Shown here in pieces: positions 1 through 64,000 of a DNA stretch of 64,000 nt. The notes under the pieces were generated by a model. The model had not been told where the DNA came from. It did no database searches and was given only the letters and a program-made list of their open reading frames with translations. Location of the stretch: positions 1,824,001 to 1,888,000 of the forward strand of contig OZ251992.1 in the NCBI GenBank assembly GCA_965246885.1, given 5' to 3'. Within the stretch, counting starts at the first letter, position 1. Each line of letters begins with the position of its first letter. Source of the DNA: Abditibacterium sp. (GTDB lineage: Bacteria > Armatimonadota > Abditibacteriia > Abditibacteriales > Abditibacteriaceae). The position numbers and the translations under genes were made by a program.

Positions 1-992
1 CGGGAAGCGTGGATGTCAACGTGCACCCCGCCAAGTCGGAGGTGCGCTTTGCCCGCGAGGGAGAAGCGCACCACGCGCTGCGCGTCGCTATCCGCGATAC
101 CCTTGTCGGGGCGCAATTAGCGCCCAATTGGAACCTCGAAGGCGAGCGCGACGGCGGCTTGTACGCGCCCTTTGGCGGCCCCAAGTTCGAGCCAAGCGGA
201 ACAGAAGCCGCGCGCTTTGCCCCGGCGCCAACGCCCAACTACGCCCGCTTCTTGCCGCGCGCCGACGAGGAATTGTCGCGCCCGCTTACGCCCGCGCCGA
301 CGGAAGACGCGCACGAACGTTTCCGTCAGCACCTCAGCGACATCCGCGAAGGCAAGACCGGCTTTGACCGCGACCTGTTCCCCGACGAGGCGCCGCCGCG
401 CTTGCAATTGCGCCCGCTCGCGCAGATTTCCCAGAACGCTTATATCCTTTGCGAGGGCGAGGACGGCTTATACATTGTCAACCAGCACCGCGCGCACGAG
501 CGCATCTTGGCCGACCGCGCCATCGCCAAGGCCGAACGCGAGCGCGTCGAGTCGCAGCGCCTGATGATCCCCTTCTCGGTCGAGTGCGGCCCGCGCGCCC
601 TCGCTTCTGTCGAGGAGCACGGCGCGCTTCTGAGTGAGCTTGGTTTCGAGGTCGAGAGTTTCGGCGGCAACGCCCTGTTAGTGCGCGCTGTGCCGATGCT
701 GGTCGCGCAAACGGACTACGAGCGCGCGTTCTCCGACTTGCTGGACGAACTGGTATCTGGCCACGCTGGTCGCAACTTGGAGGAGCGCCGCCGCGCGCTA
801 CTGACCATGCTGAGTTGCAAGAACGCCATCAAAGCGGGCGACGCGCTCAATCAAGGGCAAATGCAGGGCTTAGTGGACGACTTGGTGGAACTGCCGAATC
901 CGAGCATCTGCCCGCACGGGCAACCGATACTGATTAAGATTTCGACCTACGAATTGCACAAGAAGTTCGAGCGCGAGTATGCGATGCGCTAA
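1..992 (+). CDS. mutL: DNA mismatch repair protein MutL, C-terminal part (5' truncated by window)
   Basis: DVNVHPAKSEVRF, NQHRAHERIL, SCKNAIKAG and CPHGQP motifs. Confidence 0.95.
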   Translation, partial: GSVDVNVHPAKSEVRFAREGEAHHALRVAIRDTLVGAQLAPNWNLEGERDGGLYAPFGGPKFEPSGTEAARFAPAPTPNYARFLPRADEELSRPLTPAPTEDAHERFRQHLSDIREGKTGFDRDLFPDEAPPRLQLRPLAQISQNAYILCEGEDGLYIVNQHRAHERILADRAIAKAERERVESQRLMIPFSVECGPRALASVEEHGALLSELGFEVESFGGNALLVRAVPMLVAQTDYERAFSDLLDELVSGHAGRNLEERRRALLTMLSCKNAIKAGDALNQGQMQGLVDDLVELPNPSICPHGQPILIKISTYELHKKFEREYAMR

Positions 993-1022
993 GCATCAAT
1001 GCGCTAAACCAAGGAGACCCTT

Positions 1023-1598
1023 ATGGCCGCTAACCCGATTTCCGTTGTCCGCCGCGACTGGACTTATGAGGACTTGGATTCCTTCGCCGACGATGTGCGC
1101 CGCGAACTGGACGGCAACACCTTTTTTGAGATGCCTTCACCCACGCTTCTACACCAGACCCTGATTCTGCGCTTGGCGCTTTTCCTGTCGCAGATGGCGC
1201 GGCAGCACGGCGGCAAAGCGTTCCTGTCGCCCGTTGACCTCGTGCTGTCGCCGCGCGTGGTGTTCATTCCCGACGTGTGCTTCTACGGGCGCGAGAAGAT
1301 GGCGAGCGGCGATGTGGAGCGCGATCCCAAGCGGTTGCGCGTGGCGCCCGATTTAATCGTCGAAATCATCTCGCCCTCGACGGCCAGCCGCGATCGCGTC
1401 TTGAAGTTCCGCCGCTACGCCGAGTTTGGCGTCGGGAACTACTGGCTGGTTGACCCGCAGGAGCGCACCCTCCAAGCCTTCCAACTGCAAAGCGGCGCCT
1501 ATGCTGAAGAAGCGGTTCTGACAAACGCCGACGCGTTCGCGCCCGCTCTCTTCCCCGGCGCGACATGGGCACTAAGCGAACTTTTTGGCTCGGAATGA
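1023..1598 (+). CDS. Uma2/DUF820 family putative endonuclease
   Basis: PD..., APDLIVEIISPST...DRVLKFRRYAEFGVGNYWLVDP; SD AAGGAG upstream. Confidence 0.9.
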   Translation: MAANPISVVRRDWTYEDLDSFADDVRRELDGNTFFEMPSPTLLHQTLILRLALFLSQMARQHGGKAFLSPVDLVLSPRVVFIPDVCFYGREKMASGDVERDPKRLRVAPDLIVEIISPSTASRDRVLKFRRYAEFGVGNYWLVDPQERTLQAFQLQSGAYAEEAVLTNADAFAPALFPGATWALSELFGSE

Positions 1599-1652
1599 GG
1601 GCGAGGAGGCAAGACGCGCGAAGCGGCGCACGAATCGCTAACCTGTAACGCG

Positions 1653-2240
1653 ATGGCACAGCACCCCGACGGTCAGAACCTGCAACAACCCCAAGCGCAC
1701 GCGACGCCGCACCGCGACGATGCTTCGGAGTCCACCAATGAGCATCGCGCCCAAGCGCCCGAATCGGTGCGGGCGACGGTGATTGTCGTGTCGGACACGC
1801 GCACTCTCGACACCGACCGGGGCGGGTTGCTCATCGAAGAGCTACTCGAAAGCGCGGGGCATGAGGTCATGCTACGCCAAATCGTGCGCGACGAGTTGGA
1901 AGCGATCAAAACGGCGGCGTGCGATGCCATCGGCACCGATGCCGAAGCCGTCATCCTCACCGGTGGCAGTGGCGTCACGGCCCGTGACGTGACGCCCGAA
2001 GCGATTCACCCGCTCCTCACCAAAGAATTGCCCGGCTTTGGTGAGGTCTTCCGCGTTCTCAGCTACGCCGAAATCGGCGCCGCGACCATGCTCTCGCGCG
2101 CCTTTGCGGGAGTGGCAGGCCGCACGCTTGTGTTCGTGCTTCCCGGCTCGACCAACGCCGTGCGCTTGGCGATGGAAAAACTCATCCTCCCTGAAATCGG
2201 CCACCTCGTGCGCGAACTGCGCCCGGAACGCCGCCGTTAA
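1653..2240 (+). CDS. moaB: Molybdenum cofactor biosynthesis protein MoaB/MogA family
   Basis: VSDTRT..D, TGGSGVTARDVTPEA, LPGFGE, SRA, LPGSTNAV motifs. Confidence 0.9.
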   Translation: MAQHPDGQNLQQPQAHATPHRDDASESTNEHRAQAPESVRATVIVVSDTRTLDTDRGGLLIEELLESAGHEVMLRQIVRDELEAIKTAACDAIGTDAEAVILTGGSGVTARDVTPEAIHPLLTKELPGFGEVFRVLSYAEIGAATMLSRAFAGVAGRTLVFVLPGSTNAVRLAMEKLILPEIGHLVRELRPERRR

Positions 2241-2243
2241 GGG

Positions 2244-2272
2244 TTGCACGCCCCCGCCAAAGTGGTTAGAAT
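2244..2272 (+). promoter_or_regulatory. sigma70-type promoter of tRNA-Ile
   Basis: TTGCAC-17 bp-TAGAAT, 15 nt upstream of the tRNA. Confidence 0.75.
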
Positions 2273-2287
2273 TTCTTCTGCCTTTAC

Positions 2288-2361
2288 GGGCGCATAGCTC
2301 AGTTGGTTAGAGCGCAACACTGATAATGTTGAGGTCCGTGGTTCGAATCCACGTGCGCCCA
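2288..2361 (+). tRNA. tRNA-Ile (GAT)
   Basis: Cloverleaf: GGGCGCA/TGCGCCC acceptor, CAACA-CTGATAA-TGTTG anticodon arm, GTTCGAATC T-loop; CCA not encoded. Confidence 0.97.
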
Positions 2362-2363
2362 GT

Positions 2364-2420
2364 GGGAAAGGGGCCGGAAGCGTCTCAGTAATTACTGAGA
2401 CGCTCCCGGCCCTTTCTTGT
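2364..2420 (+). terminator. Hairpin/terminator after tRNA-Ile
   Basis: GAAAGGGGCCGG-AAGCGTCTCAGTAATTACTGAGACGCT-CCCGGCCCTTTCTT long inverted repeat. Confidence 0.65.
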
Positions 2421-2472
2421 TCCACCCGTCTGCCCCCGCCGTCCCAAGGCGCAGATGAGGCGACACAAACCG

Positions 2473-2504
2473 CAACGGCCCGCTTCCGAAGAAGCGGGCC
2501 GTTG
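2473..2504. terminator. Hairpin between convergent tRNA-Ile and DUF1559 gene
   Basis: CAACGGCCCGCTTC-CGAA-GAAGCGGGCCGTTG perfect 14-bp stem. Confidence 0.65.
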
Positions 2505-2519
2505 TCGTTTGGGCGAGGA

Positions 2520-3512
2520 TTAGTCGCAGTTGGCGTGCGGGCCGTTGTAGTCGGTGGCCCACAAGCAGACGTCGCCGACGACTTGGACGTAGGGCATGGC
2601 CTTGACGTGGCCATCCACGAACTGGCAGTTGATGAAGCCCATGTGGCGGCTGGTCAGAGCATCCTGCTCGGCCTGACCGAAGGTGGTGGGCCAAGCGTTG
2701 CTGTTGCCCGAAAAGCCAGCGTAGTTGCCCTTGCCGTTGCCAATGTTGCGCCAGTAGTGGACGTATTGGGCACCGTATCCGTTGGCCAAGCCCAAGTCAT
2801 CGCAATCTTTGGAGCTGGTGCAAGCCACGTTGCCGCCACCGATGTTCTTGAGCAAGCCGGACTCGTTGGCCAAGTCGGGGCCGACGCCGTAGTAGGTGGA
2901 GTCGGTGATCATGATGGTCTTGGCCGGGCGGGTAACGGACGCATCGCTCACCGGAGGAGTGGCAACGCCAGCCAACTTCTGCGGGCTGAGCCATGTGTCG
3001 TTGTGGCCGTAGGAGTTCTCGCCGCCGTAGCTGAGGCCTTCACAACCGGAGGCTTTGAAGGCACCCGTTGTGGAGTCTTTGGTCGCGCCGCCATCGCCGC
3101 ACTTGGTGCCGGCGGGGTCATAGCCGACCCACGAGTTGGGGTTGGACGGGCAGGCGAAGACTTGGGTGCTCTTGATGTAGGGCTGGAGTAAGGAGATCCA
3201 GAAGACGCGTTGCGTGGCGCCGCCCGTGATGGTGCCAGCAGGAGCGGTGGCCACGAACGGGTTGTTGGTCACCGAGGAGGAGTCGCCGCCGGTGCGGTGG
3301 GGGTAGAGTTTCTCGTCGTAGTCCTGAACATACTGAGCCGACGCGAGGCCCATCTGTTTCATGTTGGACATACAGGAGGCTTTGCGGGCGTTCTCACGAG
3401 CGCGGGCGAAAGCGGGGAACAGGATTGCCGCGAGGATCGCAATGATAGCGATAACAACGAGCAACTCGATGAGCGTGAAAGCCGAACGGTTCTTAGAAGC
3501 GGTTGTAAACAT
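2520..3512 (-). CDS. DUF1559 protein with prepilin-type N-terminal cleavage/methylation motif and H-X9-DG motif
   Basis: [41 protein letters not shown]-terminal [16 protein letters not shown]. Confidence 0.93.
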
Positions 3513-3663
3513 GGTTGGTGGATTTCTCCGGGGAGATTGTCCTCAACCGAGTTTAAGAGAATATGAGGAGGAGGTGAGACTTTCCACAGAAAGGACGATT
3601 GGCCCCGTTTTTCATGCACAGTCAGAGGGAAGGCAAGGGGGGGAGGCCCCGACTTACCGACCC

Positions 3664-3790
3664 GACTTTCCGGCTCCTATTTTCCATTCCCACGTGCCTG
3701 CCGTCCATTCCCGCGCCTGTGTCACCCACTCCCGCATGTGTGTGACTCATTCCTACATGCTTGTCATTCATTGGCAGGGGCGCGTCAATG
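3664..3790. repeat. Degenerate 21-bp periodic tandem array (CATTCC family)
   Basis: CA(T/C)T(C/G) recurs at 3685, 3706, 3727, 3748 and 3769. Confidence 0.7.
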
Positions 3791-3869
3791 GACGACAGAC
3801 GCGGGCGACGCGCCCGCCGCCCTCTGTTATCGGGCGCCCGCCGTCGCTTCGCACAGGGCGGGCCACATT

Positions 3870-5072
3870 TTAAAAGTTGACAACGGCGGAGCGGCCATCG
3901 GCGAAGGAAACGAGGGCTTGGTTTTGTCCGTGCAGCGAAGCGTGCGCGCCCACTGCGGCAGAAACGGCTCCCAATGGAGCAAACAGTTGGCCATCCACGA
4001 CTTGCGCGGCGGTCATCATCTGGGCCGTGCGGCCATTGATGGTGGCGCGCGAAGCGTTCGCGCGGAAGATGCCACTGGTGCGTCCGCTCGCGTCGGTGCG
4101 CACGGCGACGCCGTCGCCGCGCGCGCTCCATTGCACCCCGGCCATGCGCGCCATTTCGATGACGGGCACGAGCACAACCGGGCCGCGCGCGCCTTGCACG
4201 ACGCGCCCATTGAAGGGGGCGTCACCGGCGGGTACGACGGGTGAAGTGACGCGGGATTGTCCGAACGCGGGCGGATACTCGCTGTTTCCGCCCGCCAAAG
4301 TTAAAAAAGGCCCACCGTTGTTTTGGGCGACGCCCACGAGGTTTTCGCGGTTGATTTCGGCAGAAACGGCCTTTTGGCGGGCCGGAGAGGTGGGGTGATC
4401 GCTCAGGTATTTGCCCAACCCTTCCGGCCCATCACCCAAGCGGCCCAACATGGAAACGGCGGCGCGTGGGTCGAAACCCAAGCGGGCGATGGCGCGCGTG
4501 CCATAGTCGTCGGCCTGCGACTCCTCTTTGCGCGAGAAACCCTTTTGCCACAAGACGGCGCCGGTGTTCACCAAGCCGCCGACCAAGTCGCCCGCTTGTC
4601 CGCCGCGACTGCTGAGGATGCCGCCCAAGATGGCGGCGCCGATGCCGATGGTTTGCGATTTCTGCGCGGCTTTAACGACGTGGCGCAGTTCGACGTGCCC
4701 GGTTTCGTGGCCCAAAACGTAAGCTAACTCGGCGTCGTTTTGGGCGGTGGCCATCAGTTTCGTGGTGACAAACACCGGCCCGCCGGGGCCAGCGAACGCG
4801 TTGAGGACTTTGTCGTTTTGCAGAACTGTATAGGAGAAGGGGATGTTGCGGCGGGTGGCTTGGCGGGCGAGCATGGCGCCGATGCGCGAAACGCGGATTT
4901 GGCGCGGGTCGTTGGCGGGCAGGGGCTGGCCGTATTGCTGGATGGCTTGCTGGGCCATTGTCCGCCCGGCGGCGATCTCTTGCTCGTCGGAAATGGCGTG
5001 GGCCGGACGCACCGCCGCGCTGATTGTGACGGCGCACAAGCCAAGGGTCAAAAAGCGGAATGTGTGTTTCAT
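3870..5072 (-). CDS. Secreted M48 family metallopeptidase with C-terminal copper-amine-oxidase-N-like/stalk domain
   Basis: Signal peptide; NAFAGPGG, ELAYVLGHETGH (HExxH), FSRKEESQAD, LSDHP. Confidence 0.88.
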   Translation of the reverse strand: MKHTFRFLTLGLCAVTISAAVRPAHAISDEQEIAAGRTMAQQAIQQYGQPLPANDPRQIRVSRIGAMLARQATRRNIPFSYTVLQNDKVLNAFAGPGGPVFVTTKLMATAQNDAELAYVLGHETGHVELRHVVKAAQKSQTIGIGAAILGGILSSRGGQAGDLVGGLVNTGAVLWQKGFSRKEESQADDYGTRAIARLGFDPRAAVSMLGRLGDGPEGLGKYLSDHPTSPARQKAVSAEINRENLVGVAQNNGGPFLTLAGGNSEYPPAFGQSRVTSPVVPAGDAPFNGRVVQGARGPVVLVPVIEMARMAGVQWSARGDGVAVRTDASGRTSGIFRANASRATINGRTAQMMTAAQVVDGQLFAPLGAVSAAVGAHASLHGQNQALVSFADGRSAVVNF

Positions 5073-5191
5073 GGGATTTCGCAGTGGCGGCTTTGGACGC
5101 GATTTCGGTGCCGGAGTTCAGAGGAAAGCCCCGCAAACGGCGCGGAGGCCTTCCATTTGCCCTCAAACTACCCCACAAGTGGGGAATCGGG

Positions 5192-5220
5192 TTGAAGCGC
5201 GGCGCCGGGCGGTTTATAAT
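5192..5220 (+). promoter_or_regulatory. sigma70-type promoter of the sulfurtransferase gene
   Basis: TTGAAG-17 bp-TATAAT. Confidence 0.7.
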
Positions 5221-5264
5221 CCCCTGCTCCGGTTGCGCCCAAAGCCGAGCGCCCGCGAAACATC

Positions 5265-6119
5265 ATGTCAACCATCGAAACCAAAGGTTACGCCCATCCC
5301 GACGCCCTCGTGGACGTCGAGTGGGTCGAAGAGCACCGCAAGAACGGCACCATCAAATTAGTCGAAGTGGACGTGGACACCAACGCCTACTCCGAAGGGC
5401 ACATTCCCGGCGCCGTCGCGTGGAACTGGACGAGCCAACTGTCCGACAACGTGCGCCGCGACATCCTGAGCAAGCCCGAACTCGAAGCCCTCTTGTCCAA
5501 ATCCGGCATTTCCAACGACGACACCATCGTGCTTTACGGCGACAACAACAACTGGTTCGCCGCCTTCGCGCTGTGGATTTTAAAGATGTATGGCCACGAG
5601 AAAGTCGTGCTTATGGACGGGGGCCGCAAAAAGTGGGTGGCCGATGGTCGCGAACTCACGACTCAAGAAGAGTCTCCCGCACCCGCGCATTACACTGCTA
5701 AAGAGTTGGACAGCAGCTTGCGCTCGAACGTGCGCGAAGTGCTGGACATCGTGGACTCCGGCAACTACGAGTTAGTGGATGTGCGCTCGCCCGCCGAATT
5801 TACTGGCGAGGTCATCGCGCCTCCCGGCATGACCGAAACCGCCCAGCGCGGCGGCCACGTTCCCGGCGCCAAGTCCATCCCTTGGGCTTTGACGGTCGAA
5901 GAAGATGGCACCTTCAAAAGCGCCGATAAGTTGCGCGAACTCTACGCTTCGCGCGGCGTGTCGTTCCAAAAGCCCATCGTGGCCTATTGCCGCATCGGGG
6001 AACGCTCCAGCCATACGTGGTTCGTGCTGTCTTACCTGCTCGGCGAGAAGGGTTGCAAGAACTACGACGGCTCGTGGACGGAATACGGCTCGATGGTCGG
6101 CGTGCCGATTGAAAAGTAG
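5265..6119 (+). CDS. Two-domain rhodanese / thiosulfate sulfurtransferase (CysA/SseA-like)
   Basis: GHIPGA, DVRSPAEFTG, YCRIGERSS active loop, YDGSWTEYG. Confidence 0.95.
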   Translation: MSTIETKGYAHPDALVDVEWVEEHRKNGTIKLVEVDVDTNAYSEGHIPGAVAWNWTSQLSDNVRRDILSKPELEALLSKSGISNDDTIVLYGDNNNWFAAFALWILKMYGHEKVVLMDGGRKKWVADGRELTTQEESPAPAHYTAKELDSSLRSNVREVLDIVDSGNYELVDVRSPAEFTGEVIAPPGMTETAQRGGHVPGAKSIPWALTVEEDGTFKSADKLRELYASRGVSFQKPIVAYCRIGERSSHTWFVLSYLLGEKGCKNYDGSWTEYGSMVGVPIEK

Positions 6120-6146
6120 GGCGCCCACTTCCGTCGTCATGTCATC

Positions 6147-6183
6147 CGCCGGAGCAAACTTCAAGTTTGCTCCGGCGTTTTCT
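6147..6183 (+). terminator. Rho-independent terminator
   Basis: CGCCGGAGCAAACT-TCA-AGTTTGCTCCGGCG followed by a T-run. Confidence 0.75.
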
Positions 6184-6186
6184 TCT

Positions 6187-6555
6187 ATGTCTACCATTTC
6201 CCGCTTTACCCAGAAAGTCTTGGCGCAACCCGAATTGGCGCTGCTTGTGTTCGATGTTGCGGCGCTCTCTCCTTATAGTGCGCGCGGCGAAGTCAAGCGC
6301 ACCGACACGGTAGGGCGCGTCAAGACCGCGAACTGGTCGTTGGACTTTGGCATCGCGCCCGATGAGGCCACTATTCACGTTCCGCTCGGCGCTTTCCTGC
6401 AGAAGGTGCCCGAAAAGGAGCGCGCGTCGTGGCTCGAACACGCGGACTCGTCGCGATTTTCGGAGAACTTCCTGAAGATGCTGTCTTCGCATGCGTGCAT
6501 AGACGATGGGAACTTGCGAGGTTGGAGCGAGGAGAAGGAAGAGAGCTTTTTTTGA
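6187..6555 (+). CDS. Hypothetical protein (122 aa)
   Basis: ATG at 6187 in the long ORF, protein-like sequence (RTDTVGRVK...WSLDFGI). Confidence 0.7.
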   Translation: MSTISRFTQKVLAQPELALLVFDVAALSPYSARGEVKRTDTVGRVKTANWSLDFGIAPDEATIHVPLGAFLQKVPEKERASWLEHADSSRFSENFLKMLSSHACIDDGNLRGWSEEKEESFF

Positions 6556-6569
6556 GTTGAAGGCTCTCG

Positions 6570-6684
6570 TTTTGCGCGAATGAATTCGCAGCCAGCAAGA
6601 GTGTCGGCCTTCGCCGATGGGGTTGCTGCCCCTGCGTCGGCGAAGGCCGACACTCTTGCTGGCTGCGAATTCATTCGCGCAAAA
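6570..6684. repeat. REPIN-like perfect 48-bp inverted repeat
   Basis: Arms 6570-6617 and 6637-6684 are exact reverse complements; each has an internal GCGAATGAATTCGC palindrome. Confidence 0.9.
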
Positions 6685-6737
6685 CCAAAATCCAATATCT
6701 CCGGCTCTCACTTCCCGGTCGTGCGTCGGAAGTTTAT

Positions 6738-7793
6738 ATGCCCCGGTTTCGCGGATTTTTGGAGCGCGCGCTCGACGGCGGCGCGTTTCCGGGCGCGACG
6801 GCGTGTCTTCTGCGGGGGCGCGAGGTCGTTTGGTCGGGCGCCGTCGGAACTTTGGGCTACGAAGCGCCCTTTCGCGCGCCCACCCTTTCCGGCACTCTGT
6901 ATGACGTCGCTTCTTTGACGAAGATTTACACCCTTTCGGCGGCGTTGCTCGCGCTTCGGGAAGCGAACCTCGCGCCCGAAACGACCCCCCTCCGCGCTTT
7001 CTTGCCCGCCTTCGACGCGCGCATCACCTTGGAGCACCTTTTCAATCATTCCAGTGGACTGACGCGGCAGTTGCAGACATTGGAGCCGCTCCCGGCCAAC
7101 ACTTGGGTGGACACCTTGGCCCGCGAAACGCTGCAAACCGAACCGGGGCGGGTGGTGTTATACAACTGCTCGAACTACTTCCTGCTGGCGCGCGCCTTGG
7201 AACGATTGACCGGGGAGCCGCTGGATGAACTCGTGGCGCGCTACCTTTTGCGCCCGCTCCGCTTGGAAAACACGACGTTCGCGCCGTGCGATTTGGAGTT
7301 CGTCGCGCCCACTGAAGCCAAGCGCGGCGTCGGCGAAACCGGCTTTTGGCACGGCGAAGTGCACGATGAAGCGGCCCGCGCATGGCGCCGCGCAACGGGA
7401 ACCGGTTGCGGCAACGCTGGACTATTCGCTACTGCCGCCGACGTCGCCCGCTTCGCGGGCATCTGGCTCCTTGATGGGCGCGAGTCTCCCTTGCCGTCCA
7501 TTTGGCGTGCCCGCGCCATGATGCACATCTTGCCCGAAGGTGGCGCCGGACGCGGCTGGGGATTTGGGCGCGACGCCGACTACTACATGGGCGCGCTTCC
7601 CCATCGCCCCGACCAAACGCGCGGCTTTCTGATTGGGCATTTGGGCTTTACCGGCACCTCGCTCGTCCTCAACCCGCGCGCCGGAGAAATCGCCGTCGTG
7701 CTGTCCAACCGCGTCCACCCCACCAGACTCGGCCCCGACCGCCTCCCCTTCGTCCGTGCCCTGCACGAAGAGTTTTGGCGCTCCGGCCCATGA
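6738..7793 (+). CDS. Serine hydrolase, beta-lactamase-like (AmiE/EstB-like)
   Basis: DVASLTK (SxxK), LFNHSSG, YNCSNY, GEVHDE, GNAGLF, GHLGFTG, NRVHP. Confidence 0.9.
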   Translation: MPRFRGFLERALDGGAFPGATACLLRGREVVWSGAVGTLGYEAPFRAPTLSGTLYDVASLTKIYTLSAALLALREANLAPETTPLRAFLPAFDARITLEHLFNHSSGLTRQLQTLEPLPANTWVDTLARETLQTEPGRVVLYNCSNYFLLARALERLTGEPLDELVARYLLRPLRLENTTFAPCDLEFVAPTEAKRGVGETGFWHGEVHDEAARAWRRATGTGCGNAGLFATAADVARFAGIWLLDGRESPLPSIWRARAMMHILPEGGAGRGWGFGRDADYYMGALPHRPDQTRGFLIGHLGFTGTSLVLNPRAGEIAVVLSNRVHPTRLGPDRLPFVRALHEEFWRSGP

Positions 7794-7818
7794 TGCGGCG
7801 GCTTGCCAAACTGGGCGC

Positions 7819-9366
7819 GTGATTTCTCGGATTCTTTTGGGCGCCACGCTCCTGCTGTTGGCGCCTTTGGCGAGGGCGCAGGAGCGTGCGCCCCTCGCGT
7901 TACCGCCTGCGACGGAGCGGCAAATAGAAGCGATATTGCGCGCGCCGAACTTTGACGGCGCGCGGGTAGGGGTGGCGGTAGTGGCCTTGGGGCGCGCGAG
8001 TGGGGTGGACTCGGTACGCGTGAGGCCGTTTGCCGGTGGCGCGCAACCGATGCTGTTCGCGCGCGACGCCGGGAAGCGGTTCTTGCCCGCGTCCAACTTC
8101 AAACTGTTCACGGCGGCGTGGGCACTCGAATCGCTGGGCGGCTCGCACTCGTTCGACACGCGCGCGTTGGTGGCGCCGCTTCGCTTTGGGCGGGCGGGGG
8201 TGTGGCCCGTTGGGTCGCCGCTTCCGCTTGCGCTGATGCTGGAAGGAGAAGGCGACCCATCGTTGTCGGGGCAGGATTTGGCGCTTCTCGCCGACCGCGT
8301 GGCGGCCTCGCCGCTCCTCAAAGGGCAAGCGGTCGTGGTGCGGGTCGCGCCCTCGCGCTTGGCGGCGGAAGAGAACGGTGGGCGCTACCCCGACGGCTGG
8401 ACGCTGGACGACGCGACGTGGTATTACGGCGCGCCCATCACCGGTTGGGCGCTCGACCGCAATCAAGTGGACGTGTCGGTCATCGGGCAGAAGCCGGGCG
8501 AGTTAGCACGCTTGGAAGTCAAGGGGCAGGCGCCGATGGAGATATTCAACGGCGTCTTGACCGCGCCCGACAAAGCGTCGGCGACGGGCGCGCACTTCGA
8601 CCGGGGCGACCGCTCCTCGCCTTTTGGCCCCGCGCTTTCGATTAGCGGAACCGTCGCGCCGGGGTCGGTAGACGCCGAGGGCGTGGCCGTGCCCGACCCG
8701 AACGAGTGGATACGCGCGCGCTTTGGAGCGCTACTCCGGGTGCGTGGGGTGCGAGTCGTTGACCCCGGCGCCGCCTTTGCGACCGGAGCGCCGCAACTGG
8801 TGGCGACGCACCGCTCGCGTCCTTTGGGGGAAATACTGCGCCGCTTTTTGAAATCGAGCGACAACCTGTATGGCGAGATGCTCCTGCGCGCGGCGGCCCG
8901 AACGCCCGCGAAGAAGTGGCCCCAAGTCGCGTCGTCGGGCGTGGCGGCGCGCAGTCATGGCGCGATGCTGGACTGGTTGGCGTCCCAACAGGTGCCCGTC
9001 GCGGCGCTACGGATGTCGGACGGAAGCGGTTTGTCGCGCTATAATCTGGTGACGCCCGAAGCCCTCACGCGCCTGCTCGCCCTTGAAGCGCGGCAACGCG
9101 ACGGCGCCTTCTTTTACGGCGCGCTGCCGGTTGCCGGGGTGGACGGCACGCTCAAAAATCGCATGAAAGGCACGCCCGCGCAGGGGAACGTGCGCGCCAA
9201 AACCGGCACGTTCTCGATTGTCAACTGCTTGTCGGGGTATGTCACGACGCGCGACGGGGTGCGCTTGGCCGTCTCCGTCCTGACCAACTTCGCGCCCGAT
9301 GGCGACCGCGCCCGCGAGGACGAAGGCCGCATCTTCGCGGCCTTAGCAGGGGCGCGGTGGAAGTAG
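7819..9366 (+). CDS. dacB: D-alanyl-D-alanine carboxypeptidase/endopeptidase, PBP4 (S13)
   Basis: PASNFK, GEGDPSL, SDN, DGSGLSR, AGVDGTL, AKTGT; signal peptide from GTG 7819. Confidence 0.93.
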   Translation: MISRILLGATLLLLAPLARAQERAPLALPPATERQIEAILRAPNFDGARVGVAVVALGRASGVDSVRVRPFAGGAQPMLFARDAGKRFLPASNFKLFTAAWALESLGGSHSFDTRALVAPLRFGRAGVWPVGSPLPLALMLEGEGDPSLSGQDLALLADRVAASPLLKGQAVVVRVAPSRLAAEENGGRYPDGWTLDDATWYYGAPITGWALDRNQVDVSVIGQKPGELARLEVKGQAPMEIFNGVLTAPDKASATGAHFDRGDRSSPFGPALSISGTVAPGSVDAEGVAVPDPNEWIRARFGALLRVRGVRVVDPGAAFATGAPQLVATHRSRPLGEILRRFLKSSDNLYGEMLLRAAARTPAKKWPQVASSGVAARSHGAMLDWLASQQVPVAALRMSDGSGLSRYNLVTPEALTRLLALEARQRDGAFFYGALPVAGVDGTLKNRMKGTPAQGNVRAKTGTFSIVNCLSGYVTTRDGVRLAVSVLTNFAPDGDRAREDEGRIFAALAGARWK

Positions 9367-9383
9367 CGTTATGCCGTTCTGCC

Positions 9384-9519
9384 CCCCCATTGAAATCAGG
9401 GGCTACGCCCGTCTGCGGTGGAACTGTTCGTGGGAGCGAGCAACACGGGTTGCGGGTCATGTTCACGAAGGTGAACAGTTGGTGTGAAGCGCCGCGTAGC
9501 CCCCGAATTCATTCAGGGG
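9384..9519. repeat. GTAG-type REP doublet (inverted)
   Basis: GCGTAGCCCCTGATTTCAATGGGG on the minus strand and GCGTAGCCCCCGAATTCATTCAGGGG on the plus strand. Confidence 0.7.
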
Positions 9520-9527
9520 TGTTGTGA

Positions 9528-10040
9528 TTGCCTCAAACTCCCCCTCTATTCATGCGATTTCTATTGGGCGCGGCGGGCGTGGCGCTGCTTTTGGACATGG
9601 CGAGCAAGGCGTGGGTGCGCGCGCACTTGGCGTTGGGGGAAACGAGGGAGGTGCTGCCGGGGTGGTTGCACTTGCAGCACGTCCAGAATCGCGGCGCGGC
9701 GTGGAGCGTGCTGGCGGGGCACACCACATTTCTGATTCTCTTCACGCTCGGCGTTATCGCGCTTCTTGTGCTGTCGGCGCGCGAGATAGCGCGGCAGGGG
9801 GCGCCTTCGGCGGCGGCGTTTGGGCTGATATTGGGCGGGGCGGTGGGCAACTTTCTCGACCGCGCGCGGCAAGGGTTCGTGACCGATTTCTTCCATTTCG
9901 ACACGCCGCTCCCTTGGCTGCAAACGTTTCCGGTGTTCAATGTGGCCGATTCCGCCTTGACTGTAGGGGTGGTGCTGTTGATTCTGTCGGCGTTGTGGAA
10001 GTCGCGCCGCGCGAAGACTGCGGCGCCCTCTGTTAACTGA
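9528..10040 (+). CDS. lspA: Lipoprotein signal peptidase II (start may be ATG 9552)
   Basis: NRGAAWS, GGAVGNFLDR, VTDF, FPVFNVADS. Confidence 0.95.
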   Translation: MPQTPPLFMRFLLGAAGVALLLDMASKAWVRAHLALGETREVLPGWLHLQHVQNRGAAWSVLAGHTTFLILFTLGVIALLVLSAREIARQGAPSAAAFGLILGGAVGNFLDRARQGFVTDFFHFDTPLPWLQTFPVFNVADSALTVGVVLLILSALWKSRRAKTAAPSVN

Positions 10041-10079
10041 ACCCCTGCCGCGCCTGCGCGAGGCGCCGATACTTCTCTT

Positions 10080-11048
10080 ATGCGTCCTATTCTCGCCGTC
10101 ATCCCGGCGCTTCCTCATTCCCTCGTCTGGCCCCTCGCGCTGTTGGCCCTACTTCTAAGCGGCACGTTTGCGCTCCGGGCGCGCAATGCTCTTCCGCTCG
10201 CCTTTGGAATGGGCGCGGCAGCGCTGGCGTGGGTGTGGAGCCGCGCGCCCATCACGCTCCACTCGTATGGCTTGATGTTGGTGCTGGGGTTCTTCGTTTC
10301 GACGTTTTTGGCGTGCGTCGAAGCGCGGCGGCGCGGGTATGACCCGAACATCCTGCTGGATTTGGCGATGCCGCTCCTGCTGGTGTCGGTGCTGTTTTGC
10401 CGGGTGCTGTATTTCTTCATTTACCCGTCGCAGTGGCAGGGCTTCAAAGCGGCGCTGCAAATCTGGAATGGCGGGTTGTCGTTTCACGGCGCGCTGATTG
10501 GGGCGCCTTTAGTGATTGCCTTCTACGCGCGGCGCCACAAGATGGCGTTCGGCACGCTCGCCGACCTCATCGCACCCGGCGCGTTCATGGGCTACGCCAT
10601 CGGGCGCATTGGCTGCTTGCTCAACGGCTGTTGCTACGGCCACGCCTGCGATTTGCCTTGGGCGGTGCGTTTCCCCGAAGAAAGTGACCGTTCCGTTGAC
10701 GCGGCGGGGCATTTCCTGCACCTGACGCCGCCCTCGCATCCGGCGCAGTTGTATTCGACTCTGATGGGCACGCTCCTGTTCGTAGTCATGTGGCGGCTGC
10801 GCTTGGTGCCGCGCTTCAACCGCTTTCCGGGTCAGTTGACGCTTCTCTTCTTCGCGTTCTACGCCTTGGAGCGGTTCATCATGGAAATATTCCGCAACGG
10901 CGCGACAGCGCCGCTTGCCTTCGGGCTGACGTGGCTAACGCAAGCACAGTTGGCGTCGGTCATCGGCATCATCGTCGTGGCGGCGCTCTATTCTCTCGGA
11001 CTGCGTCGCACGGCTCCTCGCTCGGTCGCGCAGTTGGCGCCGCGTTAA
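10080..11048 (+). CDS. lgt: Prolipoprotein diacylglyceryl transferase
   Basis: SYGLM, IWNGGLSFHG, GRIGCLLNGCCYG, HPAQLY, RFIMEIFR. Confidence 0.93.
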   Translation: MRPILAVIPALPHSLVWPLALLALLLSGTFALRARNALPLAFGMGAAALAWVWSRAPITLHSYGLMLVLGFFVSTFLACVEARRRGYDPNILLDLAMPLLLVSVLFCRVLYFFIYPSQWQGFKAALQIWNGGLSFHGALIGAPLVIAFYARRHKMAFGTLADLIAPGAFMGYAIGRIGCLLNGCCYGHACDLPWAVRFPEESDRSVDAAGHFLHLTPPSHPAQLYSTLMGTLLFVVMWRLRLVPRFNRFPGQLTLLFFAFYALERFIMEIFRNGATAPLAFGLTWLTQAQLASVIGIIVVAALYSLGLRRTAPRSVAQLAPR

Positions 11049-11057
11049 GTTCCATCT

Positions 11058-11717
11058 ATGAGCGACGACCCGTTCTTCCCGCCCGTCGAGGACGCCGACG
11101 AATACGGCGTCGTGCGCGTCGGCGGGTATCTGTCGCCCGCGCTCGTGTTGGAAGCGTATCGGCGCGGCATTTTTCCTTGGCCCCACACTGGCTACCCGCT
11201 TTTGTGGTTCGCTCCGCCGGAGCGCGCCGTGTTGTGCTTCCACGAACTGCGCGTCAACGCCCGCTTGAAGCGCGACTTGCGCGCGCGCGGGTACCGCATC
11301 ACCTTCGATACTGCCTTTGAGCGCGTCATCGCCGCGTGCGCCGGAACGCGCATCGTCGAGGGCGAACTGGACGACGGCACGTGGATTACACCTGCCATGA
11401 TTCGCGTTTACACCGAACTCCACCGGCAGGGCTGGGCGCGCAGCATCGAAGCGTGGGACGGCGAGCGGCTCGTTGGCGGCTTGTATGGCGTGCTGATCGG
11501 CGCCCACTTTTGCGGCGAGTCCATGTTCCACCGCGCGCCTAACGCCAGTAAAGCGTGTGTCGTCGCCTTAGTCGAGCGCCTCGCAAGCGGCGGCGCGACG
11601 TGGCTGGACATCGAAACCATGACCCCACATTTCGAGCGTCTTGGCGCCCGCGAAATCCCGCGCGAGCAGTTCACGCAGTGGATGCGAGAGGCTCAAGACA
11701 AGCCCTGCGCGTGGTAG
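11058..11717 (+). CDS. aat: Leucyl/phenylalanyl-tRNA-protein transferase
   Basis: AYRRGIFPW, GTWIT, LVGGLYGV, FCGESMF, NASK. Confidence 0.95.
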   Translation: MSDDPFFPPVEDADEYGVVRVGGYLSPALVLEAYRRGIFPWPHTGYPLLWFAPPERAVLCFHELRVNARLKRDLRARGYRITFDTAFERVIAACAGTRIVEGELDDGTWITPAMIRVYTELHRQGWARSIEAWDGERLVGGLYGVLIGAHFCGESMFHRAPNASKACVVALVERLASGGATWLDIETMTPHFERLGAREIPREQFTQWMREAQDKPCAW

Positions 11718-12865
11718 GATGGCAACAGAAACTGCGCCCGCGCCGCGCGAAATTCTTCGGCTTCCGCCCGCGCTTCTTCCAACGCCGCGTCCAACTCTCC
11801 ATCCCACAGCAACGCCAGCACGCGCGTCGAACCCAGCAACTGTCCCGCCTTTCGCCACTGCTCCGCCGGAAACTCTGGGTGCGCGCGGCGAAGCGCGGCC
11901 ATCACGCGCATCCCGAACTCAACGGGGCGCGACGGCACGCCGCCCGCTTCAGTGCTTGTGAAGCGCACGCCCACGCACGCTTGCCCCTCAAACGTCGCGC
12001 GCGTCGGCGTGACTTCGACGCGCTCCCACCCGAATGGGGTGCCCTCCAAGCACGCGGCGAGCGCGGCCTGCATCCGCTCGTAATCCAACCAAGGCGCGCA
12101 CAGAATCCGAAACGGCGCGTCGGTGCCGCGCCCGACGCCCACACTTGAAAACTCCAAAAGTGCCAAGCCGGGATACCACGCCGCGCTCGCGTAGTCGGGC
12201 AGGTTGGGCGACGGCTGGCGCCACGTGAGGCCGGTTTGGGGCCACGTCTGCCCGCGCTCCCAGCCTTCGACGGGTACGACGCGGAGCAGGGCCGCGTCCA
12301 GCCCTTTCCACGCGACGAAAAAGCGTGCTAACTCGCCCATCGTCATCCCGTGCTTGACTGGAAGCGGCGCGTAGCCGATGAAGGAGTGGAGGGCGTCTTC
12401 CATCACTGGCCCTTCCACGCCCAGTCCGCCGAGCGGGTTGGGACGGTCGAGCACGACGACTTCAATCCCGCGCGGCAAGGCTTCTTCCAACACGTGGAAG
12501 ACGGTCGAGGAGTAGGTGTAAAAGCGCGCGCCAACGTCTTGGAGGTCGCACACGATGGTTTCGATGCCGCGCAGCATCTCTTCGGTAGGTCGCCGCGTCG
12601 CGCCGTAAAGCGAATAGGCGGGCAGAGCGCCGACGGTGGAGGATTCGATGTTTCCCTCGCGGTCGGCGCGCGGCCCATGTTCGGGCGAAAAGAGCGCCAC
12701 GAGCGGCAAGCCGAGTTCGCGGCATACATCGAGGGCGCTCGTGCCGTCGAGCGCCGCGCCCGTCGGGTTGAAAAGCAGCGCGCATCGCTGGCCTTGTAAG
12801 TGGCGCGTAAGGGCGGGGTGGGCATGGACGCGCAAGGCGTCGAGACCGGGGTGAATAAGGGACAT
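11693..12865 (-). CDS. namZ: Exo-beta-N-acetylmuramidase NamZ (DUF1343)
   Basis: LFSPEHG, YSLYG, DLQDVGARFYTY, LDRPNP, HGMTMGELA, PSPNLP, GRGT. Confidence 0.92.
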   Translation of the reverse strand: MSLIHPGLDALRVHAHPALTRHLQGQRCALLFNPTGAALDGTSALDVCRELGLPLVALFSPEHGPRADREGNIESSTVGALPAYSLYGATRRPTEEMLRGIETIVCDLQDVGARFYTYSSTVFHVLEEALPRGIEVVVLDRPNPLGGLGVEGPVMEDALHSFIGYAPLPVKHGMTMGELARFFVAWKGLDAALLRVVPVEGWERGQTWPQTGLTWRQPSPNLPDYASAAWYPGLALLEFSSVGVGRGTDAPFRILCAPWLDYERMQAALAACLEGTPFGWERVEVTPTRATFEGQACVGVRFTSTEAGGVPSRPVEFGMRVMAALRRAHPEFPAEQWRKAGQLLGSTRVLALLWDGELDAALEEARAEAEEFRAARAQFLLPSYHAQGLS

Positions 12866-12876
12866 AGGAGGGAGTT

Positions 12877-13075
12877 TGGCGCCCGAATAGTGGGGGACGG
12901 CTCCCGTCCCCCACTATTCAGCTTCCGTCCCTCCCTATTCGAGCGCTGTTACTTGAGTCACGGCTTCCGTCCCGCATTATTCAGCCGTCGTTCCTTGAGT
13001 AACGACGGCTGAAACTCAAGTAACGGGCGCCCGAATAGTGGGTAACGGCGGCTGTTACCCGCTATTCGGCGCCCA
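12877..13075. repeat. 21-bp periodic array with internal inverted units
   Basis: About 9 units such as CGGCTCCCGTCCCCCACTATT / CAGCTTCCGTCCCTCCCTATT / CGGCTTCCGTCCCGCATTATT; one 22-bp unit. Confidence 0.8.
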
Positions 13076-13155
13076 TCCCCGGTTGTGCCCTCGCTGCTTT
13101 TGGCATCCTTTGAACCGCTTTCGGAAGTGGCAGGTCTCGCGCTTCTGGTTGTCAG

Positions 13156-16100
13156 GTGGTTTGTTTGCTTCAAAAGAAACGCTTTAAGGTCGCTTCTCCC
13201 GACATTCGCCCCGGTCACGACACGCCCGATTGGGAAGGCGCGGCGCGGCGCGCGCGTGGGGCGCGCAAAAAATTGGCGGGCGACGCGGGGCCATCCTCCC
13301 CGGCGTTGACGGGCGCGGGGCGGCGCTTGTTGTGGCTGATTCCGCTTGGCCTGTTCTTCGCGGCGCTGTATGCCCTGAGCGTCGGGCTATCGCTGTTTCG
13401 CGCCGACTATTCGCCTGCCGACCGCGTCGCGTCGCTGCTACTCGGCGGGGCGCTGCTGTTCGTCTTGCTGCACGGCTTGGGTTACGCGAACTCGATGATC
13501 AAGGCGTTGCGCGCTTCGCAGGCGCCGCCCAAGCTCCTGTTCGCGTCCGCCAACGCGCCGCGCGTGGTGTGCTTGGTGGCGTCTTTCAACGAGCCGCCGG
13601 ACGTGTTAGAAGAAACCATCGCGGGCGTGTGCGCGCTCGACTACCCCAACAAAGAAGTGGTGCTCTTGGACGACTCCACGCAAGAAGCCAAGCGCCGCGC
13701 GGCGGCAGACATCGCCCGCAAATACAACGTGCGTTGCGTGCAACGCGTGACGCGGCGCGGCTTTAAGGCGGGCGCCATCAACGACTTCCTGCCGCAAATC
13801 TCGGCGCCTTACATCGCCATGTTCGACGCGGACGCCTTGCCCGCGCCGGGGTTTCTGGGTGAGGTTGTGCCGCATCTGGGCCAGAACCCGCGCTTGGGCT
13901 GGGTGCAAACGCCACAGTTCTACGCTAACATCGCCGTCTCCTACACCGCGCTCGCGGCCTCGCGCCAACAAAGCGTCTTCTACGAATACATTTGCGAAGG
14001 CAAATCGGCTTCGCGCGCGGCGTTTTGTTGCGGCACGAACGTGGTGTTCGCGCGGCGCGCTTTGGAGGATGTTGGCGGCTTCGACGAAAACAGCGTGACC
14101 GAGGACTTCGCCACCAGCTTCGCGCTCCATCGGCGCGGTTGGGACTCGCTGTATCTCAACCGCGTCGGCGTCTTTTCGCTCGCGCCCGAAACGCTGGGCG
14201 CTTATTTCACGCAGCAGGGGCGCTGGGCTTTTGGCTCGCTCGGTTTGTTTCGCCCGTTTATGCGCGCGTTCTTTCGCAACCCGCGCGCGCTGTCGGCGGG
14301 GCAGTGGAGCGAGTATGGGCTGTCCGCCACCTACTACTGGGTCGGGCTGGTCAACTTCCTCTTTCTCTGCTTACCCATCGCGTACATCTTCTTCGGCGTC
14401 AAGCCCCTGCGCCAAGACGCCCTGACTTACCTCGCCGTCTTCCTGCCGTATCTGGCCTTCTCGCTGCATACGTTCTACGCGGGCATGGAAGGGCGCGGCT
14501 TCGCGGTCGGGGACATGATTTTGGGGCAGCAGTTGGGCTTCCTCTCGTTCCCGACGCACATCGGCGCGGGCATTTCGGCCTTGCTGGGGCGCAAGCGGCC
14601 CTTTGGCGTGACGCCCAAGGGCGTCGGCGGGCGCTTGTCGTATTGGAGTTTGTGGCCGCAACTGGGGATGCTTCTGCTCAGCGCGGTCGCGGGCGGGTGG
14701 GGCTTGTGGCGCTACTTCGCGGGCTTCGACCGCAACACGACGGCGGCGCTCGTCAACTCCTTCTGGGCGCTCTATCACGTGTGGATGCTCGGCTCGCTCT
14801 TCAAGCTCAACCGCCCCGCGCGTGTCGGGGCCACGCAGAAAGCGTTCTTCGCGCCTGATGGCGCAGCCGCGCCCGCGACTCTTTCACCGTTACGCGGTGG
14901 GCGCAATCCCTTGTCGCTGGGCCGCGTGACGGGCGCCCTCGCGCTCGCCTCGCTCCTCGCGGTCGGGACGCTGGCCGGGGTCGTTCTCGCGTGGAACCGC
15001 GCGCCGGTTTATCCGGTGAACGTCGTCGTCCTCGACCGCACGAGTGCCGGGGCGGGCCGCGAACATCGCGCCCTCTTGTGGACGCTCGATTACCTCAAGG
15101 TGCGCGGGCAAAAAAACGGGCCGCTTGGCAATGCGCGGGCGACCTACGACCCCAATCTCGATTACTTCGGCGCCTTCTTCCCGCCCGACGCCAAGGCCAA
15201 GCGCGACCCACGAAGCGGGCAAATGGTCGTGACGGGCGTTAACCGCCCGCTTCCGGCCTTTTTGCCAACGCCGGGAGCGATGTATATCGCCGACACCTTC
15301 GGCGAGTTCCGCGCGCGCGTCGGACGCGGCCAGAAAGAAGCGCTGTTTCGCGCCCGCAAGCGCGGTTTGAACCCGAAGGAAATCGCTTCCATTGGCGACT
15401 TCGCGGGGCGCGGGGGGCTGCTGATGGGCGAGTGGAACACCCTCGGCTACCCAACGCGGCCCGGCGGCTTCTTGCCTGAAGCGCAGTTGTCCCGCGCCTT
15501 GGAGCAGGCGCGGGCGGAGAAGGCGCGCATTGAACGGAGCGCCCTCGCGCGTGCCCAAGATGCCCTCGACGCCGCGCAGGCGACGCGCGATTTTCGGCGC
15601 ATCGGGTGGGCGCGCGGGCAGTTGGAGGACGTGCGCGGCCAAGTCGTGAGCGCCGAATATCGCGTGCGCGCCTTGCAAAGTCGCGCCCTGTTCAACGCCG
15701 TGCAAGCCAAACAAGCGCGCGCGGCGAAGCAATTGGAAGGCTTGTTCCATACGTCCTATGCCGGGTGGTATGGTCGCTTTGTAGACGACTTCGCTGCCGA
15801 AACGCGCTACGACCCGGCGCTGTATGCGAGCGTGGCCGCCGACCTCAAGCGGCGCTTTGGCCCACATGCGCCCGCCCCGCGCGGGCCGGGGTTCGTGTTT
15901 TATCCCGACGGCGAAGGCGAAACCATAGACCCGCAAACCGGCGCCATCCTCAAGTCGCCCTTCGCCCGCCCCGTCGCGGTTCTGGGCGCGGACTTGGGCG
16001 AGACGCCGGGCGCGGGGCTATGCCAGATCGTGCGCACCTCTGACCCGGCGCTACGCGCCGACCCGCTCCTTCGCGGTGTGCGCGCGGCGGTTCCAGCGCG

Positions 16101-16515
16101 CTTGTGGTTCGACCTCGTGCGCCCCGGCGTCGGCACGCGCGTGTTGGCGAACTACGAACTGCACATCTCGACCGAGACCGCCAAGCGGCTGCGCGTTGCG
16201 GGTTTTCCCCCGGAGTTTCTCGATAGCGGCGACACGCGCGTGCGCTTCCCGGCTCTTGTGGCGTTTCGGGATGGCGCCGACAGCAAGGGCGAACTGCGCT
16301 CGGTGTATTTCGCTGGCGACGCTTCGGGCTATGCGGACAGGGATGAAACTATCGCGCGCTTCCCGGCGCTGGGCGGCGTCGAAAAGTGGACGAGCGCGCG
16401 CTTGGGCGCGTTCGGAACGCAGTTTTTCTGGGGCTACTACGAGCCGGTGCTCCGCAACGTTTTCGAGTCCACGCCGCGTTTGCGTTATGCTGGAACGGGG
16501 AAAACGCCGCATTAA
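13156..16515 (+). CDS. Processive GT2 (cellulose synthase BcsA-like) fused to a large C-terminal extracytoplasmic domain
   Basis: DDS, KAGAIN, FDAD, QTPQFY, FCCGTN, TEDF, QQGRW; TM helices; ~500-aa soluble tail; start uncertain. Confidence 0.88.
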   Translation: MVCLLQKKRFKVASPDIRPGHDTPDWEGAARRARGARKKLAGDAGPSSPALTGAGRRLLWLIPLGLFFAALYALSVGLSLFRADYSPADRVASLLLGGALLFVLLHGLGYANSMIKALRASQAPPKLLFASANAPRVVCLVASFNEPPDVLEETIAGVCALDYPNKEVVLLDDSTQEAKRRAAADIARKYNVRCVQRVTRRGFKAGAINDFLPQISAPYIAMFDADALPAPGFLGEVVPHLGQNPRLGWVQTPQFYANIAVSYTALAASRQQSVFYEYICEGKSASRAAFCCGTNVVFARRALEDVGGFDENSVTEDFATSFALHRRGWDSLYLNRVGVFSLAPETLGAYFTQQGRWAFGSLGLFRPFMRAFFRNPRALSAGQWSEYGLSATYYWVGLVNFLFLCLPIAYIFFGVKPLRQDALTYLAVFLPYLAFSLHTFYAGMEGRGFAVGDMILGQQLGFLSFPTHIGAGISALLGRKRPFGVTPKGVGGRLSYWSLWPQLGMLLLSAVAGGWGLWRYFAGFDRNTTAALVNSFWALYHVWMLGSLFKLNRPARVGATQKAFFAPDGAAAPATLSPLRGGRNPLSLGRVTGALALASLLAVGTLAGVVLAWNRAPVYPVNVVVLDRTSAGAGREHRALLWTLDYLKVRGQKNGPLGNARATYDPNLDYFGAFFPPDAKAKRDPRSGQMVVTGVNRPLPAFLPTPGAMYIADTFGEFRARVGRGQKEALFRARKRGLNPKEIASIGDFAGRGGLLMGEWNTLGYPTRPGGFLPEAQLSRALEQARAEKARIERSALARAQDALDAAQATRDFRRIGWARGQLEDVRGQVVSAEYRVRALQSRALFNAVQAKQARAAKQLEGLFHTSYAGWYGRFVDDFAAETRYDPALYASVAADLKRRFGPHAPAPRGPGFVFYPDGEGETIDPQTGAILKSPFARPVAVLGADLGETPGAGLCQIVRTSDPALRADPLLRGVRAAVPARLWFDLVRPGVGTRVLANYELHISTETAKRLRVAGFPPEFLDSGDTRVRFPALVAFRDGADSKGELRSVYFAGDASGYADRDETIARFPALGGVEKWTSARLGAFGTQFFWGYYEPVLRNVFESTPRLRYAGTGKTPH

Positions 16516-16718
16516 GGCTCGCGTTCAGCTTGCGTGCCGTCGCCGAAATGGGGTGCGCGCGCGCCAAGGCGCGCCACATCAGTTAAAATAGCGCGAGGAA
16601 AGATGGCGCAAAGTTGTTTGTTGGCGCCTGTTTCTCGGTTTTGCGCGTCCCTGTCCCGCTTGTTGCGGGCGCACTCTTCATTTTGGTGGGCATACTCCAC
16701 CCGATTTTAAAAAAGTTT

Positions 16719-19700
16719 ATGAATCAATCGTTTATCGCTCCTGCCTTTCTTCTTGCGAGCACCTCGAACCGCGCGCGTTGCCTGCGTCGCGGCTTGCTAC
16801 TGAGCGGCGCGACGGGCGCGTTCTTGGCGACGGGCGTCCCGTCAGTTTTGGCCGCCTCGCTCGCACCCAAAGCCCCCGCGACTGCCAGCACCGCTTCCTC
16901 CGATGCAACGCTTTCGCTTTTAAAAAGCGCGCGCACACAAGAAGCGGCGGGTTCGCTCGCTTTGGCCGCCGTCCAACTGCGCGCGGCGATGGTGCAGTCG
17001 CCGCATGACCCCGCCGTCGCGCGCGAACTGGCACGTTTTTATACGCGTCAAAACCGCTTGGAAGAAGCGAGCATCGAGTGGCAACGCGTCCTCATCTTGC
17101 GCTCCCACGACGCCGAAGCGACCCGCGAACTGGCGCGCCTGCGCACTCTGACAGTCACGTCCACGCCCGAAGGCGCAACCGGCGTGGCCGATGTCGCGCC
17201 CTTGCCGCCCGTTGCTGGCCCGGCGCCCGCCGTGCGCGCGCAGTCCGCGCAGCACGCCAAGGGCGCGCCGCTTCCCCCCGTCGCCCCATCGGACGCAACG
17301 GAAGTGGCGTCCGGTGCAACGCTTCTGGCCCAAACTCCCCCCGACGACGCGCCGATGGCGCTTCCCTCCTCATCGGCCTCTGCTTCCGCTACGCCTGCAA
17401 CGGATGCCACCGATGACCTAACGGATGCGCCCGCTCCGGCCCCGGCGCCCCGCGCCCCGGTCGCGGCGGCCACCGATGTCGCGCCGCTTCCGTTTTCCCT
17501 GCCCGCGCGCCAAGGGGTTTACGCCTCGAAGAAAGCCCGCGCCGCCGCTTATCCCTTTGTCAACCGCGCCGCGCAATTGCTTCAAGCGGGACGCACCCAA
17601 GACGCCCTCGCCCAATACCGGCGCGGCGCCGAGCTTGACCCCGCCAACCCCTACGCCTTGCCCGGCGTGGCGACCGCCCAACTGATTCTGGGCCGCTTCG
17701 ACGATTCCGCCGCGACCCAGCGCCGCTTCTTGGCCGTTGCGCCCGCGTCCGCCGTAGATAAGTCGCTGCGCGACCTCGCCAACGCCCTGACCTACGGGCG
17801 CCGCTACCGCGAAGCGCTGGGCGTCAACGCTTTCATCTTGTCGCGTCAGCCGAACTCCTTCGATGCCGCTTTCCAGAACGGGCAAATCTACACCTACCTG
17901 CGCTCCTACAACAGCGCCGACGCCGCTTTTCAGCGCGCGCTTTTGATTGACGATTCCCGCGCCGATATGCTCGCCGCGTATGGCGAATCGCTGTCTTATC
18001 GCCGCGACCCGCGCGCCGTTGGAGTGTTCCAACGCGGCTTGCAAAAGCAACCGGGTAACCCCCGCCTCACGCTCGGTCTGGCCAACTACTACTCCTACGC
18101 GGGCCAGTTCGGGCAGGCCATCCCGCTTTTGCGCTCCGTCTTAGCCAAAGACTCCAAGAACGTTCCCGCGCTCATCGCCCTTGGCGACGCTTTGTCGTAC
18201 TCCGGCCAATCGGACGGTGCCGCTTCTGCCGTCACCTACTACCGCCGTGCCCACAATTTGCAGCCGGGTAGCCGCGCCGCGACTGTCGGCCTTGGCCGCG
18301 CCCTCGTGTACTCGAAGAACTACGCCGAAGGCGCGCGGCTTTTGAACGCTGCCGTCGCTGCCGACCCCAGCGATACAAGCGCCCTCGAAGCCCTCGCCCT
18401 CGCGCAAGGGCTGATGAAGCCCCCCTCGCCCAACGCCGGGAACAGCTACCGCAAGTTGCTCGCGCTCCAGTCTGACCCGGCGGCGCGCGCCCGCACCCTC
18501 GCTTCCATCGGCGATTTGCAGCTGAGCCGCACCGACGGCATCGGCGCCGCCACCAACTCCTACGCGCAGGCCGCGCAACTGGCACCGCGCGACCCCAAAA
18601 TCGCCCTCACCTACGCCCAGTTGCTTTCGTATTCGCCCAGTAGCGCGACCAATGGCGCCGCCACTGCAAGCGCCGCGCGCCGTGCCCTTGCGCTTGCGCC
18701 CAACAACCCGCAAGCCCTCGCCATTTTGCTGCGCGCTTCGCTTGAAACGGGCGACCACGCGACGGCCAACCAAATCGCCGCGCAGTTGCAAAACACCACG
18801 CCCGGCAACGCCGAAGACTCGCTCGCCCTCGCCCAAGCGTTGCGTGACGCTTCGCTTCCCACCGACCCGAACAACGCCGCGACGGGCAATCCCGCCTTGG
18901 CCGAAGCGTCGCGCAAGCTGCTGTTCCGCGCCGTGTCGCAAGTGAACAAGCCCGAAACCGCGCTCCGCTTGGCCGACGCCACCCGCGACGCGGGCGATTA
19001 TCCGACCGCAACGGCGCTTTATCAGCGCCTCTTGCAAACGCGCCCCAACGACAAAGCGGCGCGCTTGGGCTTGGTCAAAACCCTCTTCTACTCGAACAAC
19101 ACGACTGAAGCGCAATCGCAAGCCTCCGCCTTGCTCGCGGCCTCGCCGGGTGACGCGGACGTGCAAATCTTGGCGGCGCAAATCCTCATGCGCGTCGGCA
19201 CGCCCGAATCGCGCGACCAAGCCGCGCGCTTGGCCAACGCGGTGCTCACACAGAACCCGCGTAGCGCCGACGCCCGCACCATCCTTTCGGAGGCTTTAGT
19301 CACGCGCCAACGCTTCGCCGAGGCTCTTCAGCAATCCCAAGCCGCTGTCGCCGCCGACCCGAACAACCTGCGCGCGCTTCTCTCCCTCGCGCAAAACCTT
19401 AACTACACCCGCGACATCGAAGGCTCCATCGCTCGCTACCGCCAACTCATCCAACTCGCGGCTGCCGACACCACACCGCGCCTCGAACTGGGACAAATCC
19501 TGTTAGACCGGGGGCGCTACGCCGAAGCCGAAGCGCTCTATAACGAGGTGCTCATCCTGCGTCGCGGCGTCGCCCTTTTGCCGACGGTGCGCCGTGCCCT
19601 CGCGTCCAACTCCTTGCGCCGCTTGTCGCCCGATGCCGTCTCGATGCGCGCTTTGGCGCTCGTGACACCGCGCGTCCACAAGCACCGCGTCGTGGTGAAC

Positions 19701-22652
19701 GCGCCCGTTTTGCTCGCGCAGAACGCGACCGTTTCTACGCCCGCTTCGCCCGCCGCTCCTGCCGCTGCGGGCAATCTGGGTAGCGCGGCGGCGAGCGGCG
19801 AAACCGCGACGGGTTCCGCGTCCGCGCCCTCGGAAACAGCGCCCGCCGCCACGACCGCAACCACTCCTGACGATTCGACGACTCCTTCCTCGTCGCCCGT
19901 CACGTCGTTGCCAGCGACGCCCTCGCGTCCGCTTCCGGCGACCGACTCGCCCTTGCGCGCCGCTTCCGAGGATGAACTTGCGGCTCTGCGCGGGCTGGGC
20001 GAGTCGCGCTTGCGCCAAAGCCAATACCCGTCGGCGCTTGAGTTCTTCAACCGCGCTTTAGCCCTCAACGCCAACGACGCCGTTGCCCGCACCGGCGCCG
20101 CCCGCGCCCTGCGCGGTCAGAATCAGTTCGCCGCTGCGCTTCAACAAGTGCAGCAAGCCCTCACGGTGGATGCCAACTCCATCCCCGCGCGCGTTTTGCA
20201 AGCGCAACTGCTCGCCGACACCGGCCAAACCGACGCCGCCAACGCGCAACTGCAGGAACTCATCACTCTCATCGCCAACCAGCCCGCAGGGTCGGTCACG
20301 CAGGTTGAGTCCTACACGCAAATCGCGCTCGCGCTCAACTCCCTCAACCAATTCCCAACTTCGCTGCAATTGCTCGACCGCGCCGTCAAGCAGTATCCGT
20401 CCGAGCCGTCGCTCGAACGCTTGCGCGCCGAAACCCTCGGCTTTACCGGCCAAACCGACGAAGCCGCGATCGCCTTCGATAAGCTCATCGCCACTGACCC
20501 GCGCGATGTGGACGCGGTGATTGGCAAGGCGCGCGTCTACAACTACGCCAACCGCTTGCCCGAAGCCGAAGCGACCTACCGCCAAGCCTTGCAGGTGGCG
20601 AGCGGCAACACGACGGCCCAAGGCGAACTCGCCGAAGTGCTCGGACGGCGCGGCAACTATACCGAAGCCATCTCGCTCTACCAAAGCGCCATCACCGCCG
20701 ACCCCTCCAAGCTGTCGCTGCGCGTCAACCTCGCGCGCTTGCAACGCAGCAACAACCAGCCCGCCGACGCCGAAGCGACCCTCAACCAAGTTCTCGACGC
20801 CGACGCCAACAACGTGGACGCCCTCGTCGAGCGCGGCCTGATTCGCGGCGCGAGCGGCAACACCGCGCCCGCCTTGGCCGACATCAATCGCGCCCTCGCC
20901 ATCGCCCCCAACTCGCCCACAGCCCAGCTTGGCTTGGCCGAAGTGCAGCAATACGCGGGCGATTTCCCGGCTTCCATCGCCTCCTACCAAACGTTCCTCA
21001 AGAGTAGCCCCAACGACGCCCGCGCCCGCACCGAACTGGCGCAGGTGCTCTCCTACGCGGGCCGCAACACCGAAGCACTAACGGAACTCGACACGGTGCT
21101 GGCCAAGACGCCCAACGACGACCGCGCCTTGCTCGCGCGCGCTGACGTCTTGTCGCGTTCCAACCGCGCGCCCGAAGCTATCAGCATTTACAACGCGCTT
21201 CTCACCCGCGACCCGAAGAACGTGCAAGCGCAAGTCGGCTTGGGCGATGCCTTGCTGTATGCGCGCCGCTACCCCGACGCCATCCGTACCTACGACGCGA
21301 TTTTGGCCAGCGAGCCGAACAATACTGCCGTGCGCATCTCGCGCGCCCGCGCCCTGTCGTATTCGGGCCGCTCGCGCGAAGCGGTCAGCGCGCTCCGTGC
21401 CCTCGTTGCGTCCGACGCTTCCAATGTTCCCGCGCGCTTGGCTTTGGCCGAAGCGGGCGCCAACTCCGGTAACGCCACGCTTCAGCGCGATGCCATCGGC
21501 GAATACCGCTCCATCCTCAAGACCAATCCCGACAACCTCAACGCCCAATTGGGCTTGGCGCGCGTCTTGTCCTATCGCGGACAAAACGCCGAAGCGGAGC
21601 GCATCTTGAAGACCGTTCTGCGCGCCAACCCCGGCAACTCCGAAGCACTCGTTGCCCTTGGTGACGCGCAACGATTTGCGGGCGCCCCTTTCGCCGCCAA
21701 AGCGAGCTACAAGGGCGCAGAGCGTGTAGGCAACGCGAGCGCCGCGACGCTGACCAGTGCCCGCAACGGATTGCGCGCCGTCAACCGCGCCACCACGCCT
21801 TCCATCGGTGTTTTTGGCTCCTACTACCACGACACCAACGGCGTGCGTTTGCGTTCGGTCGGTGAAAACGCCATTCTGCGCACGTCCGCGCTCACCATCG
21901 GCGTCCTCGCCGATCAGGGCCGCTTCCGCCAAGGCAACCGCGCTTCTCGCAACCGCAGCGATTACGGCTTGCTCCTCGCGCGTGGCTTTGGGCCATTCGC
22001 CGCGCAACTCATCGTGTCGCGCCTCAAATACACCGGCGTCAAGGAGAAGACCCTCTTCGACCTCAGCCTCAACCGCGACTTCTCGCCGCGTCGCCGCGTC
22101 AACTTCGACATCGCGCGCCGCGACGTGTTCGAGACTGACCTCGCCGTCGGGCGCGGCATCACGGCGGACATTTACAATGTGTCCGCTTCGACGCCGCTCG
22201 GCAGTCGCTTCGACCTCGACGGCACAGCGACCTATTACAACTACTCGGACAACAACTCGCGCTACACCTTGTCGCCCGCGCTGATGTTCCGCTTCGCCCC
22301 GACCAACCCGACGCTTCGTGTCGGCGTGGGCTACACCTACGACAACACGCGCCAGCGCCGCGACTCGCCGTTCGTGTACTACACGCCGCAAAACTTCAAC
22401 GCCGCCGCGATCTTGGCCGACTACATCGTGACCCAAGGCGCCACCCGCTACGGCTTGTCGGGCGCCGTCCCGCTCACCAAGTCCACCGGCAACAACAACA
22501 TTGACCGGCCCGCCGACACCTTGTTCGGCTTCTTGGAGCGCGACCTCGGCGATAACCTCGACTTCAACGTCCGGGGCGGCATCGTCCGCGTGCCCCGGCG
22601 CGGGGGGTATCGCTCCGACCAAGTGTCGGCAGGCGTCAACCTCCACTTCTAA
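16719..22652 (+). CDS. Giant TPR-repeat protein with C-terminal outer-membrane beta-barrel (BcsC/PgaA/PelB-like export protein)
   Basis: Signal-like N-terminus, dozens of TPR-like repeats, Ala/Pro/Thr linkers, ~270-aa amphipathic beta region with YYTPQ and terminal Phe. Confidence 0.85.
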   Translation: MNQSFIAPAFLLASTSNRARCLRRGLLLSGATGAFLATGVPSVLAASLAPKAPATASTASSDATLSLLKSARTQEAAGSLALAAVQLRAAMVQSPHDPAVARELARFYTRQNRLEEASIEWQRVLILRSHDAEATRELARLRTLTVTSTPEGATGVADVAPLPPVAGPAPAVRAQSAQHAKGAPLPPVAPSDATEVASGATLLAQTPPDDAPMALPSSSASASATPATDATDDLTDAPAPAPAPRAPVAAATDVAPLPFSLPARQGVYASKKARAAAYPFVNRAAQLLQAGRTQDALAQYRRGAELDPANPYALPGVATAQLILGRFDDSAATQRRFLAVAPASAVDKSLRDLANALTYGRRYREALGVNAFILSRQPNSFDAAFQNGQIYTYLRSYNSADAAFQRALLIDDSRADMLAAYGESLSYRRDPRAVGVFQRGLQKQPGNPRLTLGLANYYSYAGQFGQAIPLLRSVLAKDSKNVPALIALGDALSYSGQSDGAASAVTYYRRAHNLQPGSRAATVGLGRALVYSKNYAEGARLLNAAVAADPSDTSALEALALAQGLMKPPSPNAGNSYRKLLALQSDPAARARTLASIGDLQLSRTDGIGAATNSYAQAAQLAPRDPKIALTYAQLLSYSPSSATNGAATASAARRALALAPNNPQALAILLRASLETGDHATANQIAAQLQNTTPGNAEDSLALAQALRDASLPTDPNNAATGNPALAEASRKLLFRAVSQVNKPETALRLADATRDAGDYPTATALYQRLLQTRPNDKAARLGLVKTLFYSNNTTEAQSQASALLAASPGDADVQILAAQILMRVGTPESRDQAARLANAVLTQNPRSADARTILSEALVTRQRFAEALQQSQAAVAADPNNLRALLSLAQNLNYTRDIEGSIARYRQLIQLAAADTTPRLELGQILLDRGRYAEAEALYNEVLILRRGVALLPTVRRALASNSLRRLSPDAVSMRALALVTPRVHKHRVVVNAPVLLAQNATVSTPASPAAPAAAGNLGSAAASGETATGSASAPSETAPAATTATTPDDSTTPSSSPVTSLPATPSRPLPATDSPLRAASEDELAALRGLGESRLRQSQYPSALEFFNRALALNANDAVARTGAARALRGQNQFAAALQQVQQALTVDANSIPARVLQAQLLADTGQTDAANAQLQELITLIANQPAGSVTQVESYTQIALALNSLNQFPTSLQLLDRAVKQYPSEPSLERLRAETLGFTGQTDEAAIAFDKLIATDPRDVDAVIGKARVYNYANRLPEAEATYRQALQVASGNTTAQGELAEVLGRRGNYTEAISLYQSAITADPSKLSLRVNLARLQRSNNQPADAEATLNQVLDADANNVDALVERGLIRGASGNTAPALADINRALAIAPNSPTAQLGLAEVQQYAGDFPASIASYQTFLKSSPNDARARTELAQVLSYAGRNTEALTELDTVLAKTPNDDRALLARADVLSRSNRAPEAISIYNALLTRDPKNVQAQVGLGDALLYARRYPDAIRTYDAILASEPNNTAVRISRARALSYSGRSREAVSALRALVASDASNVPARLALAEAGANSGNATLQRDAIGEYRSILKTNPDNLNAQLGLARVLSYRGQNAEAERILKTVLRANPGNSEALVALGDAQRFAGAPFAAKASYKGAERVGNASAATLTSARNGLRAVNRATTPSIGVFGSYYHDTNGVRLRSVGENAILRTSALTIGVLADQGRFRQGNRASRNRSDYGLLLARGFGPFAAQLIVSRLKYTGVKEKTLFDLSLNRDFSPRRRVNFDIARRDVFETDLAVGRGITADIYNVSASTPLGSRFDLDGTATYYNYSDNNSRYTLSPALMFRFAPTNPTLRVGVGYTYDNTRQRRDSPFVYYTPQNFNAAAILADYIVTQGATRYGLSGAVPLTKSTGNNNIDRPADTLFGFLERDLGDNLDFNVRGGIVRVPRRGGYRSDQVSAGVNLHF

Positions 22653-22675
22653 AACGGGAGAGGGGATATAGGGAA

Positions 22676-22747
22676 ATGGACTGGAAGGAGGCGGCAGCCC
22701 CGTCTACTGCTTTGTAGCAGGCGGGGCTACCGCCTCCTTCCAATCCA
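22676..22747. terminator. Long GC-rich hairpin after the TPR gene
   Basis: TGGAAGGAGGCGGCAGCCCCG...CGGGGCTACCGCCTCCTTCCA, T-rich downstream. Confidence 0.6.
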
Positions 22748-22765
22748 CTTTTTCTAAATGCGCGC

Positions 22766-22795
22766 TTGACCGAAGTGCCCACTTCGCGTTATCCT
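22766..22795 (+). promoter_or_regulatory. Promoter of tRNA-Cys
   Basis: TTGACC-18 bp-TATCCT. Confidence 0.55.
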
Positions 22796-22818
22796 TTGCT
22801 TTCGCTCTTTAAGGAGTT

Positions 22819-22889
22819 GGCTCTGTGGCCGAGGGGTTAGGCACCGGTCTGCAAAACCGTCTACACCAGTTCGACTCTGGTCGGAGCCT
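22819..22889 (+). tRNA. tRNA-Cys (GCA)
   Basis: GGCTCTG/CGGAGCC acceptor, CTGCAAA anticodon loop, GTTCGACTC T-loop. Confidence 0.95.
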
Positions 22890-22911
22890 TTGCTATAATC
22901 TGTAGCGACTT

Positions 22912-22983
22912 TGGGGAATGGCCAAATGGTAAGGCACCTGTCTCTGGATCAGGCGATTCAAGGTTCGAGTCCTTGTTCCCCAG
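22912..22983 (+). tRNA. tRNA-Gln (CTG)
   Basis: TGGGGAA/TTCCCCA acceptor, CTCTGGA anticodon loop, GGTTCGAGTCC. Confidence 0.95.
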
Positions 22984-22987
22984 CGAG

Positions 22988-23029
22988 AAAAGCCCGTAAA
23001 CTTCATCGAAGTTTACGGGCTTTTGTTTT
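22988..23029 (+). terminator. Rho-independent terminator after the tRNAs
   Basis: AAAGCCCGTAAACTTC-ATC-GAAGTTTACGGGCTTTTGTTTT. Confidence 0.85.
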
Positions 23030-23123
23030 GGCTTGAATAGCCTGCTTCCAGCGCGCTTCGCCGCGCGCCTTTCGGAGCACTCAGGTGCTTTGCGCGCCCA
23101 TCCGAACGAGGTAAGATAACGTT

Positions 23124-24239
23124 ATGCCCAACGCCCTGAACGGCTCACTTCTGCTGTTGGCCGCGACGCTGGCGTGCCCCCTCGCGGGCCGTGCGTGCAT
23201 CACCGTCGAATACGCGCATGCGATCGGTGAACCCATTCGCGTTACCGACGAATCGGCGCTCATCGTGTGGAACGCGAAGACGGGGCAGGAACAGTTCGTG
23301 CGCCGCGCCGACTTCCAAACCCACGCCAAGGGCTTCGGCTTTCTGGTGCCCACGCCCACGAAGCCGACGCTCAGCGCTGCCAAGGACGGGCTGTTTAACA
23401 ATTTGGAGTTCGAGCTTTTGCCGAAGAAGAAAACCGAAGTGCAGTGGAGAGTGGGCTTCACGCCGTTGCTGCTCTTGATATTGGCATGGGCGGGAGAGGG
23501 CCGCGAGACTGCGGGGAGCGAATCCGTTTCCAACTCCCCAGCATCAGGCGGGCTTGAGCGAGCCGTCGAGGTTGTCGAGCAGAAGCGGGTGGGGGATTAC
23601 AACGCGAGCGTGTTGCGGGCGAGCGATACCGCGACGTTGGCGGCGTGGCTCCGCGACCACAAATACGCGGTCACGCCCGACACGCGCGACTGGTTGGCGC
23701 CGTATGTGCGGCACGACTTCTACATCACCGCCTTCCAGATCGTCGCAGACGCCCGCAACGAGAGCGCCCAAGCGGGCGCGGTCAACCTCTCTTTCCAAAC
23801 GCCCGCGCCGTTTTACCCCTACCGCGAAACCAAAGCCGCGCAGAAGATGGCGGGTGGGCGCAGTTTGCGGGTGTTTTACGTGGGCGCCGAGCGCGTCGAA
23901 GGGCGCATTGAGAATGGAGCGAAATCGGGGGAGTGGAAAAGCGCGGTGGATTATTCGGCGCCCTTTGATGCCCAGAGGCTACAAGCGCAGGGGTTGGCCG
24001 CTCCTGATGGGCAGTTGCGCTTGACGGCGTTTCACGATTATACCTCGCCGCGTCCCGGTTGGGGCGACTTGCACTTCGCGCCATCGGGCGACCAGACGGA
24101 AATCACGCCGCCGCCGATAATTACCTACGAAGACAAGAGGATTCCCTTGCCGCTTGATGCCCTCGCGCTTTTGGGAGCAGTGGCGGTGTGGCGATGGCGT
24201 AGGCGTGCCGCGCGAAGACAGACGGCGGCGACGCGATGA
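23124..24239 (+). CDS. DUF2330-like exported protein
   Basis: ESALIVWN...EQFVRRADF, FGFLVPTP, VGDYNASVL...LAAWL, FYPYRE; C-terminal TM followed by an Arg-rich tail. Confidence 0.75.
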   Translation: MPNALNGSLLLLAATLACPLAGRACITVEYAHAIGEPIRVTDESALIVWNAKTGQEQFVRRADFQTHAKGFGFLVPTPTKPTLSAAKDGLFNNLEFELLPKKKTEVQWRVGFTPLLLLILAWAGEGRETAGSESVSNSPASGGLERAVEVVEQKRVGDYNASVLRASDTATLAAWLRDHKYAVTPDTRDWLAPYVRHDFYITAFQIVADARNESAQAGAVNLSFQTPAPFYPYRETKAAQKMAGGRSLRVFYVGAERVEGRIENGAKSGEWKSAVDYSAPFDAQRLQAQGLAAPDGQLRLTAFHDYTSPRPGWGDLHFAPSGDQTEITPPPIITYEDKRIPLPLDALALLGAVAVWRWRRRAARRQTAATR

Positions 24240-24241
24240 GG

Positions 24242-24340
24242 GATGTCTGTCACTGCTCGGCGGACGTCTGTCATTCATCCCCAGACGTCTGTCACTGAGT
24301 CCCAGAGGCCCGTCTTCGCTCGACAGACGTCTGTCCGCAA
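24242..24340. repeat. 21-bp periodic array (GACGTCTGTCA family)
   Basis: Units start at 24242, 24263, 24284, 24305 and 24326. Confidence 0.85.
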
Positions 24341-24452
24341 CCCGTTTGTGTAGGGTTATGGGCTTACGTGGGGGGCGGCGAATGGCGCGAAGGCGGCGCG
24401 TCGGTTACATTGTTTTCTGGCGTTTCTTTAGGGGAGCGTTCCAGTCGTCCTT

Positions 24453-26006
24453 ATGCTGAAAGTTCAACGCGCCACTTCGACGGCGCTGATGGTTGCGCTC
24501 GATGCCGCCGCCTTGTTGCTGGCGTTCTTCTTGGTATGGCAACTGCGCGCCGGAGTGGGGGAGTTCGTCGTGTCGGCTGCCAAGGTTTTGGGCTACAGCA
24601 CGCACGGTTGGGTGCGGCAGGGCGCGCACCACGCGGGGCATGTGGTGCACAAGTCGCACGATTGGCGGCAAATCGCCATGTCGCGCAACGCGATGGTGAA
24701 CCTATCGAACCACCTGTGGGTGCTGTATTTCACCCTCTTCTCGTGGGGGGCGCTCTTGCAGTTGCAGCATGGCTACGACCTCAACGCGCGGCGCAGCGCG
24801 CGCCAAGAGTTCGCGCTGTGCGCGTACACGGGCATCTTGGGCACCGTCGCGCTTCTCGCGTTCATGGCAACGCTGCGCTGGGACACCTCGCGTTTATTTC
24901 TCGGCGGCATCCTGATATTCGGCGTCTTGTTGCTGTGGCTGGCGCGCGTGTTAGTGGCGCCGCTCGCGCAAAAAGCGGCCAAACCGCGCCGCAACGTGCT
25001 ACTCATTGGCCCCGCGCCTGCCGCCGCGCGCTATGCCGGGATGATAGCCACGCCCGCGTATCAGTGGAGCCGCCTCATCGGGTTTATATCCGAGTCACCA
25101 GAGGGCGCGGACGAATTAGGAGTGCGTCACTTGGGCCAACTGTCGGACTTGCCGCGCGTGTTGGACGGCGAGGTCGTGGATGAAGTGGTGCTGGTCAGAA
25201 GTGCCGAAACCGAGCGCGGCCCGAACTGGGGGCACATCTTGGAACTGTGTTTGGAACGGGGGCGCACCGTTTCATTAGTGGAAGACATCGCACCGCCAAC
25301 GGGCGCCAAAGTCGAGGCGACCATGCTCGGCCAGATGCCGGTGTTGACGCTGCATAACACGCCGCAAAAACCGCTCGCCTTGGCCGTGAAGAACGCGATG
25401 GATCGGGTGCTGGCCGCGCTTGCGCTTCTCGTCCTCGCGCCGCTTTTCGCTGTCGTCGCGGTGCTGATTAAGAAGCACGATGGCGGCCCAGTCTTCTATG
25501 CGCAGGAGCGCGTCGGCCTCAATGGGCGCCGTTTCAAGTTCTGGAAGTTCCGCTCGATGAACGTGAACGCGGCGGAGATTTTGGAAACGATGAAGCGCGA
25601 GAATCGCGCGTATTACGACGAAATCAACGTGATGGAAGATCCGTTCTTCAAGGCGCCCGACGACAAAGACCCGCGCATTACGCCGGTCGGTCGGCTCATC
25701 CGCCGCACTTCGATAGACGAACTGCCGCAGTTTTGGAACGTCTTGCGCGGCGAGATGAGCTTGGTCGGCCCCCGTCCGCCGCTCCCCAAAGAAGTCGCCG
25801 AATTGGAGCCTTGGCACCGCCGCAAGCTGTCGGTCAAGGGTGGCCTCACCTGCATCTGGCAGGCAAGCGGCCGCAACGACATCACCGACGTGGACGAATG
25901 GATGCGAATGGACTTGGAATACATCGACAACTGGAGCCTCTGGCTGGACGTCAAGCTGCTGTTTCTAACGATGAAATCGGTAGTCAAGGGAAGCGGGGCA
26001 TCGTAG
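24453..26006 (+). CDS. Priming polyprenyl-phosphate glycosylphosphotransferase (WcaJ/CpsE-like)
   Basis: N-terminal TMs, KFRSM, DPRITPVGRLIRRTSIDELPQFWNVLRGEMSLVGPRP. Confidence 0.93.
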   Translation: MLKVQRATSTALMVALDAAALLLAFFLVWQLRAGVGEFVVSAAKVLGYSTHGWVRQGAHHAGHVVHKSHDWRQIAMSRNAMVNLSNHLWVLYFTLFSWGALLQLQHGYDLNARRSARQEFALCAYTGILGTVALLAFMATLRWDTSRLFLGGILIFGVLLLWLARVLVAPLAQKAAKPRRNVLLIGPAPAAARYAGMIATPAYQWSRLIGFISESPEGADELGVRHLGQLSDLPRVLDGEVVDEVVLVRSAETERGPNWGHILELCLERGRTVSLVEDIAPPTGAKVEATMLGQMPVLTLHNTPQKPLALAVKNAMDRVLAALALLVLAPLFAVVAVLIKKHDGGPVFYAQERVGLNGRRFKFWKFRSMNVNAAEILETMKRENRAYYDEINVMEDPFFKAPDDKDPRITPVGRLIRRTSIDELPQFWNVLRGEMSLVGPRPPLPKEVAELEPWHRRKLSVKGGLTCIWQASGRNDITDVDEWMRMDLEYIDNWSLWLDVKLLFLTMKSVVKGSGAS

Positions 26007-26041
26007 GGAGTGGTGGCGGCGGAGCAGACGGCGGTGAAACC

Positions 26042-26419
26042 ATGAAAGAAGACATTCCCGACTACACACAATACTCTCTTGCAGATTTGAGAGATGTGCA
26101 AGCAAGAATAAACAGAGAGAAATACCCGGACACATACGCTGCACTTCAAAACGAGATGAAGAAGCGAGGGTCAGAACAACCTGTCGAGGAATCTTTTCTC
26201 TGGGAGTCACCTTTTCTTGCGCTTCCATCAGCCGCCCTTGGAGTGTATTGCGGTTATTGGGGGCTGGATATAATGCGCGGGCACATTTGGCCCGCGCCGG
26301 GAGCAAGAAATGACTTGGCCCCTTGGCTTGGTGTACTTGTTGGCGGAGGTTGGCTATTCGTAGCCTTGCTTTGCCTAATTCCGTCAGCCATTTTTCTTCG
26401 TATCAGGAGGAAGAGCTAA
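26042..26419 (+). CDS. Hypothetical membrane protein (low GC)
   Basis: ATG 26042; PDYTQYSLADLRDV...INREKYPD N-terminus, two TM segments; AT-richer than flanks. Confidence 0.7.
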   Translation: MKEDIPDYTQYSLADLRDVQARINREKYPDTYAALQNEMKKRGSEQPVEESFLWESPFLALPSAALGVYCGYWGLDIMRGHIWPAPGARNDLAPWLGVLVGGGWLFVALLCLIPSAIFLRIRRKS

Positions 26420-26420
26420 A

Positions 26421-26621
26421 GTGGAGGAGCGTCTCGTGACCTACACGCTGGAAATGGATGGCCAGTTTTACTTGGTCGAGAACGTGCCCGCGCGCGTGGA
26501 TGTCGAGTCGGGCGAGCAGTTCTTCGCGCCGGAGACAGTCGAGCAGTTGCAGACCATCGTTTGGGGAAAGCAGACGCCGAAACGGATGTTGGCGACGCCG
26601 GTGTATGAGTTCGCGGTGTAG
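26421..26621 (+). CDS. YgiT/MqsA-type zinc-finger-like small protein (no Cys)
   Basis: VTYTLE..G.FYLVENVPARV...GEQFF.PETVE..Q; SD AGGAGG. Confidence 0.75.
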   Translation: MEERLVTYTLEMDGQFYLVENVPARVDVESGEQFFAPETVEQLQTIVWGKQTPKRMLATPVYEFAV

Positions 26622-26670
26622 CGAAGGTGCCCCGCGAAACGCCGGGGAGCCGCGCCCCATGCCGCGCGTC

Positions 26671-26699
26671 TTGACAGGGCGCGAGAAAGACAGGAGAAT
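26671..26699 (+). promoter_or_regulatory. Promoter of the nusA operon
   Basis: TTGACA-17 bp-GAGAAT. Confidence 0.6.
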
Positions 26700-26741
26700 G
26701 AGAAGCGCCACTCCATGTGGAGGGCCATTGCCGAGGAAATG

Positions 26742-26773
26742 AAGTGGGCGCTTTGCGGCCCGCTTTTTGTTTT
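26742..26773 (+). promoter_or_regulatory. rimP-leader-like attenuator hairpin upstream of nusA
   Basis: AAGTGGGC-GCTTTGCG-GCCCGCTT followed by TTTGTTTT in the 5' leader. Confidence 0.6.
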
Positions 26774-26825
26774 GCCTCGAAACAGTGGCGTTTTTGGATG
26801 CGAGAGGCGCGCAGTACAAAAGAAT

Positions 26826-28148
26826 ATGGCAATCACTAAAAAGGTCATGAAGACCGAGCAAGAGACCCGTTCGGAGATGCTGGACGCGCTCCGCATGGTC
26901 TCCGAAGAAAAGAATATCCCCGTCGAAACCCTCGTCGAGAGCATCGAAGGCGCGCTCGTTTCGGCGTATAAGCGCGCGTTTGGCGGCGTCGGGCAAGTGC
27001 GCATCGAGGCCGATTTCGGGCGCTCCGATTTCCGCGTCTTCGCCACCAAGCTCGTGGTGCAAAGCGTGGTTAACGCGAACACCGAAGTCGCGTGGCGCGA
27101 AGCGCGCGAGCAAGACCCGCAGGTTAACCTCGGCGATTACATGGAGCGCGAAGTGACGCCCGCCGGGTTCGGTCGCGTCGCGGCCTTAACCGCCAAGCAG
27201 GTTTTGATGCAGCGCCTGCGCGAAGTGGAGCGCGTGCAAGTCGCGTCGGAATACGCCGACAAGCAGGGCGAACTGTTCCGGGGCACCGTGTCGCGCTTGG
27301 AGCGCGGCGATGTCTTCATGCAAGTCGGCAAAGCGGAAGCGCTTCTGCCGCGTAAGGAGCAAGCGGTCGGCGAATCGTATCGCACCGGCGAAAGCTACTT
27401 TATCTTCGTGGTGGACGTGCGCCACGATTCCGGCCCGCACGGGCCAGCCTTAGTTGTCTCGCGCACCCATCCGGGCCTCTTGCGCAACCTGTTCACGCGC
27501 GAAGTGCCCGAAATCGCGGAGGGCATCGTTGAACTCAAGGCCATTGCGCGCGAAGCGGGGCAACGCTCCAAGATCGCGGTGTGGGCGCAAAACCCCGACG
27601 TTGACCCGGTCGGCTCGTGCGTGGGGCCGCGCGGCAACCGCGTCGCCAAGGTCGTCGGCGAACTGGGTCTCGAAAAGGTGGATATCATTCGCTGGAACAC
27701 CGACCCCGCCGCTTTTATCACCAACGCCCTTTCGCCCGCCCGCGTGCTTTCCGTCCAACTGAAGGACGACAAGACCGGCATCGGGCCGGGAACCGCGACG
27801 GTCATTGTCGCCGAAGATCAGCAGTCCCTCGCCATTGGCAAGCAGGGGCAAAACGTGCGCTTGGCCGCCAAACTGACGGGCTGGCGCATTGACGTGCGCA
27901 CGGAAAAGCAGTTCGCCGAAGAACAAGCCAAGAAGATGTTCACCCCCGGCGGCGCGCTCGCTCCGGCTGCGGGCGTCACGGTGTCGTCGCCGCTCGACGC
28001 GCTTTTCTCGGTCGAGGAGACGGCGACGCCAGTTCCAACCGGCGCGGGCGCGAACTCCGACTTCGACCTGATGGGCGACGACGCGACGCAGGCCCTCTTT
28101 GAGGTGCCCGTTTCCGATGAGGCTGCGGGCGAGGAGACGCGCGCTTGA
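26826..28148 (+). CDS. nusA: Transcription termination factor NusA
   Basis: FGRVAALTAKQV, VSRTHP, EVPEI, AREAGQRSKIAV, SLAIGKQGQNVRLAAKLTGWRID. Confidence 0.97.
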   Translation: MAITKKVMKTEQETRSEMLDALRMVSEEKNIPVETLVESIEGALVSAYKRAFGGVGQVRIEADFGRSDFRVFATKLVVQSVVNANTEVAWREAREQDPQVNLGDYMEREVTPAGFGRVAALTAKQVLMQRLREVERVQVASEYADKQGELFRGTVSRLERGDVFMQVGKAEALLPRKEQAVGESYRTGESYFIFVVDVRHDSGPHGPALVVSRTHPGLLRNLFTREVPEIAEGIVELKAIAREAGQRSKIAVWAQNPDVDPVGSCVGPRGNRVAKVVGELGLEKVDIIRWNTDPAAFITNALSPARVLSVQLKDDKTGIGPGTATVIVAEDQQSLAIGKQGQNVRLAAKLTGWRIDVRTEKQFAEEQAKKMFTPGGALAPAAGVTVSSPLDALFSVEETATPVPTGAGANSDFDLMGDDATQALFEVPVSDEAAGEETRA

Positions 28149-28149
28149 C

Positions 28150-28404
28150 ATGAGCGCGGCGGTTCGCACTTGCATTGCGTGCGGCAAGAAAGGCGCGCGC
28201 GACGAGTTCTGGCGCTTCAAAGCGAAAAGCGGCGAAGCGCCTGCGCTCGACGAAAAGAACCAATCAGGGCGCGGCGCGAGCGTGTGCCAAAGCGCGGTGT
28301 GTTTGGAGAAAGCCATCGCCCGCCGCGCTTTCGAGCGCGCCCTGAAACTCAAGGAGCCGCTTTCGAGCGGCTTCAAACAACAACTACGACAAAAAACCGG
28401 ATAG
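28150..28404 (+). CDS. ylxR: YlxR/RnpM (DUF448) protein
   Basis: RTCIACG, GRGASVC...CLEKA..RRAFERAL; lies between nusA and infB. Confidence 0.9.
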   Translation: MSAAVRTCIACGKKGARDEFWRFKAKSGEAPALDEKNQSGRGASVCQSAVCLEKAIARRAFERALKLKEPLSSGFKQQLRQKTG

Positions 28405-28464
28405 AGCGGACGCCGAAGGGAATCACTTTGGGAGCCAGCTTGTCCGTCCAAAGGTGATTCATTA

Positions 28465-31164
28465 GTGGATAAAGTCCGAATTTACGATTTAGCAAAAGAG
28501 TTGAGCGTTTCCCCGAAAGAGATATTGGATATGCTGGGTTCCATCGGCGTGACCAACCGCGTCGCGTCGAGCGCCATCCCCGTCACCGCCGCCAACAGCG
28601 TGCGGCAGATCATCGCCAACAAGCGCAACCCCGGCAGCGCCCCAACCGCAGCCAGCGAAGCGGCAACCGCCGTCGCCACCGCAACCATCGCGCCGCCCGC
28701 CCCGCCAACAACCGCGCCCGCCGCCAATGGCAACGGAGCTACCGCGCGACCCGCCGCTCCCAATGGCAACGGCGCGCCCAGTGGCCCGCGCACCGATTAC
28801 CGCAGTGGCGGCGACTCTCGCCCACCTGCGCCAAGCGGCGCTTATGCCAACCGCCAACCCAATGGCGGGGACAATCGCGGCAACGACAACCGCCCGCCCG
28901 CGCAAGACGGTTACGGCAGTCGCAGCAACGTGGACAACCGCCCTTCCGCTCAAGGAACCGGCGCCCCGCAAAACTCGGCGCCGTCCTCCGCGCCCACGCA
29001 AGGTCAGGGACAAACTGGCGGTTATCAAGGCAACCGTCCACCCGGTCAGGGGCAAAGTGGCGGCTACCAAGGGAATCGCCCGCAAGGGCAGGGCAATGGG
29101 TATCAAGGCAACCGTCCGCAAGGGCAGGGCGGCGGTAACTTTGGCCCCCGTCCCGGTGGTGGCGGTGGCCCACGTCCGGGTGGCCCCGCGCGTGGCCCAC
29201 GTCCTGCTGCTCCGGCTGCCGGAACTCCCGGCGCGCCCAAGCCGCAAGACCCGAACGCTTCGCAGTTCGCAATGGGCGGGCGCGACAAGCGCAACGCGCG
29301 GCGCGGCAAGTATCAGGGCAACAACCGCAGTGGGCGCGGCCTCTTCGACCGCGCGCCCGAAACGCGCGAGGAAGCGCCGCTCACCGACGCCGATATGACC
29401 ATCACCGTCGCGGGCGAAGGCGGCATCACCGTTTCCGACCTCGCGGCCAAAATGCGCAAACCCGCTTCGCAACTCATCAAAGACTTGCTCGGCATGGGCC
29501 TGATGCGCGCCGCCAACACGCCCCTCGAAATGGATACGGCCTCGCAATTGGCGGGCAAATACGGCTTTGCCGTCGAGCGCGAAGCGACCCGCGCCGAAGT
29601 CAACGTCTTGGAAGAAGAGAACCCCGACGAGCTTATCCCCGTGCCGCCGGTCGTCGTCGTCATGGGACACGTAGATCACGGCAAGACCTCTTTGCTCGAC
29701 CGCATCCGCAAGGCCAACGTGCAATCGGGCGAAGCGGGCGGCATCACCCAGCGCATCGGCGCCTACGAAGCGTTCCACAACGGGCACCGCATGGTGTTCC
29801 TCGATACGCCCGGTCACGAGGCGTTCACCCGCATGCGGGCGCGCGGCGCGCACGTCACGGACATCGCCATCCTCGTGGTGGCGGCGGACGATGGCATCAT
29901 GCCGCAAACCCGCGAAGCCATAGATCACGCCCGCGCCGCCAAAGTGCCCGTTATCGTCGCGCTCAATAAGATAGACAAAGAGGGCGCCAACATTGACCGC
30001 ATCAACTCGCAACTCGCCGAAGCGGGCCTCGTGCCCGTCTCGTATGGCGGCGATGTCGAAGTCATTCCCGTCTCGGCCAAAACCGGCCAAGGCGTCGAGG
30101 ACTTGCTGGATACAGTTCTCATCCAAGCCGAACTGCTCGAACTCAAAGCGAATCCGGGCGGCCTCTCGATGGGCACGGTCATCGAAGCGCGCCAAGACCC
30201 CAATCGTGGGCCGGTTGCCACCGTCTTGCTGCATCGCGGCACTCTCGAAGTCGGCGATTCGGTCGCCATCGGCGATGTGTATGGCCGCGTGCGGCAGATG
30301 CTCGATTACAACGGCAAGCCCCTCAAAGTCGCTGGCCCGAAAACGCCCATCTATCTGACGGGTTTATCGGGCGTGCCGGACGCGAGCGATTCGATGCGCG
30401 AGTTCGAGGACTACGCCGAGGCCCGCGAGTATGCCGAGAGCTTCTCGGAAGATGCGCGGGAAGCGCGCGGCAACGCGACCATGCGCGGCCTCGAAGACTT
30501 ACAACGCCTCATCCAACAAGGCGACGTGAAAGACCTGAACCTCATCGTCAAAGCCGACGGGCAGGGCAGCGTCGAAGCGCTCGCCGCGAGTTTGGCGGGC
30601 CTCGCGCACACCGAAGTGCGCCCCGTCATCAAGCTGCGCGGCGCGGGCGTTGTGAGCGAATCGGACGTGGACTTGGCGTCCGCGACCGGCTCCATCATCA
30701 TCGCTTTCGCCGTCGGCGTGGACTCCAGCGCCCGCGCCTTGGCCGAGCGGGAAGGCGTCGAAATCCGCGAATACAGCGTCATTTACGGAGTTCTGGACGA
30801 CGTGAAAGCCGCCTTGGAAGGGATGCTCAAGCCGCTCTTCGAGGAGAAATACTCCGGCGAAGCCGAAGTGCGCGCCCTCTTCAAGTCCACCAAAGCTGGA
30901 ACGATTGCGGGCTGTCTCATCAAGGACGGCAAGTTCGTCAAGGGCGGCATCCTGCGCATCTTCCGCGCGAACAAGAAGATTTTCGAGGGCAAAGTGGACT
31001 CCCTGCGCCACTACAAAGACGAGGTCAAGGAGATGGGCATGGGCAGTGAGTGCGGCATCTCGGCCAACGGCTTCAACGACGTGCAAGAAGGCGACATCAT
31101 GCGCTGTTTCGTGATGGAGCAGATCGTCAGGACGCTCGACTCGCCGCCGGTGAAGGCGAAGTAA
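28465..31164 (+). CDS. infB: Translation initiation factor IF-2
   Basis: [43 protein letters not shown]. Confidence 0.98.
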
Positions 31165-31169
31165 GCCGC

Positions 31170-31209
31170 AAGCCGCGCCCCGAAAGGGGCGCGGCTTTTT
31201 GTTTTCTTT
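31170..31209 (+). terminator. Rho-independent terminator after infB
   Basis: AAGCCGCGCCCC-GAAA-GGGGCGCGGCTT followed by TTTGTTTT. Confidence 0.9.
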
Positions 31210-31230
31210 GCCTCCGAAAAACCCGCACTT

Positions 31231-31332
31231 CGTAGGGGCGCTACTTGCCGCGTCCAACGCGAGGATGTAGTAGTTGGGGACTTGGACGAACTGCCTGTTT
31301 GTCGCGCGGACGCGGCAAGCAGCGTCCCTATG
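31231..31332. repeat. GTAG-type REP doublet (inverted)
   Basis: CGTAGGGGCGCTACTTGCCGCGTCC ... GGACGCGGCAAGCAGCGTCCCTATG. Confidence 0.75.
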
Positions 31333-31383
31333 AAATGCGGCTGGGTAGGGCACCGCGCGTGCCATGTCCTCAAACTCCCCTCC

Positions 31384-31812
31384 ATGTTCCCCATCCTCCT
31401 CGCGCTCCTCATCGGCGCGCTGCTGTCCGTTCAAGTGGGCGTCAACAACGTCCTGCGCGCCGCGTGGGATGCGCCGATTTGGGCGGCGTTCACCTCGTTT
31501 TTCGTGGGCGCGTTGGGGCTTTTGCTCGCGGGAATGGCGACGCGGGCGCCGCTTCCGACGCGCTTCGATGTTCCGGTTTGGGCGTGGACGGGCGGACTAT
31601 TGGGCGCGGTGTATGTCGCCCTCTCGGTGGTGCTGGTGGATAAAATCGGCGTCGGGACGTTGACGGCGTGCGTCGTCGCGGGCCAAATCGCGGCGTCGCT
31701 CCTCATTGACCATTTCGGCTGGTTGCGCGTGCCACATCATGCCCTGTCGCCGGGGCGCGTCGCGGGCGTGGTGCTACTGGGCGTCGGGGTGTGGCTGGTG
31801 AAGCGGTTCTAA
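31384..31812 (+). CDS. DMT family transporter (YdcZ/DUF606)
   Basis: Q.GVN..L, SFFVG, WAWTGGLLGA, GQIAASLLIDHFGWL. Confidence 0.9.
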   Translation: MFPILLALLIGALLSVQVGVNNVLRAAWDAPIWAAFTSFFVGALGLLLAGMATRAPLPTRFDVPVWAWTGGLLGAVYVALSVVLVDKIGVGTLTACVVAGQIAASLLIDHFGWLRVPHHALSPGRVAGVVLLGVGVWLVKRF

Positions 31813-31868
31813 AGAATGTTCCCGCCAAAGCGCCCAACTTCGGCCCCGTTTGCGCCTCTAATGGTTCC

Positions 31869-34049
31869 ATGCTTCGCCGCACGCTTCCTCTTCTCCTCGT
31901 TCTCGTTCCCCTCGCCGCCCGCGCGCAAGGGCCGACCACCATCCAGTCGGGCCAGACCATCCAAATTCCCGTCCCCTCCAACGCCGACAAACCCCGTTTG
32001 CAACTGCTGCCCGCCGGAACCAACCTTGTGTTGGACGACGAGCGCGCCCGTGTGGATGGGAGTGTCGCCGACGCCCGATTGGAGGCCGACCCCGGCACCT
32101 ACGACATCCGCGTCGTGGCCAACGACCGCGCCCGCACCCCGCTCGGCCCCGTCGCCCGCTTCCAAATCCCCGGCTTCAAACGCGAAGCGGGACGTTGGCT
32201 GTTCAACGGCTCTCCCGTTGTTTATGAAGGCGCGAACCCGGCGACGACGACTTCGTTCGTGCCTAATCTGCGCCGCGACAAGCAGGTGAAGTTGCCGCTT
32301 TCAGTGGCGACGGGTGCAGTTTTGAAGTGGGACACGCTGGACGTGGGCGCTACGCTGGATGAAATGAGCCGAACAGGTTTTGATGTTGCTGCATTCACGG
32401 CGAACTTGCGCGCGCGGATGGCTCAGAAGCCACAAATATACCTCGGATTCTCTGTTGCGGCGGGAACGTCTGCACCTTTGAACAGCATTTTGCCCTTTCG
32501 CTCTGACGCCGACAGGTATAAGTTGGTGTGGCCGCAATTGCGTGCTGCTTTGAACGCTTTGGCTCCAGATGCTGCTTTGGTTTTTCGCTCCTCCTATGAA
32601 GAGCAAGTGTTGGACGCGATAGCTCCCCTTGCCGATGCTATCGAAGTGGGGTCTTCTCTAAGACAAGGTGATTCGGATGCTCGCGCCTTGGAGATGATAA
32701 AAATCGCCCGTCGCAATGTTGAGGAGTCCGCGAACTTCGATCTTCCGATATTTGCGAAATTCGGTGGCGGCTACCCTTCCGCAGATCCTGAGACGTATTT
32801 GAGAGCGTTCCAGTCTGGCGCTTCCAACATCATTATCTCTGACGGGACGACTCCACCGGCTGACTTCGCCGCAGTTCTCGCCCGCCAATCCGCGCGCTTT
32901 ACGGGCGCTGTGACGCTTGAAGATGTCGGGTTGCGCGCCAAGGATTTCGACCGCTTCGCGCCGATTTTGCGTCGCGCGGGGCGGGTGCCGCTTTTGGCGC
33001 GGCTCCCCGGCGAGGGCAACGGCGAAAAGAAGAGCGACGAGAAAAGCGCCGAGTCGCTGCTTGTCGCGTTCGACGCTACGACGGACGCGGCGACGCTGGA
33101 CAAGATAGAGCGCGCGGCCAAAGTCGGCGCCACCATCTACTGCGAAGGCGCGCTTCCGCCCGCGCTGCTGCCGCGTTGGAGCGAGATAACCAAGACCCAA
33201 ATCGCCGCGCTCCCGGCTCCCAAACGCGCAACTCTCACGCTCGCCGAGCCTTGGTTTTGGGGCACCATCAACGACCAGAATTTCGACGTGTCGCAAAGCC
33301 TGAGCGTCTCCGTCAAGCCCTCGCTCGCCGCGCAAACCAAGGATGTCAAAGGCCAAGCCCGCGAAACCGTCGCCCGCCCCATCGCCCGCTTCAACGACGA
33401 CCCGAACGGCATCATGCTTTGTCCCATCGGCAAAGGCCGCGTCATTTGGGCACCGTTTGATGTAACGGGGATGCTTCCATTCACGAGGTTGGAGAATCGG
33501 GTTGCAGCCCCGCCGAGAGTCACAACTGCTCCCCGTCTTACTGGGCGCGGTCTCAGGACATATATAGCTGACAAGCCTTTCAATACGCTGGACATTCCGA
33601 AAAGACCGCTCCCGGTTCAGACCCTTACATCGGACACTTCGGCACAAGCATCCTCGGCTCAGATTACGAATTACTACGCCGCCGTCGCGGGCGCGATGCA
33701 ACCGGCGCTCGTGGATTATGCGGCGACCAAGGGCGACGCTTCGGGCGTGACGGTTGCGCTGCGCGCGTTGCCCGCTGACCCGACCAACCCCAAAACCAGC
33801 GCCGTCACGCTCGCCGCGTTCTTCAATTCGTCCGCCGCACCCGTTGATTTGGACGCGAACGTGCGCGGCGACGCGGCTTACGCGCTCGACCTGATGACCG
33901 ACCAACCCGTGCCCGTCAAAGTCCGCGACTTCGGCTCGCGCCTGTCGCTGTCGGTTCCCGCCAACGGCTTTCGCTGGATCGCCCTCGCCAAAGACGCGGC
34001 GGCGTGGAACGACGCCGGAAAGGGCAAAGTCCACGCGCGGTTGCGGTAG
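31869..34049 (+). CDS. Exported hypothetical protein (possibly glycoside-hydrolase-like fold)
   Basis: Signal peptide MLRRTLPLLLVLVPLAARA, long ORF; function not recognisable. Confidence 0.7.
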   Translation: MLRRTLPLLLVLVPLAARAQGPTTIQSGQTIQIPVPSNADKPRLQLLPAGTNLVLDDERARVDGSVADARLEADPGTYDIRVVANDRARTPLGPVARFQIPGFKREAGRWLFNGSPVVYEGANPATTTSFVPNLRRDKQVKLPLSVATGAVLKWDTLDVGATLDEMSRTGFDVAAFTANLRARMAQKPQIYLGFSVAAGTSAPLNSILPFRSDADRYKLVWPQLRAALNALAPDAALVFRSSYEEQVLDAIAPLADAIEVGSSLRQGDSDARALEMIKIARRNVEESANFDLPIFAKFGGGYPSADPETYLRAFQSGASNIIISDGTTPPADFAAVLARQSARFTGAVTLEDVGLRAKDFDRFAPILRRAGRVPLLARLPGEGNGEKKSDEKSAESLLVAFDATTDAATLDKIERAAKVGATIYCEGALPPALLPRWSEITKTQIAALPAPKRATLTLAEPWFWGTINDQNFDVSQSLSVSVKPSLAAQTKDVKGQARETVARPIARFNDDPNGIMLCPIGKGRVIWAPFDVTGMLPFTRLENRVAAPPRVTTAPRLTGRGLRTYIADKPFNTLDIPKRPLPVQTLTSDTSAQASSAQITNYYAAVAGAMQPALVDYAATKGDASGVTVALRALPADPTNPKTSAVTLAAFFNSSAAPVDLDANVRGDAAYALDLMTDQPVPVKVRDFGSRLSLSVPANGFRWIALAKDAAAWNDAGKGKVHARLR

Positions 34050-34103
34050 GAATTGCCCGCATTTTCAAGCGGCTTATCCCCTTGTCGTTCGTCCCTTCAA
34101 GCG

Positions 34104-34919
34104 ATGAAAATTCTGGCCTTGGACACGGGCGGATTGGTTTCGCCCGACGCGGCGACGGTCGTGGCGATGCAGTGGAGCGAGGGCGACGATGTTTCGATTC
34201 TGGCGCTCGAATCGCTCGTCAACCCGCGCGAATTGGGAGCGCGCTTGGCGCAAACTCTGGAGGGCGCGGTCGCAACGGCGGGGTGGACGTGGCCCGAAGT
34301 GAACGGCTTGGTCGTCGGGACGGGGCCGGGGAGTTGGACGAGCTTGCGCGTGGGCGTGGCAACGATGAAGACGCTCGCGCAAACGCTCGACATCCCGCTC
34401 GCGGGCGTGCCCTCGTTCGATGCCCTCGCCGCCGCCGCGCACCGTGCTTTGACGGAACACGAACTGACCGCGCCTAAACCCAAAGGTCGCCGCAAGCGGC
34501 AGGCGGAAACGGATGGCCCGCAAGTATTGCTGTGCTTGGCGCCGTGTCGCCCCGGCGAACTGTATGGCAAAATCTTCCTGCGAACAGCGCACTACGTCGC
34601 CGGAGCGCAACGCGAGTGGATCGCGTCCGCCAAAACCCATACGGACGCCGCGTTTTCGCAAGCCTTGGCCGATGACATAGACGCGCCGCTCATTCTGTGC
34701 GGCGGCGCGACCGACGAAGCCGCGACCTACCTCGCCGCGCGCAACGAAGCGCACGTTGTCGTCGAAGTCGAGGCCCCGCAAGTCGCCATCGAACTGGCGA
34801 TTGCGGGCGCCTTCCAACTGGCTTCGGGCGAAGTGTTGCCGCTCGAAGAAATCGCCCCGCTTTATCTGGCGCCTTCGAGCGCCGAACGCGTGCGCGAGGA
34901 GTTGTTGGCGGCGCGCTGA
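34104..34919 (+). CDS. tsaB: tRNA threonylcarbamoyladenosine biosynthesis protein TsaB
   Basis: MKILALDT, GTGPGSWTSLRVG, PLYL; adjacent to rimI. Confidence 0.9.
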   Translation: MKILALDTGGLVSPDAATVVAMQWSEGDDVSILALESLVNPRELGARLAQTLEGAVATAGWTWPEVNGLVVGTGPGSWTSLRVGVATMKTLAQTLDIPLAGVPSFDALAAAAHRALTEHELTAPKPKGRRKRQAETDGPQVLLCLAPCRPGELYGKIFLRTAHYVAGAQREWIASAKTHTDAAFSQALADDIDAPLILCGGATDEAATYLAARNEAHVVVEVEAPQVAIELAIAGAFQLASGEVLPLEEIAPLYLAPSSAERVREELLAAR

Positions 34920-34922
34920 CCG

Positions 34923-35345
34923 ATGATCCGCCCCGCCACGCCCGCCGATTTGGAGTTGCTCGACGCTTTGGAGCGCGCCTCTTTTCCCGATCCTTGGACG
35001 CGCGACTCGCTTGCCACCGCCCTGCGCGAAGCGGGGTATCTCGTGCTATTGTGCGACGAAGTCGGCTTTCTGCTCGGCTGGAATACCGGTGAGGAAGCCG
35101 AAATCGCGCGCTTAGGCGTCGTGGAAGCGGCGCGCGGGCAGGGCATCGGCGCGGCGCTCGTCGAGCGCGCACTGTCCGACTTCAAAGCGCGCGGCGTGAC
35201 GGCGGTCTTCCTCGAAGTGCGCGAGGTCAATGGCGCGGCGCGGCGTTTGTACGAGAGGCAGGGCTTCGCCGAAATCGCGCGCCGCGCGGGATATTACACC
35301 GACGGCGTGGATGCCGTCGTGATGCGGCGCGACTTAGCAGCCTAA
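34923..35345 (+). CDS. rimI: Ribosomal protein S18 alanine N-acetyltransferase (GNAT)
   Basis: [33 protein letters not shown]. Confidence 0.88.
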
Positions 35346-36055
35346 ATCGCGCACACCATTGTGCCGACGTCTTCGCCCATTGCGGCGCGTAAGACATTCC
35401 CCGGCACTTCCATGTTGAACACGATGATGGGGAGTTTGTTGTCCATCGAAAGCGTGATGGCGGTCGAGTCCAGCACTTTGAGGCCCCTGTCTAATACGTC
35501 CAAGTAGCTGAGGCGGTCGAAGCGCACGGCGTCGGCGAACTTTTGCGGGTCGCGGTCATACACGCCGTCCACGTCGGTCGCTTTGAAAATCGCTTGCGCG
35601 CCGATTTGGGTTGCCCGCAGCACCGCCGCCGTGTCGGTTGTGAAGAACGGGTTGCCCGTGCCCGCCGCGAAGATGACGATGCGACCCTTTTCCAAATGCC
35701 GTAAGGCGCGGCGCGGAATGAACGGCTCGGCAATCTCCTTCATTTCGATGGCCGACAGGACGCGCGTCGAAACCCCGGCGCGCTCGAAGTAATCTTGCAA
35801 GGCGATGGAGTTCTGCACGGTCGCCAGCATGCCCATATAATCGGCCATCGAGCGATCCATGCCTTGGTCAACGGCTGCCTTCATGCCGCGAAAAAAGTTG
35901 CCGCCGCCCACGACGACGCCCAATTCGATGCCCGCCTCGTGGACGGTCTTGATTTCCTGCGCGATGCGCTGCAAAACCTCGCCGTCCAGTCCAAAACCCT
36001 TGGGGCCAGCCAGCGCCTCGCCCGAAAACTTAATCAATATCCGCTTGTATTTCAT
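35342..36055 (-). CDS. pyrH: Uridylate kinase
   Basis: [39 protein letters not shown]. Confidence 0.97.
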
Positions 36056-36118
36056 TCGGGGCGCCAGTGTAGCCCGACTTTTCCCCGGTCTCGCGCGATT
36101 CTTGCTCTTTGGGCGGCC

Positions 36119-36583
36119 ATGAAAAGATTGCCGCGCTGGATAATTCCCCTCGTTTTGCTGCTGCTTGCCGTCTTTTTCTGGCGCCTGACGCACCCGAAAC
36201 TCACCGACGAGCAGCAAATCCGCGTCGCGCTCGACGACATCGGCGCGCAGGCGGGCCACAAAAGCGCGGGCGGCGTCACTTACTATCTCTCCAAAGACTT
36301 CCGCGTCCAAGGGCTTGGCCCCAACGGTTTGCGCAAGCAACTCGCGGGCGGGTTTCTCGAATACGCCGCCGTGCGCCTCCAAACATCGGGCGTGCAAATC
36401 AAAGTGACCGGCGACACCGCGACGACGACGGGCCTTTACGACATCGGCCTCAAGCGCGAATTCAACTCGCCCGAAGAGAAGTTCTCCGACCTCTTCACGC
36501 TCAAGTGGAAGCGCGAGGACGGGGGGTGGAAAATCTCCGACGCCCCCGGCGTGACGGTGCCCAAGGGGTTGGACGGGGGTTAG
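36119..36583 (+). CDS. Membrane-anchored NTF2/SnoaL-like hypothetical protein
   Basis: N-terminal [24 protein letters not shown]. Confidence 0.7.
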
Positions 36584-36603
36584 GTGGCTTGCTAAACCTT
36601 CGG

Positions 36604-36718
36604 AACGGGGATATAAAATCCCCGGCATCCGGCTTCGCCAAGCGTTCTCCGAACGCAGTGCAGCGTGTCCGGCAGGACACTTGGCGAAGCCGGATGCCGG
36701 GGATTTTATATCCCCGTT
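36604..36718. repeat. REPIN-like perfect 39-bp inverted repeat
   Basis: 36604-36642 and 36680-36718 are exact reverse complements; each has an internal CGGGGATATAAAATCCCCG palindrome. Confidence 0.9.
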
Positions 36719-36723
36719 GCCTT

Positions 36724-37602
36724 CTAAAAGTGCCCCCAGAAACTCGGTTTGTGCCACACCGCGAACCACCACAAACTCGCGCCCGCGAGCGCGTTGACGA
36801 CCGGAAATGCGCGGTAAATGCCCATCACGCCGCTTTGCGAGTTCGCGCGGAGCGATTGCAGCATCAAAACCGAGTAAACCGCCGCCAGAACCGCCGCCAA
36901 CCAGCCCAAAACTCCGGAAGATAGCGCCGCCGCGCCCAGATAGAACGCCCAACAGCCCAATAATGTCCCCCGCAGCCCCAGCCAAGTGGCGACGGTGGGC
37001 ACGCCCGCTTCCGTGTCGGCGTCTATGTCGGGCACGGCGGAGTAGGCGTGCATCGCCATCGCCCACAGCGTCGCGGCGAGGAACAGTTGGGGCGAGAAGT
37101 GGCGCCCGCCGCACACGAAATAGCCCAGCGCGCCGGGGAAAATGTAGAGGACGTTGAAGGCGGAATCGAGGAGCGGCCTCGCTTTGGCGCGGATGGGCGG
37201 CGCCGAGTAAAAGAGCGAGAAGAACAGAAACCCCGCCAAACACACCCAACTCGCGCGCGGCGAAAAGGGGAGCAACGCGGCGAACGGGAGGCACCACAGC
37301 GCGATGGATTTCCACAAGGCGGCGCGTTCGTCGGGCGGGACGAGAGTCTCGTAGCCGCGCTTTTTGGCGTTGAGAACGTCGGTATCGTAGTCGAAGATGT
37401 CGTTGGCGCCGTAGATGAGCAGGTTCGCCGGGAACAGAAAGAACAGCGCCCAGCCGAGCGCGAGCGGCGACAAATAAGCGCGCGGGTTCGGGCTGCCAAT
37501 CAGCGCGCCGACGATGAATGGCCCGAAAACATACATCCAAAAACGTGGGCGCGAAGCACGAAACAAGCGGCGAAAAGGCACGCGGGGAGTTTGGCGCCTC
37601 AT
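36724..37602 (-). CDS. UbiA-family prenyltransferase, lycopene elongase (CrtEb/LyeJ-like)
   Basis: [63 protein letters not shown]. Confidence 0.85.
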
Positions 37603-37615
37603 CCCGTCAACTGGA

Positions 37616-37909
37616 GGCGTCGCGCGACTCTGGCGGGAAGCCGCGCCGGAGTTGATGGAAAGGAATCAAGAGCCGAGGGAGTTCGCGCGACTCTGGCGGG
37701 AAGTCGCGCAAGAGCCGAGGGAGTTCGCGCGACGACCGAAGGAGTTCGCGCGACGACCGAAGGAGTTCGCGCGACGACCGAGGGAGTTCCTTCGGGAGCC
37801 GAGGGAGTTCCTTCGGGAGCCGAGGGAGTTCGCGCGACGACCAAAGGAGTTCCTTCAAGAGCCAAAGGAAGCCGTTCGGGAGCCGAGGGAAGCCGTTCGG
37901 CACACTGGG
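37616..37909. repeat. 14 x 21-bp tandem array (GAGTTC family)
   Basis: Units such as GAGTTCGCGCGACGACCGAAG and GAGTTCCTTCGGGAGCCGAGG in exact 21-bp register. Confidence 0.95.
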
Positions 37910-37912
37910 GAC

Positions 37913-38644
37913 GTGCAATTTTCCCGTCGCGGCGCGCTGTGGCTGCTTTTCGGCGCGCTGTTTTTATTTTTGCAAGGGTTTTTCGTAGCCAAAGTCCCCG
38001 GCGCGACGCGGCCCGAACTGGCGAACGTATCGGCGGTGTTCGTTCTCGTTCTTTACGCGCCGTCCGCGTGGGCGCTGGGCAAGTGGCTCGGCGCGAAACG
38101 CGCCATAGGGGTGTTGACGGCGTTAGGCGCGTTCGCGTTGGTGTTGGAAACTTTCGCCGTCAAGACCGGGGTTCCGTATGGGCGCTTCGTGTATGGGCCG
38201 AAAATAGGCGCGCTGTTGTTTGGAGCGGTGCCTTGGACGGTGCCATTTTCGTGGCCGCCGCTCGTGTTGGGTGCCCTCGCGCTGGCGCGCGGGAAGAGTG
38301 CCCCCACCCTCGTCGCGCAGGCGACGCTGTGGCTGCTCGCGTTCGATTTGCTGCTCGATCCGGGCGCCGTTTCGCAGCGTTTTTGGACTTATCAAGCGGG
38401 CGGCTTCTTTTACGGCGTGCCGCTCACGAACTTTCTCGGTTGGCTCCTAAGTGGGGCGGCGGGAAGCTGGCTGCTGTGGCGCTTGAGCGGCGAGCGGTTC
38501 GATTTTCCGCCGCCACTAATTTCCAGTGTCGTGCTGGTGCTGTCGTTTTGGACGGGTGTGTGCGCCTTTTCGGGCATTATCGTCCCGGCGCTGGTGGGGT
38601 TTGGGTTGCTCGGAGTGTGCGGGTGGCGAGTTTGGAAGGGGTGA
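37913..38644 (+). CDS. cruF: CruF-family carotenoid 1,2-hydratase (DUF422)
   Basis: E..AVKTGVPYG.F.YG..IG, VPW.VP..W, DLLLDPGAV...FW, YGVPLTNFLGW; GTG start at 37913 chosen. Confidence 0.85.
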   Translation: MQFSRRGALWLLFGALFLFLQGFFVAKVPGATRPELANVSAVFVLVLYAPSAWALGKWLGAKRAIGVLTALGAFALVLETFAVKTGVPYGRFVYGPKIGALLFGAVPWTVPFSWPPLVLGALALARGKSAPTLVAQATLWLLAFDLLLDPGAVSQRFWTYQAGGFFYGVPLTNFLGWLLSGAAGSWLLWRLSGERFDFPPPLISSVVLVLSFWTGVCAFSGIIVPALVGFGLLGVCGWRVWKG

Positions 38645-39622
38645 TTATCCGTGCCCGCGTTGCGGCAGATCGTCCGCGTGTTCCAAGAACCAACGGTAAG
38701 TAGATTTAAGGCCCTCGCGCAGACCAATCTTCGCGCTCCATCCGGCTTCTTTGAGGCGCGAGACGTCCATCAATTTGCGCGGCGTGCCATCGGGTTTGCT
38801 CGCGTCGAAGCGCAGTTCGCCCCGGAAGCCCACGACTTCGCGCACCATGTCGGCGAGTTCGCGGATGCTCAGGTCTTGCCCCGTCCCGACGTTGATGGGG
38901 CCGGGCTGCGAGAAGTTGTCGAGCAGAAAGAGGCAAGCGTCGGCGAGGTCGTCGCAGTGCAAAAACTCGCGCTTGGGCGTGCCGCTTCCCCAGATTTCAA
39001 CCGTCGCGGCGCCTGCGCGCTTGGCTTCGTGCGTTTTGCGGAGCAGGGCGGGCAAGACGTGCGAGCCGTGCAGGTCGAAGTTGTCGTAGGGGCCATAGAG
39101 GTTGGTGGGCATCGCCGAGATGAAATCGTCGCCGAACTGGGCGCGGAACGAGTCGCACATCTCGATGGCGGCAATTTTGGCGACGGCGTAAGCGCGGTTG
39201 GTCGGTTCGAGCGGGCCAGTGAGGAGGGCGTTTTCGTGAAGCGGTTGCGGCGCTAACTTGGGGTAGATGCAACTGGAGCCAAGGTTGAGCAGCTTGTGCA
39301 CCCCGGTTTCGTGCGCGGCTTGAATGGTGTTGGCGGCGATTTGGATGTTGTCAAGGATGAAGTCGGCGGGGAACTGCGAGTTCGCCAAAATGCCGCCAAC
39401 GCGCGCCGCCGCGAGGATGACGACTTCGGGCTTTTCGTCGCGGAAGAAGGCGCGCGTCGCGGCTTGGTCGCGCAGGTCGAGTTCGGAGGAGGTACGGGTG
39501 ACGATGTTCTGGAAGCCGTCGGCGCGCAAGCGGCGCATGAGCGCGCCGCCCACCAAGCCGCGATGCCCGGCGAGATAAATCTTCGTGGAGTGGTGCATGG
39601 AAGAGGAGAAAGTGTGCGCCAT
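38645..39622 (-). CDS. fcl: GDP-L-fucose synthase
   Basis: AGHRGLVG, AARVGGI, LGSSCIYP, YAVAKIA, PTNLYGP, WGSGTPKREFLH, KPDGTPRK. Confidence 0.96.
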   Translation of the reverse strand: MAHTFSSSMHHSTKIYLAGHRGLVGGALMRRLRADGFQNIVTRTSSELDLRDQAATRAFFRDEKPEVVILAAARVGGILANSQFPADFILDNIQIAANTIQAAHETGVHKLLNLGSSCIYPKLAPQPLHENALLTGPLEPTNRAYAVAKIAAIEMCDSFRAQFGDDFISAMPTNLYGPYDNFDLHGSHVLPALLRKTHEAKRAGAATVEIWGSGTPKREFLHCDDLADACLFLLDNFSQPGPINVGTGQDLSIRELADMVREVVGFRGELRFDASKPDGTPRKLMDVSRLKEAGWSAKIGLREGLKSTYRWFLEHADDLPQRGHG

Positions 39623-40861
39623 TTATCGCTTGGGCGCAGTTACTTTGAGGATGAGGTCGTGGAACTGTCCGGCGATTTGGTCGAGGTTGTAATCGCGTTC
39701 AAAAGCGCGGCGCGCGGCTTCGCCCATTGCGCGCGCGCGGTCGGGCGCATCAGCGAGGGCTTCTATAGCGCGTGCCAAACCGGGCGCGTCGTCGCCATTC
39801 ACGCGCACGCCGCAACTTTCCTCGGCCAAGACGCGCGCCGTTTCCGCCGTCTCGCCCATCAGGGCAATGGTAGCTCGTCCCGCCGCCAGCAGGTTGTAGA
39901 ACTTGCACGGCACGGCTAACCCCTCCGTTCCTTTTTCAAGCGTTATGAGCGCCACATCGCAAGCGCCGAGCAGATCGGGCAGTTCCTCGGCGGGCACGAA
40001 GTCGAAGAACTGAACGTTGCCGATGCCCTCGTTTTCCGCGCGCGCCTCGACTTCATCTCGCTTAGCGCCGCCGCCGACGAGGGCAAACACGATGTCCTCG
40101 CGCGTGCGTGCGATTAGTTTCGCGGCGTCAAGGATGGCGTCGAAGTTATGGAACTGCCCGAAATTGCCCGCGTACAGCACAACGAACTTCCCGCTCCAGC
40201 CATGCTCCTGCGCAAAGCGCGAGTCGGCGCGCGCGACGGGTTCGGGAATGGCGCCCCAGTTGGAAATCACGCGGATTTTGTCGGGCGACGGGACAAAGCT
40301 CTTGTCCAGATGCTCCTTCATGCAGCGCCCCAACACGACAACGGCGTCGCTTTCGTGCAAAAAGCGACGTTGCATTGCTTGTGCGGCGCGGATGGAGCGC
40401 GAGTTGTGCGACGCCTGACCCATTACGACGGACATATCGGCATAGAGGTCGTGGATGAGGTAGATGACTTTGGTGCCGCGCAACCGTTGCATCCACAGCG
40501 CAACGAGGGGGAGCATCGGCGGGTTGGTCAGCACGACCAGCACGTCGGGGCGCGGGCCAAGCAGCAGCTTCTTCCACACCGCAAGGGAGAACTGAACGCC
40601 CGCCAACAAGCGTTTCACGGTCGAGGGTTGCTTGGTCGGAGGCGTGTCCACGCGGCGAATGTGGATGCCCCGCCAGTTCTCGCGGCGTCGGAGCGGCTTG
40701 TGGGTGCCGCGATAAAGGTGCGTCGAAGTGATGGCACTGATGCGCACGTCGGGGAAGCTGTCGTGCAACTGGCGCGCGAGGTGCGAGATGATAGTGCCGG
40801 TCGAGCCGAGGTTATCGGGATAAAAGAACTCGCACAAAAAGCAGACTTGGAGCGGCGTCAT
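39623..40861 (-). CDS. GT4 glycosyltransferase (WbuB-like)
   Basis: EFFYPD, TNPP, HDLY.D, YAGNFG, VPCKFY. Confidence 0.9.
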   Translation of the reverse strand: MTPLQVCFLCEFFYPDNLGSTGTIISHLARQLHDSFPDVRISAITSTHLYRGTHKPLRRRENWRGIHIRRVDTPPTKQPSTVKRLLAGVQFSLAVWKKLLLGPRPDVLVVLTNPPMLPLVALWMQRLRGTKVIYLIHDLYADMSVVMGQASHNSRSIRAAQAMQRRFLHESDAVVVLGRCMKEHLDKSFVPSPDKIRVISNWGAIPEPVARADSRFAQEHGWSGKFVVLYAGNFGQFHNFDAILDAAKLIARTREDIVFALVGGGAKRDEVEARAENEGIGNVQFFDFVPAEELPDLLGACDVALITLEKGTEGLAVPCKFYNLLAAGRATIALMGETAETARVLAEESCGVRVNGDDAPGLARAIEALADAPDRARAMGEAARRAFERDYNLDQIAGQFHDLILKVTAPKR

Positions 40862-40863
40862 CT

Positions 40864-41637
40864 TTAGTAAGCGCCATGTTTGCTTTTGCCGCAAAGCACG
40901 CCAATAGTTTTGAGCACGATCCACAAGTCAAGAGCGAGGTTGTGACGTTCGATATATCGCAAATCGAGTTCGATGCGCTCTTCGTAAGAGGTATTGTTGC
41001 GCCCGCTCACTTGCCACAACCCCGTGAGTCCCGGCTTGATTGAAAACAGGAGCGGGGCGCTCTGCCCGTATTTCTCTATTTCGGCGGACACGATGGGGCG
41101 CGGCCCCACCATGGATAATGAGCCGCCGAGAACGTTAAAGAACTGTGGCAGTTCATCCAAGCTGGTGCGACGCAAAAAGCGCCCGACACGCGAAACGCGC
41201 GGGTCATCTTTGAGTTTGTGGAAAGCATTCCACTCAGCTTTGAGTTCGGGGTTCTCGCTCAATAAGAGGGCAAATGCCGCGTCACCGTCGTGCCCGACAC
41301 CAGTACAATACTCCCATTTCATGGAACGAAACTTCCATACGTGTAATTCTTGCCCCTTAATTCCAAGGCGCCGATGCTTGTAGATGAGCGGCCCTGGGGA
41401 GGTGAGTTTGATCGCTGCAATCAAAAACAGGAACAACGGAGAGAACAGCGTGATGCACACGCTACTTACAACAATATCGAACAACCGCTTGTCCCATTTG
41501 GGGGGCGGGATGGGCACTGACGAGGGAGTCAACCCCTTCTCCGATGCTGATAGCCCCAACGGTGAGGGATCACCGTGAGATGCCATTGGATTTGCGCTTC
41601 GCACCGAGGCAGGAAAATTAAGCTGTTCAAGCGACAT
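40864..41637 (-). CDS. Sugar transferase (WbaP C-terminal/ExoY-like priming transferase)
   Basis: KRLFD, KFRSM, KLKDDPRVSRVGRFLRRTSLDELPQ, VGPRP, KPGLTGLWQVSGR; start uncertain. Confidence 0.92.
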   Translation of the reverse strand: MSLEQLNFPASVRSANPMASHGDPSPLGLSASEKGLTPSSVPIPPPKWDKRLFDIVVSSVCITLFSPLFLFLIAAIKLTSPGPLIYKHRRLGIKGQELHVWKFRSMKWEYCTGVGHDGDAAFALLLSENPELKAEWNAFHKLKDDPRVSRVGRFLRRTSLDELPQFFNVLGGSLSMVGPRPIVSAEIEKYGQSAPLLFSIKPGLTGLWQVSGRNNTSYEERIELDLRYIERHNLALDLWIVLKTIGVLCGKSKHGAY

Positions 41638-41963
41638 AGGGTTCAAAACAATAAAGAGGATAAGCACGCCCCACAGCCGTTTGCAAGCAGAAAGCGAGCC
41701 AGTGTCAAGTGCGTCCTCCGCCACTCCTCCTTCGCGCGAGACGGCAAGGTTTAACAAAACCACAAGAAGAGGGGAGCGACTATGTCGCAAAAAGGACTCC
41801 CGCGCATAGCTGCTATACCAATGGAAGCCCGCGCGGGCGATGTTGAACCACACTCCGCTCCATCCAAAAGCCGCCGATAAACCAAAGCGTATTTTCGTAG
41901 AACCTAAGCAAAAGCGCCATACTCAACCCGTGAGTATGGCGCCTTCCAGCTCCCCGCGTGGGA

Positions 41964-42971
41964 TTACGGACAGGCCGCGCCACTACGACAGTGGTTGACC
42001 AAGAATTCTCCGGGGTCTCCGGGGGTTGGCGTCCAACCAACCCGAACCGGTACGTGCGCTTTGACGTGGCCATCCACATACAAGTAGTTGTTCATCCCGG
42101 TGTGCCAAGGGTTTGCCCCTGCATTTTGGCACGTCTCCCCAAAGACGTTGGTCGGGTCAATCCACGCAGTGCAAGCCGCCGATGTGACATAATAACCGCC
42201 AACGGTCTTCCAGTCTCCGTTGCGCCCCACGTATCCGTTGTAAAAGCCGTTCTTTGTCAACGACGTTTGAGCGGGAATCCCCTCATAAAGTAGATTTGTC
42301 GCGGCGGGTTCGCTGATAGCTGCCGCCGAGATGCCACTGGGCAAAGCGCCGAGGTTGTTGCTGGTCGCCGAAGTTCCACACGATGACGTCGGGTAAGGAG
42401 ACGAGAAGCTATTGCACGCATCTACATCGGTAACTGGATTTTTAGAGGGGTCGGGAATGAAGGTGGCGCCCGATGCTTTAACGGGTTGGCCCGCAGCGCG
42501 CAAGTAGTTGTTCATTCCATAAGAGCGGGGAAACTTGTAGAAATAGCTGCCCAACCCCTGAATCGGCATGCCGGTCGCATCGAACTTCGCTTGCGTCGTG
42601 GCTGATGCTCCAAATGTTGGCTTGAGGCCTGACCCGAAGTCGGAGCAAACGAAGACTTGTTGCGAAGAGGTGCCGCGATTCTTTAGATAAACGTCGAGCA
42701 CTTTCGAGTTGCCATTAGCGTCCACATCGTCCCAAGCAGGGAGTCCGCCTGTTCCGCCCGGTGCAGGATACTTCTCATCGTAGTCCTGCGAATATTGCTG
42801 AAAAGCTAACCCCAACTGCTTGAGGTTGGATTGACACGAAGCCTGTCGCGCTTTCTCGCGTGCTTGTGAAAAAGCCGGGAAGAGGATGGCAGCCAGCAAA
42901 GCGATGATGGCGATAACTACTAACAATTCTATCAAAGTAAATGCGCGGCGCGCTGGATACGTATTTTGCAT
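41964..42971 (-). CDS. DUF1559 prepilin-type / H-X9-DG protein (second paralog)
   Basis: [39 protein letters not shown]. Confidence 0.93.
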
Positions 42972-43079
42972 AATTGTTGTGTCGAATGCTTATTAGCAAA
43001 GGCAATTGCCCGCCTGCAACACCCAACCCTCTAAATTATGCATCTGGGAGGATTCCCATAGGTTAAGGTTTCTTTATGT

Positions 43080-44069
43080 TTAGGTTAATTCTTGGCCTGT
43101 CAGCCCAAAGGCGTCGTCTCTGAGCCAATCTCCAGAGGCTGTCGATGATCGAGAGACGGCGGGCGAAGGCTGGCGGACGGCGGCGGAGCAATAGCGGACG
43201 TCTGCCGAACGGTGACGGGCGACGGTGAAGCGGCGGCGGTAGTCGCGCGGCGAAACGCCGAAGTGGGCGCGGAAGCGGCGGGCGAAAAAGTTGGCGTCGC
43301 CGTAGCCCACCCGCAGGGCAACGCGGGCAATGGATTCGTCACCGCCCAATAGTAACCCCGCCGCGCGCTCCATGCGCTCGCGCAGGAGATATTCCATCGG
43401 AGGAATTCCCAGCGCCCGTTTGAATTCGCGCGATAAATGTTCGCCCGATACGTGCGAGCGGCGGCTCAGTTCGCCCAATGTCCACGCGCGCTCCGATTCG
43501 TTGGAAAGCAGCGCCGCCGTCGTTGCTACGGCGGGGTGAGGCGCCCGCGTCGGGTTGGCTTCGAGTGGGCAACCGCGCCATAATTCGCATAGCAGGAGGA
43601 GGGTATGCGCGACGCTTTCAGTGCGGTGCGAGGCCGCGACCGCCCGCCGCCATAGGGTCAAGATCGTCTCTAAGCGCGCTTCCTCGATTTGCCAGACCTC
43701 CTCGCCGCGCCATGACGGAAAGCGCCAGCTTTGCACCCGCGCGCCCAACGCTGCATCGCAACCCAACGCCGACAGTTCGCGCCCCCCGAACGCCTCGCTC
43801 CAGCACACGTTGTAAACGCTGAGCGCAACGCACTCCCGATAAGCGTGCCAAGCGCGCGGACGCAGGAAAAGGACGCTGCCCCGTTCCAAGCGCGATTCGC
43901 CGCTTCCGGTTGAGTGGCACCCGGTTCCGCTTTCGATAATCGCCAACTCCCAAAAATCGTGATCGTGCGAAAAGAGCGAGCCATCCAACTGCGCGCTGTT
44001 CAAGTGCAAACCGAACGCGGGGGCGAAGGTCTCACGTCCTGATAGATGCCCCTCAACGGCTTCATTCAT
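43080..44069 (-). CDS. AraC family transcriptional regulator (cupin + HTH)
   Basis: HDHDFWEL cupin; HLSREFKR..G, VGYGDANFFARRFRAHFGVSPRDYR. Confidence 0.92.
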   Translation of the reverse strand: MNEAVEGHLSGRETFAPAFGLHLNSAQLDGSLFSHDHDFWELAIIESGTGCHSTGSGESRLERGSVLFLRPRAWHAYRECVALSVYNVCWSEAFGGRELSALGCDAALGARVQSWRFPSWRGEEVWQIEEARLETILTLWRRAVAASHRTESVAHTLLLLCELWRGCPLEANPTRAPHPAVATTAALLSNESERAWTLGELSRRSHVSGEHLSREFKRALGIPPMEYLLRERMERAAGLLLGGDESIARVALRVGYGDANFFARRFRAHFGVSPRDYRRRFTVARHRSADVRYCSAAVRQPSPAVSRSSTASGDWLRDDAFGLTGQELT

Positions 44070-44162
44070 CGCTCCCAGTCTGCCCGCTTTATCAAGGGCA
44101 TGCTACTTTTGCGCGCGTCGCGTCACCGTTTCGCGGCGGCAGATGCCGCACACTGAAACGCC

Positions 44163-44963
44163 ATGACACCTGTCCAACATTCGTCCACCTTGCTCGATGC
44201 CCCCGACGCGCCAGTCGAGCCGACCGCCGATGCGCTTCCTTCGGAACTCGTTGAGTTCTACCAGTCCAACGGCTTTGTCCGCGTGCGCGGCTTGGTCGAG
44301 CGCGAGCGCGCCTTGGAACTGGGCCGCGCCGCGAGCGACTTTGCAGAGCACGGCCCAACCAATGGGCAGAGCGCGATTTTTAAGCAACTGGTGAACGTGT
44401 GGACGCAGAACGAAGCACTACGTTCTTTGACGCTCGACCCGCGCATGGGACGCATTGCCGAGCGGCTGGCGGGTGCCGAGTTGCGCTTGTGGCACGACCA
44501 CCTACTTATCAAAGCCCCGCACAACGGCGCGGCAACGCACTTCCACCAAGACCAACCGTACTGGCCGCACGCCAACTCCTCGCACCCCCTTTCGGTGTGG
44601 ATTGCCTTGTGCGATGTGCCCGTCGAGCGCGGTTGCATGACGTTTATCCCCGGCTCGCACGAGCGCACCGACCTCCCCGCACAGAACCTCGCCAGCGCGT
44701 CCAGCCTCTTCGAGATTTGCCCGGACTTGACGTGGGCACCGCGCGTCACGCTCCCGCTTCGCGCGGGCGATTGCACCTTTCATCACGGGCGTTGCGCGCA
44801 CATGGCCACGCCCAATCTCACCGACGAACCCCGCGTCGCGCACGTTGTGATTTGGATGGACGCTGCCACGACCTACACCGGCGCCCCGCACGTCGTGACG
44901 CAACCGCTCGGTTTGACCGTCGGGCAGGTCATTGAAGGCGAGCTATTCCCGCGCGTCGGATAG
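44163..44963 (+). CDS. Phytanoyl-CoA dioxygenase family (Fe/2OG) protein
   Basis: HFHQD..YW, SVWIAL, GCMTFIPGSH, AGDCTFHH...H...N. Confidence 0.92.
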   Translation: MTPVQHSSTLLDAPDAPVEPTADALPSELVEFYQSNGFVRVRGLVERERALELGRAASDFAEHGPTNGQSAIFKQLVNVWTQNEALRSLTLDPRMGRIAERLAGAELRLWHDHLLIKAPHNGAATHFHQDQPYWPHANSSHPLSVWIALCDVPVERGCMTFIPGSHERTDLPAQNLASASSLFEICPDLTWAPRVTLPLRAGDCTFHHGRCAHMATPNLTDEPRVAHVVIWMDAATTYTGAPHVVTQPLGLTVGQVIEGELFPRVG

Positions 44964-45371
44964 GGGCGGCTTAGCCAACAAGCGCCGTGCGACAACCTCG
45001 GCGGCGAAGTCGTCAACCGGGCAGGGCGGGGCTTGAGCCGATAAGGGCACCAAGCGGCGCCAACCGCGTGGCGGGTTGACCCCGAAATACAGGGCGCGCG
45101 CTTCGAGAGTAGAGTTCTTTTCGTCCACCAGTTCAACAGAGATGGCCCAACCGCGCTCAAATATAAGCGCTTCGATGAGCGCGCGAGCAGTTTGGGAGGA
45201 AGTCGAGTCGCCCAAAGCGATGCGGGTGATGGGCCAACGCGCGGCGGCGTCTTCGATGGACTGCGCGAGGGCCGTCGTTGCGACGACGGCGCGGAAATGC
45301 ACTTTTCCTTCCGTGTCTACGACGGCCAGCCCGGTCTTGTCGCGGCCCGGATCAACGCCCAAGACGGTCAC
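44943..45371 (-). CDS. YqgF/RuvX family RNase H-fold nuclease
   Basis: LGVDPGRDKTGLA, VDEKNSTLEAR..YF...PPRGW, VDDFAA. Confidence 0.85.
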   Translation of the reverse strand: MTVLGVDPGRDKTGLAVVDTEGKVHFRAVVATTALAQSIEDAAARWPITRIALGDSTSSQTARALIEALIFERGWAISVELVDEKNSTLEARALYFGVNPPRGWRRLVPLSAQAPPCPVDDFAAEVVARRLLAKPPLSDARE

Positions 45372-46981
45372 GCCACATCCCCCACTACAAAGCGCACTTG
45401 GAGAGGCTCGGCGGAGTCCAAGTCGCGCGCTGCCACCACCCGAACCGTCACCGGATGCCCCACCTTTTGCACTTGCCGCAAGGCATCGAAGAGTTTTTGG
45501 CCGGTATCGCCGTCGAAGAAGTTCTGCTCTTCTGAGGACAATGGCGGCGAAGCCCCATTCTTAACGGCGCTGAGTCGGGCGTCATCCACGAGGCGCTGCA
45601 AATCGCCAAAGATGGCCGACTCGCTTTTGCGCGCGTCAATGGGCGCTTGAGTAATGATCTGGCGGGCGCTGTAGATGGTGCGAATGGGCACGAACACGAA
45701 GCGCGCAGCGACGACGGTAGTGGTCGCGGGGTAGTTGAAGGCCGACACGAGGCGGGCCGACACCGTTTGGTTGGCCGAAGAAAGCGCGCGGGCATAGACC
45801 TGCACCGTCTCGTCTTCGCTTAGTTCTATGGAGCGCCCCGTCGCTGGGTCGGCGAAGGGTGCGCCGACGACGAACTTAGCGCCCGGCACGAAGCCGTCTT
45901 TGTCGCCAACGGCCACGCGAGCGGCATCAATAAGGATGCGAAGCTGACGCACGATTTCTTCGGGGTGGTTAGTGGCATCGAAGCGGCGCTCGGCGAGCGT
46001 TTTGTCTACGGGCACACGGATGTCGCTAAACGCCAAGCCTTCGGCCAGTTCTCCGTATTGGGTGGCGGCAAGTTGCGCCTGCCCCACGTCGTCGTGGAGC
46101 GCTTTGACCTGTTTTTGTAAGCTGTTGCGCGCTGCCCGCGCCGCGTTCACTTCTTTTTGCGCTTGTGCGACTTCGCGGTAGGAGGCGGCAACTTCGCGGT
46201 AAGACTTTTCCAATTTCGCTTGCGTGCTTCCCAACTTCAAGTTCACTATCGCCAAGCGCACGTTGGCTTCGTTCAAGCGCGCTTGGCCCTGCGCGAGGCG
46301 GGCTTGCGTGCGTTGTAGCGCGAGTTGCGCTTTTTGGAGGGCGCCCTGCGCAACCTGCTCTTGGGTGCGGGCCGCGATTGCCGCAAGGCGGGCGCGCCCC
46401 TCGTTTGCCAAAGCGACTTGGGCGCCGTGCCGCGCGTTTTGCTCGCCGCGCCGCGCCACTTGTTCACCGAGTTGCGCGCGTTGGAGGTTGCGTTGCGCGC
46501 TTTGAAAGGCGCTTTGGGCTTGTTGGGCGGCGCTTTGGAAACGTCTCGCTTCGGTTTGAGACTGTTGGGCTTGAGCGCGCGCCGTCTGCGCTTGACCGCG
46601 AAACGCGGCGACGCTGGCTTGGGCGGTAGTCGCCGCGCTTTGCGCTTGGGCGCGGCGCTCGTCGGCGCGGCGGGTGCCCTCTTGGGAAAGGCGCAGTTTT
46701 TCCGCTGCCTCTTGCGTATCACGGGCAAAGCGGGCGCGCTCCGCATCGTAGCGGAAGAGTGCATGGCGAAGCGGCGCCACTGCCGCCAAGAGCGCCGCGA
46801 GCGTGAAGATCATTATCACCCAACTGGAAGCGACCGTGAGCAGGGTGGCCGACGTGCGCGGGCGCAGGCCGAAGACGGACACGCGCTTTTTGCCCAGTTT
46901 CTTGCCCAGATTATCCGACCAATGCGCGATAAAAGCCGTCGCCAGAAGCAACGCAACGAATAGCGCCAAAGGTGTCAGCAT
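45368..46981 (-). CDS. DUF3084 coiled-coil membrane protein
   Basis: D.LGKKLGKKRVSVFGLRPR.SA N-terminal motif, long coiled coil. Confidence 0.85.
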   Translation of the reverse strand: MLTPLALFVALLLATAFIAHWSDNLGKKLGKKRVSVFGLRPRTSATLLTVASSWVIMIFTLAALLAAVAPLRHALFRYDAERARFARDTQEAAEKLRLSQEGTRRADERRAQAQSAATTAQASVAAFRGQAQTARAQAQQSQTEARRFQSAAQQAQSAFQSAQRNLQRAQLGEQVARRGEQNARHGAQVALANEGRARLAAIAARTQEQVAQGALQKAQLALQRTQARLAQGQARLNEANVRLAIVNLKLGSTQAKLEKSYREVAASYREVAQAQKEVNAARAARNSLQKQVKALHDDVGQAQLAATQYGELAEGLAFSDIRVPVDKTLAERRFDATNHPEEIVRQLRILIDAARVAVGDKDGFVPGAKFVVGAPFADPATGRSIELSEDETVQVYARALSSANQTVSARLVSAFNYPATTTVVAARFVFVPIRTIYSARQIITQAPIDARKSESAIFGDLQRLVDDARLSAVKNGASPPLSSEEQNFFDGDTGQKLFDALRQVQKVGHPVTVRVVAARDLDSAEPLQVRFVVGDVA

Positions 46982-47026
46982 GGTGGGTGGCTTCTCTTCA
47001 GACGCGCGAAGGGCGCGCGGTTTCCG

Positions 47027-48277
47027 TCAACTCTTCTGCGCGATGAGTAGAGCGCCCAGCCCCGTCAGAATGAGGAAGGGCAGATACGCGGCAAGGATGG
47101 GCGCCGGGAAGCCGCCTTTGCCCCACTGCGTCACGAGCGTCCAGACGATGTAGTAGCTCAGTAGCACCATCAGCGACAAGCCCAGTGCCAAACCCGCCGA
47201 CGCGGTGCGTTGCGGGCGGATGCCAAGCGGCGCGCCAATGAGGAGCATGGCGAACACCACAAGCGGCGTCGCCAACTTGTCGTGGATGCCAAACGTCGCC
47301 GCGCGCACTTCCGATTCGAGGAAGCCTATTTTCTTCGTGTTGCGCGGGTCGTCGCGCCGCGTTTGACTGGCGCGGGTGGCGAGCGTGGCGCGGTAAGCCG
47401 CCAACTCTTGCATGGAGACCATCTCGAAGTTATGGAGCGCCAACTGCCCCGGCAGGTCGCGCCCGTCTTTGTTTAGCTGAGCGGGGTCAAGCGAGAACTG
47501 CGTTTTGAAGCTCTGCTCGTCGAACTGCATCACGCTGTAGCCGCCCGTTAGCCCGTTCCTGTCCTTACCCGGTGCCGGTTCGCGCGTGGTGCGACCGCGC
47601 ACGAAGACCCACTCGCCCCGTGCTTTGTCCCAGCGCGCGCTTTGGGCGGTGATGTGAAGCGCCGAGCCGTCGGGGTCATACAAGCGGATGTCGGGGCGCG
47701 TTAGCACCAAGTTCTTCTGGTCGAAGTCGTCGGCTTGCACTAACTGCTCGACTTTGCCAGTCGCCGAGTTCTTGCCCACGATCGGGAATATCTGCGACGC
47801 CTTGGCGTTTTTGAGCATGGATACCTGAAGCGCGCCGCGCCGCAGTTCGCACTGGGGCGCCACTTTCTCTTGCAACCAGAACGCGATGCCCGCGAGGACA
47901 ACTGCCGCCACGAGCGGGGCGCGCAACATGCGGCGCAGGCTCATCCCGCCCGCCATGAGGGCCGTCAGTTCGCCGCGCGACGACATCTCCGTAAACGTCG
48001 AGACCGTGCCAAACAGAAACGACGACGGAATGGTGAACACGATGATGCGCGGCATCTGCAACAGCATGAACTCGAACAACACGCCGAGCGGCATCTTTTG
48101 CGACGCCACCTTTTGCGCGCCCGACACAAGCACGAAGGCCATGAACAGCCCAACAAACCACGTCAGCCCGCGCAAAAAGCCGCCCACCACGTTGGATTCG
48201 AGATACCCATCGGCGAGCGGCCACATCCCGCGCCGCGTGCGGATGGGCGACTCCTTGAAAGAACGTGTGCGCGGCAT
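47027..48277 (-). CDS. LptF/LptG family permease
   Basis: MSSRGELTALMAGGMSLRR, LIGAPLG, TM helices flanking a periplasmic domain. Confidence 0.88.
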   Translation of the reverse strand: MPRTRSFKESPIRTRRGMWPLADGYLESNVVGGFLRGLTWFVGLFMAFVLVSGAQKVASQKMPLGVLFEFMLLQMPRIIVFTIPSSFLFGTVSTFTEMSSRGELTALMAGGMSLRRMLRAPLVAAVVLAGIAFWLQEKVAPQCELRRGALQVSMLKNAKASQIFPIVGKNSATGKVEQLVQADDFDQKNLVLTRPDIRLYDPDGSALHITAQSARWDKARGEWVFVRGRTTREPAPGKDRNGLTGGYSVMQFDEQSFKTQFSLDPAQLNKDGRDLPGQLALHNFEMVSMQELAAYRATLATRASQTRRDDPRNTKKIGFLESEVRAATFGIHDKLATPLVVFAMLLIGAPLGIRPQRTASAGLALGLSLMVLLSYYIVWTLVTQWGKGGFPAPILAAYLPFLILTGLGALLIAQKS

Positions 48278-48287
48278 GGACTGGGGA

Positions 48288-49034
48288 TTAGAGGGAGCGG
48301 CCAATTTTTTCACCGAAATACACCTCCCGCGCGCGCTCGTTGCCGAGCAGTTCATCGGGCGAGCCGGACACCAAGATGCGCCCTTCAAAGAGTATCAGCC
48401 CCCGGTCAATCACTTCGAGGGTGTTCTTCTCGTTGTGGTCGGTAATCAGCACGCCGATGCCCAGCGTCTTCAGATTCGCCACGATGTTTTGAATTTCCTC
48501 CTTCTGTATCGGGTCAATGCCAGAGAACGGCTCGTCCAACAGGATGAACTGCGGACTGGACGCCAAGACGCGCGCAATCTCGGTGCGCCGCCGCTCGCCG
48601 CCCGACAGGGCCATGCCGAGCGCCTTGCGACGCGCCACTAAGTCGAAGTTATGCAAAAGCTCTTCGCAGCGCGCCTGACGGGCGGCGCCCGTCATCGGCA
48701 TCAGTTGCAAGATGGCCATGATGTTCTCCTCGACGGACAGCTTGCGGAACACGCTCGCATCCTGCGCGAGGTATCCGATGCCCGCGCGCGCCCTGCCGTG
48801 CATCGGCCAGCGCGTCACGTCCGTCGTGCCTAACTCCACCTTACCCGCGTTGGGTTTAATCAGCCCCATGATCATATAGAAGAGCGTCGTTTTGCCCGCT
48901 CCGTTGGGGCCGAGCAAGCCGACGACCTCGCCGCGCCGCACTTCGAGCGAAACATCGTTCACGACGAGCCGCTCGCCATATTTCTTGACGAGGTGGCTGG
49001 CGGTGATTTGCGCGGGGCCTTCAAGGGGGGGCAT
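48288..49034 (-). CDS. lptB: LPS export ABC ATPase LptB
   Basis: GPNGAGKTT, GIGYLAQ.ASVFRKL, LSGGERRR.EIAR, LLDEPF.GIDP, LITDHN. Confidence 0.95.
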   Translation of the reverse strand: MPPLEGPAQITASHLVKKYGERLVVNDVSLEVRRGEVVGLLGPNGAGKTTLFYMIMGLIKPNAGKVELGTTDVTRWPMHGRARAGIGYLAQDASVFRKLSVEENIMAILQLMPMTGAARQARCEELLHNFDLVARRKALGMALSGGERRRTEIARVLASSPQFILLDEPFSGIDPIQKEEIQNIVANLKTLGIGVLITDHNEKNTLEVIDRGLILFEGRILVSGSPDELLGNERAREVYFGEKIGRSL

Positions 49035-49037
49035 GGC

Positions 49038-50060
49038 TTAAAACTCGAACCCCGGAGCATTGATTTGGACGGGGGCGCCCGTGACTTCGACGTTGAGGCC
49101 GCTTTGCGCGCTACCTGCGGTGGGGGCGTAGGCGATGGTGGCTTGCTCGCCGGAGAACTTGTAGTCTTGCGGGCCGCTCGCGGTTTGCAAGCGGTAGAAG
49201 CCTTTCACGTCGCCGGAAAACGTCGCTTTACCCGTTGCGCGGTCGAAAGTGGCGCCGTTGCTGGTCACTTCGACGTGCGTGGGGGTGCCGAACTGGTTGG
49301 GCTTGGTGGCGGCGGCAGGGTCGGGCGGCAGGTCGTATTTGACGACGGTTTTGCCCTTAGTCGTGAGCGTGGAAAGCGTCCCGTCGCTCCCGCGCGCGAT
49401 GATGAAGGTAGGCGCCGCGAGGTCGAAAGCGTTGGTGCCGCCGACGGATTGGGCGCGGGCGTCGCCCGTAAAGGTGGCGTTGCCACTGCTTTGATCCACT
49501 TGTCCGCGCTTGGCGGATACGCGCAGTTCGCCCAAGGCGTCGGCGCGTCCGAAGGTTTCGGCGGGGATTTGCAAGGTCGGGTTTTGCACGTCCGCTTGGA
49601 AGTTGCCTGCTGTGAAGGACAAGTCGGCGCGGTTGCCGGAGAGGGTGTTTTTGCCGCCGTCGCCGATTTGGTAGAAGCCGCTCAGGTTGCCGATGAGTTG
49701 CAGGGTGCGGGCACTCGTCGTGAGGGTGGCGGAGTCGGACTTGGCTTCGACGTAGGTTTTAGGGGCTTTGTCGGTCGCGGCGATGTTGAGCTTGAGGGCG
49801 ACGCCGCCTCCGGCGCGCACCTGCGAGATGGTGCGGGCGCCCAAGTCGAAGGCGATGACGGGCGCGACGACCGACAGTTGCGGCGAGTTGATGCGCGCGG
49901 GGTTTTGGGCGGTGCCTTCCAAGCGGATACCGTTTTGGCGGGCGACGACTTTGGGAGCGGAATACGTGAACGCACCGGTCGCGGGCGCGGCCTTGGTTTG
50001 GGCGCGCGCGCCGGGGGCAAGGAGCAGAAGCAAGACGAGCAGGAAAACAATTCTGGGCAT
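49038..50060 (-). CDS. LptA/OstA-like periplasmic beta-jellyroll protein
   Basis: Signal peptide, beta-rich, directly upstream of lptB. Confidence 0.7.
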   Translation of the reverse strand: MPRIVFLLVLLLLLAPGARAQTKAAPATGAFTYSAPKVVARQNGIRLEGTAQNPARINSPQLSVVAPVIAFDLGARTISQVRAGGGVALKLNIAATDKAPKTYVEAKSDSATLTTSARTLQLIGNLSGFYQIGDGGKNTLSGNRADLSFTAGNFQADVQNPTLQIPAETFGRADALGELRVSAKRGQVDQSSGNATFTGDARAQSVGGTNAFDLAAPTFIIARGSDGTLSTLTTKGKTVVKYDLPPDPAAATKPNQFGTPTHVEVTSNGATFDRATGKATFSGDVKGFYRLQTASGPQDYKFSGEQATIAYAPTAGSAQSGLNVEVTGAPVQINAPGFEF

Positions 50061-50175
50061 AAAGGAAGCGTTGGGGAAGCAGTTTGACGGACGCTCGGCG
50101 CCGGGGCACGGCGCGGCGTTTAGAGTTGTCGGGGAGTGGCAAGCTCAAGGGGGAGGGGCGACACTAACGGGCACG

Positions 50176-52212
50176 ATGAACCCCATCTTCCGGCGGGAGT
50201 TTCTGGCGCGCTGGCGCGACTGGCGGTCGCACTTGCTGCTGCTGGGCTTGGCGCTTCTGCTGAGCCTGACGGCGTTTCTGGTGTATCGCTTTGCGCTGCA
50301 AGACGCGCCGATGAACTACCGGGTTTATCCGCCGCGCCCGATTGTGGAGTCGTTGGCGACGCGGGCGTCGCGGGCGGGGCACACGCTGTTCACGTGGCTG
50401 GCGTGCGGCAACGTCGCCGTTTGGTTTCTGCTCGCGCCGCTTTTGTGCGCGACGGGGATCGCGCGCGAGCGGGAGCGCGGGCTGTTGGAGGGGTTGCAAC
50501 TGTCGCCGATGTCGCCGCGCTCGCAGGTGTGGGCGCGGGCGCTATCGGCGATGCTTTATCTGGCGGCATTGCAACTGGTGACGCTGCCGATTTACTTCGT
50601 GGCGTTCTCGTTTGGCGGGGTGTCGGAAGGGGAAATCGGTCGCGCGTGGTTGGTAGTGGCGGCGACGGCGTGGTGCGGAGTGGGGTTGGGGCTGTCGTTG
50701 TCGGCGGCGGCGTATCGGCCATCGGGCGCGCTGTTTGGGGCGGTGGCGCTGGTGTTTGGGTGGACGGTAGCGGCGGTGCTGGGGTTTAGTGGCATGGCGG
50801 GGCCTTGGGGGATGCTCAGTTTGGGGGTGTGGACAAGGCCGCTCGCGTTCGTGTTGTTCTGTTCGCATCCGGCGATGGTAGCGGGCGCGGTGTGCGACTC
50901 GACGTTCGCCGGTTACTTTAGCGTGGTCAGTCCAACCAGTTACGGGCCGCCGTTTTGGACGTTCGACCGCGTGTTTCCGCTTTGTGTGGCGGGATGTTTC
51001 GCGGCGGGCGCGCTTGGCCTGTGGAAGACGACGCGCGAGGTGACGCGCGCCTTCGAGCCGTCGGGGTGGGCGGGGCGTAACCCGTTGGTCGAAGGGTGGA
51101 AGAAGCGGCGCGCGGCGCGGCTGGAATCGCGGCGAGCGCGGGCGCGGACGCGCATGAGCGTCGAGGGCGCGCTACTGGCCGACTTGCCCTTCGACAAGTG
51201 GATTCGCTTCAAGAACCCGCTCCTGAACCGCGAGGTGAGAAGCCGCTTTCGCTTGCGGCGCACGAGCGCGCCGCTGTGGTTCGGGCGCGGCGTGTTGGCT
51301 TTGTTGGCGGCGAGCGCGTGGTTGCGGGCGGTGGATGCGCTCCTTGACCCGCCCGGACGGGTGGCGGGCGCGGCGTTTCTGCTGTGGACGGAGTGGCTAC
51401 TGGGCGCGGCGCTTGTCGGGACGTGGGCGGCGTCGGGATACGCGCGCGAGCGCGAAGCGGGAACATGGGAAGGCTTGCGCTTGTCGCTGCTGGGAAGCGG
51501 CGCCATCGCGCGCACCAAGTGGGCGTCGCCGCTTCTCGCCTTTGCGCTCCTGACCATCCCCTTGTGGGGGCTGTTGCTCGCTTTTGCGCACGTCGGGAAC
51601 TGGAGCGGCGTGCCGATAGCGGTGCTGTTGGCGGGGGCGCTGGTCGTCGCGACGTCGCTGGGGGTCATCAGCGCGCTGGGCAACTGGGTATCGCTGCGCG
51701 CCCGCAACACCACCACCGCGACCTGCTGGACGCTGGGGCTGTTGCTGGGCGGTTTCGCTATCGCGCCGCCCCTGTTGGATGAGGTGGGCGTAAGCGACTG
51801 GTGCGTGCGGCACATTACCGGTGTGCCGAGACCAAGCGACTACGTTGGCAGTGGCCAAGACTATCAGTGGCGACAATTCCCAGAGGTTCTCGCGCGCTAC
51901 GAGTGGGAGACTGGAAGCAAGGCTCCCCCCCTCCAGCCACCTCACCCGCTCACTCACGCAGGAATACTGTCTTTTGCGGAAAAGAATAAGCGTTTTAGCG
52001 CGTGGTGCGAAACAAAAGGGGCGCAAGTGGCGGATGTCGGCGTTTCGTTGAAGGCTTGGAACCCCCTTTCTGTGCTGTACCGCTTCGAGAACCAACCCGA
52101 CAAGGACGATGATTACGTGCGACTGGCCCTCACGCATGCCGTCTTGTGCGCCGTTGCCATCGCGCTCCTCCTCGGAAGCACAGTGCGGCGGCTAAAGGGG
52201 CGGCTGGACTAA
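50176..52212 (+). CDS. ABC-2 type permease with two tandem permease domains
   Basis: NPIFRREF and NPLLNREVR; IARERERGLLEGL and YAREREAGTWEGL. Confidence 0.85.
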   Translation: MNPIFRREFLARWRDWRSHLLLLGLALLLSLTAFLVYRFALQDAPMNYRVYPPRPIVESLATRASRAGHTLFTWLACGNVAVWFLLAPLLCATGIARERERGLLEGLQLSPMSPRSQVWARALSAMLYLAALQLVTLPIYFVAFSFGGVSEGEIGRAWLVVAATAWCGVGLGLSLSAAAYRPSGALFGAVALVFGWTVAAVLGFSGMAGPWGMLSLGVWTRPLAFVLFCSHPAMVAGAVCDSTFAGYFSVVSPTSYGPPFWTFDRVFPLCVAGCFAAGALGLWKTTREVTRAFEPSGWAGRNPLVEGWKKRRAARLESRRARARTRMSVEGALLADLPFDKWIRFKNPLLNREVRSRFRLRRTSAPLWFGRGVLALLAASAWLRAVDALLDPPGRVAGAAFLLWTEWLLGAALVGTWAASGYAREREAGTWEGLRLSLLGSGAIARTKWASPLLAFALLTIPLWGLLLAFAHVGNWSGVPIAVLLAGALVVATSLGVISALGNWVSLRARNTTTATCWTLGLLLGGFAIAPPLLDEVGVSDWCVRHITGVPRPSDYVGSGQDYQWRQFPEVLARYEWETGSKAPPLQPPHPLTHAGILSFAEKNKRFSAWCETKGAQVADVGVSLKAWNPLSVLYRFENQPDKDDDYVRLALTHAVLCAVAIALLLGSTVRRLKGRLD

Positions 52213-52237
52213 GGCGGGGGCGCACACTATAACCCCG

Positions 52238-53942
52238 GTGGCCCGCTTTTCCGATTTTCCCATTCTCACGCGCGAAGTGCGGGCGCGCTTTCGGCGTGAG
52301 CGGGCGTTTGCTTTGCTGGGAGTGTTGTTGATGGCGGCGGTGTGGATGGTGTTGCGGCGCTTGGGGGCTTCCGACGTGCCGATAGCGCCGGGAGTGTCGG
52401 TGCTGGTGCCGTTGTCGCAGGAGTTACTGGTGCAGTTGGTGTGGACACAAATCGCGGGCGTGTGCCTCTTGGCGCCAATGATAGCGGCGCCCCTCATCGC
52501 GCGCGAGCGGGAAAGCGGCGCGACGGACGACTTGTTGCTAACGCCCCTGTCGCCGCTCCGGTTGGCACTGGAAAAGTGGGCGGCGGGCGGGCTGTTTTTG
52601 GGATTATTGTTGCTCGCACTGTGGCCGCTCGACATGGTGGCGCTGTTGCTGGGCGACACGCCGATTGCGGACATGTGGCCGCTCGCGCTCTTGGTGGCGG
52701 GTTGTTGGGCGTGGGGGAGCGCGTTGGGAACGGTGTGCTCGGCGGGGGCACGTCGTGCCGCGAGTGCGCTGCGGAGCGCGGTGGGCATAGCGTTCGTTTG
52801 GCTGGCAGGCTCGCTGTTGTGTGCTGTTCTAACGGGCGAGACGACTTGGGGCGCGGGCGTGGAGCGCAGCGCCGGTTTGGGTGGCGTGGATAGGGCGCAC
52901 CAACCCGATTTTGTGCGCGCTCGATTTGCTGCATCCCTCGCTCCTGCTGCCCGCGAAGTGGCCGTTTTGCGCGGCGTTCTTGGCGGGCGGAACGGCGCTG
53001 TTTGTGGGCGTGGCCGCGTTGTCGCTATGCAAGCCGTTGCCGGATTTGCCCATCATCGCAGCCAAGCACAACGGCAAAATTGGCGGGGTGAGCGGCGCGC
53101 TGTCGCGGTTGGAGATGCCGCTCGTGGGGCGCTTCGCGCCGAGTAATCCTGTGTTGGGCCGCGAAGCGCGGGGCAAGTTCCGCTTGCGTCAGCCGCCCTT
53201 GGCGGTGCTGGTGTCGGAGGTGGTGCTGGCGCTGGGGGTGATGGGAGGTTACGGGTTCTTGGTGCGCCAAGCGATTGTTGACTCCAAGACGCGTCCGGCA
53301 ATTTTCTGGGGCGTGGCGTGGACGGGCTTCTTCGTGTCCATCTTGGCGGCGGCAAGTCTGGGCGGGGCGGCCTTAGCGCGCGAGCGCGAAAACGGCACGT
53401 GGGACGCGCTGCGCCTCTCGCTGTTGTCCGCCCCGCAGATAGTGCGCGGCAAACTAATCGCGGCGTTGGCGACGTGCCTTGCGCTCTCGCTCCCGGTATG
53501 GCCGTTGCTGCTCTTGTGCGTGGATTGGGGCGGCGCATGGGTGCCCACGCACGGCGCGCAAGTGCAACCGTTCCAGTTGGTCGCGGCCATGCTCATCTGG
53601 CTGGGCGTGTTGTGGAGCCATACACTGCTGGGGTTGCTCTTGTCGGCGAGGGCGTCCAAGGCAGGAGCGGCAGTGGGCGGCGCCATCGCGGTATCGCTCG
53701 CGTGGATGCTTGGATCGCTGTTTTTGGTAACGGGCAACGGTGGCGCCATCGGGCTATTGGCCATCATCAACCCGCTAATGGCGTTGGCCGTAGCGACTGA
53801 CCCGCCACCCACATATATGGCGGCGGCGGCTGGTTGGCCGTATGCCCTCTTCGCGTTTGCGTTGGGCGCGCTGATGCTGGCGCTGGTCGAGTCGGAAGTG
53901 GTGGCGTTGTTGGAAGGGCCGCTACAGCGCGTGAAGGAGTAG
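52238..53942 (+). pseudogene. Second double-domain ABC-2 permease, frameshifted near 52850-52880
   Basis: First half in ORF 52238 (PILTREVR, IARERESG) and second half in ORF 52881 (NPVLGRE, ARERENGTW); together they match the upstream paralog architecture. Confidence 0.75.
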
Positions 53943-53949
53943 ACGAAGT

Positions 53950-55188
53950 CTACTCCCCCACCGGTGCAATCGCCACCCGCGACGACAATTGCAACACCCC
54001 GCCGCCCTTCGCATCGGGGTAGTCCGCCGCTCCGAAGAGGGCTACCCATCGCGCTCCTTTTGGCGGTTTGGGACGCGGCGCCACCCAGTTGGCACCGCGT
54101 CGGGTCATCGGTGTTGCGCTCCAAGTGGCTTGCCGAAAGTCGCGCGAGCCGCTCCACGCCCAGTGCAAAAGCGCGCTCCCCGCGCCCGGCGCGCGTAGCT
54201 CTTCCTGTCCCGCCGTCTTCTGGAGCGTGGGGTTGGGTATCGTTTGGCCCGCGAGCGTGCGGCGTATCCACTGTGCCGAGCTTTGCAGAAGCGTGGGAAC
54301 GCTATTGCCCATCGTGTGCCCTGCCCCGGCGAAATAGAGCCAGTTCGTTGGGCCGCGTACCTCTTTTGCAAAAGCGTCGGGCGCATCCGGTGTCCAGTAG
54401 TCCGAGTTCGTGGCGTCTATGAGCAGCTTCGGCACGCGGATGTCCGCGCGAAAGGAGTACGGATCCCACGTCTGCAACAGCGCCACACCGCGCGGCTGTT
54501 GCAAGCGCGCCTCGTAGTCCGTCCCGACCATCGCCGTCCAATGCGGTGATAGCTGCCCCCAGTCGCGGAGTTGCAAACGGGTCTGCGCCGCCAGATTCAA
54601 GTTGTTGTAGCCCAGCGACACCAGCGCCGCCACGCGCGGGTCGCTCGCAGTCAGCCATGCACCCAGCGCCCGCTTGGAAAAACCGACCAGAACGAACCGC
54701 TTCAGGGGCGCCTTGGACGGTGCAGCCCACGCTTGCACTGCGTCCATCGAAGCTTTGGCCGCCCTTGCGAGTGGGAAGGCGAGAGACCACGTCGGGTCGC
54801 CCGTCTGCTCGGAGCGCTGTATCGAATAACCGAGCAGGCCGTTCTCCCTTCGGTTCCACAACGGCTGATTCGGCACGTCGTACACCATCGCAACGGTTGT
54901 GCCCGTCGCGTCCGCCGCCAGTTGCCCGCCCAAACCGTCCCAAGGCACCGGATTCGTCAGCAGCAACAGCGTCGCTGTGCCGGGAAAGCGGTTGTCGCGC
55001 GGCACGAACACCCGCGCGCGGTGCGTCCACACCGTCCCGTGCCACGCGCCCGACGAAAAGGAGAAATTCGCCGCGCCGTCGCGCCGCAAGTGCAGGTCGT
55101 GCTTGGCCGCGAGGAACTGCCGGAGTGGGCGAGTGGCGTCGGTTGCGCTGCGATGCGGCGGGGCGGTGCTTATAGGCAGTAAGGGCAT
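53950..55188 (-). CDS. PhoPQ-activated pathogenicity-related (PqaA-like) alpha/beta hydrolase
   Basis: WTH, VPNQPL, SMDAVQ, GFSKR..W, DPYSF, ATNSDYW, DFR.A.W. Confidence 0.85.
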   Translation of the reverse strand: MPLLPISTAPPHRSATDATRPLRQFLAAKHDLHLRRDGAANFSFSSGAWHGTVWTHRARVFVPRDNRFPGTATLLLLTNPVPWDGLGGQLAADATGTTVAMVYDVPNQPLWNRRENGLLGYSIQRSEQTGDPTWSLAFPLARAAKASMDAVQAWAAPSKAPLKRFVLVGFSKRALGAWLTASDPRVAALVSLGYNNLNLAAQTRLQLRDWGQLSPHWTAMVGTDYEARLQQPRGVALLQTWDPYSFRADIRVPKLLIDATNSDYWTPDAPDAFAKEVRGPTNWLYFAGAGHTMGNSVPTLLQSSAQWIRRTLAGQTIPNPTLQKTAGQEELRAPGAGSALLHWAWSGSRDFRQATWSATPMTRRGANWVAPRPKPPKGARWVALFGAADYPDAKGGGVLQLSSRVAIAPVGE

Positions 55189-56568
55189 CTAAAACGCCCT
55201 CGCGGTCAGCACCCGTTGCCCGTTCGTCCACAGCGGCGACGCCAACACGAGCGGCGAAGGCGTTCCCTTCTCGCTCCACTGCGCTTGCGCGAAGACCGCG
55301 CCGAACGGCTCAAGGCGTGCGTTGGGCACGCTCAACACCCAACCGGTTTCCGTATGTTGCATCGGAATCGAGCGCCACTGGGCGTGGCGGAAATCACGGG
55401 ATTGGCTTTTCGCGCCCCAAAGGACGACCGATGTTGGAGCGCCGCTCACTGTTGCCGTAAACGTGTCGCCGCCGTGCATAAGGCTAATGGTGGGCACCGT
55501 CTCGCCGCCCAAAAGTAGCCTCGACCACACCGCCGCCGACTGCGCGAGGGGCACAATCTGCGCGCCGAGAAAGTGCGTGGAGTTCGGCGCGTAGTAAGTG
55601 GAAAGCGCGGTCTGATGACCGAGTTCGTCGCGGTAGAGGGTTTGGGCGTCGTGCGGCCAATAGCCATCGTTGGTGGCGTTGATGGAGAGGATGGGCACCG
55701 TGAGGCGCTTCAAATAGGAGTAAGGGTCAACGGCGCGCAGTAGCTCTTTGCCGCGCTCCGAGCCGGTAGCGCCTTCGTCCATCAAGCCGAGGTTGGAGAA
55801 CGCGACGGACAAGTCGGAGGTGCCGCCCCACACCTCGTGCTGATGCCGAATTTGCGCGGGGATGTTGAGGTTGTCATACACGACCGGCGCGGCGCCGCCG
55901 ACCCGCTTATCACCCGCCGCGACCAAGTAGGCCGTCCAGCCGCGCTTGCTCGCGCCGGTGACGATGAAGCGCTCAATGCGCTTGCCGTTCTTTTGCAACG
56001 ACCACGCTTGCAAGGCATCCATTGCTTTCACGACGGACTTAGCCATCGGCAGCAGAATAGGCCAACTGGCGTCTCCCGTTTCGAGGTATTTTCCAAAGGA
56101 ATAGGCGACCAACTCATCTTCCTCGCGCCCGTAAAGCGGCTGATTTGGGACGTTGAAGACGTTGACGGCATAGGCGCCGGACACATCGGCGATGCCTTGG
56201 CCGAGAATGGATTCGGGAAAGGAGCCGCCGCCGTACGAGATGTTGAGCACGGCGGCGTCGGGGAAATCGAGTTTGGCGGGCTTGAACACCTGCAAGCGGT
56301 GCGTCCAGTCGCCGCCCTGCCATGTTTGCGAAGTGAGCTTGAGGTTGGCGAAGCCGTCGCCCGCGTAGTCGGGCGAAACGTCGCTCCATTTATAACTGGG
56401 TTCGGGGCGTTTGAGAAAGGTGTCCAAGGCGGTGGGTTCGGTTTGGGGCGTCGCGGCGGATGCTTTCGGGGTGGACGCAACGGATTTGACGAGCGGCGCG
56501 GCGGGAGTAGTCGTGGCGGCTTGGCATCCGGCGAGGGCGAGCGCGGCCAACGGGAGAAGGCGAGACAT
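55189..56568 (-). CDS. PqaA-like alpha/beta hydrolase, lipoprotein
   Basis: Lipobox LAGC; LTSQTWQ, VPNQP, PMAKSVVKAMD, GASKRGWT, DPYSY. Confidence 0.88.
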   Translation of the reverse strand: MSRLLPLAALALAGCQAATTTPAAPLVKSVASTPKASAATPQTEPTALDTFLKRPEPSYKWSDVSPDYAGDGFANLKLTSQTWQGGDWTHRLQVFKPAKLDFPDAAVLNISYGGGSFPESILGQGIADVSGAYAVNVFNVPNQPLYGREEDELVAYSFGKYLETGDASWPILLPMAKSVVKAMDALQAWSLQKNGKRIERFIVTGASKRGWTAYLVAAGDKRVGGAAPVVYDNLNIPAQIRHQHEVWGGTSDLSVAFSNLGLMDEGATGSERGKELLRAVDPYSYLKRLTVPILSINATNDGYWPHDAQTLYRDELGHQTALSTYYAPNSTHFLGAQIVPLAQSAAVWSRLLLGGETVPTISLMHGGDTFTATVSGAPTSVVLWGAKSQSRDFRHAQWRSIPMQHTETGWVLSVPNARLEPFGAVFAQAQWSEKGTPSPLVLASPLWTNGQRVLTARAF

Positions 56569-56622
56569 GTCTCTCTTCCAGACGCCCATGCCGCGCCGAT
56601 GTTTCCCGACGCGGCGTGGAGA

Positions 56623-56748
56623 AGCGCCGATGTCCGGGAACGAGTGACAGACGTCTGAGAATCAATGACAGGCGTCTGGGAATCGGTGACAGGCGTCTGG
56701 GAATCGGTGACAGGCGTCTGGGAATCGGTGACAGACGTCCGTCTTCCT
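56623..56748. repeat. 21-bp tandem array (reverse complement of the 24242 family)
   Basis: (G/A)TGACAG(G/A)CGTCTGGGAATCG units at 56644, 56665, 56686, 56707 and 56728. Confidence 0.92.
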
Positions 56749-56851
56749 TTGGCGGATGGCGGCAAGAGGAGGGAGCGCGCGGGCTGTCATAAGCGTTTGG
56801 GAGCGGCCCATCGGAAAAGCCTCCAAACGGCCTTCCTATACTTCCATAGAA

Positions 56852-58684
56852 ATGAACTCACATAAAAAAGAGGCTTTGCCCGTGCGCGAAGACCTTCGCA
56901 ATATCGCCATCGTCGCCCACGTTGATCACGGCAAGACGACTCTCGTGGATACCATGCTTCAACAAGCGCACACCTTCCGCGCCAATCAAGAACTCACCGA
57001 CCGCGTGATGGACTCGATGGACTTGGAGCGTGAGCGCGGCATTACCATTATGGCCAAAAACGCGGCGCTGCGCCTCGACTACAAGGGACAGGCGATGAAA
57101 ATCAACATCATTGACACCCCCGGCCACAGCGATTTCGGCGGCGAAGTCGAGCGCGTGCTTTCTATGGCGGACGGCTGTTTGCTGCTTGTGGACGCGGCGG
57201 AAGGCTGTTTGCCCCAGACCCGCTTCGTCTTAGGTAAGGCGCTGGAAGCAGGGCTGACGCCCATCATCGTTGTCAATAAAATAGACCGTCAAGACGCCCG
57301 CCCCGAAGCCGTGTTGGATGAGATATATTCGCTTTTCATTGATCTGGACGCCGACGAAGACCAGTTGGACTTCCCGGTCATCTACGCCATCGGGCGCGAC
57401 GGCATCGCCAAGAAAAACCTTGCCGATGAGTCGAGCGACTTGATGCCCTTGTTTGACGCCATCATCGAGAGCGTTCCCGCGCCCCGCGCCGACGTGGAAG
57501 CGCCGCTTCAGATGATGATTTCCAACCTCGATTACAACGACTTCGTGGGCCGCTTGGTCATCGGGCGCATCATTGCGGGCACCATTCGCGCCAATCAGGA
57601 AGTCATGCTGTGCACTTTGGACGGCGAGTTCAAGAAGTATAAAATCAGTTCCCTGTTTGGCTTCGAGGGGTTAAAGCGGGAGCCGATTCAAGAGGCCGGG
57701 GCGGGCGACATCGTGGCCTTTTCGGGCATTGAGAACCCGCAGATAGGCGAAACCGTCGCCGACGTGGAAAACCCCGTCGCGCTTAAGCCGCTTACCGTTG
57801 ACGAGCCGACAATCGCCATGAACTTTGCGGCGAATGTGTCTCCCTTTGCGGGCAAGGACGGCAAGTTTGTGACGGGCCGCCACCTCCGCGACCGCTTGGC
57901 GCGCGAGGTTTTGAGCAACGTCGCCATCCGCGTGGAACCCGCCGCCGAGCCGGACACGTTCAAAGTCTCCGGTCGCGGGGAGTTGCAACTTGCCATCATC
58001 ATCGAGCAGATGCGCAGGGAAGGCTTCGAGCTTCAGGTGTCGCGCCCGGAAGTCGTAACGCACACCGAAGAGGGCAAGCTGATGGAGCCGGTGGAGCACG
58101 TGTTCATTGACGTGCCAACGGAAAGCGTGGGTGTCGTCACGGAAGCGCTCGGACGGCGCAAGGGGGTCATGACACAAATGACCAATCACGGGTCGGGCCG
58201 CGTGCGCTTGGAGTTCGACATCCCGTCGCGCGGGCTGATTGGGTTCCGGAGCCAGTTCCTGACCGAGACGCGCGGCATGGGCCTGCTGAACACGCTCTTC
58301 GCGCGCTATGCCGAGTGGGGCGGCCCGATTGCGCAGCGTCAAAGCGGCGCCCTCGTGGCTGACCGGAACGGTCAGTCTACACCCTTTGCCATGACCAACC
58401 TGCAAGAGCGCGGGACGATGTTCGTCGAACCTCAGACCCCGGTCTACGAGGGCATGATCATAGGCGAGAACTCGCGCGAGTCGGACATGAACGTCAACAT
58501 CACCAAGGAGAAGCACCTGACCAACATGCGCGCGTCCACGTCCGATCTGACGGTGAAAATTGTGCCGCCGTCCGTGCCCACTTTGGAGCGCGCCCTCGAA
58601 TGGATTAACGACGACGAGTTAGTGGAAGTAACGCCCAAAGCGATTCGCATCCGTAAGAAGAACCTGTCGAGCAACCGGAAGTAA
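56852..58684 (+). CDS. typA: Translational GTPase TypA/BipA
   Basis: [54 protein letters not shown]. Confidence 0.98.
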
Positions 58685-58863
58685 AAGTCAAAGAAGTGCT
58701 TGAGCGGTTATCTGCTGACGGTTGGGTATTGGCGCGGACGGCGGGAAGCCACCGCCAGTTCCATCACCCAACCAAACCGGGAACAGTCACCGTTTCTGGA
58801 AAACCTTCCTTGGACATTCCTCCCGGCACGCTGGGAAGCATCAAGCGTCAGGCAGGTTGGTAG
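58681..58863 (+). CDS. hicA: HicA family toxin (not in the ORF track; expected start codon is GTA, first usable start GTG 58696)
   Basis: Translates (V)[62 protein letters not shown] catalytic His. Confidence 0.85.
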
Positions 58864-58876
58864 CAACGACAACGAT

Positions 58877-59089
58877 ATGGAATACACCGTAATTATCGAG
58901 CAAGGCCCCGGCAGCTTCGGCGCGTTTGCGCCTGACCTGCCGGGGTGCGTCGCTGTTGGGGAAACGCGCGAGGAAGTCGTGGAGCTAATGCGCGAGGCCA
59001 TCGAGTTTCATCTCGAAGGCTTACGCGCGGCGGGTGAAGCCGTTCCTTTGCCCATTCACTCCAGTGAGCGCGTCGCTGTAGCGGCTTGA
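58877..59089 (+). CDS. hicB: HicB family antitoxin (short form)
   Basis: MEYTVIIEQG...PDLPGCVAVGETREEV...REAIEFHLEG. Confidence 0.92.
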   Translation: MEYTVIIEQGPGSFGAFAPDLPGCVAVGETREEVVELMREAIEFHLEGLRAAGEAVPLPIHSSERVAVAA

Positions 59090-59099
59090 ACGTTGCGCC

Positions 59100-61034
59100 C
59101 TACTGCACCTCCTCAACCCCCTCGCACCACGCCAGCACTTCCCCGAAGCGGTAACTTTCCAAGCGTCCGCAGAGCGGGTGTTTCATCAGGCGGGCCTTGG
59201 ACAGGGCGGGGGAGTTGAGGCCGCACAGGAAGCGCGCGGTTTGGCGGGGGGAGGCAAGGGCTTCGGGGTGCGCGGAGCGCACGGAGTCTAACTCGGCGCG
59301 CGGGATGACGGATTCTATGGGCGCTCTCTCCGATTCGGGCGGAAGTGTGGCGGCCTTTCCACTCACGCAAAAGGAGCAGTGGCCGCACGGCTGGGCGCGC
59401 TTTTCGCCGAAGTAGGCGACGAGGGCGTTGGTTTGGCATTTGGCGCACTCGACCAGACGGAGCACGTCGCCGATGCGCTTGATTTCGGCGACCTCGCGGG
59501 CGGCAAACTTTTCCATCAGCCCCGCGACGAGCGCGGGCTTGTCCCAATCGGGCTGGGTGCGCTCGAACTGGTGGCGCAGGTCGCTGGCTTTGACCTGCGC
59601 GACATTCTTCTGTTCCATCAGTTCGACGGCGCGCACGACTTGGGCGCGCGGGCACCCCAAGCGCTCCGCCGCCGCGTCGGGGTCTATCTTGAGCCATTTA
59701 TCTCCGCGCTTCGAGACGCTCACGATGTTGCGCAGGAAGTCCGTTGCTTTGGGCGTGAACGCCTCGTAAACGGAGTTCCAGTTGCCCATCGGCGCCACCT
59801 CGTAGCCCGCGTAAAAGGGCGTGCCCTGCTTGATGACGCCGTCTAATTCGAGGTAGGTCAGCGCAGTGCGCAGGACGAGAGAGCGCAAATCGCAAGACTG
59901 CGAGAGTTCGTTTTCCTTGACGGCAAAGCGCTCTCCCATCCCGTCGAGGGCATCTATCAGCGTGGCAAGCGCGTCTTGCGTGGGCGTGTCGCCATAAACG
60001 AAGTTTTCGAGGGTGGACACGTCGTCGCGGCAAGCGAAGAGTTCGACAATGGCGGGTTTGCCATCGCGTCCGGCGCGCCCGATCTCTTGCGCGTAAGATT
60101 CCAATCCTTTGGGCAGGTTGAAGTGGTAGATATAGCGCACGTCGCTTTTGTCTATGCCCATGCCAAAGGCGATGGTGGCGACGACGACGCGGTTCGCGCC
60201 GCTCATCCACCAATCCTGCGTTCCGGCGCGCACGTCCGGCTCCATTCCGGCGTGATAGGCGCGGGCATCCACGCCGTTGCTTGCCAAAAACGCCGCGACT
60301 TCTTCGGCGGTCTTTTGGAGCGTAACATACACGACCGTCGAACCCGGCGGGCGTTTTTGCAAGCGCGCAAGGAGCAAGTCGTGGCGGCGATGAGCGGGCG
60401 TGGGTGTCAGGCACATCTTCAAATTCGCCCGGTAAAAGCCGGTGTTGACCGCGCCCTTGGCGGGGATGCCGAAGCGCTCGCAGATGGAGCGCGCGACTTT
60501 GGGCGTGGCCGTCGCGGTGAGCGCGAGGATGCGCGGGACGCGAAGCTCCTCGGCGAAGCGGCCCAACTTGAGGTAGTCGGGGCGGAAGTTGTGGCCCCAT
60601 TCGGAGATGCAGTGCGCTTCGTCAACGGCGAAGAGGGAGAGGTTCGAGGCGCCGAGCAGGGCGCGGAATCGTTCGTTGTTGAAGCGTTCGGGCGCGACAT
60701 ACAGCAGCTTCAATCGCCCCGCGCGCAGGTCGTCGGCGACGGCGCGGGCGGTGTCGGCGTCTTGGCTGGAATCGAGCCGCGCGGCGGCGATGCCCTTACT
60801 CGTGAGGAAGTCAATCTGGTCTTTCATCAAGGCGAGCAGGGGAGACACGACGAGCGTCGTGCCGTCGAGCGCGAGGGCGGGTAGCTGGTAGCAGAGCGAC
60901 TTCCCGGCGCCCGTCGGGAACACTGCCAAGGCGCGGCCCGACCCTTGGAGCAGTTCGTCCACGACCTCGAACTGACCCGCGCGGAAGCCGGGGAAGCCGA
61001 AGGTGGACTGGAGGATGTCGAGGGGGTCTGGCAT
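59100..61034 (-). CDS. recQ: RecQ family ATP-dependent DNA helicase
   Basis: PTGAGKSLCYQ, VDEAHCISEWGHNFRPDY, ATIAFGMGIDK, QEIGRAGRDG, CGHC. Confidence 0.95.
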   Translation of the reverse strand: MPDPLDILQSTFGFPGFRAGQFEVVDELLQGSGRALAVFPTGAGKSLCYQLPALALDGTTLVVSPLLALMKDQIDFLTSKGIAAARLDSSQDADTARAVADDLRAGRLKLLYVAPERFNNERFRALLGASNLSLFAVDEAHCISEWGHNFRPDYLKLGRFAEELRVPRILALTATATPKVARSICERFGIPAKGAVNTGFYRANLKMCLTPTPAHRRHDLLLARLQKRPPGSTVVYVTLQKTAEEVAAFLASNGVDARAYHAGMEPDVRAGTQDWWMSGANRVVVATIAFGMGIDKSDVRYIYHFNLPKGLESYAQEIGRAGRDGKPAIVELFACRDDVSTLENFVYGDTPTQDALATLIDALDGMGERFAVKENELSQSCDLRSLVLRTALTYLELDGVIKQGTPFYAGYEVAPMGNWNSVYEAFTPKATDFLRNIVSVSKRGDKWLKIDPDAAAERLGCPRAQVVRAVELMEQKNVAQVKASDLRHQFERTQPDWDKPALVAGLMEKFAAREVAEIKRIGDVLRLVECAKCQTNALVAYFGEKRAQPCGHCSFCVSGKAATLPPESERAPIESVIPRAELDSVRSAHPEALASPRQTARFLCGLNSPALSKARLMKHPLCGRLESYRFGEVLAWCEGVEEVQ

Positions 61035-61037
61035 GGC

Positions 61038-62180
61038 TTACGCTAAAAGGGCCGCGCCCGCTTCGGCGTCGCACACCCAGCCGCGCGCGTGGCGGTTAGT
61101 GGCGATCTCGTAGTCGTGCCGTAAACGTTCGATGAACCCTTCCGCTTGGGCGCGCTCCAACAGTGTGACGGTGCAGCCGCCAAAGCCCGCGCCCGTCATG
61201 CGACTGCCGAGCACGCCCGGTTGCTTGCGCGCCCAGTCGGTGAGGAAGTCAAGCTCCATGCTGGTGACGGCGTAGAGGTCGCGGAGCGAGGCGTGGGACT
61301 CGTTCATCAGGGCGCCAAAGCGGATCATGTCGCCGCTTTCGAGAGCAGCGACGGCGTTGAGAGTGCGCGCGATTTCACCGACGACGTGCGCGACGCGGTG
61401 CGCGACCTCTTCGGGCAAATCTGAGTGGTGCGCTGCCAACTGGTCGGGGGAAATGTCGCGCAGGCTCTTGGCGTCGGGATACCATCGGCGCAGGAGCGCC
61501 AAGCCTTGCTCGCACTGGGCGCGGCGCGCGTTGTAAGCACTCGACGCTAACTCGCGCGGCGCGGCGGAATCAATCACAACAAGCGCGTGCTCCTTCAACT
61601 GGAACGGCACTTGGCGGATGGCGTTGGTGCGGCAATCGAGCAGGAGAGCGTGGTCTTTGGCGCAGGCCGCGACCGCCATTTGATCCATGATGCCGCAGTT
61701 GACGCCGACGAACTCGTTCTCGGCGCGCTGGCACAGGAGCGCAATTTCGGTGGGGGACTTCTCGACGCCCGCCAACTCCAAGAACGCGAGCGCGACGGCG
61801 ACTTCAAAGCTGGCCGAGGAAGAAAGGCCCGACGCGAGCGGGATGTCGGATGCGATGGCGCCCTCGAAGCCGCCCAGTTCGATGCCTGCGTCTTGCAACG
61901 CCCATGCGACGGCTTGGGCGTAGTCTATCCATGACCCCTCGCGCTGTAAGTGGTCGAGCGAAAAGTCAACGGTCGCATCGAAAAGCGGGGAATAGAGCGC
62001 GACGCGGCGGTCGGCGCGCGGGCGGAACACGAGGTCGGTTTGCAGGGAAACCGCGATGGGAAGCACGAAGCCGCAGTTGTAGTCCACGTGTTCGCCGATA
62101 AGGTTGACGCGTCCGGGCGAGCGGAGCGCGTGCGACGCCTCGCCGCCGAACTGCGCCGTGAAAAGGGAGTGGAGATTCAT
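61038..62180 (-). CDS. galK: Galactokinase
   Basis: PGRVNLIGEHVDYN, GLSSSAS, CGIMDQ, RMTGAGFGGC. Confidence 0.97.
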   Translation of the reverse strand: MNLHSLFTAQFGGEASHALRSPGRVNLIGEHVDYNCGFVLPIAVSLQTDLVFRPRADRRVALYSPLFDATVDFSLDHLQREGSWIDYAQAVAWALQDAGIELGGFEGAIASDIPLASGLSSSASFEVAVALAFLELAGVEKSPTEIALLCQRAENEFVGVNCGIMDQMAVAACAKDHALLLDCRTNAIRQVPFQLKEHALVVIDSAAPRELASSAYNARRAQCEQGLALLRRWYPDAKSLRDISPDQLAAHHSDLPEEVAHRVAHVVGEIARTLNAVAALESGDMIRFGALMNESHASLRDLYAVTSMELDFLTDWARKQPGVLGSRMTGAGFGGCTVTLLERAQAEGFIERLRHDYEIATNRHARGWVCDAEAGAALLA

Positions 62181-62250
62181 GGAGAAAAAGGTTAGCGCGC
62201 CGCCCCGCACCGGGACAGGGGCAATGTGGGGTGCGCGCTAAAATAAGGCT

Positions 62251-62387
62251 ATGAGCATCATCATCGAAACCCAACCGCCGAATCTGTGCTGCAAGCATTG
62301 CAACAAGAATCCGCCGACGAGGAAATGGCTGCGTGGCGCGTGGCGTCGGTTCACTCCCCTCGGCACTTCTTCGAGGAGCAGGCGTGA
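62251..62387 (+). pseudogene. Possible frameshifted small protein gene remnant
   Basis: TAAAAT 6 nt before the ATG; MSIIIE then, after a frame change, PTAESVLQALQQESADEEMAAWRVAS...FFEEQA*. Confidence 0.35.
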
Positions 62388-62446
62388 GAGAAAGTTGATT
62401 GGAGGGAGGAGGCGACCCCGCTCGGATGAACTGGAGCAAAGCAAAA

Positions 62447-62542
62447 GGCAGAGTTGTCATGCTGAGCCTGTGAAGGATATACAAACACACCGTCTGCCCA
62501 GTAACGATAGATCCTTCACCGGCTCAGCATGACGACTCTGCC
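62447..62542. repeat. 32-bp inverted repeat of the GTCATGCTGAGC (CGTC/TGTC-tagged) type
   Basis: GGCAGAGTTGTCATGCTGAGCCTGTGAAGGAT ... ATCCTTCACCGGCTCAGCATGACGACTCTGCC. Confidence 0.85.
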
Positions 62543-62560
62543 GACATTATACGCGCGCGC

Positions 62561-63967
62561 TTACATCCGTTGTTTAAGCGGCAGTAGGATTGTGAAAGTG
62601 GTGCCCACGCCCAGTTCGCTTTGTACGGCGACGTGACCGCGATGGCGGCGCACGATGTCGGCGACGATGCGCGTTCCTAAACCCGTCCCCCCCGGTTTAG
62701 TGGAGATGGCTTCGTCGGAAAACAGCGCTCCGCGCACTTCGGGCGTCATGCCGCGCCCGGTGTCGGCGACTTCGATGATGAAGCTGTCTTCTTGTGGCCC
62801 TAATCGGCGCGTGCGCAGGCACACCACGCCGCCTTCGGGCGTTTCGGGGATGGCGTTGCTAACGAGGTTGTACAGAGCGTTATAAATCAGCTTGTGGTCT
62901 ATCTCGGCGGGCGGAAGCGTCATGTCGAAGTCAGGCGCCAAGTCCACTTGGCAGTCGTGGGCGACCAAGCGGAGCGCGGCAATCACTTCGAGGCAGACGG
63001 AGTGAATGTCCTCTTCGACAAAGCGCGGCGGGGCCGAAACGCCCTTCACCGCGTCGGCGATCTCTTTGGTGCGGATTTGCACGCGCTCGGCGGCGTCGAG
63101 GGCGTTTTGCAAAATCCACTCGTACTCCTCGCGCGCCATTTGCGTGGCTCCCATCACGCGGTCGCGCCACTCGGTGGGCATGTGGGCGCACTCGGTTTCA
63201 AGGGCTTGCCACGTTTGGCGCAGGAGTGGGTCGAGCGTCCACACGCCAGTTTGGATGGGCGTGAGCATGTTCTTGATGTCGTGGGACACATCGCCGATCA
63301 GGTTCACCATCGCCGCTTTGCGCGCGCCCTGTTCGAGCCGCGCGTTTTCGATGGCAATGGCCGCCTGCCCCGCGACTACGCTCAGTACTTCGAGGTCGTA
63401 AGAGTCGTAGTTCTCCGAGAAGTTGAGCACCTGCATGACGCCGATGGGCGAGTGGCCGGGACGCTTAATCGGGACGGTCGCCATGCTTTGCGTCACAAAG
63501 CCGGTTTGCGCGTCCACGTCGCGGTTGAACTCCGAGGAGTTCTGCACATCGCCCGTGATGTCGGGCATCCCCGACCGAAACACGCGGCCCGAAATGCCCT
63601 GCGAGGCGGGCATGGTGAAGCCGAGCAGCCGTTCCGAGGCGGGGCCGACGACGTAGCGAAACACGAGATGGTCGCGCGTCGGGTCGTGCATTTGAATCGA
63701 ACCCGCGCCCGCGCCGACGGTTTCCATCGCAATGACGAGCGTTTGGCGGATGAGCGATTCGGTGGAGTGCTGGGCGAACAGCGCCGCCGAAGAGCGGCTC
63801 ATCGCCTCGATTTGGCGCTCGCGGTGCTCCAAAGCGCGGCGGAACTCCTCCAAGGAAGTGGGCGGCGTCGGGGGCGCGATGCCGTCCGTCGCTGGCGCGG
63901 CAACGGTGGACGCGGCTCCATCGAGCGAAGCGGGTGAGGGAACGTCGGGTGGAGAAGAGAAGCGCAC
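62561..63967 (-). CDS. Cytoplasmic GAF-domain sensor histidine kinase
   Basis: GAF (GISGRV, D..TGF.TQS...VP, AAIAIENARL), H-box SHDIKN, N-box, DTGRG, GGTGLG, GTTF. Confidence 0.93.
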   Translation of the reverse strand: MRFSSPPDVPSPASLDGAASTVAAPATDGIAPPTPPTSLEEFRRALEHRERQIEAMSRSSAALFAQHSTESLIRQTLVIAMETVGAGAGSIQMHDPTRDHLVFRYVVGPASERLLGFTMPASQGISGRVFRSGMPDITGDVQNSSEFNRDVDAQTGFVTQSMATVPIKRPGHSPIGVMQVLNFSENYDSYDLEVLSVVAGQAAIAIENARLEQGARKAAMVNLIGDVSHDIKNMLTPIQTGVWTLDPLLRQTWQALETECAHMPTEWRDRVMGATQMAREEYEWILQNALDAAERVQIRTKEIADAVKGVSAPPRFVEEDIHSVCLEVIAALRLVAHDCQVDLAPDFDMTLPPAEIDHKLIYNALYNLVSNAIPETPEGGVVCLRTRRLGPQEDSFIIEVADTGRGMTPEVRGALFSDEAISTKPGGTGLGTRIVADIVRRHRGHVAVQSELGVGTTFTILLPLKQRM

Positions 63968-64000
63968 GGCAGGAGGAAATCTTGAGAAAGGTTTACCTAT

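What the first reader, a model, noticed from the sequence alone, without database searches (positions are those of the whole stretch)
3664..56748. Five intergenic 21-bp-periodic arrays of several unrelated sequence families: a candidate undescribed repeat system
Seen in sequence: arrays at 3664-3790, 12877-13075, 24242-24340, 37616-37909 and 56623-56748 are all intergenic and all keep a 21-bp register (two helical turns, or 7 codons). They belong to about four families with no obvious shared sequence. Units diverge in sequence while length is almost always preserved, unlike ordinary slippage VNTRs or CRISPR arrays. Three sit between divergently transcribed genes and two in front of a gene start. 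Inference: a shared mechanism generates or selects the 21-bp phase. Candidates are phased protein-binding tracts, small-RNA arrays, heptad-peptide ORFs, or footprints of an unknown mobile element encoded elsewhere.
Basis: partly seen in the sequence, partly recalled or inferred. Interest (0 to 1): 0.8.

Follow-up and report, generated by a model that had tools for sequence, protein, structure and literature searches.

The report
21-base repeat arrays with partner gene
The five repeats are real and belong to a few hundred strictly 21-base-period arrays in this genome, a published but unexplained kind of bacterial repeat; across the phylum such arrays sit just upstream of two unnamed protein families, and the arrays likely serve as docking sites for those proteins.

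Summary
Real, and genome-wide. G000 holds 294 lag-21 arrays against 1-4 at lags 19, 20, 22 and 23. Register is exact, even for inverted units (734 of 740 pairs). The window arrays form three families, not four: 3664, 24242 and 56623 are one pseudo-palindromic family. Arrays change by whole units and by micro-inversion between strains, are copied between loci as in-register blocks, and lie in frame in housekeeping genes. The class is published: constant 20-21-nt length, variable sequence, unknown function (PMC8161180). This scan noted it in other genomes before, sometimes beside orphan genes. Added here: two unnamed ~210-240-residue protein families carry their own 21/22-bp array just upstream (family 1: 19 of 27 loci outside G000; 0 of 19 downstream). 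Family 1 is predicted to fold as helices plus an FN3 domain. The window's 37616 array matches the array of G000's own copy at 19 of 21 bases. Best reading: a gene-plus-docking-array cassette whose arrays escaped and spread. Protein binding is untested, and the largest family has no cognate gene in G000.

The parts
3664..3810 (-). Family A array, about 6-7 diverged units, in the tandem gap between an M48 peptidase gene and a DUF1559 prepilin-like gene
12877..13075 (.). Array of about 9 units in mixed orientation that folds into long hairpins (z -12.3); divergent gap between NamZ-like and glycosyltransferase genes; no long copy elsewhere, one unit-level relative at G000 C1:2803909
24242..24340 (-). 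Family A array starting just after the stop codon of a DUF2330 gene, before a sugar transferase gene
37598..37911 (.). Family E array, about 14 units, in the divergent gap between UbiA-like and carotenoid-biosynthesis genes; shares a unit (19 of 21) with the array upstream of the 231-residue partner gene at G000 C1:525622-526317; replaced by 39 other bases in a low-depth contig of a relative
43155..43239 (.).
56623..56748 (+). Family A array, 5-6 units around a GACGTC core, in the divergent gap before typA/bipA; no lag-21 array at the orthologous loci of 14 relatives (some contigs truncated)

Best explanation
The arrays are strictly 21-bp-phased, mostly non-coding DNA repeats that have multiplied through this one genome by whole-unit expansion, local inversion and block copying, and they likely derive from a gene cassette in which such an array is a docking site for the protein encoded just downstream. 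SHOWN: exact register; units with two-fold pseudo-symmetry (family A: a 6-bp palindromic core plus a 15-nt part in either orientation); strain differences of +6, -4 and -1 units and one 14-nt inversion between inverted arms; a 169-nt identical block at two loci, eight units from core to core; in-frame insertions in protein linkers; and, across the phylum, 21/22-bp arrays of differing sequence lying 0-450 nt upstream of two unnamed protein families. INFERRED: the arrays lie upstream of promoter-like boxes (read by eye); the protein binds its array cooperatively on one face of the helix (two turns), like a centromere- or iteron-binding protein, which would hold length constant while sequence and protein specificity drift; the dispersed arrays are escaped, non-autonomous copies; copying works by slippage, template switching and exchange at the shared cores. 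How an empty site is first seeded is not shown.
For: Period and register: (457 of 460 same-strand and 277 of 280 opposite-strand unit pairs in exact phase). Symmetry and position-specific conservation: (positions 5 and 14 conserved in 96-97% of 254 inner units, many other positions two-state). Turnover: 3 of 3 arrays shared with a 97-99% identical contig differ by multiples of 21; empty site in a relative, seen in 2 of 3 runs, both of one study. Exchange between loci; nearest relative of an inner unit lies in another array in 175 of 251 cases, in its own in 42 (many more outside units are available, which favours this). Lineage-specific spread: family-A doublet in 1 of 30 other class genomes, that one being a conspecific-looking contig; 3 lag-21 hits, all judged coding-like by eye, in 775,551 bp from 15 relatives versus 6.6 per 100 kb in G000. 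Gene coupling: family 1, 8 of 13 loci outside G000 plus 11 of 14 further loci not used to build the profile, in 11 genomes; 0 of 19 downstream 600-nt controls had period 21/22/42/44. Family 2, 5 of 8 loci outside G000, one masked. These arrays differ in sequence, have no common open frame, and a close paralog pair has visibly related arrays (L178/L179). Family 1 has 2,819 representatives at 50% identity, no signal-like hydrophobic N-terminus in 130 of 130 and conserved basic positions. The window's 37616 array and four other G000 arrays match the cassette array at 17-20 of 21 bases, against a mode of 13.
Against: No binding was tested. The predicted fold (helices plus FN3, pLDDT 95) matched only FN3 domains in the PDB rows shown and no DNA-binding protein; net charge is near zero. 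Family A, which holds 80 loci and three of the five window arrays, matches the two cassette arrays no better than 15 of 21 bases, and G000 has only one full-length member of each protein family. 8 of 27 family-1 loci have no nearby array (some partial or broken). G003 and G008 carry the gene and array but show no dense spread in 120 kb and 20 kb sampled, so the gene is not sufficient. Genome-wide array density in G036, G299 and the other distant genomes was not measured, and 10 of the positive loci over both families come from G036. No gene family flanks most G000 arrays.
Confidence: 0.5

Rival explanations
1. The arrays are self-propagating satellite DNA. The period is inherited from founders because every exchange happens in register, and the position upstream of the partner genes reflects a regulatory use (a variable promoter element read by some other factor) or shared mobility, not binding by the gene product.
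For: Slippage, inversion and block copying are shown and need no dedicated protein. 150 of 179 non-coding arrays form one word-sharing network. Arrays sit wherever tolerated: nearer the stop codon in 89 of 110 tandem gaps and in variable linkers. The partner fold is not a known DNA-binding fold.
Against: It does not explain why unrelated sequences in 12 genomes keep 21-22 bp upstream of the same gene family and not downstream, nor the same length across phyla (PMC8161180).
Confidence: 0.27
2. A general host nucleoid protein polymerises on any DNA with a signal every two helical turns and selects the period, as Subirana and Messeguer proposed.
For: Even spread along the chromosome, 9-17 arrays per 250 kb; no orientation bias, 21 versus 21; dyad-symmetric conserved positions.
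Against: Congeners have almost no such arrays in the DNA sampled; many loci vary or are empty in close relatives; arrays inside essential genes are hard to read as selected sites.
Confidence: 0.12
3. The arrays act as RNA hairpins (REP-like mRNA stabilisers, terminators or small RNAs), possibly spread by the genome's Y1/RAYT-like transposases.
For: The 12877 array folds at z -12.3; 27% of 179 arrays fold at z below -2 against period-preserving nulls; arrays lie near stop codons; five Y1 matches in G000; no target duplication.
Against: Family A arms do not co-vary to keep pairing: 2.43 versus 2.41 around the core, and 2.56 versus 2.70 +/- 0.04 around the spacer, i.e. less than shuffled. The Y1 genes are flanked by their own unrelated inverted repeats and occur in 11 of 12 congeners. 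No Rfam match in the window except tRNAs.
Confidence: 0.07
4. The arrays encode heptad peptides, or are decayed heptad-repeat genes, or are generated from any sequence by a 21-nt replication ruler.
For: One frame of several families reads with a 3-4 hydrophobic spacing, and second codon positions are often the best conserved in family A. Nine intergenic near-perfect 21-nt duplications lack a shared 12-mer, versus 0-2 at other lengths.
Against: Stops occur in all six frames (13-65 of 80 arrays). In-gene copies are in both orientations, 5 and 4. Relay ORFs: 3 of 110 versus 34 of 1100 controls. No excess of orphan 21-nt duplications in coding DNA: 3 versus 8, 1, 3 at 15, 18, 24.
Confidence: 0.04

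Closest known systems
Constant-size (20-21 nt), variable-sequence bacterial tandem repeats (Subirana and Messeguer 2021, PMC8161180, read: parts 1-4 of 5 and the tables; their 2020 J Bacteriol paper was not held)
   Same: Fixed length, several species-specific families, short shared signals, mostly non-coding, variable between strains, two helical turns, function unknown.
   Different: Density: 136 non-coding arrays of four or more units in 3.55 Mb (my looser detector) versus 22-30 per genome in the 21-nt-rich Bacillus examples of their Table 4. In-frame invasion of housekeeping genes, micro-inversion, block copying and a linked protein family are not in the parts I read, which only hypothesise a binding protein.
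BrickBuilt minisatellite-MITE of Porphyromonas gingivalis (PMC4596501; abstract and part 1 of section 7 read)
   Same: Dispersed, species-restricted, intergenic tandem units of similar length (23 nt).
   Different: BrickBuilt has one unit sequence, leader and tail segments and IS5-type terminal inverted repeats; family A has no shared flanks and no target duplication.
Plasmid centromere and iteron arrays (parC/ParR, tubC/TubR, sopC/SopB, Rep iterons; recalled, no call)
   Same: Phased direct repeats beside the promoter of the gene whose product binds them; sequence drifts with the protein.
   Different: The partner here has no match to those proteins, no partition ATPase or origin was shown, and binding is untested. 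It may work like these; it is not a member.
Small dispersed repeats (SDR, 21-27 nt) of Nostoc (Elhai et al. 2008; recalled, paper not held; cited in PMC3116915)
   Same: About 21-nt dispersed units, some in frame within genes.
   Different: Family A units are almost never solitary: at score 20 or more, 195 hits in arrays, 22 outside (all intergenic, mostly with in-register neighbours), none alone in genes.
REP/BIME/REPIN with RAYT, and NTS/dRS3 with Ssn nucleases (PMC3116915, PMC3733652, PMC11893778; passages read)
   Same: A repeat family paired with a protein whose gene is flanked by the repeat; mosaic arrays; position near stop codons.
   Different: No tagged hairpin, no stand-alone GIY-YIG gene, Y1 genes have other repeats, the dRS3 pattern occurs at 3 sites only; the array lies on one side of the partner gene only.

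Membership tests
Constant-size 20-21-nt variable-sequence tandem repeats | Dominant repeat length of 20-21 nt with four or more units | tested here: met
Constant-size 20-21-nt variable-sequence tandem repeats | Several families of equal length and different sequence in one genome | tested here: met
   (20 components at 12-mer linkage)
Constant-size 20-21-nt variable-sequence tandem repeats | Species-specific and variable between strains | tested here: met
Constant-size 20-21-nt variable-sequence tandem repeats | Mostly non-coding, with a short shared signal | tested here: met
   210 of 294 outside genes; GACGTC-type core in family A
MITE (BrickBuilt type) | Shared leader/tail with terminal inverted repeats and target-site duplication | tested here: not met
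   80 family-A loci; one duplicated block has inverted ends made of its own units
REP/REPIN-RAYT | Repeat flanks the Y1 transposase gene | tested here: not met
   five Y1 loci
REP/REPIN-RAYT | Hairpin kept by co-variation | tested here: not met
   (family A only)
CRISPR array | Constant repeat with unique spacers beside cas genes | tested here: not met
   No spacers; the genome's CRISPR array is separate, period about 66
Centromere/iteron array with cognate binding protein | Array lies beside the promoter of a fixed partner gene | tested here: met
   for the cassette arrays; not for most dispersed copies
Centromere/iteron array with cognate binding protein | Partner belongs to a known centromere- or origin-binding family | tested here: not met
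Centromere/iteron array with cognate binding protein | Protein binds the array specifically | not testable with these tools
   needs EMSA or ChIP
Cyanobacterial SDR elements | Mobile single units with defined insertion sites | tested here: inconclusive
   solitary units rare; paper not readable

The most novel reading that the evidence does not exclude
A widespread two-part genetic system: a helical-plus-FN3 protein (thousands of diverse members) and its own 21/22-bp-phased array upstream of its promoter. The protein polymerises on the array, sequence and specificity drift together while the period stays locked, and the system seeds and maintains the unexplained fixed-length satellites of many bacterial phyla. 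In G000 it has run away to about 1% of the genome and rewrites protein linkers.
Probability: 0.3. Interest if true: 0.85.

Novelty: new variant of a known kind. Interest (0 to 1): 0.64.

Why it matters
Fixed-length, free-sequence bacterial satellites have been catalogued without a mechanism; the paper I read asks for a protein that needs the constant length. A defined protein family that carries its own, sequence-variable 21/22-bp array gives a direct test: cognate versus non-cognate binding, and spacing mutants. G000 also shows how such repeats move and change, and that they insert in frame into genes such as urea carboxylase, ftsK, dnaX, recG, secA and uvrA. If binding is real, this is a natural family of DNA-binding proteins with many different specificities.

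Tried and rejected
Literature: Elhai 2008 and Subirana 2020 were not held; the 2020 paper may already list more cases or neighbours. Searches for a paper joining such arrays to an FN3-like protein found none (six terms, five required; for the repeats); supplements were not read. MITE ends and target duplications: none. RAYT, IS110, stand-alone GIY-YIG, Cas1 and the single reverse transcriptase as drivers: no link. Repair-gene difference from four close relatives: none for MutS, ExoVII (missing only in G003, 89% complete), SbcD_C or Ku. Seven-base sub-period: none (lag 7 match 0.28, lag 21 0.74). Hairpin co-variation and relay ORFs: not supported. Palindrome avoidance is genus-wide, so not the cause. 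Family A elsewhere: 3 hits in genome contigs, 0 then 10 in metagenomes, 1 viral; most are an unrelated double operator or chance. No RNA holder listed. Rfam: tRNAs only. A viral scan with the protein profile could not run. Gene calls come from my own dicodon model, which misses some AT-rich genes. In one search I examined 19 of 30 loci, leaving out four repeats of earlier loci and seven C-terminal fragments or second matches; five of the 19 repeat.

Full report
OBSERVATION. The window is G000:C1:1824001-1888000 of a 3.56-Mb, 62.5% GC genome. An earlier scan note calls it Abditibacteriota; I did not test that. All five arrays are present, intergenic and 21-periodic. The period is enriched genome-wide: 294 loci (33,415 bp) at lag 21 against 1-4 at lags 19, 20, 22 and 23. 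After masking arrays, intergenic DNA keeps a residual signal at lags 21 and 42 (4-mer match 0.0098 and 0.0093 versus 0.005-0.008). There is no 7-bp sub-period. Of the 294, 210 lie outside my gene calls, in tandem, divergent and convergent gaps in about background proportion. In 89 of 110 tandem gaps the array is nearer the stop codon.

FAMILIES AND ANATOMY. Three window arrays (3664, 24242, 56623) belong to family A, with 80 loci and 442 units. Its unit is pseudo-palindromic: a GACGTC-type core, with arms drawn from a small vocabulary in either orientation. Units keep exact phase: 457 of 460 same-strand and 277 of 280 opposite-strand pairs within 260 nt. Neighbouring inner units differ at a mean of 6.3 positions, units of different arrays at 8.9, so these are not simply slippage copies. 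Membership was defined with a profile, which favours conserved columns, but within-array mismatch also varies by position, from 0.09 to 0.55. 150 of 179 non-coding arrays share 12-mers in one network; the rest form small families or singletons. The 37616 array is family E. The 12877 array is a hairpin-rich mosaic (z -12.3) with one relative.

DYNAMICS. G010 contig C24 is a 97-99% identical copy of part of G000, probably from a conspecific strain. All three shared arrays differ by whole units (+126, -84, -21 nt), and one unit carries a 14-nt inversion between inverted arms. A low-depth contig of a relative, about 87% alike, joins window 37597 to 37912 with 39 other bases, an empty site (two runs of one study). 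Blocks are copied between loci: 169 identical bases at C1:668013 and C1:672899, eight units from core to core, and 398 nt at 90% between C1:1501704 and C1:2848970. No shared leader, tail or target duplication was found. The same DNA families lie in frame, in both orientations, in genes for urea carboxylase, FtsK, DnaX, RecG, SecA, UvrA, PrmA and a CheA-like kinase. In urea carboxylase the stretch is 53 residues longer than in two relatives; in three other genes the array replaces a variable linker.

DISTRIBUTION. A family-A doublet pattern gave 78 hits in G000, one in G010 (that contig) and none in 29 other class genomes. 775,551 bp from 15 relatives gave 3 lag-21 hits, all coding-like by eye, and one lag-22 hit, against 6.6 per 100 kb in G000. 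Scans of public collections gave 14 scattered hits.

PARTNER GENES. No gene family flanks most arrays. Earlier scan notes on arrays beside orphan genes in other genomes made me examine neighbours of long non-A arrays. Two genes without NCBIfam match have an array just upstream: 231 residues (C1:525622-526317) and 214 residues (C1:1335829-1336473). Among 400 phylum genomes, homologues of the first had a 21/22-bp array within about 450 nt upstream at 8 of 13 loci, and of the second at 5 of 8 (one masked). A profile search added 14 new loci, 11 with an upstream array of period 21, 22, 42 or 44; none of 19 downstream controls had one. The arrays differ in sequence from gene to gene and share no reading frame; in several, sigma70-like boxes are visible by eye between array and start codon. 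Family 1 has 2,819 representatives. Atlas neighbours are unnamed clusters, commonest in Verrucomicrobiota and Acidobacteriota. The model (pLDDT 95) shows N-terminal helices, one of 41 residues, and a C-terminal sandwich matching FN3 domains only; the PDB sequence search gave nothing significant. The two families do not match each other significantly. The window's 37616 array shares a unit at 19 of 21 bases with the array of the 231-residue gene; family A does not (15 or fewer).

MECHANISM. Shown: register, symmetry, whole-unit change, inversion, block copying, in-frame invasion, positional coupling to two gene families. Inferred: slippage and template switching as the molecular causes (established knowledge of repeat and quasi-palindrome mutagenesis; not tested here); binding of the protein to its array, which would fix the period at two helical turns; and origin of the dispersed arrays from such cassettes. 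Unexplained: seeding of empty sites, the source of family A, and why only this lineage amplified. Hairpin-RNA, relay-ORF, heptad-peptide, MITE, RAYT and generic-ruler readings were tested and not supported.

COMPARISON AND VERDICT. The repeats meet the four features I tested for the class of Subirana and Messeguer (PMC8161180), so the system is not undescribed, and this scan has noted the class in other genomes. The partner families and the dynamics are not in what I could read; the 2020 paper and supplements were not seen. It may work like a centromere or iteron array with a cognate protein, but it fails membership of those families. New variant of a known kind; interest 0.64.

Noticed in passing
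G000 whole genome; relatives L016-L035, L123-L135: Near-total avoidance of many 6-bp palindromes and degenerate sites (for example CCGCGG 19 versus 3641 expected, GGGCCC, CCATGG, CTCGAG, TTCGAA) and of CTAG; shared with congeners. A crude motif search found only one methyltransferase candidate.
   Followed up: partly
G010:C24 (L067, L068): A 32-kb contig 97-99% identical to G000 C1:2505407-2529900 outside the CRISPR array, with shared older spacers; probably a conspecific contig binned into another genome, or a transferred island.
   Followed up: partly
L065, L069-L077: A conserved pair of CAGACGTCTG palindromes exactly 21 bp apart in an alphaproteobacterial MAG and in metagenome contigs; probably a double operator of an unidentified regulator.
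   Followed up: partly
G000 C1:1502165, 920820, 1889696, 1286294, 888481, 2953539, 3232222: A separate REP-like hairpin family with CGTC-tagged ends and no stand-alone GIY-YIG gene; at C1:1502232 a 21-bp array begins at the hairpin's 3' end, a possible new birth.
   Followed up: partly
L036-L040: Five Y1 (IS200/RAYT-like) matches, most flanked by their own long inverted repeats.
   Followed up: partly
G000 C1:2290307-2290475 and C1:2750554-2750722 (L154, L158): A 169-nt element at 95% identity lies between an array and a large orphan gene (550 and 675 residues, no NCBIfam match) at two loci with different array families.
   Followed up: no
L064: Streptomyces poonensis has a 21-bp array of about 7 units with a similar GACGTC core.
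   Followed up: no
L092 (G000 C1:2780431-2787183): SecA is 2250 residues with split SecA domains, so it carries large inserts, possibly inteins.
   Followed up: no
G000 C1:2544049-2545546: cas1 and cas4-like frames next to the CRISPR array look fragmented, and a 21-bp array lies between them.
   Followed up: no
window 46413-46600: A lag-21 signal inside a gene that reads as an ordinary coiled-coil protein repeat, not part of the DNA families.
   Followed up: partly
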